Source of the DNA: Octopus vulgaris
Lineage: Eukaryota
DNA length: 64,000 bases
Assembly (NCBI GenBank): GCA_951406725.2
Contig: OX597833.1
Location: 22,382,001 to 22,446,000, forward strand
Direction: 5' to 3'
Part shown: in pieces, positions 1-64,000 of the stretch
Numbering within the stretch: the stretch's first letter is position 1
Layout: the number at the start of each line of letters is the position of its first letter
Program-made: the position numbers and the translations under genes
Notes under the pieces: model-generated
What the model was told of the DNA's origin: nothing
The model's database searches: none
Seen by the model: the letters and a program-made list of their open reading frames with translations, nothing else

Positions 1-99
1 TTATACATGGCCACCTCTTTACTGGTCAAGTTTCTATATGAAAAGAAAGAAAAAATATATATATATACATATGTGTGTGTGTATATCCCTGGTTCTATG

Positions 100-402
100 T
101 AAAAAGCACCAGTGATGGTGTCACATAAAAAGCACTGGCGATGGTGCCTCATAAAAAGAACCGGTGATAGTGCCACATAAAAAGAACCAGTGATGGTGCC
201 GTGTAAAAAGCATTGGTGATGGTGCCACGCAAAAAACACCCTGTACACTCTGTAAAGTGGTTGTTGTTAGAAAAGGCATCCAGTGGTAGAACCAAGCTAA
301 AACAGACTAGTGAATCTGGTGCAGCCCCTGGCCTTGCTAGCTCATGTCAAATCATCCAATCTATAGCAGCATGGAAAACAGACGTTAAATGATGATGATG
401 AT
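100..402 (+). mobile_element. Interspersed retroposon-like repeat with internal ~30-bp tandem units and (GAT)n tail
   Basis: Units like GGTGCCACATAAAAAGCAC, then GGCATCCAG...GTTAAATGATGATG. Related copies at about 3470-3780 (-), 5245-5443 (+) and 7935-8157 (+). Confidence 0.65.
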
Positions 403-410
403 ATATATAG

Positions 411-640
411 GGGAAGAACTCACAAAAAACAAAAGACAAAGACAGATGGTGTAGACAACAACCAGATGTATTAGTTTAACACTCAGGAAGTGAAAAAGTC
501 TTTAATGTTTCGAGCCTATGCTCTTTCACAGAAAGAAACAAGGAGAGAAAATAAAGAATGTGTAGTGGCTAGCGATCTATCATGGTGAATGCCAGACAGA
601 GGGGTCACACAAGAGAGCTAGGAAGAAGGGGAGATATTAA
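411..640 (-). mobile_element. Penelope-like/retrozyme-type repeat terminus with hammerhead-like motif
   Basis: Homologous to 8515-8735; follows a (TA)n tract; minus strand contains CTG..GAGC-loop-GCTC-GAAAC. Confidence 0.45.
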
Positions 641-1649
641 GTTTCATACTGTAGAGATATAATAGTTTGGTAGATTTATATAACATGTCCTGTATCTTCA
701 AGCAATCTTTCGGGCTCAGTTCATACCATTAGGTACATGACATATTATATAAATCTGCCAAATTATTGTATCTCTACATCATGAAACTATTAGCAGCTCT
801 TTTCTTAAATTCTTTGAATATCAAATGATATTTCTCTCTCACTGGATGGATTACGTTTTTGTTGATCCTACCTATAACAGAATAGTAAGATATACATAAA
901 TATTTATGAGCAAAATTTAGGCTAGTTGAAATATGTTTGTCCCATATCTCAGCTACTAAAGGCAAATACACTGCAGTTACCGTGGAGAAAAAAATCTCTC
1001 TTATGGTAAAAAGGTATGAAAACACCCAGTTTGTTCAGTGTTGCCAGTGGGGTACGAGGTAATCTGGCCATGTGGAAACAGGTGAGGGTTAGCAACAAGT
1101 AGGGCATCCAGTTATAGAAAATCTGCCAATAGTTGTTGTAGACAAACAACAGCAGTAATTTTATTCAGCTGAATACACGTCATTGACTGGTTGAAATTAC
1201 CAAAATACTACAACTTTAACGTGAAATAACTTCCTAAAGATAAGCTTTTCTCAAAAACGCTAAGAGTAAAAGATGTTTTATATGACACATTCTACCAGTG
1301 TCTGAAGTTTGAAAGTATTTAGTTACAAAAAATTATTTTCTAAATCTGCCAGTCAAAAGGTAAAGATCCAAACAATCAATACAAATTAAGATTCCACCTC
1401 TTTAGAACCAGTAAATATTTCAGCATTAATCAGTTGTTGGCTCTCTACAAAGCTCATATATGACCCATGTTAGAGTACTGCTTACATCTATGGAGCAGTA
1501 CTGCTGCTACACACACACAGCTGCTTGACAATGATTTACTCACCAACAAACAGCTACCATGATTTCTACAGTTACTTGAGTATTTTTTAGTCTGCCTGCT
1601 TCTATCTCTACTACAACAGCTTTTGTTATTCTGGACTTATGATCTACAC

Positions 1650-1987
1650 TAGTGGTTCTCAACTAGGGTCCATATGATCCCTGGAGATCCATATAAGATT
1701 TTTGTAGGGTTCACATAAGCAAAATAGTAAATTGGGTCCACAGTATTATTTTAAGGATCAATGAAAAAATGTTGCCATAGATGCATTTATTGCAAGAAAC
1801 AGCTAAGTTTCTTTCTTTAATGTTTTACATAGTTCAAACTACAGAAGTAAATTGAGATGAACAAAATAGTAATTTTGAAAGAAGTGCCTCTAAAATTAAT
1901 TTTTAAACATCAAATGCCGATGAGAGTCCACCAGAATAAAACAGCAAGCAAAGGAGCCCATAGATAAAAAATGGTTGAGAAACACTG
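1650..1987. mobile_element. hAT-type MITE
   Basis: TIRs tAGTGGTTCTCAAC / GTTGAGAAACACTG, flanked by an exact 8-bp TSD ATCTACAC (1642-1649, 1988-1995). Confidence 0.85.
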
Positions 1988-2483
1988 ATCTACACTGACC
2001 AGCTGGACCCTCAGTGTAAAGAACATGGTAAGCAGTGTCTAACTCAGAAATTTAGCAAATTGTCCAAACATGGTTTTAAATGTGCATCATCATCATACAT
2101 TTCCAGTCTTCTGTGAAAAACATTTTCTGGTCATGTGGAAACAGAGGAGGGTTAGCAACAAGTAGGGCATCCAGCTATAGAGAATTTGCCTTAACAAATT
2201 CTGTCTGACCCATGCAAGCATAGAAAAGTGGATTTTAAATGATGATGACTTCTTTTGGTTTTTTCAAAACATTATTTGAAAGTTGTGTTCAAGTACTGAG
2301 CCACTAGCAATGTAGTCACAAATTCAAATTTCCCTTGAGGCACTGTGTTGTGGTCTTCAGCATGACACATAATTATGTCTTGTAAGTGGAAAATAGGCAG
2401 AGTTGTCAGAGCATCAGGTGATATACTTATATACTTTGTGGCATTAATTCCAACTTTTTGTAAATGATCTACTTGGGTAACAT

Positions 2484-2703
2484 CCCTTTAGTATTTCAGC
2501 CAGCCATGTCTAGCCCAAATACTCCACCTGTTTTACGATCAAACTGGCCAGATTCAGTCTCTCACACTTACCCTACATTGTCATCCTAAAAATAAACAAC
2601 CACATCAATGAAATCTCAAAGCTATGAGATAATGCATGACTAATTCAAATGAATGTGAATAAATAAGCATTATATTTGACAGAGTAATCTGAGTGTTAAA
2701 GGG
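2484..2703. mobile_element. Possible piggyBac-like MITE (decayed)
   Basis: Imperfect TIRs CCCTTTAGTATT / AGTGTTAAAGGG; TTAA sites are degenerate. Confidence 0.4.
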
Positions 2704-3017
2704 GTAATTTGTGGCCCAGTTTAAAACACACCTAGTCCTTGGGTGCATTTAGCCTTGTTCACACTGTGGTGTGCATCCAGGTACCTCTTCAGTTTAAGGA
2801 CACTGCTTCCCAGATGCCTCAGGGTATATCACTCTTCGCTACTGACTAAAGGATAAGAGGAAAAACCTCTTCTGATTGAAAAGAAAAAAAGTGGGAGTTC
2901 ATTGCTACTTTATAGTTGAATGATTAGTAGAAAGAAGGGCATTCAAGCCACCAGCTGTGAAATACTGAAATTTAATCCACACAAGTATGGAAAACTGGAA
3001 CATAAAAAACAACTTAC

Positions 3018-3067
3018 TTCAATGGCCGGACTGTCAGAATGTCATCGTTTCTGTCATCAGAAAACCC
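3018..3067 (-). CDS. CTU2: CTU2 coding exon 8; later exons were not found and probably lie left of the window
   Basis: tttttccag|...|GTAAGT; encodes GFSDDRNDDILTVRPL, matching the GFSD.R..D...RP motif. Confidence 0.88.
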
Positions 3068-3980
3068 CTGGAAAAAGAAAGAGGGAGCAACATTTACAAT
3101 ATTTTCTTTTTTTAATTCAATACTTATGAAAAAAATTAAAAAGCACTAACAGATTCACAGAGGAATGGGAAACAAGGGCCTGAGATATTCATATCTTTGT
3201 TTTTGAATGGGATTAGCAGTGAAGAGCATGGCAACGGGAATTGAAGTTAAATGTACACTTGATTAACTGAAAGCTAGATATGACTACTACCACCACCATC
3301 GCCATCACTAAAAACAACAATAACAATAATAATGATGGTTTCAAATTTCAGCACAAGGCCAGTAGGCTTGGGGGAGGAGCTAAGTCAATTAAATCAACTG
3401 GTACTTATTTTATCAACCCCAAAAGGATGAAAGGCGAAGTCGACCCTGGTGGAATGATAATAATACCAACATCTATTGTCTATGCTGGCATGAGTTGGAT
3501 GGTATAACCAGATCTGGGAAGCCAGGGAGCTGCACCAGATTCCAGTTCAATTTGGCATGGTTTCTACAGCTGAATGTTTTTCCTAATGCTGACCACTTTA
3601 CAGAATGTGTCAGGTGCTTTTATGTTGCACTGCACAGGCACTTTTACATGATGCTGCAAGAGTTGCTTTTATGTGGTGCCACATGAGCATTTTATGTGGA
3701 AACACACGGGTGTTTTTATGTGGCACTGCACAGGTGCTTTTAGATGGAACTGCCATAAGTGCTTTTTATGTGGCACCAGTCCAGGACTCTTGCAGGTCAG
3801 TCCTCACCACCAGGGGTACTGGTCTTAACACTTTTGCTGCAGAGTACGGGTCTTCTTCAGTACAGCAAGGTGCCAGGCATCTTGTTTTCTTTGTCATCCC
3901 GCCTGAAAGGTTCAGTATTCTGAGGTGAAGGTTCAGCATCTTGAGTGAAGAATGACCTCACTTTTAATTCTATTAAAAGA

Positions 3981-4061
3981 TATCCTTCATGTATTGAGAT
4001 ATTGTTGCATATATATATATATCCTTCATGTATTGAGATATTGTTGCATATATATATATAT
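3981..4061. repeat. Tandem duplication of a ~40-bp segment
   Basis: ATCCTTCATGTATTGAGATATTGTTGCA(TA)n occurs twice head to tail. Confidence 0.85.
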
Positions 4062-5594
4062 AGCTTTATGTTAATCCTGTCCCTGTGGAAACAAGGATCT
4101 GACATAAACAAGTACATTCAGTTTTACAAAAAAAAAAAAAAAGAAAAACATGGCTATTGTTAATTTGTAAGATCAAACAATATAAATTAGGGTTATTATA
4201 TTTCTGTCCCAAGAGACATTGTTTTGTACCACTGTTCAGTCAGAATTTGAGCTGTAGCCCAACATGGGACAACCACCTCACAGGTTGCTGACCCCCACTT
4301 TTCACAGTGGCACTGAAGTAACCTCTACATGATGTATGGGGATCCTGAGTTTACCCAGGTGCTAGAACCCATCTCCTCTTGGCCTCATTGATGTGGTTCA
4401 AAGGAGGACAGAGCTCTAGTTTGGCTGCAGGAGTTGCAGAGAAATTGCTGAGCCATTCTAGAAGTTCCACTTCAGATTTATTGTAAGATATACTTCCTAG
4501 CCTTTATCTCACAAAACAGTGAGACTATTTACCACCAATATCCAGGGATCTCTTTGTAACAGGATGAGGTTCGGGAACACTGGAGGGGTGTCCGATCTGA
4601 TCCCGTCACATACAATTTAAGTAGAGTAAACAGAGACAAAGTCAGGCAGTCTACGATCACAGTAAATGGTGGTTTATTCTCGGTCACAGGCAAGAATGAG
4701 TGCACATGTATCTCTCGTGGGAAACCGGCAGCCGAATCCGCAGAACTGATTGTGATGCTTTCTTGTTGCGAGTCAAAACGATTCGTCGGTTCGCTCCCGC
4801 TTCGTTGGGGTGAGGTTCTCTGAGTGAAAGTCAAGACACGTCTGACCACTAGTGCCGCTTATGCCAGAAAGGATGATTTAGCGATCCGCGTTTCAGGTTT
4901 CAGTTCCTGCACATGCGCCGGTTAACTTAGGACAAAGAGCCATACTAGCTGAAGTCAGTTGAACTTGCAATGTGGCTCATTGTCAGTCACTCTGAAGTTA
5001 TGATTACGGTTGCTATCCAATCCTTGAATGGATTGAACATATTTTAATGTTTAGTATTGACTATACAGAAGTGCTGATCACTTAAAGTGGATGGAATTTG
5101 TGGAAGTGGGAGACCCAGGAATACATGGGACGAAGTATTGAAGGCTGATCTCAAGACTCTGAGCCCTACAAAGGAGATGACTAAGGATTGAGATATCTGG
5201 CACCTTGCTGTACTCAAGAAGACCCATCTACTGCAGCAAAATTAATACCAGTGCTGGTGCCACATAAAAAGCACTGGTGTTGGTGTCACATAAAAAGCAC
5301 CCAGTGTTAGGGAAAGCATCCAGCCATGGAAACCATGCCAGAATAGACAATGAAGCCTGGTGTGGCCCCCGGCCTTACCAGCTCCTGTCAAACCATCCAG
5401 CCTATGGCAGTACAGAAAACAGACATTAAATGATGATGATGATATTGTCACAGTTTACTAATTTGAAATTATTATGTTAGCAGAGCACTGCAGAATACAG
5501 ATCACCAGGATTTCTTCTCAATATAATATTGCATCTCCTGCTTCTAAGTACATATCTGAGTAAGATTCCATAGAGATAAAGTAAGAAAACTCAC

Positions 5595-5730
5595 CACATT
5601 GAGGGAAATATGAGCACCTCTTCCTTGAGCTATGTCAGCTAACATCAGAATAGCAAGACGGTTTTCACCAGTTCCTACCATTATCATTTTGTTTCCAGTC
5701 AGCCTAGCAATTCTGTCTAACAAATCATTA
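5595..5730 (-). CDS. CTU2: CTU2 coding exon 7
   Basis: ctccag|...|GTGAGT; encodes NDLLDRIARLTGNKMIMVGTGENRLAILMLADIAQGRGAHISLNV with the conserved RLAI...A.GRG motif. Confidence 0.92.
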
Positions 5731-5824
5731 CTGGAGAGAAAAATAATAATAATAATAATGAACATTCATGAAGTAAAATATAGGAAATAAATTCTATATC
5801 ATTATTTCCTCCATAAGAAATATA

Positions 5825-5949
5825 CATTTCTTTACTGCCCACAAGGGGCTAAACATAGAGGGGACAAACGGATTAAGTGGTTTACATCGACCCCAGTGCG
5901 TAACTGGTACTTAATTTATCGACCCCGAAAGGATGAAAGGCAAAGTCGA
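5825..5949 (-). mobile_element. 5'-truncated SINE with TSD
   Basis: SINE core (GTCGAC...GAAAGGATGAAAGG...ACTGGTAC) flanked by the direct repeat CCTCCATAAGAAATATA (5808-5824, 5950-5966). Confidence 0.85.
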
Positions 5950-8243
5950 CCTCCATAAGAAATATAGCCAAGTAATTCATGTACATGAATTCATAGAAAA
6001 GAAAAGGGTTAACCAACCAACCAATGATAAAATGGTTTTACAGTTAGATTAGGGTAAATTTCAGTGACTAAATACCCCTAAACAACATACAATGTTGTAT
6101 CATTTAAGACATTTTAATCCAGTGATTACTACCTTCAGAGGTTATTAAGTTACTATTCAACTAATAAAATCCTAATTTTATTCATTTCTTTTAGTAATTC
6201 TCTGAGGACAAATTATAGAAAGAGGCCATCTAAACTCTCAGTCATTTTCTAAAACACTGCTCCACCATCAAGCCATATTGTTCTCTATCTCTTTTACTAC
6301 TGACTATAAATGACACTCCATTGATTACAACAAGAGTTCCAGTTGGTCCACTCAATGGAACAGCCTGCTCATGAAATTAACATGCAAGTGGCTGAGCACT
6401 CAACAGATACATATAAACTTGGTGTAGTTCTCAGGGAGATTCTGTGAGATACAGAATGTGACAAGGCTGAGCCTTTGAAATAAATGTACAACTCATTTCT
6501 GCCAGCTGAGTGGAATAGATTGGAGCAACATAAAATAAAGTGTCTTGCTTGAGGACACAACATACCGCAGGATATCAAACCCACTGTCATGAACCAAATG
6601 CCCTAACCACTAAAGCCACACACCTTCACACTGCTGACTATATACCACCACCAATACTAGCACCGAAATATACTGGATACACCCACCTCTGCTTTAATCT
6701 ATCCTGCTGCATCCACAACTAAACACTTTTCACAAATTTAGCACCTGAACTACAATCCTCTGCAATTCACTTTCTACTTCTTCAGTTCTCTTCCAGCCTT
6801 AAATTATTGAAACTCAATCTGAACCATAGTAAATTCACCCATTTTTATCTGTCTTCCAGTCAAGAAACACCTTTAAAATAACTGTGTCCGATGATCCTTA
6901 TTTTCTTCTTCAGATTAAAATATAAAAGGGAAACAAAAAACAGAAAGATGCATTTTATTATCTTAATCAGATAACCTAATCTCATCTAAAACAAGCATTT
7001 ACACAACTTAATAGGCATAGGTGTGGCTGTGTGGGAAGAAGCGTGTTATCTAACCATATGGTCTTGGGTTCAGTCCCACTGCATGGCACTTTGGGCAAAT
7101 GTCTTCTACTACAGCCCCAGATTGACTAATGCCTTGTGAATGAATTTTGTAGAAGTAAATTGTGTGGAAGCCTTTCACATGTATACATGTGTGTATGTAT
7201 CTATCTATCTTTCTTTCTCTCTCTCTCTCTGTTTGTCCCTTCCCAACTGCTTAACAGCTGTTGTTGCTTCAGTTACATTACTTCAGGTTTGACAAAAGAG
7301 ATTAACAGAATAAATACCAAACCTAAAAAAAGTACTGGTGTTAATTTGGTCGACTAACACCTTTCAAGGAAGTGCTCCAGCATGGCTGCAATCCAATGAT
7401 TGAAACCAGTAAAAGAAAGCAAAAGAATTCAAATTCAAAAGAAAAGTATGCAACACCAGCTAATTTGGTAAACAGATGTAAGAACAGTCATCATCATTAT
7501 CACTGCCATCACCTTCGTTATCATCATCATTATTATTTCAATGTAAACATTGCATCTTCTTAATAGGTTCAATTTCAACCCTATCTTCTTTTACCTCAAG
7601 TCCAACATTCTTAGATTTCACCCAACCACTTCCTCTACTTCAGGTAACTTCTAACTACCAAACTATAATACTTTTTCACCCAGTTTACATGATCCAATTA
7701 TGTTACATCACTATACCAGCATAGATGTCTCTTCTACAGAAATTGTCTTTTACTTTTGATACCAACCTAATTTCTCAACTCTGCTTAACACACACACACA
7801 AAAGCCAATCAAGCCCTCCTTACATGTGATGGGTCAATCTCAAGACACTGAGCCTTGAGAAGGAGATGACTAAGGACCAAGATATCTGATGCACCACTGT
7901 AGTCAAGAAGACCCATCCACCACAGCAGAACTGATACCGGTGTTGGTGCCACATTAACAGTATTGGTGCTGGAGCCACATAAAATGCACCCAGTAACTCT
8001 GTGGAGTGATTGGTGTTAAGAAGAGCATCCAACTATAAAAAAAAAACCATGTCAGAACAGACAATGGACCCTGGTGTGGCCCCTAATGATACCAGCTCTG
8101 GTCAAACCGTCCTACGCATGCCAACATGGAAAATGAACGTTAAATGATAATGATGAATAATATGTAATGTGCATTTTCTTTACAAAAGCAGAAAGTTAAT
8201 AGTTAGCAATTACGAACTTGACATGAAGAATAAGGTGACTTAC

Positions 8244-8401
8244 CGTAAATGTCTTATAAGCTGTTCCTTAAAAGTGGAACTTTTAGTGTTCCTTATAAGA
8301 TTTACTAATTTCTCTTCTAATTCAGTGTCTTGTAAGAGTTCTCCCTGACCATTTTTATAAAGCTTCAGCTTAATCTTAGAATTTTCTGGTGGACAGAAAA
8401 C
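8244..8401 (-). CDS. CTU2: CTU2 coding exon 6
   Basis: cttcag|...|GTAAGT; encodes VFCPPENSK...STFKEQLIRHLR, matching the T.KE.L...LR motif of CTU2; open frame with consistent phases. Confidence 0.85.
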
Positions 8402-8480
8402 CTGAAGAAAAAGGAATAATGTAGCTTGAAATAAAAATTAAATGTGTGTGTGTCTGTGTGCATATACACACATATATAAA

Positions 8481-8513
<33 letters not shown>

Positions 8514-8514
8514 G

Positions 8515-8735
8515 ACGGGAAGGTTTACGAAAATAAACAAAAGACAAAGGCAGGTTTATGAAAATAAACAAAAGACGAAGGCAGGTGGAGTACAAACAAA
8601 CAATGTATTAGTATGGCGCTCAGGAATAGAAATAAAACAAGTCTTTTACGTTTCGAGCCTACGCTCTTCGACAGAAAGATACACAGAAAAGAAACAAGGA
8701 GAGAAAAAAATTGCGTGTAGGGGCTAACGATCCAC
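8515..8735 (-). mobile_element. Penelope-like/retrozyme-type repeat terminus with hammerhead-like motif
   Basis: Sits in a (TA)n/(TG)n microsatellite; minus strand reads TCTTT-CTGTCGAA-GAGCGTAGGCTC-GAAACGTA-AAAGA. Confidence 0.5.
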
Positions 8736-9497
8736 ACACAAATATATAACTTACATCACACAATAAAGTTTGATCACTCCAAGCTGTGAGTGTACTTATA
8801 CAACCTGTTCAAAATAACATCAAAGTTTCACATCCTTAAAACATAGAGACCTTGCACTGCAACTCGAAACTCAAAGACAAAATATCACCCAGTAAGGCTG
8901 CAATGTTGGAGATTGGAAATGTTACTCATTAGATTCCTTCAGTAAATAACCTTCAATGTCATGGTTTTGTTTAAGGCAAACAAGATGAAAGAACAATAAT
9001 TTGAATCAACAACTGAAACCAAGGACTTACTGTTGTTGTTCTTGTTGTTACTAGCACGAAATGTGATTTAAAAAGTATTCTAAATTGTCATTTTTCAATC
9101 CTGATCAGTGAGATATATGATCAAAGGTTTTCCAGCAATGACCATCCCATTGTGTAATTTAATTGAGTAATTTATGTTGCCAGTTGGTTTAGTGATTGTT
9201 TGATCTGCAAGAAATAGCAGTTGAATTTCCTTAAATAAGTACAGACATACTAACAATTGTAAACCTACATAACCCTAAAAAAGAAGGGGTGTTATGGCTA
9301 GGATATCTTTGATCAGAGATCTGCTAAACAATAATAGTATACTGACTGAAAGCAAGAACTGAACTCATGATCTTGTGGTCAGCAGTCCATTATCTCAATG
9401 TCACAGCCACTTTAGCCACTCCATCAAACCCACATTTTCATTGACTAAACCATGTAGTCAGAATATGTTGAAATAAGAAGTAAATATTGGGAAATAC

Positions 9498-9607
9498 CTG
9501 TTCTAAAGATGTTATGTAATATGGCATTCCCATCCGTTCGCAGAATTCTTTAATTTGAATCAGAATCTCTTGTCGTTGTGCCCAGCTCTGACCAAGAGCT
9601 GCTCCCT
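9498..9607 (-). CDS. CTU2: CTU2 coding exon 5
   Basis: tttacag|...|GTATTT; encodes EGAALGQSWAQRQEILIQIKEFCERMGMPYYITSLEQ. Confidence 0.9.
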
Positions 9608-10539
9608 CTGTAAACAAATAACAGCATTTTTCAATATCAAAAAATAACTATAACATTTCAAAGAAAACAATACTTCAGTTAGTTGTTGCTATTTTCCTCA
9701 TGCTCATCAAAAATTTCTAAGTCAGAAAAGAAAGGTTCTTTTGTCTTTTTTGCAGTTAACATGTCAATGGACATTCTTTCAGCTGTGGTATTCTTTTAAT
9801 TGGAATAGTTTGACAACAGTCCATCAATGAAGAGTCAACCAAGTCACCATGTTTAGCTTACTTCAGCCTTCACTCAATTATATCAAAACCTTGAACTCCA
9901 ATGCTTCTATTTCATTGACTCCAGAAGGATGATAGAACATACATATTTGACAGTAACCAGTAGCCTAAATATATCATACAGTGGGTGAGGCATTTTAACA
10001 CAGCCATTTTGGTGTCACAGAGTCAATGTTGACTTATTTGACATCAAATATTTTAAAGCTTCTCTCTCTCTCTCTTTCTGACTCCTTCTTTGTTTATGTG
10101 TCTGAAGAGAGGGAACATGTGTATGTCAATCATGTTCAATTAGCAAATTGTAATGTTTCTCTCCTATCTATCTGTCTATATTCCAGCACGTGCGTGCATG
10201 TTTGCCTCCAGAACCAACAAGTACTGTCACCAAAACAGGCTGAATGTCCAGTCAGCCATGCCAAATTATCAGTGCACCCAATCGTCTCATTCTGTCATAA
10301 GATAGGCTAGCACTTTTATATAAAAACTCATAGCTAAGTTATGCTAACAGAGAAAAGAGATACCAATAGCTAACTAATCTTATCACTTATAGAGGCAAGG
10401 TATCTATGATAAACTGATCTTTATACATCTCTGTCAAATATAGAGACAAGATGACTATGATAAACTTAACTCGTCACATCAATGTTGTACACAGAGACAA
10501 AATATGCATGATGGGCACAAGGTTAGACTTCTAACTTAC

Positions 10540-10600
10540 CATCAATATAAACGATTTCTGGAATAAACCGAAGTTTCTTGAATTTGCTCAATTCCAAACC
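10540..10600 (-). CDS. CTU2: CTU2 coding exon 4
   Basis: ttttaag|...|GTAAGT; encodes GLELSKFKKLRFIPEIVYID, leading into the conserved IDEG motif; phases consistent. Confidence 0.9.
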
Positions 10601-11189
10601 CTTAAAAAAAAAATGAAAAATGGTTAAATGTCAGAGATTAATGTAAGGAACTAATCTTGTCATATGAAGTAGAAAGGAGAGAAAAAGAAACAAATTTTAC
10701 TAGGAAGATACTTTTATATTTAAAGAAAATTATTCTCAATAGCTAAGGGAGAAAAATATGTTACTTCTGTAACATTAGCGGAATACTGCTGCATGGGTGA
10801 AATCATTAGATGTACAAGCGGAAGGTTAGCAGGTAATAGTGAATTGTTTGATGACAATAGTATTACCTACAACATGCTAGACTATAGAAAATCAGCATTA
10901 GCTAACTAGATGGATTATTGAATGACAAACCAGTTAATGAAAATAACATTATCTAATTTACACCAAGAATAGCATTTAGACACATAATATCAAACTACTG
11001 AATAACTTAAGTCAATCTTTAACAAGGCTGATGTTTTAGAGGCAAGTTTTAGATCCAAACTATCAGAGTAAAAACATTTTTTTTTGTTTTTAAATTAATT
11101 GTAAGGTAGCAGAAAAATTAAAGTTTATAAGTAAATGTCTGTAGAAACAGTGTTGTTTATATTGAGTTGTAAGACAGAAACAACCTTAC

Positions 11190-11328
11190 ATCTTTTACAA
11201 GGTGGAGCAACGCTGATGATGAAGGTCCACCAGAATATGCAAGGAGGATACAATCTCTGTCTCTGATGAGTTTAGATTTACCAATGTTTGACCGGAACTT
11301 GTGTGTCACGTGGGTAAGGAAACAATCT
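11190..11328 (-). CDS. CTU2: CTU2 coding exon 3
   Basis: tttcag|...|GTAAGG; encodes DCFLTHVTHKFRSNIGKSKLIRDRDCILLAYSGGPSSSALLHLVKD, including the HKFR motif and the SGGxSS degenerate PP-loop diagnostic of CTU2/Ncs2. Confidence 0.95.
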
Positions 11329-11487
11329 CTGAAAGGAGATAATAAATAGACAGACAAAGTTGGGATATTATAGAATTAGAGATGACAGCAAAAATTGTTT
11401 CATCATTAAATTAGATGTCAGTAATAAGAGAATGAAATGAGCAAGTATACAAAAGAGATAAGTAGATAAATATGAACAGTTGTTTAC

Positions 11488-11562
11488 CTGCAAAATGGGT
11501 CATTTTGGCGAATAACAAATTTAGCTTCATTTTCTTGACATTTTACACAAAGTCTGACAGAA
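11488..11562 (-). CDS. CTU2: CTU2 coding exon 2
   Basis: ttacag|...|GTAAAC; encodes SVRLCVKCQENEAKFVIRQNDPFCR with the CxKC...FC zinc-binding motif of CTU2. A second in-frame AG lies 9 nt downstream. Confidence 0.9.
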
Positions 11563-13394
11563 CTGTAAGACAGAAAAGAGAAGATAATTTAGTAAATAAT
11601 GGAGACTACATTATTTCTACAAATAGCAATATTACATGTTGCAAAGATAGTGAACTGGTAGAATCATTAGCACATGGAGCAGCATTATTAGCAGCATTTT
11701 GTGTGTCTTAATGTTCTAAGTTCAAATCCTGCCAAGGCTGATTTTACTATTCATCCTTTCAAGGTCAATAAAATAAGAACCAGCAGAGTACTGGGGCCCA
11801 TGTAATTAACTTACCCCATCTCCTAAAATTTACTGGCCTGATGCCAAAATTTGAAAGCAGTATTACATGTTGCACTTGAAAAAGAAAGACACGTTGAAAA
11901 ACAAGAGTTAAAACTCCATACATGTTATAAGGTTATTATAGCGATAGTAAGCACTATCTCAAGTCCTAGGACTCATAGGGCCAGTTACATGGTTTCTATG
12001 GCACTTATGTGTCTGAGATCACAATATCTCCCCTGAATGGAACACCAGTCCATTACAGGGTTACTCATTTACAGGTGAGTGGACTGGAGCAATGTGAAGT
12101 GAAGGGTTTTGTTCCAGAACACAATGTACCACACAGTCTGGAAATTGAAATCATGATCTTTTTTGTTGTGAGTACAACTCCCTAACCACTCAGCCACATG
12201 CCTTCACTCTTAGGTCATTAACAAGGTCTAAATAGTATATCTGATGACTGGAAGAGAAAATTAAGAGTAAATCAGGTGCAGTTAAGAAACCTAATTTGCA
12301 ATTACATAGTTTCAAGTTGATCTTACTACACAATGCCTTCTACTATAGCACTGGGTTGATCAATACTTACCTTGTGAATGGAATTTGTGTGTGTGTGTGC
12401 GTGTGCATATTTTTTGCAGTGAAGAATATATATATCAGTGAGAAAAGTGGAAATCAGTGCTTTACAAAACCATCATCTCCAGCATCCATATTCCATGATG
12501 TCATGGAATATGGATATTTGTTCTCCATCAAGTTAGATATTATCAACATCAGAAATGTAGTTAGGTGGCAAGCTAGCAGAATCATTAGCATGCCAGGCAA
12601 AATGTTTAGCAACATTTTGTCTATCTTTATGTTCTGAGTTCAAATTCTGCCAAGTTCAACTTAGCCTTTCATCCTTCGGGGTTGATAAAATAAGTACTAG
12701 TTGTGTATTGGGGTCAATATAATCGACTTGGCTTCTCCCCCAAAAGTGCAGGCCTTGTGTTTCTTAATATATTTATATTCAATATATACCTAGTCTAACT
12801 TTGAATTGGTACCTTTTCTATTTGTGAATAATCCAAGAAAATTAGCTGAAATTGTTTGGTAATTAACTAAATATGAACTTAATTTAAAATATCAGCCATA
12901 ATCTACTTTAAACTATAGCCTATTGCCTTAAAAGAAAAAAACAATAAAATGCATAATACGGTCCTGGATTCCTAACATACAGGAAAAAGACAGGATGGTC
13001 ATGGCTGAAATGTTCTTGCATCTATTGATTAGTGTTCACTTGGGATTAAAAGAACAATTTAATAAATACAAGTGAGAACTTCAAGTATTACTGAATTCGG
13101 TCTATGAATTGAGATCCAGTTACCTCTTTCGCTACTATTTCCATTGAAATCTGCACAAGCAATCAGTTTCACCCAGGCTCTATATTCCCCAGTGAGGAAG
13201 TGAAAATTTCACTCATTCATTCGACAAAATTTCCATTAAAGTTGTGATAGGGTAAAATAAAAATCTGTTGGAGGAACAGTGACAGAAAACCTCGATTTTT
13301 CCACATATGAAGCAAACTTGAAATGTTAGAACTACTTTCAACTTCCCTTAAGGGAGTAAACAGCGATTAGTCTTGAATAAAAGGTAAGCATAGG

Positions 13395-13790
13395 TGCAGG
13401 CATGGGTGTGTGGTAAGAAGCTTGCTTCCCAACCACATGGTTCCGGATTCAGTTCCACTGCATGGTACCTTGGATGTTTTCTACTAAAGCCTCGTGCTGA
13501 CCAAAGCCCAATGAGGGGTTTGGAGGCGGAAACCAAAAGAAGCCCCTCGTGCATGTATGTACGTGTGTATGTATACGTATGTGCGTGTTTGTCCCCTCCT
13601 CCTATACCAATTGACAATTGGTGTTGATGTGTTTATCTCCATGTAACTTAGCGGTTCGACAAAAGATACCGATACAATAAGTACTAGGCTTTTAAAATAT
13701 AAGCATTGGGGTCGATTCATTCAGCTAAAAGGTTTCTTTGGGGTAGTGCCCCAGTATAGCCGCAGTCCAATGACTGAAACAAGTAAACAA
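13395..13790 (+). mobile_element. tRNA-derived SINE with internal (TG)n tract
   Basis: A-box-like GTGTGTGGTAAG, B-box-like GGATTCAGTTCC, tail AATGACTGAAACAAGTAAA. Related copy at about 7015-7420. Confidence 0.7.
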
Positions 13791-14248
13791 GAGAGAAGAT
13801 ACCGGAGAAGTCAGTTCATGCCACACACCGAACATAACAATTCCCATTTCTGCAAACCAAAGTGAGAATATCGGTTAATATCTAGTTTAACACCTGGCCA
13901 CCAACACAAAAAGAAAGTGTAACAGGTGTAAACGAATCTGAAAACCAAAATTTGTGCAAACGAAACGGGGGGTGGGGATAGGACTTTCGGAAAATTTATA
14001 CGATCCAATTTTTTCCCTCATAACTTTCAGGAAAATGGATATCTTTTAAAGAAATTTTATGTAAATACCTTTCAAACGGCATAGATTACTATTATAAAGA
14101 AATTTATGGGGAAAATTTCTTTCTGAAACGGTGGAGAGAGGATGAGTTGGACAATCGGGACACATGGTGCGTTACAGAACATATATTCAGTTAAGATAGC
14201 CACATTAATAAATGTCTCAAGATATGGTTAAGATGGAACAAACCTTAC

Positions 14249-14319
14249 CCATCGTTTTGTAGTTTCAGTTTTCGAATTGGTTCGTCTAAATTCTCATCCT
14301 CACCTTGACGACTGCACAT
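14249..14319 (-). CDS. CTU2: CTU2 coding exon 1 (cytoplasmic tRNA 2-thiolation protein 2)
   Basis: ATG at 14319, encodes MCSRQGEDENLDEPIRKLKLQNDG, ends at donor GG|GTAAGG. Resembles the MC..GED N-terminus of animal CTU2; phase 2 matches exon 2. Confidence 0.85.
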
Positions 14320-14377
14320 TTTAACACAATTAAAACTCCTGTTGACAACTTGTTTAGCTTCAGCTGATGCAATACTT

Positions 14378-14425
14378 ACTACCTCCCTTTAAGAAGAACG
14401 ATAACACGGAAGTTACCTCCCTTAA
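14378..14425 (-). promoter_or_regulatory. Likely CTU2 proximal promoter elements
   Basis: Two copies of TACCTCCCTT (14380-14389, 14414-14423) and an ETS-type CGGAAGT (14407-14413), 60-105 bp upstream of the ATG. Confidence 0.45.
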
Positions 14426-15055
14426 AGAAGCTATGCAGACGATGGCAGTTCTTCGTGACCGAAGATCATTATGAAAGTCCTTAAGTGGCTATGTAAGCTG
14501 ATCCTTAAATCTCAGATTTTGGCACACTTGGGGCAAATTTGTCGGCTTTGATCAAATGGAGGTCATGACGATGACAATTTATCATCCGCGGCAGATGCTC
14601 TAACCTTCTCAAAATTGTAACAGTTTGGATACTATATCACCACACTTCCCTCTGTGCTGCCACTCTCTCTCACTTTGTAGGGTCAATCCCTACCTGAGGG
14701 AGCTGATGTTTCAGCTGATCTTCGAACTGCTTCCGGGCTTTTCTGTCTCTTTTGCTTGCTATACGGCCTTCGACATTCTGGATTAAGCCATGTGTGAGAC
14801 GTGGCCTGCAGGTAGTCATTAAAAAACCCTCAAATTACGCCAACTGTCTTTTTTTTTTTTTTATGGAATAACGCATTAGATGATGCAATACTGAAATACA
14901 TTACATTGTCTGAAAGAGATGGAATTTTTTTTTTTTTTTTTTTTGCTATTATTATTCATACGTTATTTTGGTGGAAATTGCGAAGCATTTGACACTTCTA
15001 AAATTTGTCCGTGAGTTTGATTTTCCCTGAAATGGCGTGCCCAATTTTTAAGAGA

Positions 15056-15245
15056 GGGCGAGCTGGTAGAGTCGTTAGCACGCCGGGCAAAATGCTTAGC
15101 GGCATTTCGTCCATCTTTACGCTCTGAGTTTAAATTCCACCGAAGCATACTTTGCTTTTCATCCTTCCGGGGACGATAAAATAACTACCAGTTAAGCACT
15201 GGAGTCATTGTAATCGACTTACCCCTTACCAAAATTTGAAATCGT
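15056..15245 (+). mobile_element. tRNA-derived SINE
   Basis: Head GGCGAGCTGGTAGAGTCGTTAGCACG and B-box GAGTTTAAATTCC. Same family at about 11655-11860, 12567-12760, 16020-16396 (-) and 18215-18350 (-). Confidence 0.75.
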
Positions 15246-16401
15246 TATTACCAAGGATATTTTAATTAAACTGGGCTATTAACAAGAACTCTACTTCATC
15301 AACCCCATAGAGACTGGAAGGCAAAGATGACTAGAACAAGTTGATTATAGAGAGATTTGCTTGATCAGGAACTGACCTGAAGCTTAACAGCAAATAACTA
15401 TGCATTTTTTTCATTCTTTGGTTTTAGATCTTCCCTTTCACATAAACGATTAAGATTGCAGATATACTCGTATTCTTATGCAGTTTTTCTTTTAAACTGA
15501 TTGTAAAACCGTTGGTCATGAGTCGTTGTGACAGCGATAAATGTTCCGGCTCTTTGCATTCTGAATTCAAATCCTACAGAACTCTACTTTGCCTTTTATC
15601 TCTCTGCAGGCGATTAAGTAAAGTACTAGTTAAGTATTGAGATCGAATCTTCTCTCTCTCTCTTTCTCCCCCCTCTCTCTCTCTCTCTTTCAGTCATTCA
15701 CATATACTTACACAGAATCGGATGATAGTTGCCTGGTTAATGCCATTCAAATGAGCATGTCAAGAAGTTGGTTGAGCTACGAGCCAGCAATCTCTTCTCA
15801 TAAAAAGAAAGAAAAAGAAAAGACAGCTTGCTGTAGAAACCGTCCGAAGAAATCAGGAGAAATCCTTTGTAGCTCCATGGGCAGACATTACGGGCATGAA
15901 CGAATCGATGCACAGCGAAACAGTGTCAATATTGTGTTACCGTTATTATTGATGTTTTTTTGTGATTGAATCTATAAGTTGGCTGCAATCTTTGTTCCTT
16001 TGGGCCTGACATTTGTTAGAAGGGGCTAGTCGATTACATTGGCTCCAGTGCTTATTTTGGTACTTTTTTTATCGCCTCCCGAAAAGATAAAAAGCAAAGT
16101 CGACTACAGCGGAATTTGAACTCAGAACAGAAAGCCAGAAGAAATGCTACTAAGAAGTTTGTCCGACGTGCTAACAATTCAACCGGCTGGTTGTCTTGAT
16201 AATCCTTCCCACTATAGGTATGCAGCTTGAAATTTAGCGAGAGTAGAATAGTCGATTATATCGACCCCAGTGCTCGACTGGTACTCGTTTTATAGACCCC
16301 GAAAAGATGAAAGGCGGAGTCAACCTTGGCAGAATTTCAACTCAGAACGTAAAGACATTGCCCGGCGTGATAACGATTTTGCCAGCTCGTCGCCTCAATA
16401 A

Positions 16402-16879
16402 CACTGTGTAACGTGACTTTTGTTCTTGGATAGCAACTGTTATTTCCTATTTGCTTAACCCTAGAAAGTATGAAAAATGGTTAATATGTCCTTCAAACTT
16501 TGTTTTTGTCACGTTTATTCAAACCCTAAAGAATCCCTCTCAACACATGGCTATGAAGCTCCCTCACAGTTCCTGTTCATGATCAGAGATGCACATATTG
16601 CCAGCCACTACAGAACATGCTCTAACTGACGAGCCAATCTGTGGTATTGAGCAGAATATTTGCTACAGCGATATTTTTGCTTCAGCAATTCAGCGCTGAA
16701 TTTGTTTGAAATGTAATGGGAAATAGGTCAGTTTCAAAACATTGATGTCCAGGTCACAAAAGCAAAGTTTGAAGGGAATAGTAATCGTTTCTTTTGATTT
16801 CTAGATAGAAGCAAATAGGAAATAACACTTACTGACCAAAGACAAAAGCAAACAAAAAAATTAAAATTTTGTTGCAGTG
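16402..16879. mobile_element. MITE with long imperfect terminal inverted repeats (Tc1/mariner-like)
   Basis: 16415-16510 is the approximate reverse complement of 16753-16850 (e.g. TGTTATTTCCTATTTGCTT and CCTTCAAACTTTG). Termini are CACTG...CAGTG, with TA after the right end. Confidence 0.65.
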
Positions 16880-17820
16880 TAATAATAGTGATGGTACTTT
16901 GTATTTACCATAAGGTCGACGAATGTGTAGATCTCATGGACAGACTGTTACAAAGAAAAAGCGCTGGGACTTGCATTGAATCATACAAGTGAGAGACAAA
17001 AAGAAGTGAAAATGAGAGTATACAAAGGAGGTTCACCATTAAAGGTTAATCAAGAAACTGCAGATTCTCGATTATTCTGACTACAAGGAGTAAATTGCCT
17101 TTCCTAGCTGTCATTCCCTGTATATAGGCACATAATGAGAGCAGTCTCAATTACTGGAGTTATTTACCACTCTCACAAACTCTCCAACAAATTCACTTGA
17201 GGACAACACGAGCCTCGTCTTCTCCTCCAAGTAGAACTTGGAGAGAATGTGCCTCACTTCAGTCGTTTCAATTGCGTCTACTATATAATCTCTTTTGCTA
17301 TAATCACCAAATGAAAATTGCCTTCTCTTCGCAGTTAAAGAAAGGTGGCGGAGCAATTTTCTTCATAGCTTCAGGTAAATGCGACAACATAAGTTCGATA
17401 TTACACCTCATGTCAGTAATGCCCGAAAAGAGTAAAAATGCACGTAGAGCGGTTTTCTGCGCATCTTGGACACTTCCTGTGGAGTTTGTCTCGAGCCGGT
17501 TGTGCCCCTCAACAACACTGTCAGGCTAAGGATTTCTGGAAGTTATTTATATAAGTCTCTAATCTGAAAGTCTTCCTGAACAGATCAGTTAATTTGTCTT
17601 CATTAACACCAAGAGTTTCCCCGAGGACATCGTTGCTCTTATTTACTATTAGTCCTCTACATAGATATTGCTTTCAAATTTTGGCACAAGGCCAGCAATT
17701 GCACGGGAGAGGCAAGTCGATTACATCGACTCCAGTGTTCAGCTGGTACTTATTTTATCAACCCCGAAAGGCAAAGTCGACCATGGCAGCATTTGAACGC
17801 AGAACGTGAAGTTGGAAGAA

Positions 17821-18057
17821 ATACCTATTTCTTTGCTACCCACAAAGGGCTAAACACAGACGGGGCAAACAAGGACAGAAAAACGGATTAAGTCGATTAT
17901 ATTGACCCCAGTGCGTAACTGGTACTTATTTAATCCACCCCGAAAGGATGAAAGCCAAAGTCGACCTCGGCGGAATTTGAACTCAGAACGTAACGGCAGA
18001 CGAAATACGGCTACGCATTTCGCCCGGCGTGCTAACGTTTCTGCCAGCTCACCGCCT
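17821..18057 (-). mobile_element. Full-length young SINE nested in an older SINE of the same family (host about 17670-18122)
   Basis: 14-bp TSD TGAAGTTGGAAGAA (17807-17820, 18058-18071); intact A/B boxes; host SINE sequence resumes on both sides. Confidence 0.85.
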
Positions 18058-18894
18058 TGAAGTTGGAAGAATTACCGCTAAGCATTTTCTTGGTGCGGTA
18101 ACGATTCTGCCAGCTCGCCGCCCTCCTCTCTCTGCAATATTGGAACTTCCACCGACTGCAATGCCCGACTCTTAGAGAGTTTTGAGAGGCTGACGATATT
18201 TTGAATGATAATTGTCTGATTTAGGTACAAGATCAGCCATTTAATAGAGGGCGGGGTTAGTCATTTACATCAGACTCAGATTGGTACTTTATTTTACAGA
18301 CACCGGAGGAACGAAATATAAAGTTGCCTTCGGCAGGATTTGAACTAAAGAACTAATAATAATGGTATTCTCAAGCTGAAGGCGGTACAGGCACCTTCTC
18401 TATAGATACGACTGATAACTGGATCAGTCTTACATGCAACAACAATCGTTCGACAAAAATCTTCGACTCAATACTCGGTGTTATATATTCTTTTGGTTCG
18501 TGTTGGGACGATAAACAACTCATTGAAGGTGTTATTATGATTCTACGTGTTTATTTCCTTGGCATGTTTACAAACTATATATGTAGAGCGGAGTGATACA
18601 CACTGTGCGTATTCGCTTTATTCACAGTTCATATTGTTTACTAGATGCGCTTTACAAAATAGTACTAATAGTGGAGATGTATTCATATATACGTAGACCT
18701 ATACATACACATAGATATGAACATATAACATTCCTTCTTGAAAAAAGAACTTTTGGCAATGAAAAAAATAGAAGTAATCTCCCTTACACTAATGGATTGT
18801 CAGTGCGAGGGTGACAATCCTGCAACAGAAACTGAGATTATTCTGTCCACGCACGTTGTTTTCTGCTTCCTAATCTAGCAGAACTAGTTATTTT

Positions 18895-21800
18895 TTACTT
18901 TTTTTTTCCTTTAAAGGTATCGGTGGTAAAATATTTGGTTTCCATCTGGTGGATCTTATGCTCTGTACTGATGTCTGCGATGCGGGTAATGTCGATGTGT
19001 TGTTGGACTGCTGATTGGTGATTGGTACCCGTTGGGGTGATGATTCTGTGGAAGTACGGATTCTGTGTGTACCGTGATCTGCTGTGGGTGTTGTAGTCCT
19101 TGTTGGTGTTGTAACTGATGCTGCAGGTGTTGCGCATGTTATCCTCAATAGCTTTGGTGTTTGGGCCGATGTTGGCCCTGTTTCGTCTCAGTTGCCTACC
19201 AGATTCAGTTTCTATAATATATGATCTTGGAGTTTCGGCTCTACTGACGACTGGGATCCATGTTTTAGTTATCGGATTTTTAGTATGCACATATTGTCCT
19301 CCAAGTATCTCAGGTAAGTATTGTGCATGTTTGTTGTAATATTTCTGTGCTTGTTCTTGAGTGGCTGATAGCTTTGCCCTTGTATCTTCCTGGTCAATAG
19401 GAGGTTGGATCTTTGTTGGCAGGGTGGGTTTGTATTTCTTGCCATTCAGCATTTCTGCTGGGGACTTCATGTCAGCCCTCAGTAGTGTTGCTCGTAGGGA
19501 CAGAAATACCAGGTGTGGGTCTTCCTTAGTTTCTCGGCATTTGATTAGTGTTCTCTTGACTGTCTGCACCTGTCTTTCTATGAATCCATGGCCTCTGGGG
19601 TAGTGTGGAGATGAGGTTATAATGTTGAACCCATACTCATTGGCTAGCTTTTTGAATTCCTGAGATGTGAACTGGGTTCCATTGTCACATATGATCTGCT
19701 CTGGTATTCCTTGCTCTGTTAGAAGTCCTCGATCCACTGTAGTTATTGTTTTGGCTCTCAGGTCTTTCACTTTTCTCACACATGGGAATTTTGAGTAGTA
19801 GCAGACCATAATCAAGTACCATTCTTGGTTCTCTGTTAACAGATCTACTCCAATAGCTTGCCATGGCCTTCTAGGGATATCACTGGATATCATTTCCTCC
19901 TTTTGTTGTGAGTTTCTGTACTTTTGACAGATGTGGCATGTAAAAACCATCTTTTCTATGTCTTTGTACATGCCGACCCAATATACAGCTAACTTGGCTC
20001 GGAGTTTGCATTTTTCCATTCCCAGATGCCCTTGGTGGATCTTGTCATGAATCTCTTTTTTCATTGATTTGGGTATGATTATTCGGAATCCAGGATTCCA
20101 TTCTCTATTGATATGTCCATGGATGGCCCCAATATTCACGAATGAGGGGCTGCACCTGATGTCTCTTCTCTGGCCATCCCTGAATCACCATCTGAGTAAG
20201 GAGCTGGAGTTCTTCATCTCTGCTGGCCTCCTCTTTGATTTGTTCCAGCTTTGTATTTGTCACATTTACAATGTGGTGGACCTTTACACTGAGTCCTTCC
20301 ATCTCCTGCTTATCATGTGATGATAGTCTGGAATGAGCATCCACCAATATCAGGTCCTTTCCTGGCTTGTACCTGATATTGTAGTCGTACTTTTGGAGCC
20401 TCAACAGTAACCTTTGCAGTCTGGCTGGTGCTTTTGTGGGGTATTTTCTGTCTATTTGTTCTAGAGGGTGATGGTCTGACTCAATATTGAAATGTCTGCC
20501 ATAGACTACTGCCAGGAGTTCCCTTTCAATATTTGCGTACCTTGTCTCTGTGGTTGACAGAGCTCTCGGGGTATATGCAATAGGCTTACCTGCTTCTATC
20601 AATGCTGCGCCAACTCCTCTCATAGAAGCATCGACTTTGAGTGTTACTGGTTTGCGTCTGTCATAGAACTGCAGAGTTGTCTCCCTGCTGATGAGCTTTT
20701 TGATTGTGTTGAAATCCTGTGTGTGTGAAGTACACCAGTCAAACTCTATGTCATCTTTCATTAGCTCTCAGAGGTTTGCAGTGTGATAGGCCAGGTTGGG
20801 TACGAAGGCTCCCATATAGTGGATGAGTCCCAGGAAGCTTTTGAGTTCCTTCTTATCTTTGGATTCTTTGATGTCACTGATGGCTTCCACTTTAGCAAGG
20901 TCTGATTTCACTCTCTCTGCAGAGTATATCATTCCAAAGAATTTACACTCTTTTGCTTTGATCACACATTTGTCTGTATTGAGTTTGATACCTGCTTGTT
21001 GGGTTTTCTCCATAGCTTCATGTAAATTGTATTTATGTGTGACCTCATACTTGCCATACACTTGGATATCGTCTGCTATCCCGATTGCTCCCTTGCAGCC
21101 TTGGTAGGTTTCATCTACTTGGTGCTGGAAGACGTCTTGGCTCACCTTCAACCCAAATGGAAGTCCGTTGAATCTGTATTTGCCAAACGATGTGTTGAAG
21201 GTAGTGACCATGGATGATTCTTTGTCTAGCTTTACAATCCAGTACCCATTACTGGCATCCAGTTTGCTAAATATCTTAGATCCAGTTAATGATGGTGTGA
21301 TTTCTTTGAGAGTTGAAATTGGATAGTACTCTCGTTTTAATGCCTTGTTCAGATCCTTGGGGTCGAGGCATATTTGTAAGGTACCATTGGGTCTTTCTTT
21401 AATTATAATTGAATTCTCCCAGTCAGTTGGTCATTATTCATTTTTTTTTCCATTTTGTCCAACTCTGCCTTCAGCTTCTCTCTTAATTCTAGCGGAACGC
21501 GGCGAGGTAGGTAAACAACTGGTTTGACATTGTGGATACCTCTTATATGGTATCGACATTTCTCAAAACACCCAACTGAATCGTCAAAACATTCTGGGTA
21601 CATGCTCATCAGTTCATTCTTATTTGTGATTGGTGGTCAGTTTTTGATAGGCATATCTCTGTCAATCCTGTTTGGAGCTGCCTTCACTTCATTGTTGATC
21701 GTCACAATGTTGAGCTTTTGACAGGTATTAAGTCCGAGAATTGCGGGTCCTTCTGTTCTTGTGATATAAAAAGAACACTTGATTTTTCTTCCGTTGTGTG

Positions 21801-21980
21801 TCCCTGTATTGGTTGTTTTGCCCAGTTGTGGAATCTTAGTACCTCCGTATGCAGTTAGGATTACATCACTTGGTGTGAGGATTCCTTCTTTGACTTTCTC
21901 CTCTTGTGTCATGTGTTCTGGGAACATCTTTTTGTAGAGGTCGACAGGCAAGATATCACTCTGGGCTCAATCTTTAATCG
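18895..21980 (-). pseudogene. Gypsy pol remnant (protease, RT, RNase H, integrase) broken by frameshifts
   Basis: RT motifs LPFGL and IADDI; RNase H VDAS and ERELLA; integrase H-H-C-C and DNG.QF motifs. Split over at least five ORFs, and the protease D(T/S)G site is disrupted. Confidence 0.92.
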
Positions 21981-22276
21981 TTTCTTGCCTGACTTCTTTT
22001 AGATTTGTATTGTTGTGTATGCCTCATTTTTTTTTCGGTTGTCATTTCCCATCTCATGTATATTTATTGTGCTGAGTGCCAAGAATTCCTCTTCTGATGT
22101 GTTTTCTTCCTGTTGTTGAGCATGTAGATCTCTTGTCTTCTCTTTCCGCTCCTCTTTGAAAATTGGGGCTTGTATTTGTGAGTTTTTGTTAGTCTACACA
22201 TTTTCCCCAGTGGTTGGGCTTTCCACATGCTTTACAGTGTGTACTGAATGCAGGACATTCCCTCCGGTCATTGAAC

Positions 22277-22900
22277 TCATACTCTGTACCACAGTACTGG
22301 CATGTTCTCTACTTGTGGATGTTTCATCCTATGTCTAGTTACAATATCTACACTGCTGCCTATTGTGTTTGTTTGTAAAGTAAGTGGGGCCATTTGTTTG
22401 GTAGTGGCTTCGAATGCTCTCGCAGTATCTACTGCTTCTATCAACTGGAAAGTGTCCTTACCTATGAATGATTTTTGGATTTCTTTATGAGAACACACCC
22501 ACATGGGTTGATCAACAATCCTTTCGTCCTTGTCTTTGAATCTGCATTTCTCGGCAACATTCTTTAGTCTGGACAGGAAGTTGTCAATCGTTTCTTGTGG
22601 ATCTTGTTTCAGGCCTTGGAATTCGTACCTATGAATTCTATGGTTTGATCTGGGCTCTAGGTGCCTTTCAAATTTCTCTAAAAGTGTGTCTGGATTATTG
22701 CAATCTGATTCTGAAATGTCCCTACTATTGAATAGGTCTAAGCCCTTCTCCCCCACCCATAAAAGGATGTAGTTTACCTTTTCATCGGCAGTTGTACCTT
22801 TCAGGAAGCTTTTGAAAGCCAACTGACTTTTATGTTTGAATTTCTTGAACGCTTCCACAATATCATCAGTGTCCCAGTTCATCATCGGATGTAGATTCAT
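22277..22900 (-). pseudogene. Gypsy gag remnant
   Basis: Retrotransposon gag-like ORF (Q...ETIDNFLSRLKNVAEKCRF); the CCHC knuckle region downstream is frameshifted. Confidence 0.8.
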
Positions 22901-23408
22901 CTATATGGCGACGGGGGCCACCATTTCAGATCCTCGTGTGTGTCCAAAGACGAAGCAATATTCAGTTTGTTAAATTCAGGCTTATTATGTTCCCATTTTG
23001 TTGTAATGGCACGGTTTTCGTTTAAGTATTTATTGCTGCCACCAAGTTATGTATTCTTTTGGTTCATGTTGGAACAATAAACAACTCATTGAAGGCATTA
23101 TTACGATACCACGTGTTTATTTACTTGGCATGTTTACAAATTGTATATGTGGAGCGGAGTGATACAAAGTGTGCGTATTCGCTTTATTCATAGTTCATAT
23201 TGTTTAGCAGATACGCTTTACAAAATAGTTCTAATAGTGGAGATGTATTCATACATATGTATACCTATGCATACACATAGATATGAACATATAACACTCG
23301 GATACTCTACGCGCATCTCAGACAAGCTTGTTTATAGAATATATCTAGAACCATCAATGCGCCCATCCCCTGTAGCACTACTAGGCCAGGGATTCTGGAT
23401 GTTATCCA

Positions 23409-23556
23409 GAACTCACCTGGTCCGGACACTGGTAGGATTGACATATCGATAGCTCTTTCTCGATTCGGTGGGTGGTGGTGCATGGCCTTTCTTAGTTGGT
23501 GGAGCGATCCGTCTGGTTGATTCCGATAACGAACGAGACTCCGGTCTGCTAACTAG
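23409..23556 (+). pseudogene. 18S rRNA fragment (~150 bp, diverged)
   Basis: Matches conserved eukaryotic SSU sequence GGATTGACA...GATAGCTCTTTCTCGATT...GGTGGTGGTGCATGGCC.TTCTTAGTTGGTGGAGCGAT...GATAACGAACGAGACTC; no other rDNA nearby. Confidence 0.92.
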
Positions 23557-23799
23557 ATGTTATCCATTGCTGAGCAGATAGATTTCATGAATAGACCATC
23601 CGCCCTTCCTCATTACTTATAGAATTCAAGTGTGGAAATTGTGTCGGTTGCATTGCCAACTACTAAAGAGCAGTGAGCATCTAACTACGTTTCGGATATC
23701 AGACACCCAGGCTTGGTTTTTGTTTGAATCAGAACTGTAACTCCAACCAAAAGACGAACTGTGTAAAAACGTTCCTATCAAACGACTATAACCACTCCA

Positions 23800-24960
23800 G
23801 GAACCTCTGCAGTCTCCACAATCCCACCATATTGAAGAGGGTGTTGGACATCACCTTTAGTAGACCGCCTAACCAGTGGAATGTGCTTCTTCCATAAGAA
23901 AAGAAAGAATAGACTCTCATTTGGTCAGGGGAAAACTGGGGTAGGGCACAACGAAACTATAATGAAATCGATGCATGTATTCACCATCTCTGCATGACCT
24001 TTCAAGGACAGCTTTACCTCAGCCCATTTCTGGATGAGGCTGTCACCATGTTTGTAACCTGCTCCCAGTTCCTATCCACCTGGAAGTCTAATCAGACTAG
24101 ATCTTCTAAAGCAGTGAACTTGCCTCTCCAGCTGTAGTGCTGCAAGCTTACAGACTTGCCTAGATTAATCTTTTCTCCTGTCACCATTTTGATCCCTTAT
24201 GGCTCTGACAACCTCGACATTCGCAGTGCCCTACACATTTACAGTAACGTTGCTCAGCACTCCAGTTCAGACGAAATGCCCCTCAAATCCTCCAGTTTCT
24301 GCGGCAGTGGTTCAAGAATAATTACATACAGAAGGAATTACAGAGAATATTGTCGATGCGTTGAGCATCTGGTTCGAAACAATTACGATAGCTAACAGTT
24401 TAGTCTGACAACTGAAAACGGGACTGAAATTGACCATTTTGAAGACAACCACATAGTAACGATGGCTGACAGTTGGTCCAAATTTATCAGAGCAATACTA
24501 AAACCGTATTTATTATCTCCCAACTCTACGATGTATCATCCAAAGCGGAAGCTGTTGTAGATAGGTTTTTCCTGAGATCACACAGGTCTTCGCTTTTCCG
24601 ACAACGCTACGAATGACTAGCACCGATCTTCTCTAAGAGTATGTTATTCAAAATCTTAAAACTTTGGTTTCAGCACTAACTTATAGAAATTGCAGTTTTT
24701 CCATCTTTACCCCTTTCTCCTATCGGCAAGTCTTGCATAATCCCGACATTCGATTAAAGTAGCAAATCAATTTCACCTAGTACTTAAATGTGGGACATTC
24801 CCCCAAAAGCTGCTAGATATATCATTGCTTTGCCCGGTTGAGATATGGATGACCACTAGTCTGAAGGCACTGCTTTCATTACTGTTCACATCGACTTATC
24901 ACCCGTACTTCGAGATCCAAACCTTTGCCACCCCACTTCTCTATCTGGAACGATATACGA
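23800..24960 (-). mobile_element. Heavily decayed L1/Tx1-like LINE
   Basis: About 23810-24095 translates in pieces as DFQVDRNWEQVT / KLSLKGHAEMVN / HIPLVRRS, paralleling the LINE at 48005. About 24800-24960 gives an AFRLVV segment resembling an APE domain (weaker evidence). Confidence 0.55.
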
Positions 24961-26129
24961 AGCGTAAACTCGTAATCGTTGAAGATGAGCTGCTGTCTAC
25001 ATTTCTATATTCTTCCCCGAATATAGTCGTGTTGGTCCGAAAAAGGAAAGTAAGAGACGTCATTCACTTTTGCCTCAAAGGACTGGTAATCTGGACTCCT
25101 TGGTGGACAGGGGTTTCTTAAAAGGATCCTCCAAAAATGTCCTGGAACATTTCTACATTACCTACGAATATTTTTCTTAGATGTTTTTTTCTCAAGAAAA
25201 CTTTTTCAGCTGCGGCCGGATTTTCTCAAAAAATTCCACCCTATGTAGTTTTGGTCTCCCCACCCCTGAAGCTTATGAACTTTTTTTTTTATTTACAAGT
25301 GAAATCAACGAGGGATGGTTATTGAGCTTGGTTACTAGTATTCTTTGTGTTCGCATATTATTTTTGTGGTAATGGCTGATCGAGAGGCTTTGTTTCCTCA
25401 TTGAACTATATTTCTCTTCCCAGAAAAGAAAAAAAAGGCAGTGTTCAACAGATTAATCTCAATCTTGTTGCATGGCGAAATTTCGGAATCTGAACAGTTA
25501 TGTATACCAATGTTTTGCTTTCAGTCAACATCTCTTTTACCAGCCTTATTTAGTTTACAAATGGCATGTATTTTAAAGCATTTCACTATCAACACACAAG
25601 TCTCCACAATACCCATAACTTTGTGATAGCTTAGCATTTACAATGACTTAGGAAGTGATACATTCTTGGATAGTTTTCCACTCAGCACTAATTTTACATT
25701 GGAAAATACTTTCATGATTGGATGGGCAAAAGTAGACGAAGGCGTAAGTGCTGATCAGATTTCTTTACAGATTCAGTATTAACAATGATGTAGTGAAGTC
25801 GCATCAGAAAATAAAAATTGAAATGCAAAAGTATGACAGACTATTGGCTCTTTACAGTGGATTTTGTCACTGCAATACTCATATGATCAACAAAGAGTGG
25901 TTAATATGAGAAAGACTAATTGAATTTAGGTTTTCTTGTATTTCTGAAGTTTGATTTGTTATGATTAATTTGCAATGAGAAAACCCAGATACTGATTTTT
26001 ATTACTACACTTAGTGAAAACAAACATAAAAGAAAAACCCCTAGAAGTACATTAACTTTTCTATCCATGTTGAGGTGTAGATAAAATATATTGGAAAGTG
26101 AAACAGTTTCAGAAGAAATGAGATAAAAG

Positions 26130-26175
26130 CAATAATGTTACAAGTAAAACTTTATTCTTCATATATTACAAAAAA
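26130..26175 (-). terminator. Candidate minus-strand polyadenylation site
   Basis: AATAAA at 26156-26151, with upstream TGTA motifs and a T-rich downstream tract, at the end of an AT-rich 3'-UTR-like segment (26.1-26.7 kb). AATAAA is common in AT-rich DNA, so this is tentative. Confidence 0.35.
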
Positions 26176-26699
26176 TTGAAAGACAAGTAAAATATACAGT
26201 TAGAAATTTCAAATGTTTCTTTAGAATATTACTTACAAAAATCAATATGCCACTGAAGTAAAATATTTATTTAGATAATGTAATCATTAGCTGACACAAT
26301 GCAAAGGGAATTATTACACACTGCTACAATTACCTGTTATGGAGTATCACCTATCCTAAATAAAAGTCACTAGACAAAAGTATTTAACTGTAGGCTGCAA
26401 CTTGGAATTAAAAACTAATTCCAATACCACTATGGAAAAGCTGACATAAAATGACAATGTAATTATCTTTGACTTATTGGGCCTATTTTCCATTGAATTC
26501 TTAAATTTTGAAATTACTATATTACATATTTAACAGGCAACTTACAACAAAAGTGCAATGCAAAAAATAGTTTACTTGAAAAAATTACTCATTTTATTTT
26601 TCTTCATTATTTACTTAATAAACTTAATTTAAATCAAACAATGTACTAAATTTATTATTCTACTTTCAATCTCCATCCATCTACTCTTTGCCAAGATAT

Positions 26700-29600
26700 A
26701 TGAATCACGGTTAGTTACTTGACTCCATCATCCTGTTGTCACCACATCCCATTCACTGATGCTTTTTGTGCTCTACATTCTTGTTGTTACATCCATCAAT
26801 CACTCTTTACCACCACCAGTTCTGAGGTACAGTTGCCCCATTTCCATCTTCTTGCCATGACACTTCAGTAAAAATTCTTCTGCTCCATATTCCAACCAGT
26901 CACTCTCTCCCATGTACCAGTTGCCACCACATACCAACCACAGTCACTCTCTTCCATGCTCTTCAGATCACATCCTAGTCACAGTTGTTCTCAAAATCTT
27001 CCTGTTGCCATTACATGCTTTGCAGTTGCTCTGTTGTCACTGCTGCTCCATGTTGTCTTGGTCACAAAATCTGATGTCAGTTTTCATATCTCACTTCCTG
27101 CTGTCACTACACTTCAGTTGGAGTTAGTTGCTCTGCTTGATGTTCCACTCACAGTTGCTACACTATCTTGCTGTTGTCACCATATTCTAGTTGCAATTGC
27201 TCTTCTGTTTGCTCCTGTGTGAACACTTCTATGTCACAGCTACTCTTTCCAATGTCCCTGTTGCCCTGTTCTTGTAGTTTCCATATTCCAGTCATAGTTG
27301 CTCTCTCCCATGTATCAGTTGTCACCTCATGCCAGTCACAGTTCTTCAAATCTTCCATGCTGCTTACTCACAGCTGTTCCCCAAATTTTACTGTTGCCAC
27401 CACATACATCACAGTTACTTTCTTCCTGCTGTCACCACTCTAGATAAAGTTACCCTACTTCATGGACCACATGTCACCACATTCTAGTCAGTCACTATTC
27501 TGTCTGTTAATATTGTCAAAACATCTTAGAGCTGCTCTTCTCTGGTAGCCAACACAGTTGCTTTTCTTCATGTTCTAGTATCACCAAATCCAAGTCACAC
27601 TCACTCAGCTCGATGTTCTTGTTGTCACAGTTGCTCTGCACCACGTTTCAGCATGTTTCCATATTCCAGTCATAGTTGCTCTCCCTATATACCAATTGCC
27701 ACCAGTCACAGTTGTTCTGTTCCATGATTCTGCTACCACCAAATCTTGATTTACACTTCATTTTCTCCATCTTCCCATTTTACCACCTCTTTGTCAGATG
27801 CCTTGCTTCACCTTCCAGCACCTCAACTCACAGTTGCTCTCTACCATGTTCTAGACTAAGTTGTTCTCTTCCATGCTGCTCTGATCACCACAACTGGTCC
27901 ACTCTAATCTTCTTGTTACCACATTTCAGTTCAAGTTGCTCTGCTCCACGTTTTCCTTGTCACATTAGTCACAGTTGCTCTGCTGCCACCACCTCTATTT
28001 TACCAGTTCTGTCATCTTGAGCTCACAACACCTCAATTCAGTTTCTAACTGCCTTCTTCCTGCTGTCTCCATTCTCCAGTTAAAGTCACTCTGTAGGATG
28101 TTCCACTCAGTTGCTCACTATCTTGCTATTGTCACCACATTCTGCTCACAATTGCTCTTCTCCATGTTCTTGTAGCCACCATATTCCAGTAAATGATGGC
28201 AGCTCTGCTTTATGTTCCTGCAGTTTCCATATTTCAATCAGAGTTGCTCTCTTCCATGTACCAGTTGTTACCACATGCCAGTCACAGTTGCTCTGCTTCA
28301 TCCTCCTGTTATCACCACATTCCAGTTTAGGTGTTCCATTCTATGTCACTGCTGCCACCAAATCTCAGTCAGTTGCTCTGCTCCATGTTTATGTTGCCAC
28401 ATCATCTTGATTACACTATTTTCTCCATCTTCCCATTGCTGCTGCCACCTCTAACAGCTGTTCTGCTTCACTTTCCTGCAGTCTCAGCATCTCAACTCAC
28501 AGCTGCTCCACTCCAATCTTTTTGCTGCCATCACATACATCGAGGTTGCTCAATTCCATTATTCTGCTATCACCACATTCTTGTCATAGTTGCTCCATTG
28601 CATCAAGCTGTTCTCATCACATTCTGGCCATAGATGTTCTGCTCCATGTTCCTGTCAGTCACTTTCTCACATGTACAAGTTGTTCTTCAAATCTTCGTCA
28701 TCATAGATGTAACTGTTGCACTTCTGTCATCACTGTTCTATGTCATATTGTGGTCATGACATCGCAATTCTCAGTCAATCACCTCCTTCTTCCTGCTGTC
28801 ATCACCAGTTCAAGGTGCTCTGCTCCATGTTCCACTCTAACTTCTGCTCACTTTTTCTCTTCAGTTTATTCCTCTTGCCAACACATCCATCACAGTTGCT
28901 CTCCATCTTCCTTTTGACACCAAATCCAAGTCACATTTGCTCTGCTTTATGTTCCAGTAGCCTCCATATTCCAGTAAAGGTTGCTTTGCACCATGTTCCT
29001 GCAGTTTCCATATTTCTAACATTGTTGTTCTGCTCCATGTTTCATGTTCCCTTGGTCACAAGTCAGTTTTTTACGTCTCTCTTCCTGCTGTCACTACACT
29101 CCAGTTAAAGTTGCTCTGCTTGATGTTCCATTCCATCTTGCTGTTGTCACCATATTCTAGTCATAGTTCCTCTTCGGTTTGCTCCTGTTGTGAACACTTC
29201 TATGTCATAGCTACTCTTTTCAATGTTCCTGTTGCCATCACAGGTGCCCTGCTCCATGTTCTTGTAGTTTCCATATTCCAGTCAGTTGCTCTCTCCCATG
29301 TACCAGTTGTCACCTCATGCCAGTCAGTCATTCTTCTAATCTTCCTGTTGCCAATGCATCCATGACAGTAGCTTTTTTTTATTTTCCTGTTGTCACCAAA
29401 TCCAAGTCACATTTTGATTGTTCTGCTACATGTTTCTGTATTTTCCAGTCATAGTCACTCTCTCCCATGTACCAGTTGTTGCCATCACATACATCACAGT
29501 TCCTCTGCTTCATCTTCCTGCAGTCTCAGCACCTCAACCCACACTTGCTATCATCCATCTTCCTGCTGTCACATTCCTTTTACTGTTGCTCACTCCCATG

Positions 29601-32600
29601 ATGCTCTGATCACCATATCCCAGTTGCTCTGCTCCAATCTTTTTGTTGTTATCACATACATCACAGTTGTTCACTTCCTTCTTTTTGCTGTCACCAATTT
29701 CCTGTTGAAATTGCTCTGCTCCATTCCATCTTGTTTTCATCACATTCAAGTCACAGCTGTTTCTCTGTCCATGTTGTCAACACCTCTATTTCACAGCTGC
29801 TCTTCATCTTCCTGTTACAAAATCCAAGTTACACTTCGTTTGCTTCATGTTCCTAGTTTTCATATTCCATTCATGGCATAGCTGCTCTCTTCCATGTATT
29901 CATTGTCACCATATACCAGATACAGTGGCTCTTTTCCATGATGCTCTGATCACTACATCCTATAGTTGCTCTACTTCAATCTTTCTGTTGCCATCACATA
30001 CGTCACTGTTGCTGCTGTCAAAACCTCTATTTCACCACTTTTTATGTCATCTTGTGGTCACCCCACTACAATTCAGTTGCTCACTTTCATCTTCCTGCTA
30101 TCACCACATTCCAGTCGCAGCCGCTCTTCTGTTTGTCCCTGATGTCAACACATACATGTCACAGCTGCTCTTCCATGTTCTTGTTGCCAACACATCCATC
30201 ACAGTTGCTCTTCTTCATCTTCCTGTTGTCACCAAATCCAAGCCACCATTGCTCTGCTCCATGTTCTCGTTGCCACCACATCTTGATTACACCCCATTTT
30301 CTGCCATTTTCCTGCACTTTAACTCATACTTGCTCTCTTCCATGCTGCTTTGATGACCATAGCCCACAGTGGCTCTGCTCAAATAGTTTAACCAGTTAAA
30401 ATTGCTCTGCTCCATATTCCACTCATCACCACATTCCCGTCAGAGATGCTGCACTCCATCTTGCTGTTTTTATTACATTCTGGTCATAGTTGCTCTTTTG
30501 TTTCTTCCTGTTGTCAGCACTTCTATGTCACAGCTGCTCCATGTCTGCTAATTCCAGTCAGTCTCCACCATATACCAGTTGTCACATGTCATTCAGTTAC
30601 TCTTTAAATCTTCCTGTTGCCATCACAAACGTCATTGTTGCTTTGCTGTCACCACCTCTATGTCACTGCTGTTCTATGTCAAATTGTGGTCTTGACACCT
30701 CAAATCACAGTTGCTTTGCTCCCTTCCTCTGCTGTAACTACACTCCAGTTGAAGTTGCTCTGTTCCATGTTCCATTCATCATTTTGCTATTGTCACTACA
30801 TTCTAGTCATAGTTGCTCTTCTGTTTGTTCCTGTTGTCAGCAACTTTATCTCACAGTTGCCCTTCTCCATATTCCTGCCGTCATCATAACCACCACAGTT
30901 GCTCTGCTCCATGTTTCTCTTTTCAACAGATCCCAGCCATTGCTGCCCTGTTCCATGATGTCGTCATTACCAAATGCAGTTACCCTTTATCATCACCAGT
31001 TCTCAAGTAGAGTTGCACTTCTGTATCTACATATCACTACATGCCAGTCACAGTTGCTTGTCCATCTTCCTGCTGTCCCTTGCTGCACATTCCTGTTGTT
31101 ACCACATGCCAGTCACTGTTACCCTGCTCCATGTTCCACTCATTTCCACAATCTAGTCATAGGTGCTCTACTCCACCTTGCTGTTATCAACAAATTCTAC
31201 TCACAGTTGCTCTTCTCAATGTTCTTGTTGCCATCACATGTCACAGTTGTTCTGCTCCACATTCTTGTTGAAACCAATTCTCAGTCAACTTGCTATACTC
31301 CATCTAGTCATCATCACCTGACGGCTGGTCCACTTTATCTTCCTTCTGTAGTATCACCTGAATTCAAAGCTCATCCATATTCCTATTGCCACCACAACCC
31401 AGTGACATTTGCTTTGCTTCATGCTCCTGTTGTCAATAAATCCTAGTCACTTCTCTGTCAATGCTGTCACAGTTGCTCATTTCATTCTTCCTGTCACCAG
31501 ACTCCAGTTGAAGTTGGTCGGCTCTATCTTGCTGTTGCCACCACATTCTGTTACACTCGCTCTTACTTTTGTTTCTACTGTTAACACCTCTATACCACAG
31601 CTGCCCTTTTTCTGCATCAGTCTTCTTGTCACCAAATTGACTTAACAGCAGCTCTGCTCTATGCTTCGTAGTTTACAGATTCCTTTCATAATTGTTCTGC
31701 TCCATGTTCCTGTTGTCACCACATTCTGGTCAGAGTTATCCTGTTCCACTTTGTTGTCATCACCTTCTGGTCGCAGTTGCTTTGCTCCATGTTCTTACTG
31801 CCATCAAATCCCAGTCACAGTTGCTCTGCTCCTCTTTGATGTTGTCACCAGCTTCTTGTCATCAAAACCCACACACAGTTGCTCTGCTAGAACTTGTAGT
31901 TGTCACAACATGCTGCTTGCATTGCTCTACTTCATGTTCAAGTCATAGTTGCTCTGCTACATGTTCCTGCTGTCATCAAATTCCAGTCACAGTTGCCCTG
32001 TTCCATCTTGCTGTTGTTACCGCATTCCAATTACAGTTGCTCAGCTTCACACTCCTATTGCCACAAAGTCTAAGTCATAGTTGCTCTGCTCCATTTTGAT
32101 GTTGTCACCCACATTCCAGTCACAGTTTCTGTGCTCCATGTTCATGCTGTTACCAAATCCCAGTCACAGTTGTTCAGCTCCACTTTGTTGTTGTCACCAT
32201 CTTCTGGTCACAGTTGCTTTGCTTCTTGTTCCTGCTGTTATCAAAACCTACACATAGTTGCTCTGCCCCAGCTTGCTGTTGTCACCACATTCTGGTTGCA
32301 GTTGCACTGCTCCACTTTTTTGGTGTCACCACATTCTGGTCACAGTTGCTTTGCTTCTTGTTCCTGCTGTTATCAAAACCCACACATAGTTGCTCTGCCC
32401 CAGCTTGCTGTTGTCACCACATTCTGGTTGCAGTTGCTCTGCTCCACTTTTTTGGTGTCACCATCTTCTGGTCACAGTTGTTTTGCTTCTTGTTCATGCT
32501 GTTATCAAAACCCACACATAGTTGCTCTGCCCCAACTTGCTGTTGTCACCACATTCTGGTTGCAGTTGCTCTTCTCCACTTTTTGGTGTCACCACATTCT

Positions 32601-35600
32601 GGTCACAGTTGTTTTGCTTCTTGTTCCTGCTGTTATCAAAACCCACACATAGTTGCTCGGCCCCAACTTGCTGTTGTCACCACATTCTGGTTGCAGTTGC
32701 TCTGCTCCACTTTTTTGGTGTCACCACATTCTGGTCACAGTTGCTTTGCTTCTTGTTCATGCTGTTATCAAAACCCACACATAGTTGCTCTGCCCCAGCT
32801 TGCTGTTGTCACCACATTCTGGTTGCAGTTGCTCTGCTCCACTTTTTTGGTGTCACCACATTCTGGTCACAGTTGCTTTGCTTGTTCCTGCTGTTATCAA
32901 AACCCACACATAGTTGCTCTGCCCCAGCTTGCTGTTGTCACCATATTCTGGTTGCAGTTGCTCTGCTCCACTTTTTTGGTGTCACCACATTCTGGTCAGT
33001 TGTTTTGCTTCTTCTTCCTGCTGTTATCAAAACCTACACATAGTTGCTCTGCCCCAGCTTGCTGTTGTCACCACATTCCTTGTTGCAGTTGCTCTGCTCC
33101 ACTTTTTTGGTGTCACCACATTCTGGTCACAGTTGTTTTGCTTCTTGTTCCTGCTGTTATCAAAACCCACACATAGTTGCTCTGCCCCAGCTTGCTGTTG
33201 TCACCACATTCTGGTTGCAGTTGCTCTGCTCCACTTTTTGGTGTCACCATCTTCTGGTCACAGTTGTTTTGCTTCTTGTTCCTGCTGTTATCAAAACCCA
33301 CATATAGTTGCTCTGCCCCAGCTTGCTGTTGTCACCACATTCTGGTTGCAGTTGCTCTGCTCCACTTTTTGGTGTCACCACATTCTGGTCACAGTTGTTT
33401 TGCTTCTTGTTCCTGCTGTTATCAAAACCCACACATAGTTGCTCTGCCCCAGCTTGCTGTTGTCACCACATTCTGGTTGCAGTTGCTCTGCTGCACTTTT
33501 TTGGTGTCACCACATTCTGGTCACAGTTGCTTTGCTTCTTGTTCCTGCTGTTATCAAAACCCACACATAGTTGCTCTGCCCCAGCTTGCTGTTGTCACCA
33601 AATTCCTTGTTGCAGTTGCTCTGCTCCATTTTTTTGGTGTCACCACATTCTGGTCACAGTTGTTTTGCTTCTTGTTCCTGCTGTTATCAAAATCCACACA
33701 TAGTTGCTCTGCCCCAGCTTGCTGTTGTCACCACATTCTGGTTGCAGTTGCTCTGCTCCACTTTTTGGTGTCACCATCTTCTGGTCACCGTTGTTTTGCT
33801 TCTTGTTCCTGCTGTTATCAAAACCCACACATAGTTGCTCTGTTCCCAACTTGCTGTTGTCACCACATTCTGGTTGCAGTTGCTCTTCTCCACTTTTTTG
33901 GTGTCACCATCTTCTGGTCACAGTTGTTTTGCTTCTTGTTCCTGCTGTTATCAAAACCCACACATAGTTGCTCTGCCCCAACTTGCTGTTGTCACCACAT
34001 TCTGGTTGCAGTTGCGCTTCACTTTTTTGGTGTCACCACATTCTGGTCACAGTTGTTTTGCTTCTTGTTCCTGCTGTTATCAAAACCCACACATAGTTGC
34101 TCGGCCCCAACTTGCTGTTGTCACCACATTCTGGTTGCAGTTGCTCTGCTCCACTTTTTTGGTGTCACCACATTCTGGTCAGTTGTTTTGCTTCTTGTTC
34201 CTGCTGTTATCAAAACCCACACATAGTTGCTCTGCCCCAGCTTGCTGTTGTCACCACATTCTGGTTGCAGTTGCTCTGCTCCACTTTTTGGTGTCACCAC
34301 ATTCTGGTCACAGTTGTTTTGCTTCTTGTTCCTGCTGTTATCAAAACCCACACATAGTTGCTCTGCCCCAGCTTGCTGTTGTCACCACATTCTGGTTGCA
34401 GTTGCTCTGCTCCACTTTTTTGGTGTCACCATCTTCTGGTCACAGTTGTTTTGCTTCTTGTTCCTGCTGTTATCAAAACCCACACATAGTTGCTCTGCCC
34501 CAACTTGCTGTTGTCACCACATTCTGGTTGCAGTTGCTCTTCTCCACTTTTTTGGTGTCACCACATTCTGGTCACAGTTGTTTTGCTTCTTGTTCCTGCT
34601 GTTATCAAAACCCACACATAGTTGCTCTGCCCCAGCTTGCTGTTGTCACCACATTCTGGTTGCAGTTGCTCTGCTCCACTTTTTTGGTGTCACCATCTTC
34701 TGGTCACAGTTGTTTTGCTTCTTGTTCCTGCTGTTATCAAAACCCACACATAGTTGCTCTGCCCCAGCTTGCTGTTGTCACCACATTCTGGTTGCAGTTG
34801 CTCTTCTCCACTTTTTTGGTGTCACCACATTCTGGTCACAGTTGTTTTGCTTCTTGTTCCTGCTGTTATCAAAACCCACACATAGTTGCTCTGCCCCAGC
34901 TTGCTGTTGTCACCACATTCTGGTTGCAGTTGCTCTGCTCCACTTTTTTGGTGTCACCACATTCTGGTCACAGTTGTTTTGCTTCTTGTTCCTGCTGTTA
35001 TCAAAACCCACATATAGTTGCTCTGCCCCAGCTTGCTGTTGTCACCACATTCTGGTTGCAGTTGCTCTGCTTCACTTTTTTGGTGTCACCACATTCTGGT
35101 CACAGTTGTTTTGCTTCTTGTTCCTGCTGTTATCAAAACCCACACATAGTTGCTCTGCCCCAGCTTGCTGTTGTCACCACATTCTGGTTGCAGTTGCTCT
35201 GCTCCACTTTTTGGTGTCACCACATTCTGGTCGCAGTTGTTTTGCTTCTTGTTCCTACTGTTATCAAAACCCACACATAGTTGCTCTGCCCCAGCTTGCT
35301 GTTGTCACCACATTCTGGTTGCAGTTGCTCTGCTCCACTTTTTTGGTGTCACCACATTCTGGTCACAGTTGTTTTGCTTCTTGTTCCTGCTGTTATCAAA
35401 ACCCACACATAGTTGCTCTGCCCCAGCTTGCTGTTGTCACCACATTCTGGTTGCAGTTGCTCTGCTCCACTTTTTTGGTGTCACCATCTTCTGGTCACAG
35501 TTGTTTTGCTTCTTGTTCCTGCTGTTATCAAAACCCACACATAGTTGCTCTGCCCCAACTTGCTTTTGTCACCACATTCTGGTTGCAGTTGCTCTGCTCC

Positions 35601-38600
35601 ACTTTTTTGGTGTCACCACATTCTGGTCCCAGTTGTTTTGCTTTTTGTTCCTGCTGTTATCAAAACCCACACATAGTTGCTCTGCCCCAGCTTGCTATTG
35701 TCACCATATTCTGGTTGCAGTTGCTCTGCTCCACTTTTTTGGTGTCACCACATTCTGGTCCCAGTTGTTTTGCTTCTTGTTCCTACTGTTATCAAAACCC
35801 ACACATAGTTGCTCTGCCCCAGCTTGCTGTTGTCACCACATTCTGGTTGCAGTTGCTCTGCTCCACTTTTTGGTGTCACCACATTCTGGTCACAGTTGCT
35901 TTGCTTCTTGTTCCTGCTGTTATCAAAACCCACACATAGTTGCTCTGCCCCAGCTTGCTGTTGTCACCACATTCTGGTTGCAGTTGCTCTGCTCCACTTT
36001 TTTGGTGTCACCACATTCTGGTCACAGTTGCTTTGCTTCTTGTTCCTGCTGTTATCAAAACCCACACATAGTTGCTCTGCCCCAGCTTGCTGTTGTCACC
36101 ATATTCTGGTTGCAGTTGCTCTGCTCCACTTTTTTGGTGTCACCACATTCTGGTCAGTTGTTTTGCTTCTTCTTCCTGCTGTTATCAAAACCCACACATA
36201 GTTGCTCTGCCCCAGCTTGCTGTTGTCACCACATTCTGGTTGCAGTTGCTCTGCTCCACTTTTTTGGTGTCACCACATTCTGGTCACAGTTGTTTTGCTT
36301 CTTGTTCCTGCTGTTATCAAAACCCACACATAGTTGCTCTGCCCCAGCTTGCTGTTGTCACCACATTCTGGTTGCAGTTGCTCTGCTCCACTTTTGGTGT
36401 CACCACATTCTGGTCACAGTTGTTTTGCTTCTTGTTCCTGCTGTTATCAAAACCCACACATAGTTGCTCTGCCCCAGCTTGCTGTTGTCACCACATTCTG
36501 GTTGCAGTTGCTCTGCTCCACTTTTTTGGTGTCACCACATTCTGGTCACAGTTGTTTTGCTTCTTGTTCCTGCTGTTATCAAAACCCACACATAGTTGCT
36601 CTGCCCCAGCTTGCTGTTGTCACCATATTCTGGTTGCAGTTGCTCTGCTCCACTTTTTTGGTGTCACCACATTCTGGTCACAGTTGCTTTGCTTCTTGTT
36701 CCTGCTGTTATCAAAACCCACACATAGTTGCTCTGCCCCAGCTTGCTGTTGTCACCACATTCTGGTTGCAGTTGCTCTGCTCCACTTTTTTGGTGTCACC
36801 ACATTCTGGTCACAGTTGCTTTGCTTCTTGTTCCTGCTGTTATCAAAACCCACACATAGTTGCTCTGCCCCAACTTGCTTTTGTCACCACATTCTGGTTG
36901 CAGTTGCTCTGCTCCACTTTTTTGGTGTCACCACATTCTGGTCCCAGTTGTTTTGCTTTTTGTTCCTGCTGTTATCAAAACCCACACATAGTTGCTCTGC
37001 CCCAGCTTGCTGTTGTCACCACATTCTGGTTGCAGTTGCTCTGCTCCACTTTTTTGGTGTCACCACATTCTGGTCACAGTTGTTTTGCTTCTTGTTCCTG
37101 CTGTTATCAAAACCCACACATAGTTGCTCTGCCCCAGCTTGCTGTTGTCACCATATTCTGGTTGCAGTTGCTCTGCTCCACTTTTTTGGTGTCACCACAT
37201 TCTGGTCACAGTTGTTTTGCTTCTTGTTCCTGCTGTTGCTCTGCTCCACTTTTTTGGTGTCACCACATTCTGGTCACAGTTGCTCTGCTTCATGTTCCTG
37301 CTGTAACCAAATCTAAGTAAAAGTAGTTCTGCGCCGTGTTCCTGCTGTCATCAAATTCCAGTCACAGTTGCCCTGTTCCATCTTGCTGTTGTTACCGCAT
37401 TCCAGTTACAGTTGCTCTGCTTCACACTCCTATTGCCACCAAGTCTAAGTCAAAGTTTCTCTGCTCCACTTTGATGTTGTCACCAGCTTCTTGTCATCAA
37501 AACCCACACAAAGTTGCTCTGCTAGAACTTGTAGTTGTCACCACATGCTGCTTGCATTGCTCTGCTTCATGTTCAAGTCATAGCTGCTCTGCTCCATGTT
37601 CCTGGTGTCACCAAATCTCAGTCATAGTTGCCCTGTTCCACCTTGCTGTTGTTACCACATTCAGTCACTGTTAGTCTGCTTCATGTTCTTGTTGCCACCA
37701 AGTCTAAGCTACTGTTGCTCTGCTCCATGTTTCGGCTGTCAGCAAATCCCAGACAGTTGCTCTGCTCCATATTGCTGCTGTAACCACATTCAGGTCACAG
37801 TTGCTTTTGTTTCTTGTTCCTGCTGTCACCAAATCTAAGTCATAGTTGCTCTGCTCTATGTTCCTGCTGTTATCAAAACCCACACACAGTTGCTCTGCTT
37901 ACAACTTGCTGTTGTCACCACATACTGGTTGCTGTTGCTCTGCTCCACTGTGCTGTTGTCACCACCTTCTAATTACAGTTGCTAAGCTCCATGTTCCTGC
38001 TGTCATCAATTCTAATAGTTGCTCTGCTCCAGGTTTCTGCTGCCACCAAATATAACAGTTGCTCTGCTCCACCTTGCCGTTGTCACTACATTCTGTTCAC
38101 AGTTGTTCTGCTCCACTTTGTTGTTGTCACCACCTTCTGGTGACCAAATCTTAGTCGTAGTTGCTCTGCTTCATGTTCCTGCTTTCATTAAATCTAATAG
38201 CTGCTCTGTTCCATGTTCCTGCTGTCATCAGAATCCACACCCAGTTGCTCTGCTACAACTTGCAATTGTCACCACATTCTGGTTGCAACTTACTTGCTTC
38301 ATGTTCATAGATACTCAGCTTCATTTCCTGCTATCATTAAATCCCAATCACATTTGCTCTGCTCCAACTTGCTGTTGTCACCACATTCAGGTTGCAGTTG
38401 CTCTGCTTCATGTTCCTGTTGCCACCAAGTCTAAGTCACAGTTGCTTTGCTCCACTTTGTTGTTGTCACCACTTCTGGGCACAGTTGCTCTGCTTCCTGT
38501 TCCCACTGTCACCAAATCTAAGTCATAGTTTTTCTGCTCCATTGTACATTTATCACACACTCTTGTTACCACATGCATTAGTCACTTTCTATCACCATCA

Positions 38601-39330
38601 GTTCTCAGCTACAGTTGCACTCACTTTTCTTCATATCACTATATTCTAGTCTCAGTTACTGAATTCTATATTCCTGCTGTCTCCACACTTCACTTGAAGT
38701 TGTTCTGCACCAAATTCCACTTGCCACTACCACATCTTGTCTGCACTTTATCTTCTGCATCCTCCTGTTGTCATCACCTCTGATAGTTTGCTCTGCTTCA
38801 CTTTCCTACACTGTCAGTTGCTCTCATCCACCTTTCTGTTGTCAGCACAGCAGAGTCACATTTGCTCTTTTTCATTTCATGCAGTCAAATTCTCTTCGCA
38901 GTTGCTTTTCCTGATGTACCAGTTGTTATCACACACCAGATATGGGTGTTCTCTTCCATGAACCTCTGTCACTGCTATCACAGCTCCTCATTTCTATCTC
39001 CCTGTTGCCATCACACTCCAGTTATAGTTGCTCCACTCCATCTTGAAATTGTCCCTAGATTCTCGTCACAGTTGCTCTTCTGCTTGCTCCTGTTGTCAAC
39101 ACTTCTATGTCACAATTGCTCTTCTCCATGTTTCTGTTGCCATTACATATGTCTTTGCTTCATGTTCCTCTTGTCACCAAATCCAAGTCACAGTTCACAT
39201 GCTCCATGTCCCAGTAGTTTCCATATGCCAGTCACAGCTGCTCTTTCCCATATACCAGTTGTCACATGTCAGTCACAGTTACTCTCTTCCTCAGACATAT
39301 TGTGTTCCTATTGCCATCATGTCAAGTCAC
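26700..39330. repeat. Satellite domain of diverged ~44-bp monomers
   Basis: Recurring consensus CACAGTTGCTCTGCTCCATGTTCCTGTTGTCACCACATTCCAGT; top strand strongly C/T-rich. Confidence 0.9.
32209..37280. repeat. Homogeneous 132-bp higher-order tandem repeat (3 x 44 bp), about 38 copies
   Basis: A=CACAGTTGTTTTGCTTCTTGTTCCTGCTGTTATCAAAACCCACA, B=CATAGTTGCTCTGCCCCAGCTTGCTGTTGTCACCACATTCTGGT, C=TGCAGTTGCTCTGCTCCACTTTTTTGGTGTCACCACATTCTGGT. Variation is mostly in poly-T length. Confidence 0.97.
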
Positions 39331-41661
39331 AGAACCTCGATTATGGATTCTCAACTTCATCTTGTCTGTACATATCAAGACTGTTCCACTTCGTAACATC
39401 AATAAATAGGGTCAAAGTATCTGTAATTGATTTGTTGACAATTTCATTATTACATATTTAAATAGAGGTAACAATAATAGAAAAGTACCCCATGAAGTTG
39501 GCACTAATCAATAGATTACAGGATTCATCACAATTGTTTTCTACTGACCTCAGTTTACTGCTTAATGCTGCTTCTTACTGTAGCAAGTTGCAGGTTGAAG
39601 ATATCATGAGGCTGACATGTTCCATCCAAACTGATGCTCTCTCTCTGGAACATTTCATAAGTCTTCACCAGTGTTTTGTAAAGGTTGTTCCAGCACACAA
39701 TTACCAATCAATTTATAGATGTTTCATCAAGCAGATGCTATTAATTTCCACTAATGTTCTGTTATGTTATCAATTTCTAGTGTATGCTCCATCATCTGTC
39801 AATTTCCATTTATGATTCATAACTCACGAGTTTCCTGTAGATGATCTGTCATCAGCTTGCAATTTTACAATTGCCAAATGCATATATGTTGTTATTGTAC
39901 ATGATGCCAGTTAACTATTAAAATTATCTTTGAGATTCCTATATAACTGAAAATCAATCAAGCAAAAACTGCTTCTGATCTATGATGTCATCACAATGTG
40001 TTGTAGTAGAGAAAGCAGCAAGTGAAAGATAGTACATCATGTGCTGAACACTGAATGTCTTCCATTCCATTTCACTGTCTCTTATATTGGCCTTGCCTAT
40101 GCAAGATCATTCAATGTAAACATTAAGAGTCATCATATAAATTCATGATACTACACACTTCCAGGGTTATGTAGAAGACACTGTTCTTACTTTACCACTG
40201 TCAAAAGAAGTTCAGAGATACTAATGAAATTGGAAATGAATGTCACCAGCTTCCATTAAACATTTTGTCATATTCATCACTAGCTTCTATTAAATGGTCC
40301 TTCACAGTTGCCACCACTAGTTGTCATCAGCTTCTGTTTGCAGTATGATAGTTGTCTTGATTTTATGCACAATTACAGTTCTCACCAACTTCAATCAGCT
40401 GCTTCACTAGTATGTCCCCAGTTTCCAGTAGGTATTTCACAACACAGCCACCAATCTTGAGATGATTCACGAAGACACTTGCTACCAGTTTCTTGTCAAC
40501 GATGTTCCACCACGTAGTTGTCACCAGCTGTGTCAATTATAGATATCCTCATATATTCTCTTTCACAATCCATGGATTTTTCTTTTCCTTTCACATCTGA
40601 AGTCCAGCAGTTGATAATCATTGTTGTAACACAGTAAACACCTGGTACCAGATACACAAGTTCCCACACCAAGACATGGTATCTGCAAAAGAAAATATCT
40701 GAAAAGAAAAAAAAAACTCACCGCTTCTTTCAAGCTTACAAATCAGCACTGATGTGCCACAGTCTCTTTAACATATAAATCTCTCAGATGTTCAAAGCAG
40801 TCATCAACAATCATTAGACATTGCCATTGTATGTAGAAATACTGTTTTACATATTACAAACTGATTGGCTAAGATCAGTCACATATAGAAAATCAAACAA
40901 AACCTACTTCCACTTCTTGTCCCTCAAGTCACCAATGGTAAGCAGCAACCTTAGATACCTCAGGATAGTGTTATTTTCATCAGTTTTCACCAGCTTCCAA
41001 AAGATAGTCCACAGATGCCACCAACTGTTCTGTCAGTTTCCTCAAGTTCTGTCAGTTTCATGTTCTGTCAGTTTCCTCAAGTTTCTTGTTAGTTACATAC
41101 ACATTCAATTTTGTAGATACCAATAGCCTGAAAATAAAGTAAAACAAACCTCCACTTCTTTTTGCTTCACAAGTCACCACTCAGTCACAGGGCTATCATC
41201 AGGTTCTGCTCTATGCTTCCATAGTCTTCATGCAGTCACAACTTCTCTGCTCCATATTCCATACTTATCTATAGTTGCACATGTTCCACCAATTGAAATA
41301 AGCAGCCATTAGATGATATACTATTATCACCAGCTTCCTTGAATGTTCCATCACAGTCATCTCTAGTTTGTTAAGTCACATGACCAGTCACTTTTGTAAA
41401 TTCATGGATGCTGAATATTGATCTGGTACCAATAGCATGAAAATGAAGTAAAACAAACTTCCACTTTCATCAAAAGCCCCATTGAGATTTGCTACCAGTT
41501 TCCATTACACATCTCACTAACCACCAGTACGTGGTCTGTTTCCCATCAAATGCACCACAATCTTTACTAACTTCCATCAGATGCTCCAATTGAGATTTAG
41601 CAGCAGTTTCCATTTCAATTGTCAAAGACTCTACCAGTTTTCATCTAATATTTCACCACAA

Positions 41662-41785
41662 ATTCTGCCGAGGTCGACTTTGCCATTCATCTTTTTGGGG
41701 GTCGATAAATTAAGTACCAGTTGCATATTGGGGTTGATGTAATCGACTCCCCCACCAATTTTGGGGCTATGTGCCTAGAGCAGAA
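41662..41785 (+). mobile_element. 5'-truncated SINE with TSD
   Basis: SINE core GAGGTCGACTTTGCC...AAGTACCAGTT, flanked by a 15-bp TSD AATATTTCACCACAA (41647-41661, 41786-41800). Confidence 0.85.
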
Positions 41786-44700
41786 AATATTTCACCACAA
41801 TTTTTACTATCTTCTATCAAATGTTTTGTTGCAGTTGGCACTAGCTCTCATTAGACCAGTTGGATTGCTTCATCATATTGTCATCAGTATGAAGATGTTC
41901 CACTATTTGGTTTTAACCATTTTCTTGTTGATGTTCTACCACATAGTTGTCACCAGCTTTGTCAATTATTGATGTAACCCACATTTTCACTTTGACTATC
42001 ATTTCATTTTTTTTTTTTCATTTCATTTAGTTTCACCTCACGAGATGTGGCACATGCATAGTTCATCAGCTGACAGCCACTCTTGCTGCACACTAAACAT
42101 TTGGTACCAAATACACAAGTTTCCACACAATAACAAGGTATTTATAAAAGTAAATACAAGTGAAAACCCCACCTCTTCTTCCAGTTTCACAAATCAGTAA
42201 TGATGGGCCACACACTCTTCAATACATAACTGCCTCCAGAAGTTCAAATCATCACCAGCTATCACATATGTTGGACACTTGACATCAGTAGTATGTGGAA
42301 AGTCTCTTGTTTTATATATCAATACTTGACAGCCAAGCATTATTCAAATGATAATAAACCTGAAAATGAAACAGAACATACCTCCACTTCTTGTCTCTCA
42401 GGTCATCATCAAGCTACAACTGTAGATACCTCAATGCAGGGCCATCATAAGGTTGGTATTCATTTTCAGATGCACATATTTCACCACAATTGTTACCATT
42501 TTCCATTTGGTGCATCACAGTCATTAGATGTTTTGTTCTCATCATCAGTTTCATTTGGCTGTTTCATCACAGTTAATTATTTCCAATCACTGTTGTTAAT
42601 ATGTAGCTGCTAATGATCTGATACAAATAGCCTGAAAATGAAGCAAAACAAGCCTCCACTTTTGTTTCACAGGTCATCACACAGCCTTAGATGGCACAGT
42701 TGTCACCAGCCTCTATCAGATGCTCCATCAGTATAGGACCATTATAAAACTGGTATTAATCTTTAGTTGCACATATTCCATCCTGTTGAGATGTGTCAAA
42801 ATTAGATCCTCTATTGTTGTCATCAGCTTCCTTTGGATGTTTCATCAGTCATCTCCAGTTTCTTGTCGATTCCACATTCACTTTCTTTAATGTGTAGATA
42901 ACCTGAAAATGAAGCAAAAATGTACCTCCAATTGCTTCTGCTGCCAGCTTCCACTAGACATTCCAGCACAGTTCTCATTAGCTTCCATCAGATGTTTTAT
43001 CTCAGTCAGTACACTGCTTCATCACAAAGTTGCCACCAGTTTTGTCAATTACTGAGATGCCAAAGAGGTCCTTCATGAGTATAGTAAGTACCTCTCATCA
43101 TATTCAATCACAATTGCCACCAGCTTCCAATTCCATGTTCAACAGCATCCATTATTTATCACAGGTCGTCCTTAGATTTTCCACCATACAACTGTCACCA
43201 GCTTCCTTTGAATATACCACTTTGATCACCAGCATATAATAAGATATTCCAGCTCCTTCACACTATCATCAGTAACCAGATCTTCCTTTACAAAGTTGTC
43301 ACCAGCTTCATTAATTATGGATGTCAACACCTTTACTGTCAATTCTGCTGCACACCAAACACCTGGTACTAGACATTTGAGTACCATTCAATGACAGGAT
43401 AACTGCAACAGAAACTAGCTGAAAAGAAAATCTCACCACCTCTTTCAATCTCACAAATAAGCAATGATGTGCCAGTCTCTTCAATGCAAAAAGGTTGTCT
43501 CAAATGTTCAGATCACCAGCCAACATATATGATGTTGAACACTAGACATCACTCTGCTATAAGGAAATTCTTTTGTTTTACATATCTGTTGACTGTCAAA
43601 TCGTTGCATTACAATAATCCTGAAACTGCAACAAAAAAACCCCACTTCTTGTCTCTCAGGTCACCAGATAGTCGACTGTTATCACCAGATTCTATTAAAT
43701 GTTCCACTGTTGTCACTGACATGTCATTTGCTTCCTTTGCATGTTGTAGTGTAGTTGTCAGTAGATTCTTGTCAGTCACACACACATTCACTTCTGGTAA
43801 ACAGGGGGATACCAGCAATTGATCAGATAATCTGTAAATGAAGCAAAACATACCTCCACTTTTTGTATCATAGGCCAATCTGTCAGACATCACTTTAAGA
43901 TATTCCATGATACTTGCTAGTTTCTATTAGATGCTCCATCACAGTTGTTCATAAGAATGTATCAACTTCCCTTGGATGTTTCATCAGTCATCACCAGTTC
44001 TGACATGCATCTGTACATTCACTTTTGTTAATAAGAGGGTCTCATGATTGATAAGATGTCAACAACCTGAAAGTGATGCAAATAATACCTCTACATCCGT
44101 TTATTGCACAGGCCAGTCTGTTAGACACAACTTTAAAATATTCCACGACACTCGCCACAAGTTTTCTGTAGATGCTCTAAGATTTCACAAGATTCCACTG
44201 GATGGCCTATCACAGTTGCTTTCATTAGATATTCTGTCAAATTAATCACCAGCTTACAATAGACATTCCATCTCAGTTGTCAAGACCTTCCAGATATCCT
44301 ACCGCAATGTCAAGTTTCCAATACAGATGTCACCAGCTTCAATTGCACATTCTAGTAAAGTTCTCATTAGCTTTCATCAGATAATCTGCCATAGCTGTCA
44401 CCAACTTTCATTCCATACTCCATCACAAGTATCCATTACTTATTGTGTTACACAACTGTCCTCAGAGATGTACATCACAGTTGTGGCCACTTTCCTTTCA
44501 GATATGTTCCATCAGTTTTCAATGGCTTCCATTAGGTATACCACCACATTCATCACCAACTTCTAATAAATATTCTATCCCACTTTTCACCATAGTTGTC
44601 AGTTTTGTCAATTACAGATGTCATCCTCATATATTCACAATCGATCCTTTCTCTTTCTCTCACATGTATAGTTCAGCAGTTGACAACCGTTGTTACACAA

Positions 44701-45944
44701 ACATCTGGCACCAGATACACAAGTTCCATGCAATGACAGGATATCTGCTAAAGACAAACTCACTTCTTTAAAAATTCCAGGTTTTTCACAACTGTCATCA
44801 GCTTCCTTTGGACATCTAATCCGTTATTAGCAGTTCTTTTCAGTTGCATGCACATTCACTTTCACTAATATGTGAATGCCAGTGATTGATCAGCTACTAA
44901 TAACCTGAAACTGAAGCAAATCGTACCTCCACTTCTTCCTCTCAGTCAATTACAACTTTTAGGATACTTAACACAAGTTTCCATTTTTTGTTTCACAAAG
45001 TCATCACTTCCATTAGACAGCCTGTTGCATTTGTCACTAGCAACGATTCCATGTCCTTCATATGGCAGTCATTATTTACCATGTAACACAGTTGTCATCA
45101 ATGTTCTAAATCAGAGCCATTACACTTTCTTTTCAGATATGTTAGACCAGCTTCCTGTAGATTGCTTCATCATACTGTCATCAGTAGCCAGATATTTCAC
45201 CAAAAACTGTCACCATTTTCCTTTGAAAGATGTTCCATGTGAATGTCAGTTTCTTCAATTATGTCACTATTAGAATTCCACTTTTCTCTTCTTCTCTCGA
45301 ATGAATAGTCCAGCAGTTTATGTTTTATACAATACAATAACCACCTGGTACCAGATACAGTCACTGAATAGGAACTTTTGTATCTGTAATAAAAAATAAA
45401 TCTCACTTCTTTCAATCTCCCAAGCCAGTTTCCATTTCATGGTCATCACATTTGCAATCAACTTTCATCAGATGTCCAGCCACTGCTGTCAGGTCGTCAG
45501 TTTCTATTAATTGTCCAGCCAGTTGCCACCAACTCTATACCAGATGACCTACCATAACTATTACTAGTTTCCATTGCACTTATGGACAGACACATTAGAT
45601 ATCAAAGAGCCTAAAAATGAAGCAAAACAAACCACTTCATATCTCCCAGCTCAGTAGTCAGTCAACAACTGTGGATGTCTAAAGACAGAGTCATCATAAC
45701 TTTGGTAATAATCATCAGTTGCATTCAATCACAATTGCAACAAGCTTTCATTAAATGTTCCATCACACAGTTGTTATCAGTTAATAGTCAATGATAAATG
45801 TCATCCTCAGCAAGAAGAGAAAATACCTAAAAAGAGCTTGCTAATCTCCAGATGTTCAATCACATTTCTCATCAGTCACCAGATGTTCCATCATGGTCAC
45901 CATCAAGTCAAGAGATGTTCCATCAGTTGCCACTATCAGTCACG

Positions 45945-46085
45945 AGATGTTCCATCACTGCAACCATCAGTGTCCAGATGTTCCATCACTGCCACCATCA
46001 GTGTCCAGATGTTCCATCACTGCCACCATCAGTGTCCAGATGTTCCATCACTGCCACCATCAGTGTCCAGATGTTCCATCAGTTG
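45945..46085. repeat. Short 31-bp tandem array (~4 copies)
   Basis: Unit AGATGTTCCATCACTGCCACCATCAGTGTCC. Confidence 0.85.
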
Positions 46086-46359
46086 CCACCAGTCTCCTGA
46101 TGCACCATCACAGTTGCCATATGTTCCATCACTATTGCTTTCAGTCTCCAGATGCTGCATTGCAGTTGCCAGCCTCTAGATGTTCAATCATTGTTGGTGC
46201 CAGTCTCCAGATACACCACCAGTCTCTAGATGTACCATCACACATCACCAGTTGGTTGTCAATTATAGATGTTATCCTTATCTGCAAAAGAAAATATCTG
46301 AAAGCAAGACTCACCAATTTCCATTAGATGTTTCAATGCTGTTGCCATCAGTCCCTAGA

Positions 46360-47530
46360 TGAACCATCATAGTTGCCACCAGTCTCCAGAAATTCCATCA
46401 CAGTTGTCACCACTCTTTAGACATTCCATCAGTTGCCACCAGTCTCCAGATGTTCCATCACAGTTGCCACCAGTCTCCAGATGTTCCATCACAGTTGCCA
46501 CCAGTCTCCAGATGTTCCATCACAGTTGTCACCAGTCTTCAGACGTTCCATCACAGTTGTCACCAGTCTTCAGACGTTCCATCACAGTTGTCACCAGTCT
46601 TCAGACATTCCATCAGTTGCCACCAGTCTCCAGATGTTCCATCACAGTTGTCACCAGTCTTTAGACATTCCATCACAGTTGTCACCAGTCTCCAGACGTT
46701 CCATCACAATTGCCACCAGTCTTCAGATGATCCATCACAGTTGTCACCAGTCTTCAGACATTCCATCACAGTTGTCACCAGTCTTCAGATGTTCCATCAC
46801 AGTTGTCACCAGTCTTCAGACATTCCATCAGTTGCCACCAGTCTCCAGATGTTCCATCACAGTTGTCACCAGTCTCCAGATGTTCCATCACAGTTGTCAC
46901 CAGTCTTCAGATGTTCCATCACAGTTGCCACCAGTCTTCAGACATTCCATCAGTTGCCACCAGTCTCCAGATGTTCCATCACAGTTGTCACCAGTCTCCA
47001 GATGTTCCATCACAGTTGTCACCAGTCTTCAGACGTTCCATCACAGTTGCCACCAGTCTTCAGACGTTCCATCACAGTTGCCACCAGTCTCCAGATGTTC
47101 CATCACAGTTGCCACCAGTCTCCAGATGTTCCATCACAGTTGTCACCAGTCTTCAGACGTTCCAGCACAGTTGTCACCAGTCTTTAGACGTTCCATCACA
47201 GTTGTCACCAGTCTTCAGACGTTCCATCACAGTTGTCACCAGTCTTCAGACGTTCCATCAGTTGCCACCAGTCTCCAGATGTTCCATCACAGTTGCCACC
47301 AGTCTCCAGATGTTCCATCACAGTTGTCACCAGTCTTCAGACATTCCATCACAGTTGTCACCAGTCTTCAGACGTTCCATCACAGTTGTCACCAGTCTTC
47401 AGACGTTCCATCACAGTTGTCACCAGTCTTCAGACATTCCATCACAGTAGTCACCAGTCTTCAGATGTTCTATCACAGTTGTCACCTATTTCCAAACGTT
47501 CCATCATGGTTGCCACCAGTCTCCAGATGA
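46360..47530. repeat. 31-bp minisatellite (~38 copies) with interspersed 28-bp variants
   Basis: Unit CACAGTTG(T/C)CACCAGTCT(C/T)CAGA(T/C)GTTCCAT; variants lack CAC. Confidence 0.95.
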
Positions 47531-48004
47531 TCCACACAGTTGCTACTAGTTTCCTTTAGATATAAAAAAGCCTGAAAATGAAGCAAAATGAGCCTTGTCT
47601 TTCTACTTTAGTGACCAGTCCTTTGGATGTTTGTAGATGTTTACAACAGGTTAAATTTATACCATTCTATCACAATTGCCAACAGTTTTCTTTAGATGTC
47701 CTGTCACACATTTTACCAATTTCCAGTCAATGTTCAGTCCACCAGAAGCAGTTTCCATTGTATATTCCATCAGAAAATCATCAAGGAGATTCTACCAAAT
47801 AGTTATCACCAACTTCTCAGGAATGTTCCATCACACAGGTGTCACCAGTCAATTGTAGATGTCATCCTCATCTGCAAATGAAGAACCTGAAAGAAAGACT
47901 TGCTAGTTCTCATTAGATGTTCCATCACAGCTGCCACCAGTTTCCAGATGTTCCTTCACAACTATCATTTAGCATTCCGGGGATGCCACCAGCTTCCATT
48001 GGAT

Positions 48005-49458
48005 CGGCTTGCAACTCGGCACCTTGAGGGGCAAGTCGATGCCTTCGGATAGCGTCATGGGACGTTGGACGGAGTGCCCGGTTAAGCTGCTAGGGGTTTG
48101 GTTTGGACCAAACCTCCAGGTAGAAAAGAACTGGGCAGAAGTATCGAGCAAGGTGACCTGCATAGTCAAGAACTGGTCTTGGCGGTGGCTATCCTTGAAA
48201 GGGCGGGCGGAGGTGGCCAATGTGTTTATCGCATCGGTCATCATTTACCGCCTAACCGTCGTGCCCTGTCCCGCTTTGTGGTTGAGCAAGCTGGAGAGGC
48301 AGATCTCCCGCTTTTTGCGGAAGGGCACTACTCCTCTTGTGAGGCGTCCTATCTGCTGCCAGAAGCCGTTGAATGGAGGACTGGGGATGCCTTGGCCGTT
48401 GATGCGCAAACATGCGCTGAGGTTTAGGCATCTCTGGCTACTCCTGAATGGTGAACAGGTGTGGTCTCCGTTCGCGAAATGGATGTTTCCCAGGTTCACT
48501 AGTTTCAGTGGACAAGAAAGCTGGTTCTTTCGTAGATCGAGGTTGGGTACATGGTTTACGGAGTGCCGTAAAGCACTCCTACAGTTCCATCACTCGGGTA
48601 ATGCTAGCGGTTTTGGTACCACCACATTTTTCTATAGCAGGTTGGTAGAGGCTGGGAACAACGATACCCTAGGTCTCGGAGATAACCAGTTAGACAGTCT
48701 GTTCCGAAGGACGTTCGGGCCAGGTTGTTTGGATAATTTCCAAAAATCCCTGGCCTGGCAATGTTACCGAGGAGCCTTACCCGTTCGAGATAAGCTCGCA
48801 CGACACGGTCAAACTACCACTGCTGACTGTCCAAGATGCGGACGGGATAGGAAACTGTCCTGCATGCTATTGTTCAGTGTCCGGGTGTGTCTGAAGTGTA
48901 GGCTTATGCAGAACATCTACTGTCAGGTTTGGGAAGAGTACAGCTGTCATCTGAGTCAATCGTAAAAATTGACCTGCCGGATTTCCTCACAAAAGAAGTT
49001 AACCAATGTTTTCTCGCTGTAGTAACAATAGCAAAAGAGGTGGTCTGGAAGTCACAAATGAAAGGTTTAGCGACAGGCAACCTCATCTCCGGTCTCGGGT
49101 TGGTGAGATATTTTATCTTCCACCTTAGAAGGAAGGTGAGGCTGGAGAGAAGATGCCATTCAAAGAAAATGTTCAAAGAAAGATGGTTGCATGTTGCGAG
49201 GGTGCTGGGAATGAAAGATTCCTCGTGAACATGTCATAAGTCTGCATACAAAAGTTTCAGTAGGAGAATGGGGCTTGTGGGGTCGGAGCATAAGCCATCT
49301 CTCTGCTTCATCTCATTTTTGTATTTCGTCTTTGTTGTATCTCATTCGATTTCATTTTATTTTGTAAAATTTTAAAAGTCATATAATCATTGTGTGTCTG
49401 ACCCCAATCAGGCTATACTGTCCCCCTCTATGTTTGGGCCCTTGTGGTTAATAAAGAA
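48005..49458 (+). mobile_element. 5'-truncated L1/Tx1-clade LINE (RT C-terminus, zf-RVT region, 3' UTR)
   Basis: KLLGVWF, LSLKGRA, GGLG and GALPVRDKL..CPRCG motifs; frameshift near 48850; 3' end AATAAAGA; 7-bp TSD ATTGGAT (47998-48004, 49459-49465) splitting a host repeat unit. Confidence 0.9.
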
Positions 49459-52059
49459 ATTGGATGTTCTACCAGTTGTCACAAGTCCTCATTTTATGTT
49501 TCAGGACAGCTACCACCAGTCCCCAATAGAAGTTTCATCACAGATGACATACACATGTGCAAAAAAAATATCTGAAAAGAATTCCTATTCTTTCAATCTC
49601 ACAAATTGGCAATGACATGCTAGTCTTTGATAAATGAATCTCTTCCAAATGTCCAAATCAATAGTCATCACAATTCACATCACTGTGCTTTGTGGAGATT
49701 TTGTTAGCAGCTTTCATCAGGTGTTCTACCACACTTTCAACCAGTCTTTGGTATGTGTTCCATCACAGTTGTCACCAGTCTCCAGATGATCCCTCAGTTG
49801 CCACCCATGTCTGATTCATTAGGTTATCAAAAAGCCTGAAAATGAAGCAGAATGAGTCACTTCTTTCATCCAATGTCATCAGTCCTGATGATATTTGTAG
49901 ATGTTTAAGGTAGGTCCATCATAATCATTAGATGCATTCCACTGTAGTTGCATAAAACTTCCATTATATGTCCTGACATCCATTTTACCAATTTCCAGTA
50001 GATAATTTTCTATTAGCTAAGACCAGCTTTCACACTGTTTTCCATGGGACAATTTTCTTTAAGGAGACACAGTCACAATCTTTTCACAATACAATTATCA
50101 CCAATTTGATGTCAATTATAGATATCATCCACACCTATAAAAAATGAACTCAAAGAAACAACTCGCCTCTGCTTTTAGTTTCATAAAATGGCTATGATTT
50201 GCTACAATCTCTTCAATGTACATAGATCTGCCTAATATGTTGAGATCATCAGCAATCACGTTTTACAAGACATGTGCTGTGTGCAGATTCATTTGTTAGC
50301 AGTTTTTATTAGGCATTTCAGAGCCATCAACAGCTGTCATTGTGTATTCAATCAGTTACCACCAATCTCCATTGGAAGGTCCACCACCTGGTTGCTAATC
50401 CACATTAGCTGTTGCCCTAGTTACCAATCTCCAGATGTTCCATCAATAGTGCCATCAGTCTCTATCATCAATCTCCAAATGATATACCAGCTTCTTGTCA
50501 GATTCATTAGATATCTAAAGACCTGAAAATGAAGCAGAATGAGCTACTTTCTGAGTCACCAGTCCTGTCATATTTGCTGATATTTACGGCAAGTCAATCA
50601 TAACTCTGGAAATATTCATTAGTTGTATTCCATCACAACTGCCAACAACTTTCATTACATGTTATATCACCCATTTTATCAGTTACCAACAGATAATGTT
50701 CAATTAGTCAGCAGCAGCTTCCACATCACCATTACCCTCAGGGAGTTTCCCCACATATACATGCCACCAATCTGTCAGAAATTTTCCATTACACAGTTAC
50801 CACCAGTTGGTCATCATTACAGATGTCACTTTTAACTGCAAAAGAAGCTACCTGTAAAAAGAAATGCACCTGTCTCCATTAGATGCTCTATCACAATTGC
50901 CACCAGCCAAATGCTCCATGACAACTTTCACCAGTCTCCAGATGCTCCACTACAGTTCATTAAACATTTTAGAGACGTCACCAGCCTTCCTTATGTGTTC
51001 TATCAAAATTGACATCAGTCTCCATCTGTTCCAGTGCAGTTGCCAACAGATTCCATTAGATGTCGCATTGCAGTTGCCACCAGATTCAATCAGATGTTGC
51101 ATCGCAGTTGCCAGCAAATTCTATCAGATGTTGCATTGCAGTTTCCATCATATGTTGCATCACAGTTGCCACTAGTTACCTTCGGATGTTGCATCGCAGT
51201 TGCCATTGGCCTCCAGATGATACACCACAGGTGTCACCAGTTTCATGTTGGACACATTACAGATGTAAAAACAAAAGCCTGAAAATGAATCAACATGCAC
51301 CATTTCTTTCCTTCTAAGCCACCAGTCTTGGTGACACTTGTAGATGTTCATGTCAGGGCAATCATAACTTTGGTAAGAATTAGTTGCATTCCATCTTAAC
51401 TACCAACAGTTTTTATTAGATGTTCTGTTGGTCAGCATAGCTTCCACCAATTTGTCACAATATCTTCCATCCAACAATTGTCGCCTGTCGATTGTCAATT
51501 GCAGATGTCATCCCCATCTGCAAAAGAAAAACACTTCTTTCCACCTCACAAATAGCCAGTCTCTTCAATATATAAAGCTGTCTCAGATGTTCACAGATCA
51601 TCATGTTTCACAATAAACATCACTATGCTTTGCTTTTCTAAGCAAATTACACTAGTCATTTCAGTGCTGTCATCAGCTCCTATTAGATGTTCTACCAGTT
51701 ATCAGTCTCCATCACAAGTGCCATTATATTTGGCATCAGTAACCAGATGTTCTATCATTTTGTTTCCACCATTTTCCAAATTTCCCATAAACGTAGACAA
51801 TCCATAACACATGTCACTAGTTGCCATTAGAAGTTTCACCACACATATTATTATCATAGGCAAAGGAAAGTACATAAAAAGAACTCTTCTTTCAGTCACA
51901 CAAATCAGCAATGACATGCCAGTCTTAACAAAATATAAAGCTGCCTCAGATGTTCAAATCATCAGCAGTTATCACATTTCACAACAGATATCAGTGTGCT
52001 ATGTGCAAATTCTTTTGATTGCAGCTATCATTAGGCTTTCCGGAGCTGTCACCAGCTTC

Positions 52060-53910
52060 ATTAGATGTCCCATCATAATCGACACCAGTCTCCACGAGAT
52101 GTCCCATCATAATCGACACCAGTCTCCACGAGATGTACCATCACAGTTGTCACCAGCCTCTGTGAAATGTACTATCGGTTTCCACCAGCCTCCATCAAAT
52201 GTTCCATCATAGTTGCCACCAGCCTCCATTAGATGTTCCAACACAGTTGCCACAAGCCTCCGTGAGATGTACCATCAGTTTCCACAAGATGTTCTATCAC
52301 AGTTGTCACCAGTCTCCACAAGCTGTTCCATCGCAGTTGCCAGCCTCCGTGAGATGTACGATCACAGCTGCTACCAGCCTCCATCATATGTAGCCTTACG
52401 GTTGACACCAGTCTCTGTAAGATGTACCATCACAGTTGCCACCAGCCACTGTGAGATGTACCATCAGTTTCCACCAGCCTCCATCAGATGTACCATCAAA
52501 GTTGCCACCAGTCTCTGTGAGATGTACCATCACAGTTGCCACCAACCTCCACAAGATGTTCTATCACAGTCGCCACCAGCCTCCACAAGATGTACCATCA
52601 CAGTTGCCACCATCCTCCATGAGATGTACCATCAGTTTCCACCAGCCTCCATCAGATGTTTCATCACAGTAGCCACCAACCTCTGTGATATGTACCATCA
52701 AAGTTGCCACCAGCCTCCACCAGATATTCCATCACACATTCCACCAGCCTGCATCAGATGTACCATCAAAGTTGCCACCAGCCTCCATTAGATGTTCCAA
52801 CACAGTAGCCACCATCCTCCAGGAGATGTACCATCATAGCTGCCATTAGTCTCGATAAGATGTTCTATCACAGTCGCCACCAGTCTCCACAAGCTGTTCC
52901 ATCACAGTCGTCACCAGTCTACATAAGCTGTTCCATCACATCGCCACCAGCCTCTGTGAGATGTACCATCAGTTACCACCAGCCTTCATCAGATGTACCA
53001 TCAAAGTTGACACAAACCTCCGGGAGATGTAACATCACAGTTGCCACAAGCCTCCGTGAGATGTACCATCACAGTTGCCACCAGCCTCTGTGAGATGTAC
53101 ATCACAGTTGCCACCAGCCTCCATCAGATGTTTCATCACAGTAGCCACCAACCTCCGTGAGATGTACCATCAGTTTCCACCAGCCTCCATTAGATGTTCC
53201 AACACAGATGCCACCAGCCTACATCAGATGTACCATCAAAGTTGCTACCAGTCTCTGTGAAATGTACTATCACAGTCGCCACCAGCCTCCACCAGATGTT
53301 CTTTCACACTTTCCACCAGCCTCCAACAGATGTACCATCAAAGTTGCCACCAGCCTCAATTAGATGTTCCAACACAGTTGCCACCATCCTCCGGGAGATG
53401 TACCATCACAATTGCCACCAGCCTCCATCAGATGTACTATCACCGTTGCCAACACCCTCCATCAGATGTACCATCACAGTTGCCACTAGTCTCCACAAGC
53501 TGTTCCATCACAGTCATCACCAGTCTGCACAAGCTGTTCCATCACAGTCGCCACGACCTCCATGAGATGTACCATCACAGTTGCCACCAGCCTTCATCAG
53601 ATGTTCCACAGTTGCCACCATCCTCTGGGAGATGTACCATCACAGTTGCCGCCAGTCTCCATGAGATGTTCCACCACACTTGCCACCAGTTTCCACGAGA
53701 TGTTGCATCAGTTGCCACCAGCGTCTGCGAGATGTACCAACACAGTTGCCACCAGCTCCCATCAGATGTTCCAACTGTTGCCACCAATCCCCACAAGCTG
53801 TTTCCATCACAGTCGCCACCAGTCTCCATGAGATCACAGTCGCCACCCGTTTCCACTAGATGTTTCATCACAGTTACCACTAGAGATTTTCCACCACAGT
53901 TGCCACCAGT
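52060..53910. repeat. ~34-bp diverged minisatellite
   Basis: Unit CACAGTTGCCACCAGCCTCCATCAGATGTACCAT; its right part is duplicated at 54841-55616. Confidence 0.85.
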
Positions 53911-56900
53911 TTTCATTACATATATAAAAAAAGCCTGAAAATGAAGCAAAACATACCACTTCTTTTCTTTTAAGTCATCAGTCCTGTCAACATTTTTAGA
54001 GTAGGACAATTATAACTTTGGTAAGAATTAATTGCATTCCATCATCATGGCTAGCAGCTTTCATTCGGTGTTCTGTCACATTTTTTGCCAAACCTCCACC
54101 ATATAGCCACCGTCAATTTGTCACAATTCTTCCATCATACAGTTGTCACCAGTGTCATCTCATCTGCAAAAGAAAATATCTGGAGATACTCACCTCTTCT
54201 TTCAGTTTCACAAGTTGATAATGATCAGCCACTCTTTTTCAATATATAAATCTCAGAAGTTCAAATTATCACCATCACATTTCACAATTCTCATGGAGAC
54301 TGGCGGCAACTGTAAGCGGCTTCCATTAAATGTTCTACCAGTTTTCACCAGCTTTCATCATGTCTATCATAGTTGACACCAGTCTCCAGATGGCCTATGA
54401 TACTTGCCATATCTCCATCCCAGTTGTCAATCTACAGATGTTCCACCACACTTAATCTCATCTACAAAGGAAAATAACTGAAAAGAATCCTTCACCCGGT
54501 CTCATAAATCAGTAACAATGTGCCACAGTCACTTCAGTTATGAAGCTGTCTCAAATGTTCAAATCATCACCATTGATCTCATTTTACAATAGACACCACA
54601 GTTGCAAATCTCCATCAGAAGTTCCACAATTGCCAGTTTCCATCATCAGAAGTTCTATCAGAGTTGCCAGTCTTCATTATAAGTTCCACCACTGCTGTCA
54701 TAAGTAACCAGATGTTCCATCAAATGTTGCTTTCTGTTAGTAGATGTTCTATAATTGTTGCTATCAGTTTTCAGATGTGCCAGAGTTGTCACCAGTCTCC
54801 AGATGCTCCATCATTGTTGCCAGATGTTCCATCTAAGTCATCATCACAGTAGCCACCAACCTCCGGGAGATGTACCATCAGTTTCCACCAGCCTCCATTA
54901 GATGTTCCAACACAGATGCCACCAGCCTACATCAGATGTACCATCAAAGTTGCTACCAGTCTCTGTGAAATGTACCATCACAGTCGCCACCAGCCTCCAC
55001 CAGATGTTCTTTCACACTTTCCACCAGCCTCCAACAGATGTACCATCAAAGTTGCCACCAGCCTCAATTAGATGTTCCAACACAGTTGCCACCATCCTCC
55101 GGGAGATGTACCATCACAATTGCCACCAGCCTCCATCAGATGTACTATCACCGTTGCCAACACCCTCCATCAGATGTACCATCACAGTTGCCACTAGTCT
55201 CCACAAGCTGTTCCATCACAGTCGTCACCAGTCTCCACGAGCTGTTCCATCACAGTCGCCACCACCTCTGTGGGATGTACCATCACAGTTACCACCAGCC
55301 TTCATCAGATGTTCCATCAGTTGCCACCATCCTCCGGGAGATGTACCATCACAGTTGCCGCCAGTCTCCATGAGATGTTCCACCACACTTGCCACCAGTA
55401 TCCACGAGATGTTGCATCAGTTGCCACCAGCGTCTGCGAGATGTACCAACAGTTGCCACCAGCCTCCATCAGATGTTCCAACTGTTGCCACCAATCCCCA
55501 CAAGCTGTTTCCATCACAGTCACCACCAGTCTCCATGAGATCACAGTCGCCACCCGTTTCCACGAGATGTTTCATCACAGTTACCACTAGAGATTTTCCA
55601 CCACAGTTGCCACCAGATGTTCTATCACAGTTACCACTAGCCTCCAGATGATCTGTCATAATTGCCACCAGTTTCTTGTCTGATTCATGAGATATTGAAA
55701 AACCTGAAAATGAAGCAGAATGAGCAACTTCTTCCCTCCTAAGTCACCAGTCCTATAAATATTTCTAGATGTTTGGGACAGGTCAATCACAATTTTGGAA
55801 ATATTCATTAGTCTCCACCAGATGCTCCACAAGAGCTGCCACCAGTTTCCATTAGATGTTCCACCACTTAACCTCATCTACAAAGGAAAATAACTGAAAA
55901 GAATCCTTCACCCAGTCTCATAAATCAGCAACAATGTCTCAAATGTTCAAATCATCACCACTGATCTCATTTTACAATAGACTTCAGTGCTTTGAGATTT
56001 TTTTGTTAGTAGTTTTCATTAGCAATTCCAGGGTTGTTGCCAGCTTCCATTAGATGTACTGCCACAGTTGTCACCAGCCTCCTTCAGATGTTCAATCAGT
56101 TGCCACCAGTCTCTTGATGGATCTACCACAGTTGCTACAGCTTCCAGATAATCTACCACAGTTGTCACCAATCTCTTGTCTGAATCATTAGATATCAAAA
56201 AAACCTGAAAATGAAAAGCCAGTTCTTTTTTCCTGAGATAACTAGCCCTTTCAAGACTTGATTAGGGCAGGTCCATCATAACTTTCATAATAACAATGAG
56301 TTGCATTCCATTCTAACTGCCACCAGCTTTCATCAGATGTCTGGTCACCCGTTTTACCAATTTCCAATAGATAATGTTCATTGGTAGACACTATCTGCCA
56401 CTGTGTTTTTTAACAGGCAATTATTCTCAAGGAGATTCCACAATTTGTTATACATCTACTAGAGTTGTCATTCACAGGTTGTCAATTATAAATGTCATCC
56501 TTATCTGCAAAAAAAAAATACTCAGAAAGAAAACTCACCTCTTCTTTCAGTCTCACAAATCAGCAATGAGCCACAGTTTTGACAATACATAAAAATTGTC
56601 TCAGAAGTTCACAAATAATCATATGTTTCACAACAGACAACACTACACTCTGAATATTCTTTTGTAAGCAGCTTTCATCAGACATTTCAGCCATCTGCTT
56701 ACATTATGTTTCATCGCAGTTGCTATCAGTCTCTAGATGTTCAATAGTAGTTGTCATCAGTCTCCAGATACTCCATCACAGTTGCCAAGAATCTTCAGAT
56801 GCTCCACCAGTTACCACTAGTATCTTGTCTGATTCATAAAGATATCAAATGCCCAAAAATGAAGCAAAATGAACCACTTCTTTCCTCCTAAGTTACCAGT

Positions 56901-59900
56901 CCTCTCAACATTTGTAGATGATTAGGACAGGATAATCAACTTTGGTGAGAATCATTGTTGCATTCCATCACAATTGCCTTCAGCTTTTTCATTAAATGTT
57001 CCATTTGTCACAAACTTATCTCTTCTTTCAGCCTGAAAAATCAGTAATGACAAGCCAGTCTCTTTGATATATAAAGCTGTCTCAGGTGTTCACAAATCAT
57101 CACCAACCATTACATTTCACAACAGACACGGCTATGATATGCAGAGATTCTTTTGTAAGCAGCTTTCATTGGACATTCAGAACTGTCATCAGCTTCCACA
57201 AGTTGTTCTACCACAATTGTCACCAGTCTCCATCAGATGTTCCTTCACAGTTGCCACGTCTCCATCCACTGTTCAATTGCAATTGCCATCTATTGTTCAA
57301 TTGCAGTTGTCACCTGTCTTCATCTGATGTTCCATCACAGTTGCCACTCTCCAATAGATGTTTCACCTCAGCTGTCAATTTCTAATCAGAATTATATACA
57401 CAGTTGCCACCAGTTTCTTGTCTAATTCATTAGATAATAAAAAGCCTGAAATGAAGCAAAATGAGCCAACTCTTTCTCCTAAAGTTACCACTCCTGTCAA
57501 CATTTGAATGTTATCCTCATCTGCAAAGTAAAGAAAAAGTGACTTGTCTCTAGATATTTTTTCACAGTTTCCACCATTCTTCGTAAGATGTTCCATCACA
57601 GTTGCAACCAGCTTCCATCAGATGTACCATCAGAGTTGCTACCAGCCTTCATCAGATGTACCATCACAGTTACCACCAGCCTCCATCAGATGTACTGTAA
57701 TTACCAATCTCCTTCAAATATTCCATCATAGTTGGCACCAGTCTTCATTAGATGTTCTACAGTTGCCTCCAGTTTCTTGTTTCACCAATTACACATACAA
57801 AAAAGCCTGAAAATAAAGGAAATCAAACCACTTTTTCTTCCCAAGACATCAGTTCTGTAAACATTTGCAGATTTTAAAAGTTCTATTAGTAGGCACCATC
57901 TTCCACTGCATTATCCATCAGAGGTTCCACCAAAGTCACAAATGTTCCATCATACAACGGTCTCCAGTTGGTTGTCAATTACAGATGTCATGCTTATCTT
58001 CAAAAGAAAAACTCACCCACAGCCTCTACAATATACAAAGTTGTCTCAGACGTTCAAGTCACCACCAGCCATCAAATTTCATAGTAGACATCACCGTTGT
58101 ACTTGGAGACTTGTTTTATGTATCATCCATGCACTGCCTAAACAAGATAAACCTAAAATCAAAAACAAAATGTACCTCCACTTCCATCATGAGCCTGGCA
58201 ACATCACTATTCACATGTTCCATTACAGCTGTCCAATGTTCCACAGTTGCCATCATTCTCCATTAGATGTTCCATCCCAGTCACCACCAGTTTCCAGTAG
58301 ATGTTCCATCACAATTGTCACTAGTCTATTGTTTGATTACAGTTGCCACTAGTCACCATTAGAAGTTTCTCTCTGTTGCTATCAGCAAACAGATGTCCAA
58401 TCAGAGTTGCTAGCAGTCACCATTAGAAGTTCCAGCTTGCTTGCCATCAATTGTCAGATGCTCCATCACACTTGCCATTAGTCTCCAGATGTTCCACTGT
58501 AATTGCCACCATTCTCCATTAGATGTTCCATTGCAGCTGCCACCAGTTCTCATTAGATGTTCCATCCAAGTTGTCATTAGCCTCCATCAGGTGTACCATC
58601 ATAATTCCAGCCAATTCTTCTTTTGATATACATTCACAGATGCCACCAGCCTCCATCAGATCTTCCATCACAAATGTCTGTCCACAGTTTGTCTCACCAA
58701 TTTACATATACAAAAAAGCCTGAAAATCAAGAAAATCATAGCACTTCTTTTCCAAGTCACCAGTCCTGTTAAATTCATAGATGTTTAAAAGTAGGTCCAT
58801 CATAACTTTGGTAGTAATCTAAACTTGCATCCCATGAAAATTGCCGTCACCCTTTTTACCAATTTCCAGTAAATAAATGTTCTATTAGAAGGCACCATCT
58901 TCCACTCTATTTTCCATCAGACAATTTTCCTCATGGAGATTCCACCAATGTCATAAATCTTCCGTCATACAGCTGTCTTGGTTGGTCATAAATTACAGAC
59001 GTCATACTCATCTGCAAAAGAGAACTTTAAAAAGAAAAACTTACCTCTTCTTTCAGTATTGCAAATCAGCAATGATGAACCACAGCCTCTTCAATATACG
59101 AAGTTGCCTCAGATGTCCAAATCATCACCAGCCATCAAATTTTGTAGAAAATGCCACCTTGGTACTTGGAGATTCTCTTGTTTTATTTATGACCTGCCAG
59201 ACAATGGTCACATAACAATAAACCTGAAATTAAAACAAATACCTCCACTTCCATCATGAGCTTGGTAAAAATCATTATTCACATGTTCCGCAGGTGCCAC
59301 CATTCTCCATTAGACATATCATCACAGCTGCTACTAGTCCCCATTAGAAGTTCCATGACGGTTGCCATCATTTTCCAGATGTTCCATCACAGTAGCCACC
59401 AGTTTCCATCAGACATTCCATCACAGTTGTCACCAGTCTCTTAACCGAATCATTCCATGTCATAAAACCTGAAAATGAACCTCTTCTTTCCTCTTAACTT
59501 GCTAGTTCTCTTGGAGTGAGACGTCATTCTCGTCTGCTAAAGGCATTTCATGGAGAAAAGTCTCCAAGCATTTATTCAGTTGCCATCAATCATCAGATGT
59601 TTCATCGCAGTTGCCACCAGTCTTCATTAGTTGCTCCATCACAGCTGTTACCAGTCTCTATCAGATGTTCCATTACAATTGCTAGTCTTAAATGTTCCAT
59701 CACAGTTGCCTCCAGTTTCTTGTCTCACCAGTCACAGGGACGAAAAAGCCTTAAGATCAAGGCAATCAAACCACATTTTTCTTCCCAAGTCACCAGTCCT
59801 GTTAACATTTGCAGTTGTATATAAACAGGGCCATAACTTTGGTAGTAATCTAAATTTGTATTCTATGAAAACTGCCAACAGCCTTTCTACCATTTTCCAG

Positions 59901-62900
59901 TGCATAAATGTTCTATTAGTAAGCACCATCTTCCACTGTATTATCCATCAGACAATTTTCCACAAAGAAATTCCAAACAGCTGTCACCAGTTGGTTGTCA
60001 ATTACAGATGTTATTCTTATCTGCAAAAGAAAACATTTGAAAAGAAAAACTCACCTCTTCTTTTTGTGTCACAAATCAGCAATAATCTATAGTCTCTGCA
60101 ATATACTAAGTTGTCTCAGATGTTCAAATCACCATCAATTCTCATTAGATGTTCCAGAGTCTCTACCATTTTTTGTTAGACATTCAATCGCAGTTGCCAC
60201 AAATTTCCATTAGCTGTTCCATTGCAGTTGTCACCACAGATTCAAATCTCCACTAGAAGCTCCAAAGTTGTCACAAGTTTCTTGTCTGACTTGTTAGATT
60301 CTAAAAAACCTGAAATTAAGCAAAACAAACCACTTCTTTCCTCCAAAGTCACCAGTCAACATTTGCAGATGTCCAAAGGCATGTCTACAGTAACTTCGAT
60401 AATAATCACTAGTTGCATTCCATCACAACTGCCACCAACTTTCATTACATGGTCTGTCCGCGTTTTGCCAGTTTCCAGTAGACTGTTCTATCAGTAAGCA
60501 TAAACTACTGTAGTACATCCTACCAGACAATAATCCTCAAGCAGATTCTACCATATAATCAATTTGTCACAAATATTCCATTAGGGAGTTCTCACCAGCT
60601 GGTTGTTAATTACAGATGTTATCCTTATCTGTGGAAGAAAAACTCACCTCTTCTTTCAGTCTCACATGATGAACCACATTCTCTTCAACATATAAAGCTG
60701 TCTCAGAAGTTCACAAATCCTCAACCATCTTCTTTCACAATAGACATCACTGTGCCATGTTGAGGTTCACTTGTAAGCAGCTTTCATTAAATATTTCAGA
60801 GCTGTCATCAGCTTCCATGAGATGTTCTACAACACTTGCCACTAGTCTTCATGTTCCATCACAGTTGCCAGTCACCATCAGCCTCCAGATGTTCAATAAG
60901 TTGGCATCAGTCTCCTGATAATCCACCATAGTCATCACTACTTCCTTGTCCAGTTCATTTGATACAAAAATGTCTTGCAGATGTGATCCTTATCTGCAAC
61001 AGAAAATATCTCAAAAGCAAAACTAACCTCTTCTTTCAGTCTCACAAATTGGTAAAAGTGACCAGTCTCCAGACGTTTTTCAGTTGCCATTCGTTGTTCT
61101 GTTACCATTGCCATTAAAGTCCTCATACTCCATGACCATTGCCACAAGTCTCCATTAGAAGTTTCATGACAGTTGCCTTCAGAAACCAGATGACCCATTA
61201 CAGTTGCCAGATAACAGCAGCCACCCACATCCATCAGACATTTCATCACTCTCCCAATAGCTTTCCACAGTTGCCATTAGTTGCTCTATCCTGTTGCCAC
61301 CAGTCCCAATCAGATGCTTCTTCACTTGCCACCGATGTCCACATCTTCCATGACCATTGCCACCAGTTACCATCAGAAACTAGATGTTCCATCAGTTGCC
61401 AGATGTTCTATCACAGTATGAACTTTAACCATCAGTTATTCATCACATGTTCTCCATCAGATGTTCCACCACAGTTGTCTCCAGTTTCTTGTCTCACCAA
61501 TCACATAGATGAAAAAGCCTGAAAATAAAGGGAAGCGAACTACTTCTTTCCTCCCAATCAGTTCTGTGAACATTTGCAGATACTGGTCCATCATAACTCT
61601 GGTGGTAAGCTAATTTTCTGCAGATACATTTATTTGTACACACCATTATCCATCAGACGATTTTCCTCATGGGAGATTCCACAAAAGAGTCACCACCAAC
61701 TGGGAAAAATCTTTCTATCATACAGATGTCATCATCTGCAAAACAAAAAACATCCACAAAGAAAATCTCACCTCTTTTTTCAGTCTTGCAAATTGGCAAT
61801 ATATGAAGTTTTCTCAGATGTTCAAATCATCACCAGCCATCAAGTTTCATAATAAACATTGTTGTAGTACTTGGAAATTTTCTTGTGTTACCATCACTTG
61901 TCAACTGCCAATTGGACGCACAAGAATAAGCCTGAAATTCAAAGTGTACCCTGCACATCTATCACAAGCTTGGTAACAGAACTATTCACATTCCCTTACA
62001 GCTGTCTTTAAATGTTCCAGTCTCCACCATTTTCTGTTAGATGTTCCATCATAGCTGCCACACAGGCCATTAGATGTTCCTATCACAGTTGATACAAGTG
62101 TCCATTGGATGGCCAAGAAGTTCCTAAGTTGTCACCAGTTTCTTCTTTGACTTAAGATAACAAAAATCCTGAAAATGAAGCCAAACAAAGCATTTCTTTC
62201 TTCTAAAGTCACCAGTCAACATTTGCAGATGTCCACATGCAAGTCCACCATAACTTCAATAATTAGTTGCATTCTATCACAATTTCCAATAGATTATATT
62301 CCATTTGCAGGCATCAGCTTATATAATACATCCTACCAGACAATTATCTTCAAGATTCCATCATGTAGTTACCATCAAATAGTCACAAATATTTCATCCA
62401 AAAATTGCCACCAGTCCTTTGTCAATTACAGACATCATCTGCAGAAAAAAATACCAGAAGATAAACTCACCTCTTCTTTCAGTCTAACAATTTGGCAATG
62501 ATGAACCAGTCTCTTCAACATATATAGCAGTCTTAGAAGTTTACACATCATCAACAACCATCAGGTTTCATAATAGACATCACTATGTTGAGGTTCTTTT
62601 TCAAGTAGCTCTTATTAGATATTTCAGAGCTGGCACCAGCCTACATAAGATTTTCAACCACACTTGCCAGTCTTCATTGTATTGCCAATCTCCATCAGAT
62701 GTTCTAAAGTTGCCATTGATCTCCAGATGTCCAACAAGACTTGCTATCAGTCTCCAAATGTTCAATCAGTCAACACTACTCTCCAGATGATCCACCATAG
62801 TTACCACTAGTCCCTTGTCCAACTCCTCAAATATGAAAATGTCTGAAAACAAAGCAAAAGAAACCACTTCTTTCCTCCAAATTTACCAGTCTTGTTGACA

Positions 62901-63654
62901 TTTGTAGATGTCCAAACACGTGTGCACAGTAACTACGATAATAATTAGTTGAATTCTATCAAATATTTCGTCCAAAAGTTGCAACGAGTTGGTTATCAAC
63001 TACAGATGTCATCCACATCTAGAGAAAAAAATAGTCAAAGAAAAGCTCACCTCTTCTTTCAATCTCACTAATTGGTGATGATGAGCCAGTCTCTTCGATA
63101 CATGAAGCTGTTTCATTATGTCTTAAAGCAGACACCACTAAGCTATGCAATGATTCTTTTCTAAGCAGCGCTTATTAGGAATTCAGACCTGTCACCATTT
63201 CCATTAGTAGTTCTGCCACATTTGTCACCAGTGTGTCATATGTTCCATCACAGTCGCATCCAGTCACAAATCTTTTATCATAGAGCTGTCTCCAGTTAGT
63301 TGTCAATTATAGATGTCATCATTTTCTGCAAAAGAAAACCTCAGAGAAGAAAAACTCACCTCATCATTCAGCTTCACAAATCAGCATAGTCTCTGCAATA
63401 TACAAAAGTTGCCTCAGACACTCAAATCATCATCAGTCGTCAAGTTTCTTTGCAAGCATCGTTGAGGTACTTGGGAGTTTCTCTTGTGTTACCATCACTC
63501 ATCAACCGTCAAATACTGGACAAATGAAAATAGGCCTGAAATTCAAGCAAAATGTACCTCCACTTCAGTTTCCAGATGTTACATCACGGTTGGTACCCAT
63601 CTCTAGACATTACATCATGGTTGCCACCAGTCTCCATAAGATTCTATTACAATT

Positions 63655-63890
63655 GCCACCAGTGCCCATCAGATGATTCTATTAGTTGCCACCAGTCACT
63701 ATCACATGTTCATCTGTTGCTACCAGTCACCATCAGCTGCTCCAGCTTTTGCTACCAGTCACCATCAGATGCTCCACCTGTTGCTACTAGTCACCATCAG
63801 ATGCTCCATCTGTTGCTACCAGTCACCATCAGTTGCTCCATCAGTTGCTACCGCTCACCATCAGATGCTCCATCAGTTGCTACCAGTATT
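63655..63890. repeat. 32-bp tandem array (~7 copies)
   Basis: Unit CTACCAGTCACCATCAGATGCTCCATCAGTTG. Confidence 0.8.
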
Positions 63891-64000
63891 ATCTCGAACT
63901 CCATGAAAATTGCTAACAGCCTTTTCTACCAATTTCCAGTAAACAAATGTTCTATTAGTAGGCACCATCTTCTACTGTATTATCCTTCAGACTATTTTCT

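Follow-up and report, generated by a model that had tools for sequence, protein, structure and literature searches.

An array of alternating splice-site-like modules at a single octopus locus, a candidate repeat-built nuclear RNA

The locus lies on octopus chromosome C20, an autosome, and was analyzed in a 64,000-nt window of the Octopus vulgaris genome (contig OX597833.1, 22,382,001 to 22,446,000), whose numbering is used throughout. It holds one array of 96 short modules, 56 of type A and 40 of type B, which overshoots the window by about 15 kb, to roughly extended position 79100. The features discussed below are as follows.

26003..26656, minus: AT-rich tail with five AATAAA, lying outside the stretches compared with RNA assemblies
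26700..39400, minus: purine-rich block of 44-bp repeats (132-bp higher-order unit) that lacks splice modules
39947..63557, minus: type A modules, 32 in range, with 24 more past the window
40683..63359, minus: type B modules, 22 in range, with 18 more past the window
41659..41748, strand not assigned: fragment of a dispersed high-copy element within the array, which we take to be SINE-like
42360..42381, minus: example type A span of 22 nt, crossed unspliced by contigs of three runs
46326..47554, minus: 31-bp tandem repeat block, an array spacer
47973..49450, plus: insertion breaking up the array, presumably a LINE fragment; its open frame of 330 aa has no Pfam match
52050..55640, minus: 34-bp tandem repeat blocks, whose core motif is common to the 31- and 44-bp units
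58720..59044, minus: example candidate intron of 325 nt from a type B donor to the next type A acceptor, retained in contigs of runs X8 and X16

Each type A module consists of a purine run, a weak GT or GC donor-like site and, about 22 nt on, a TTCATTTTCAG/G acceptor. The initial annotation had described about 30 of these cassettes on the minus strand, and our count of 32 agrees with it, as do all 11 of the spans it named (eight GT..AG of 22 nt, two GT..AG of 23 nt and one GC..AG of 22 nt). Its observation that the TTTCAG acceptor is kept while the donor is more degenerate holds for the type A copies. Between 39900 and 63600, 28 of 32 modules have an AG at a distance of 15–24 nt from the donor position (a count in which one copy is mis-anchored), the donor position itself reads GT in 20 and GC in five, and 15 combine GT with AG at 22–23 nt; across the whole array, GT is absent in 19/56. 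Allowing up to 10 mismatches, the 32-nt cassette is found at 22 places, whereas 50 Markov-3 controls average 0.04 (maximum 1), and the plus strand contains no match at 11 mismatches or fewer.

The type B modules, which had been overlooked, carry a stronger donor than type A. They are built of GAAAGAAGAG/GTGAGT (GAAGAG/GTGAGT), a U tract and, about 30–39 nt on, an acceptor of their own, TTTTGCAG/AT. GTRAG is missing in 10 of the 40 modules of the whole array, and about 5 of 26 copies lack the donor through deletion. The two types alternate at a median of 286 nt over 40 kb, such that 70 of 95 neighbors differ in type (shuffled mean 46.6, maximum 65). From a type B donor to the following type A acceptor the distance has a median of 302 nt (25 pairs), and the "exons" from A to B have a median of 265 nt. 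GGTGAGT occurs 23 times in the array against 6.0 expected, and TTTTCAG 38 times against 4.6. The type A and type B patterns are both confined to this one locus in the 2.8-Gb octopus genome (13/13 and 5/5 matches); for the 44-bp block, single-locus status is read through a search method that ignores very common words. The copies are units of one amplified repeat rather than independent observations, and copy number alone is therefore no evidence of function. Segmental duplication is still ongoing, with tracts of 2.1–2.6 kb at 92–94% identity and one of 1.1 kb at 99%.

We found no coding exon in or beside the array. The longest minus-strand frame in the array is 144 aa. Leaving the insertion aside, none of the three longest frames tested matches Pfam, and among 134 frames scanned the only Pfam matches above cutoff are to retroelement domains, all outside the array; on the strength of this maximum frame and scan, a coding repeat or set of small exons was rejected. 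The closest coding gene seems to begin with a first exon of its own near 14300, and searches for its identity gave a blank for PF10288, an uninformative PDB result and Atlas leads below 0.9. Rfam returns no family in the array, its sole match being an rRNA fragment at 23423–23666, and no match to MALAT1, ENE or mascRNA-type families. With no known family and no conserved hairpin, a snoRNA or miRNA host array was also set aside, as was a U12-type intron, since the donor does not resemble the U12 consensus.

To compare the splice sites with their surroundings, copies were ascertained by flank alone and de-duplicated, and changes were counted on a flank-only tree against base-matched controls. 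The type A acceptor shows 27 changes against 61.4 expected (P<0.0001), with 2 against 9.6 for the AG, but the type A donor GT, on which the 22-nt geometry rests, shows 8 against 8.8 and is no more conserved than the flanks. In type B it is the donor region that is held, with 12 changes against 22.3 in GTGAGT (P=0.013) and 21 against 41.2 in the purine run (P=0.0007), and the +5 G is retained in 20/20 ungapped copies; in the same flank-ascertained test, conservation of the type B acceptor does not exceed that of the flanks. When gaps are counted, the type B GT (75%) does no better than the flank (P=0.44), and a non-splicing block, TGATGATTTGAA (0.89), matches the type B sites in conservation, this block having been part of the search profile. 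The module flanks themselves agree with the consensus at only 72–83%. Gene conversion and alignment anchoring can look like selection. Judged from these alignments, type A appears to be kept as an acceptor, or entry, and type B as a donor, or exit, and the natural intron would then run from a type B donor to the next type A acceptor rather than across 22 nt.

The locus was compared with transcriptome-sized assemblies from five studies, whose RNA nature was guessed from size (45–118 million letters, against a 2.8-Gb genome). Fourteen runs guessed to be RNA carry 86–98% of the words of 39500–45800. The stretches compared, 39.3–46.3 kb and 55.6–64 kb, include 43 modules and 11 candidate B-to-A introns. 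Contigs of up to 4.3 kb traverse the modules with 0–4 gap letters and bridge 38 of the 43 unspliced, no 22-nt deletion is among the gaps listed, and none of the 19 joints (11 + 8) among those listed ends at splice sites. Seven of the 11 candidate introns are bridged whole by retaining contigs and the other four by no listed contig. The DNA-sized run X18 also shows the contig breaks at 60346, 60880 and 62235. Rare skipping or back-splicing may escape this comparison, since contigs lose rare variants. The initial annotation had proposed that each cassette acts as either an exit or an entry; the split conservation and the alternation agree with such a division, but the spliced outputs that it predicted do not appear in the contigs, which run through the cassettes without gaps, or at the 19 listed joints, and dominant combinatorial splicing is not supported.

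The transcript probably represents the minus strand, as suggested by the polarity of the motifs and by an excess of T>C on the plus strand in 39.3–46.3 kb, where it makes up 9 of the 17 differences listed, the pattern expected from A-to-I editing of a minus-strand RNA; this skew was not found in 55.6–64 kb, and three of the T>C sites may be alleles, as they are common to all four runs. The 44-bp block at 26700..39400 would form the final part of the transcript and the AT-rich tail its 3' end. Both ends of the transcript and its continuity are inferred, no single contig spanning the whole locus. Contig depth in X8 and X12 is 116–206 at 39–46 kb and about 5–17 at 56–63 kb (about 35–47 in X18 where covered), a fall that would fit 3' bias and is not taken as evidence, since contig depth cannot rank gene parts. 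AATAAA is sparse in the array (0.20 versus 1.29 per kb); selection was rejected as the cause, the count of 8 being close to the 11.1 expected from composition.

Several known systems resemble parts of this arrangement. Alpha-tropomyosin exons 2/3 are spliced in a mutually exclusive manner for steric reasons, and they share with the octopus modules a pair of splice signals whose spacing prevents both from being used together; they yield two spliced coding isoforms, whereas in the array we see neither a spliced isoform nor a coding frame. Chicken LL2R is described as a tandem-repeat architectural RNA transcribed from one strand of a single locus, rich in predicted splice sites and poor in polyadenylation signals; it is proposed to remain inefficiently spliced and to attract snRNPs and SR proteins, with recruitment imaged in oocytes (bioRxiv 10.64898/2026.03.19.712899). 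The octopus locus is likewise a single-locus, non-coding repeat array with dense predicted splice sites left unused and few polyadenylation signals. LL2R has a threefold donor excess, whereas octopus donors and acceptors are paired at 22–34 nt and alternate, and LL2R recruitment has been imaged while octopus docking is putative; the likeness is one of organization. With Malat1-type lncRNAs, as portrayed in the cited material, the locus shares length, lack of splicing and U1 motifs, but it is several times longer, repeat-built and apparently ends at AATAAA signals (bioRxiv 10.1101/310433; PMC6199362). The long octopus non-coding transcripts Zmast and Zfest are both placed on chromosome 16, the Z (bioRxiv 10.1101/2024.12.09.627507); as the array lies on C20, and the Zfest host Amnionless is found on C16, the array is neither of them.

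We consider the locus best explained, with a probability of about 0.45, as a repeat-built non-coding RNA of roughly 55–60 kb whose unspliced modules are putative U1/U2AF docking sites and which would be held in the nucleus. Among the options of the initial annotation, a docking array, with docking itself putative, is likely the best fit. The unit amplified would have been exon–intron–exon, its intron about 300 nt long, and each conserved site would now have a partner too near for spliceosomal use, at 22 nt in type A and about 34 nt in type B. Such partners could stall spliceosome assembly, with U1 docking at type B donors and U2AF at type A acceptors; many stalled sites may hold the RNA in the nucleus, and U1 may suppress early cleavage along its length. 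In published work, nuclear retention is promoted by 5' splice-site motifs and U2AF65 binding (PMC6199362), and Malat1 is reported to be retained through U1 sites (bioRxiv 10.1101/310433). A bolder version, in which the ~96 modules jam themselves and stall dozens of early spliceosomes, thereby seeding a speckle-like body or buffering splicing factors, is doubtful. The presumed partners in jamming, the type A donor and the type B acceptor, are no better conserved than the flanks, which weakens the "too close" mechanism.

Chief among the alternatives, if still unlikely, is a neutral relic in which a repeat unit happened to take in an exon–intron boundary and was then amplified, leaving sites that are ignored and have no role, regardless of what the RNA may do. 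Amphioxus "mirage" minisatellites, in which splice boundaries are tandemly amplified and the extra AG/GT ignored, leave splicing undisturbed (PMC3087553), and the ongoing duplication, the many decayed sites of both types and the lack of site use in listed contigs all fit such a history. Against it, changes in the type A acceptor and in the donor region of type B accumulate at roughly half the rate of base-matched flanks, so that the motifs outlast the flanks; furthermore, mirages as described lie at a single boundary in a coding gene that is spliced and have units of 10–160 bp, whereas the array has two alternating types over 40 kb and no coding exon (PMC3087553). Slightly less probable than a relic is that the introns are detained, with type B donors joined to the next or a farther type A acceptor (about 200–780 nt) in a minor fraction of the molecules or in an unsampled tissue or state, giving many isoforms or circles. 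Real use of both sites would fit the split conservation, the B-to-A and A-to-B spacings would suit it, and it could escape contigs, which drop rare variants, or lie among 87 and 15 loose-end rows beyond those listed; the seven introns bridged whole, the absence of splice ends at any listed joint and the recurrence of several breaks in the DNA-sized X18 count against it.

Improbable by comparison is an incidental splice-like appearance of modules that are in fact RNA structures, with a purine arm, a U-rich arm and the donor in a loop, or box C/D-like elements. In the predicted folds of single type B copies GAAAGAAGAG does pair with the U tract, 84% of cells pair, and TGATGA-N7-13-CTGA blocks number 18 on the minus strand and 0 on the plus. 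However, folding z-scores range from +0.93 to -1.72, no Rfam family is present in the array, RNAalifold gives no consensus in three alignments, and covariation is at shuffle level (1 pair versus 1.7), on which grounds a conserved hairpin was rejected. That the 22-nt spans are true micro-introns removed by an unusual spliceosome is very improbable. Introns of about 25 nt occur in some ciliates, and the 15 modules with GT..AG at 22–23 nt have the requisite form. The spans are nevertheless intact in the contigs and only their AG end is conserved, findings that speak against this reading, and the ultra-short introns screened in human measure 37–65 nt (PMC4463651).

Outside vertebrates and insects, only a small number of architectural nuclear RNAs are known. 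This single-locus candidate, present in the assemblies of several studies, offers a direct cephalopod test of whether arrays of unusable splice sites can keep an RNA in the nucleus and form a compartment there. Its 56 + 40 diverged copies, with intact, GC-variant and deleted sites, also make up a natural series in which U1/U2AF binding and residual splicing could be examined as a function of site strength and spacing.

The minus-strand cassettes that the initial annotation placed between 39940 and 63570 exist: all 11 named spans match their description, and a 32-nt cassette gives 22 matches with at most 10 mismatches over 39900–63570, versus 0.04 in Markov-3 controls. There are 32 modules of this kind, termed type A, within the noted range; AG is kept in 28 (one copy being mis-anchored in this count), the donor position holds GT in 20 and GC in 5, and the GT..AG span is 22–23 nt in 15. 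A second type, B, reads GAAAGAAGAG/GTGAGT, then a U tract, then its own TTTTGCAG/AT about 30–39 nt on. The whole array comprises 56 A and 40 B modules at a median spacing of 286 nt, and the two types alternate, with 70 of 95 neighbours differing (shuffled mean 46.6, maximum 65). Genome-wide pattern searches returned A (13/13) and B (5/5) matches at this locus only, with no control matches.

The window maps to C20:22382001–22446000 of the 2.8-Gb octopus genome, and the locus is therefore autosomal, the Z chromosome being C16. An additional 200 kb beyond the window was analyzed, with positions above 64000 given as extended coordinates. The locus is arranged as follows:

Features of the array locus
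Extended near 84000–92000, minus: CpG-normal region with a TATA-like word near 88470, inferred as a putative promoter
Extended 79000–82000, minus: several acceptor-like sites, in minus-strand reading
Extended 79100 to 39947, minus: module array, in minus-strand reading, with 31- and 34-bp tandem blocks within
Downstream of the array, minus: 44-bp repeat block of 12.7 kb, without modules
26003–26656, minus: AT-rich tail with five AATAAA

A common core motif runs through the 31-, 34- and 44-bp units, and CpG-poor, strand-skewed repeat sequence spans about 26700–79100 (extended). No minus-strand frame exceeds 144 aa, the length of the longest, and a Pfam scan of 134 frames, mostly from the flanks, found only retroelement domains above cut-off. 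Recent tandem duplications lie inside the array at extended 63263–74512 (2.1–2.6 kb at 92–94% and 1.1 kb at 99.4% identity). CpG o/e is 0.68 at extended 76–80 kb, and of the tandem repeats the one closest to the promoter candidate (extended 76300–78200; L002 2300–4200) keeps CpG, whereas downstream copies of its unit (compared with window 46326–47554) carry TpG/CpA instead, at CpG o/e 0.03–0.27; this contrast likely reflects how methylation decay has acted along a single transcription unit. Three strong minus-strand acceptors at extended 79380–80570 (L002 5380–6570) are followed immediately by GT, the AG/GT shape of a recursive splice site, and may be ancestors of type A.

Several separate elements lie nearby. 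Downstream of the array is a multi-exon coding gene (8200–14330, minus; apparent first exon near 14330–14248), which we take to resemble CTU2 from its exons; its Atlas lead is TtuA/PP-loop only (0.85–0.88), and a PF10288 search was blank. An LTR retrotransposon-like element (18500–23300, minus) has gag, RT and integrase Pfam matches in several frames, and a 244-nt SSU rRNA-like fragment is found near it (23423–23666, plus).

Conservation was analyzed in copies found through upstream-flank profiles, to avoid motif-based ascertainment, although the profile seeds are themselves motif hits. The test covered subtype A2 (35 copies, 25 after removal of near-duplicates) and type B (36, then 26); subtypes A1 and A3, whose 22 copies account for 10 of the 11 named spans, lay outside it. 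Trees were built from flanks only, and changes were counted against base-matched flank columns, with gaps uncounted and gene conversion ignored. The per-column comparison suggested in the initial annotation bears out the A2 acceptor (27 changes where 61.4 were expected, P<0.0001) and not the A2 donor, where neither GT (8 vs 8.8) nor GT to +6 (26 vs 24.3) is slower than the flank. Type B shows slow change in GTGAGT (12 vs 22.3, P=0.013) and the purine run (21 vs 41.2, P=0.0007), with GT alone at 3 vs 6.9 (P=0.067), and its acceptor is not below the flank rate (48 vs 44.8). The donor is missing in about 5 of 26 B copies, as gaps outside these counts, and upstream of B lies a block with no splice signal that is equally conserved (0.89). 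The slow A2 acceptor and B GTGAGT indicate that A has been maintained in an acceptor role and B in a donor role, so that the natural intron would run from a B donor to the next A acceptor (25 pairs, 207–775 nt, median 302). The best-conserved block of type B, TGATGA-N7-13-CTGA, lies about 70 nt upstream of its donors (18 on the minus strand, e.g. 57100–57075) and resembles joined C and D boxes; no consensus fold of it was found.

RNA evidence comes from runs presumed, by assembly size, to be RNA: assemblies of 40–119 million letters, against 2263–3828 million for two genome-sized runs, argue for transcriptomes. At 39500–45800, 86–98% of sampled words occur in 14 such runs from 4 studies, and almost none in 4 others. 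Contigs of 6 of 24 runs were aligned to 39300–46340 and 55650–64000. Those of X1, X8 and X12 are unbroken over 39300–41691 and about 41705–45960 with 0–1 gap letters, X14 being more fragmented on 39300–46340; in the second stretch X8 covers 55884–59438, 59410–60347, 60992–62234 and others. Among the longest contigs listed, 38 of 43 modules are each crossed unspliced by at least one, as are 7 of 11 B-to-A introns over their full length; the named span 53935–53956 lies outside the aligned stretches, and 63536–63557 has no bridging contig. None of the 11 + 8 joints listed has splice ends; most are short-sided and several recur in genome-sized X18, and of the loose ends, those traced, at 63050 and 63565, match paralogous modules. 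As contigs drop rare variants and a further 87 + 15 loose-end rows fall outside the listings, these bridges and joints show the main RNA form only, and for that form the splicing switch proposed initially is unsupported. T>C on the plus strand makes up 9 of 17 differences listed for 39300–46340 (9 of 13 transitions, P=0.001), as editing of minus-strand RNA would give, with alleles possible; no such skew is seen in 55650–64000. At 58155, a variant in X16 and X18 gives a module the consensus acceptor TTTCAG in place of TTTTAG.

The docking-array reading of the modules is plausible. As the most likely reading, at a probability of about 0.45, we tentatively propose that the locus yields a long non-coding RNA and that the splice sites it retains would recruit U1 and U2AF with splicing left incomplete, so keeping the RNA nuclear. 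Nuclear retention has been reported for 5' splice-site motifs, U2AF65 and U1 in PMC6199362 and 10.1101/310433. Close spacing of paired sites may block splicing, a step weakened by the near partners not being conserved. The modules represent one amplified unit, so their number is not independent evidence of function, and a neutral, mirage-like relic, with an amphioxus parallel (PMC3087553), is a possible though rather unlikely reading; minor or conditional B-to-A splicing is slightly less probable again.

That the modules are structural elements is improbable: the purine arm can pair with the U-rich arm within an individual copy, but the folding z-scores are weak, RNAalifold on module alignments gave no consensus structure, covariation among copies is at shuffled level and an Rfam search of the array found no family. 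True 22-nt micro-introns are the most doubtful of all, the human ultra-short introns of PMC4463651 being 37–65 nt.

Identity with Zmast/Zfest, octopus Z-chromosome lncRNAs from a preprint in which the Z is the counterpart of C16, is ruled out; Amnionless maps to C16 and the array to C20. We found no description of the locus in the octopus lncRNA literature, with partial journal coverage, or in available parts of PMC9712504 and PMC9115989, and the transcript may already figure in genome annotations as fragments of unnamed lncRNA. Chicken LL2R, a tandem-repeat architectural RNA, is a close functional precedent. The nuclear-retained RNA proposed here would be a functional parallel to LL2R or Malat1-type retained RNAs; what is new is the pairing and alternation of its modules, with conservation split between the two types.

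Follow-up and report, generated by a model that had tools for sequence, protein, structure and literature searches.

Closely spaced splice donor–acceptor pairs at a single locus of Octopus vulgaris, on a candidate long non-coding transcription unit

Within a 64,000-nt window of Octopus vulgaris DNA (the whole stretch analysed), the minus strand carries short cassettes in which a splice donor is followed 18–39 nt later by an acceptor. The cassettes have a common geometry and a strong strand bias, lie at a single locus with few ORFs, arose by tandem duplication and are retained in assembled read contigs. By analogy with the chicken RNA LL2R, we see about an even chance that they are unspliceable pairs on a long non-coding RNA, where they would bind U1 and U2AF and keep the RNA nuclear.

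The cassette domain fills positions 39947..64000 of the window on the minus strand with a median spacing of ∼300 nt, and each segment between cassettes is bordered by an acceptor at one side and a donor at the other. Two classes mostly alternate along it: class A, and a 22-nt class (B/C) exemplified by 53935..53956, with a weak donor and a TTTTGCTTCATTTTCAG acceptor. Our hand-curated lists, decayed copies included, hold 31 B/C positions in the window (54 in the whole locus) and 28 homologous class-A positions (50 in the whole locus); the originally predicted figure of about 23 class-A copies was a mixed count, only 12 of the 28 combining a strong donor with an acceptor. All nine spans listed in that prediction hold on the minus strand, with GT at the start, AG at the end and the predicted length: 40683..40721 (39 nt, the last class-A cassette, with an inner acceptor at 40699 giving 23 nt), 46282..46314 (33 nt, inner acceptor at 46298), 54164..54193 (30 nt, exact GT...AG), 56505..56538 (34 nt), 59012..59044 (33 nt, GTAAGT donor), 60021..60054 (34 nt), 61736..61771 (36 nt), 62439..62470 (32 nt) and 63326..63359 (34 nt, with near-identical twins just past the window). 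Both predicted inner TTTCAG acceptors were found. Two further class-A cassettes, absent from the earlier list, are a shortened one of 19 nt (60629..60647) and one of 32 nt with a TAG acceptor (63019..63050), both on the minus strand, and the true range of spans is 18–39 nt rather than the 30–39 nt first given. GAG does precede GT in most of the listed copies, the exceptions being the donors at 46314 (TTG) and 40721 (GCG), whilst the CTGAT motif said to lie upstream of the donor occurs within 40 nt on the upstream side of only 12 of 29 donors, against a background of ∼0.19 per such window. Alternation with the 22-nt class was confirmed, with 77 switches out of 103 compared with 51.8 expected (maximum 72 in 10,000 permutations), a value inflated by duplication.

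For strand comparisons, a pair was defined as a G/GTRAG donor with a pyrimidine-tract YAG 18–45 nt downstream, and 30 trinucleotide shuffles served as control. In the window (40–64k) we counted 12 pairs on the minus strand and one on the plus strand, versus 0.3±0.5 in shuffled sequence; over the whole of 40–82k (window-equivalent coordinates) there were 29, one and 1.2±1.4 (maximum 6), respectively. Using our own motif definitions rather than NNSplice, we detected 89 acceptor-like sites in 40–82k (19±4 shuffled) and 43 strong donors (38±7 shuffled). Enrichment is thus seen for the pairing of strong donors with acceptors and for the acceptors themselves, but not for the proposed strong donors per se. 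Class-A donors are predicted to form an 8-bp pairing with the standard U1 5' end of the same genome at approximately −10.8 kcal/mol, and the B/C donors a weaker duplex of −4.5 to −6.9 kcal/mol.

The cassettes form part of a G/A-skewed, ORF-poor and repeat-built region of ∼55 kb, which we interpret as a long non-coding transcription unit on the minus strand. The purine skew on that strand runs from ∼82k down to ∼26k in window-equivalent coordinates; the unit thus occupies 26000..64000 of the window and has its right end at ∼22464000 on contig C20 (window-equivalent ∼82000), ∼18 kb past the window edge. The asymmetry of both motifs and skew points to transcription from the minus strand. Along the unit, ∼41 kb with ∼100 alternating cassettes gives way to a repeat domain of 13 kb that lacks such sites, after which comes a tail with poly(A) signals. 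The unit is single-copy and intergenic, and its longest minus-strand ATG ORF is 113 aa. When its sequence was searched against the genome, 19 of 19 matches fell within its own locus; the pattern of the 22-nt class gave a single match, in the cassette locus, and the donor 16-mer gave 16, of which five lay in the cassette locus and the rest were at control level (14). The locus lies within a 73.6-Mb contig, and the neighbouring gene SSR1, which has kb-sized introns, ends at window position −11665, 38 kb from the unit. Besides transposon and SSR1 matches, no host protein exon with a Pfam match was detected among 244 flank and insert ORFs, in a scan covering exons from ∼55–75 aa upwards. An Rfam scan of 94 kb detected no known structured RNA family within the unit, its sole match being an 18S fragment elsewhere in the scanned sequence.

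Between the cassettes, a 31-nt spacer minisatellite (46357..47542) represents an expanded 'body' motif, to which 34-nt arrays at 52050–53860 and 54842–55541 are related. The 3' purine-rich domain (26700..39900), built of 44-nt repeats, includes a 132-nt higher-order array (31942–37236) and contains no acceptor-like site and no G/GTRAG donor (0 versus 17.8±3.5 shuffled, with the caveat that repeat copies are not independent). GGTGAC, one change from G/GTRAG, is common there, yet for non-C variants in the non-array part the count is 0 of 18, versus 9 of 37 for TGTGAG. The unit closes with an AT-rich tail (25990..26700) whose four AATAAA motifs (∼26655, 26597, 26152 and 26003), read from the sequence, mark a predicted 3' end.

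Read contigs were available from six runs (five studies, two organisms), which we presume to be RNA. Without strand information, they cover 38.7–46.3k and 55.6–64k continuously, i.e. 16 of the ∼55 kb. In all six runs the dominant assembled form was unspliced across the cassettes, and seven of the nine listed cassettes were bridged unspliced in at least three runs, a count that applies to the dominant form and supposes that the runs are RNA. These were 40683..40721 (runs X7, X6 and X3), 56505..56538 (X1, X5 and X6), the four at 59012..59044, 60021..60054, 61736..61771 and 62439..62470 (four of four runs each) and 63326..63359 (X1, X5 and X6, not assignable to one twin); 46282..46314, with only 26 aligned letters on its upper side, was not counted. 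Single contigs of 3.6–4.3 kb with a word depth of 116–236 cross every cassette in 38.7–46.0k, and the second organism (run X17) gave the same unspliced cover at 41.2–46.3k. No splice ends, and no GT-AG, were seen among the contig joints listed (15 of 38 in one comparison and four in the other), nor was an exact omission of 18–39 nt at a cassette among the gap rows listed (12 of 16 and 12 of 14); in 38.7–46.3k no splice-type joint was found in four runs. As contigs drop rare forms, minor splicing would be invisible here. Disuse of the sites, which the original prediction had named as evidence against itself, is therefore what we see in part, for the dominant form. The unspliced contigs argue against the cassettes as splice junctions, not against their use as binding sites.

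The cassette units are tandem duplicates, with 85–100% identity in the young part, where duplications of 0.77 kb and 2.3 kb are apparent; for this reason their copy number is not evidence of function. Many copies have lost either donor or acceptor. The two classes had been described as unrelated, which our comparison did not bear out: class A reads GAAAGAAGAG/GT and the 22-nt class GAAAGAAGTG/GT or GAAGTGGAG/GT, TTTTCAG then follows in both, the core GAAAGAAG(A/T)G/GT is common to them, and GAAAGAAGTG/GTGAG occurs in one class-A copy. The classes probably share an origin and are therefore not two independent lines of evidence.

To assess retention of the splice dinucleotides, we used 38 units identified by their flanks (median identity 63%). 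GT and AG were both intact in 29 of the 38, 11 of which had trained the flank profiles and were picked for being intact; the weighted value of 0.65 exceeded all sampled flank pairs (median 0.31, 95th percentile 0.52). The tree-based rate gave a modest signal (0.84 for GT/AG versus 1.02 for flanks). GT alone was matched by 14% of flank dinucleotides; AG was better kept than GT, and both better than flank columns. In the 250-column alignment, the slowest-changing windows of 8 nt covered GAAAGAAG...GAGGTGAG. There is thus some sign of selection on the cassettes in their GT/AG retention relative to flanks. Of the earlier argument for selection rather than chance, the strand geometry stands far above chance and some retention is evident, but the reasoning from two separate classes falls with their shared core.

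One rival is a neutral origin, in which unequal crossing-over multiplied an ancestral unit that happened to contain the decayed remnant of a short intron or of an exon boundary; its sites would be ignored and without function, in a region that may still be transcribed. The young duplications, the shared core, the decayed copies and the disuse of the sites in contigs would all be expected on this account, and amphioxus 'mirages' are reported to carry splice signals without disturbing splicing (PMC3087553). We nevertheless consider it unlikely, given that GT and AG are kept above all sampled flank pairs in such divergent units, that G/GTRAG is missing from the 3' domain despite the abundance of its one-change relative GGTGAC, and that no host protein gene was detected in the Pfam scan.

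Combinatorial or back-splicing would treat the 150–700-nt segments as exons whose immediate neighbours cannot be joined, the gap being too short, so that splicing skips units or loops back to give many isoforms or circles, tissue-limited or minor. The acceptor and donor bordering every segment fit this, as does the TGC at −14 in 24 of 47 acceptors of the 22-nt class, two of them microexon-like with a strong donor 21–22 nt downstream; a role for UGC at microexons has been described (10.1101/2024.09.17.613571). In addition, the alignment of one X7 contig starts precisely at donor boundary 56539 and leaves 21 further letters unaligned. At 43333/43336, however, X7 shows a comparable 2-base break where X17 has an indel, and the break at 56539 may therefore be an allele. 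With unbroken, deep multi-kb contigs and no coding frame to diversify, we regard this explanation as distinctly unlikely.

U1 'telescripting' alone seems improbable. On this view the donors serve to carry polymerase to the end of a 55-kb transcript that works through its purine-rich 3' domain, and the adjacent acceptors do no more than neutralize the donors. AWTAAA is depleted in 40–82k (10 versus 25.6±4.5 shuffled), as is AATAAA (8 versus 15.2±3.7), although in the in-window part alone AATAAA shows no depletion (7 versus 7.1 expected). Strong donors are also missing from the 13 kb that lead up to the poly(A) signals, which would fit an inhibition of nearby 3' cleavage by U1 (PMC6199362). Against this, the enriched and better-conserved element is the acceptor rather than the donor, and donors of the 22-nt class are weak. 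True micro-introns cut by the octopus spliceosome, or DNA from a dicyemid, a parasite of cephalopods, are very improbable and largely refuted: the perfect GT...AG form, dicyemid introns of 26.2±1.9 nt (PMC2222250) and a 30-nt GT-AG intron claimed in human (PMC4675715) would suit them, but the cassettes are kept in contigs of six runs, exact removal of dicyemid or ciliate type is absent among the gap rows listed, the intervening segments lack ORFs, and the locus shares its 73.6-Mb contig with octopus SSR1.

The reading we prefer, at about even odds, is one of unspliceable pairs on a nuclear RNA. The single-copy unit probably gives rise, by minus-strand transcription, to one long non-coding RNA, which the read contigs would represent. 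Its uncut cassettes would putatively bind the early splicing factors U1 snRNP and U2AF, with splicing never completed. U1 and U2 would be unable to share one cassette because the gap is too short, a constraint made stricter by the position of the sole branch-like motif, upstream of the donor; the A complex is reported to cover 79–125 nt, and most cassettes fall below the human ultra-short intron class of 37–65 nt, a human rather than an octopus scale (PMC4463651). A donor placed atop the branch/pyrimidine region of each acceptor may also make it harder for distant donors to use that acceptor. Bound U1 may further suppress early polyadenylation over 40 kb, and SR-type proteins would find binding sites in the purine-rich spacers and the 13-kb tail. 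Such an RNA would putatively stay nuclear as a scaffold or sponge for splicing factors, 5' splice-site motifs, U1 and U2AF65 having been reported to hold RNAs in the nucleus (PMC6199362).

A more specific version, which we put forward tentatively and as unlikely, is that of an architectural RNA of 55 kb whose geometry traps early spliceosomes and which seeds a nuclear body tuning splicing, combining a ∼100-pair docking array for U1/U2AF (perhaps also for SRRM-type, UGC-binding proteins) with an SR-protein tail free of splice sites. An RNA of this kind would be expected to be enriched in a nuclear body, to be required for building it and to bind splicing factors. To our knowledge, only a small number of RNAs that are architectural or sequester splicing factors have been described outside vertebrates, flies and yeast, and in the literature searched we found none in cephalopods. 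If true, this version would give MALAT1/Gomafu a counterpart among invertebrates that works by a previously undescribed mechanism, in an animal noted for RNA-level regulation. Some 100 presumably sub-minimal donor–acceptor pairs at one locus amount to a natural experiment in which the spliceosome is faced with both signals whilst joining would be impossible; if neutral, the array would still be an unusually large amplification of splice signals ignored by the cell.

Among known systems, mutually exclusive exons of the alpha-tropomyosin type are enforced sterically by a donor too near the next branch point or acceptor, and OGDH 4a/4b is reportedly another such case. The octopus cassettes would share this obstacle to joining; such exons, however, are coding homologues of which one is spliced in, whereas the octopus segments lack ORFs (none above 113 aa from an ATG on the minus strand) and no splicing was seen in the joints listed, so that a cluster of this kind was rejected. 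The octopus lncRNAs Zmast and Zfest (18 and 13.8 kb) are likewise long, but both are reported as Z-linked, Zfest overlapping the Z-linked Amnionless (10.1101/2024.12.09.627507); Amnionless lies on contig C16 and the cassette locus on C20, and identity was rejected. Amphioxus mirages resemble the array as tandem duplications with splice signals ignored by the transcript, and are described as 10–160-bp copies of one exon–intron boundary within a protein gene (PMC3087553). The octopus units, by contrast, measure 0.3–2.3 kb, hold donor and acceptor in intron order and extend over 41 kb with no host exon among the 244 ORFs scanned, and membership was likewise rejected. Gomafu/MIAT, a long non-coding RNA, likewise carries intron-type signals in repeated form, its UACUAAC array being reported to bind the early splicing factor SF1 (PMC4255692); factor binding is putative in octopus, and where Gomafu repeats the branch-point motif only, the octopus unit repeats donor, pyrimidine tract and AG ∼100 times. 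The closest likeness is with LL2R, the tandem-repeat architectural RNA of chicken lampbrush 'lumpy loops', reported to bind spliceosome parts and to remain unspliced (10.64898/2026.03.19.712899). Both are single-locus tandem-repeat arrays with dense predicted splice sites that are left unspliced, in octopus for the dominant assembled form and provided that the runs are RNA. LL2R is one long strand-specific unit, to which the octopus locus compares through continuous but strandless contigs, presumed RNA, over 16 of ∼55 kb, and it is poor in poly(A) signals, as is 40–82k for AWTAAA but not the in-window part for AATAAA. LL2R was seen by microscopy in oocytes, whereas the octopus unit is known from sequence and contigs, and no sequence kinship is expected. 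The non-splicing of LL2R is attributed to its having over three times as many donors as acceptors; by our own motif definitions the octopus unit shows the reverse (43 donors versus 89 acceptor-like sites), and its donors are instead paired with acceptors at 18–39 nt.

The cassettes, donor-then-acceptor pairs on the minus strand, are a real feature that lies far from chance. All nine spans named by the original prediction proved exact on that strand, starting with GT, ending with AG and measuring 39, 33, 30, 34, 33, 34, 36, 32 and 34 nt, and the inner acceptors placed at 40699 and 46298 were both present. With a strong pair taken to be G|GTRAG followed 18-45 nt downstream by a YAG that has a pyrimidine tract, we counted 12 on the minus strand of window 40-64k, against one on the plus strand and 0.3 ± 0.5 in trinucleotide shuffles. 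Across the whole 40-82k region (positions beyond the window continue its numbering and are called window-equivalent) the figures were 29, one and 1.2 ± 1.4, so that neither plus strand nor shuffled control matched the minus-strand density; flanks of 56 and 32 kb held two and three. Donors alone were not enriched in 40-82k (43 versus 38 ± 7 shuffled); enriched instead were acceptors (89 versus 19 ± 4) and donor-acceptor pairing. The predicted 'about 23 copies' falls between the 12 intact strong pairs of 40-64k and 28 homologous positions in the window, whilst the predicted length of 30-39 nt held at its upper end only, the true span of this strong-donor class (class A) being 18-39 nt. CTGAT, expected upstream of the donor, was found there in just 12 of 29 donors. 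Alternation with the 22-nt, weak-donor class (class B/C) was borne out, at 77 switches of 103 versus 51.8 expected. In this second class, 24 of 47 acceptors carry TGC at -14 (e.g. window 61519 and 58720, minus strand), resembling the UGC of SRRM3/4-dependent microexons, and two in-window acceptors are followed after 21-22 nt by a strong donor, so that the segment between resembles a microexon.

The window corresponds to C20:22382001-22446000. A strong minus-strand skew of G over C, from window-equivalent ~82000 down to ~26000, marks the unit that contains the cassettes. Its 5′ ~41 kb (minus strand) form the cassette domain, with 50 class-A and 54 class-B/C positions, decayed copies counted, lying ~300 nt apart, mostly alternating in class and separated by 31- and 34-nt minisatellite spacers. 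The purine-rich 3′ domain (window 26700-39900, minus strand) consists of 13 kb of 44-nt repeats, in which there was no G|GTRAG (0 versus 17.8 ± 3.5 expected), no acceptor-like site and no GGTGGG; it is possibly an SR-protein-binding tail. As read from the sequence, an AT-rich tail with four AATAAA follows at the predicted 3′ end. The longest minus-strand ATG ORF of the unit is 113 aa; the long ORFs on its plus strand are of low complexity and arise as by-products of its repeats, and a protein search for orthologous loci with one of these spurious ORFs returned no relatives at 1e-10. An Rfam scan gave no match inside the unit. Genome searches found it to be single-copy in the 2.8-Gb genome, ruling out a dispersed transposon. 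Near the predicted 5′ end we noted a 54-nt GT-AG segment (81206-81259) and two inverted-repeat pairs (82449-83913), both in window-equivalent coordinates of the neighbouring stretch L012, and CpG counts that climb from ~82k. A retroelement-like fragment (~48010-49450 of the window, plus strand) is inserted against the unit's skew; by eye we take it to be LINE-like, and a Pfam scan of its two ORFs gave no match.

The SSR1 (TRAP alpha) gene, with six exons mapped on the plus strand at window-equivalent -21889 to -11665 (stretches L018-L017), is convergent with the unit, ends 38 kb from it at -11665 and has introns of ~0.7 kb and longer. One neighbouring SSR1 exon matches an Octopus bimaculoides protein at 100 % identity across 86 % of its query, which marks the animal as an octopus. 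The gene provides a synteny anchor for finding orthologues. Among 244 ORFs taken from flanks and insert, a Pfam scan returned above cut-off only transposon domains and SSR1; neither the Pfam scans nor the exon mapping supported the unit as part of a host protein gene or an SSR1 intron. Also in the window are an LTR retrotransposon remnant (18895-22900, minus strand), whose gag, RT, RNase H and integrase domains fall in different reading frames, and an isolated 244-nt 18S rRNA fragment (23423-23666, plus strand; Rfam RF01960 positions 1225-1478). According to the accessible part of its report, the lncRNA Zfest is Z-linked with Amnionless as host (10.1101/2024.12.09.627507); as Amnionless lies on contig C16 and the unit on C20, the latter is, on that account, neither Zmast nor Zfest.

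Tandem duplication built the cassette domain. Immediately outside the window lie 0.77-kb tandem copies at 97-100 % identity and 2.3-kb copies at 85-92 %, and older cassette-domain units have a median identity of 63 %. Copy number is therefore no argument for selection, and the companion argument, from two 'unrelated' classes, failed because their cores are similar: GAAAGAAGAG|GT...TTTTCAG (the inner acceptor, plus a second 16-nt acceptor) in class A, and GAAAGAAGTG|GT or GAAGTGGAG|GT, then ...TTTTCAG, in the 22-nt class. What stood of the selection claim is modest. Class-A units were gathered from flank profiles alone, and 41 matches, less three that were second or misaligned, left 38, in which GT was intact in 31, AG in 33 and both in 29. 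With young duplicates down-weighted, both were kept at 0.65 versus a median of 0.31 for flank dinucleotide pairs (95th percentile 0.52), the 11 units that trained the profiles having been picked as intact. Singly, 14 % of flank dinucleotides are as well kept as GT and 1 % as AG. The core had a tree-based rate of 0.84, whereas flank columns matched by base had 1.02 (p 0.002, columns taken as independent), and the slowest windows of the class-A alignment span GAAAGAAG...GAGGTGAG. From these comparisons we read modest purifying selection on the cassettes, which would be clearer for the acceptor than for the donor. Neutral, mirage-like amplification of splice signals agrees with the duplicative origin and with the many decayed copies, but not with the joint retention of GT and AG, and we consider it rather unlikely.

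Window 55.6-64k was present in 20 of 24 listed sequencing runs. Fourteen runs of organism A (four studies), whose RNA label is a guess, carried 75-97 % of its words, and four further runs with the same species label carried next to none, which is not evidence on expression or tissue. We take the runs to be likely RNA from their contig totals, 46-141 million letters for a genome of 2.8 Gb. We aligned contigs of four runs on 55.6-64k and four on 38.7-46.3k, i.e. six different runs from five studies and two organisms, over 16 of ~55 kb. Contigs cross the cassettes without omission for up to 3.6 and 4.3 kb, respectively, those on 38.7-46.3k at word depths of 116-236 (runs X6, X7 and X17, the last from the second organism). 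For seven of the nine named cassettes, contigs in three or more runs span the site unspliced; 46282 is marginal and 54164 lies outside the aligned stretches. No splice ends occurred among the contig joints listed (15 of 38 for 55.6-64k; 4 of 4 for 38.7-46.3k), and no cassette removal among the gap rows listed (12 of 16; 12 of 14). The cassettes are not introns in the dominant assembled form; contigs lose rare forms and carry no strand information. As to whether the sites go wholly unused, the dominant form is unspliced in all six runs, likely RNA by guess, with one contrary hint. This is an X7 contig whose aligned part, beyond 21 unaligned letters, begins at 56539, which is precisely the exon-side position of a class-A donor, as minor skip- or back-splicing might produce. 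However, a similar X7 break at 43333/43336 coincides with an indel in X17, so that at 56539 an allele and a junction are equally possible, and such splicing is unlikely.

Contig depth declines along the unit from 39k to 63k (236, 136, 19 and 6-10 in X7; 170, 116, 17 and 13 in X6), and plus-strand mismatches T>C : A>G were 12 : 4, 4 : 0, 3 : 0 and 22 : 11 in the four runs on 38.7-46.3k. Both would be in keeping with an edited poly(A) RNA from the minus strand, but only as hints, since contig depth is no ranking of gene parts and alleles mimic editing. At 44749, a base common to X7 and X17 turns a decayed class-A acceptor into TTTTGCAG; the window's own base may be the derived allele. A short high-copy element at ~41670-41770, likely a SINE, interrupts contigs (depth >12,000 in four of four runs).

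The genome's U1 has a standard 5′ end; a U1 snRNA gene cluster on contig C18 (48.97-49.21 Mb) holds >20 copies among 42 scored genome matches. Duplexes with U1 reach ~-10.8 kcal/mol for class-A donors (perfect, -14.0) and -4.5 to -6.9 for 22-nt-class donors. Because a cassette consists almost wholly of pyrimidine tract, and because the branch-like CTGAT is placed 5′ of the donor, from where by standard splicing chemistry it could not serve that donor, cassettes would likely bind U1 and/or U2AF without completing splicing. The donor atop each acceptor would also hinder use of that acceptor from afar. A geometric spliceosome trap is a possible but rather unlikely reading. The sources, as far as accessible, put the A complex footprint at 79-125 nt, the shortest validated human introns at 37-65 nt (PMC4463651) and verified minima in worm and fly at 39-40 nt (PMC4675715). 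A masking hairpin (purine run and U tract, donor in the loop) was rejected as a specific structure, being not above composition: z-scores ran from -2.1 to +1.1, and the cores that outdid composition-matched shuffles at p ≤ 0.05 numbered 4 of 24 in class A and 1 of 21 in class B/C. Purine-run/U-tract pairing around the donor is possible on modelling.

Unused 5′ splice-site motifs, U1 and U2AF65 keep RNAs nuclear, and U1 suppresses 3′ cleavage (PMC6199362, available portion). U1 bound at the donors would suppress 3′ cleavage along the unit. In keeping with this, AWTAAA is scarce in 40-82k (10 versus 25.6 ± 4.5 shuffled) and strong donors are missing ahead of the 3′ end. Telescripting through the U1 sites as their only role, to which these same figures relate, is improbable. 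True micro-introns, or parasite DNA, are highly improbable, as contigs cross the cassettes unspliced. The likely docking of U1/U2AF without splicing, with the precedent for nuclear retention, leads us to read the unit as a nuclear-retained long non-coding RNA docking early splicing factors, a proposal for localization, binding and function to which we give about an even chance.

We found no description of this locus in the literature, although supplements and genome annotations may name it; the portions seen of PMC9115989, PMC9712504, PMC10700109 and PMC13282606 do not describe it, and PMC9712504 (Supplementary Fig. 3d), in the part available, has lncRNAs high in nuclei. The cassettes are part of a larger, apparently undescribed octopus non-coding unit. 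Amongst known systems, as far as the accessible texts go, Gomafu has a repeated branch-point motif that binds SF1 (PMC4255692), and the amphioxus mirages, minisatellites with splice signals (PMC3087553), are a neutral analogue of the cassette array. By analogy, the unit would work most like chicken LL2R, a single-locus repeat transcript that has many splice sites and few poly(A) signals, is laden with snRNPs and SR proteins, and whose splicing is proposed not to occur (10.64898/2026.03.19.712899, in part). LL2R, as described there, has a donor excess, whereas the octopus unit does not, and here the block would be one of spacing.
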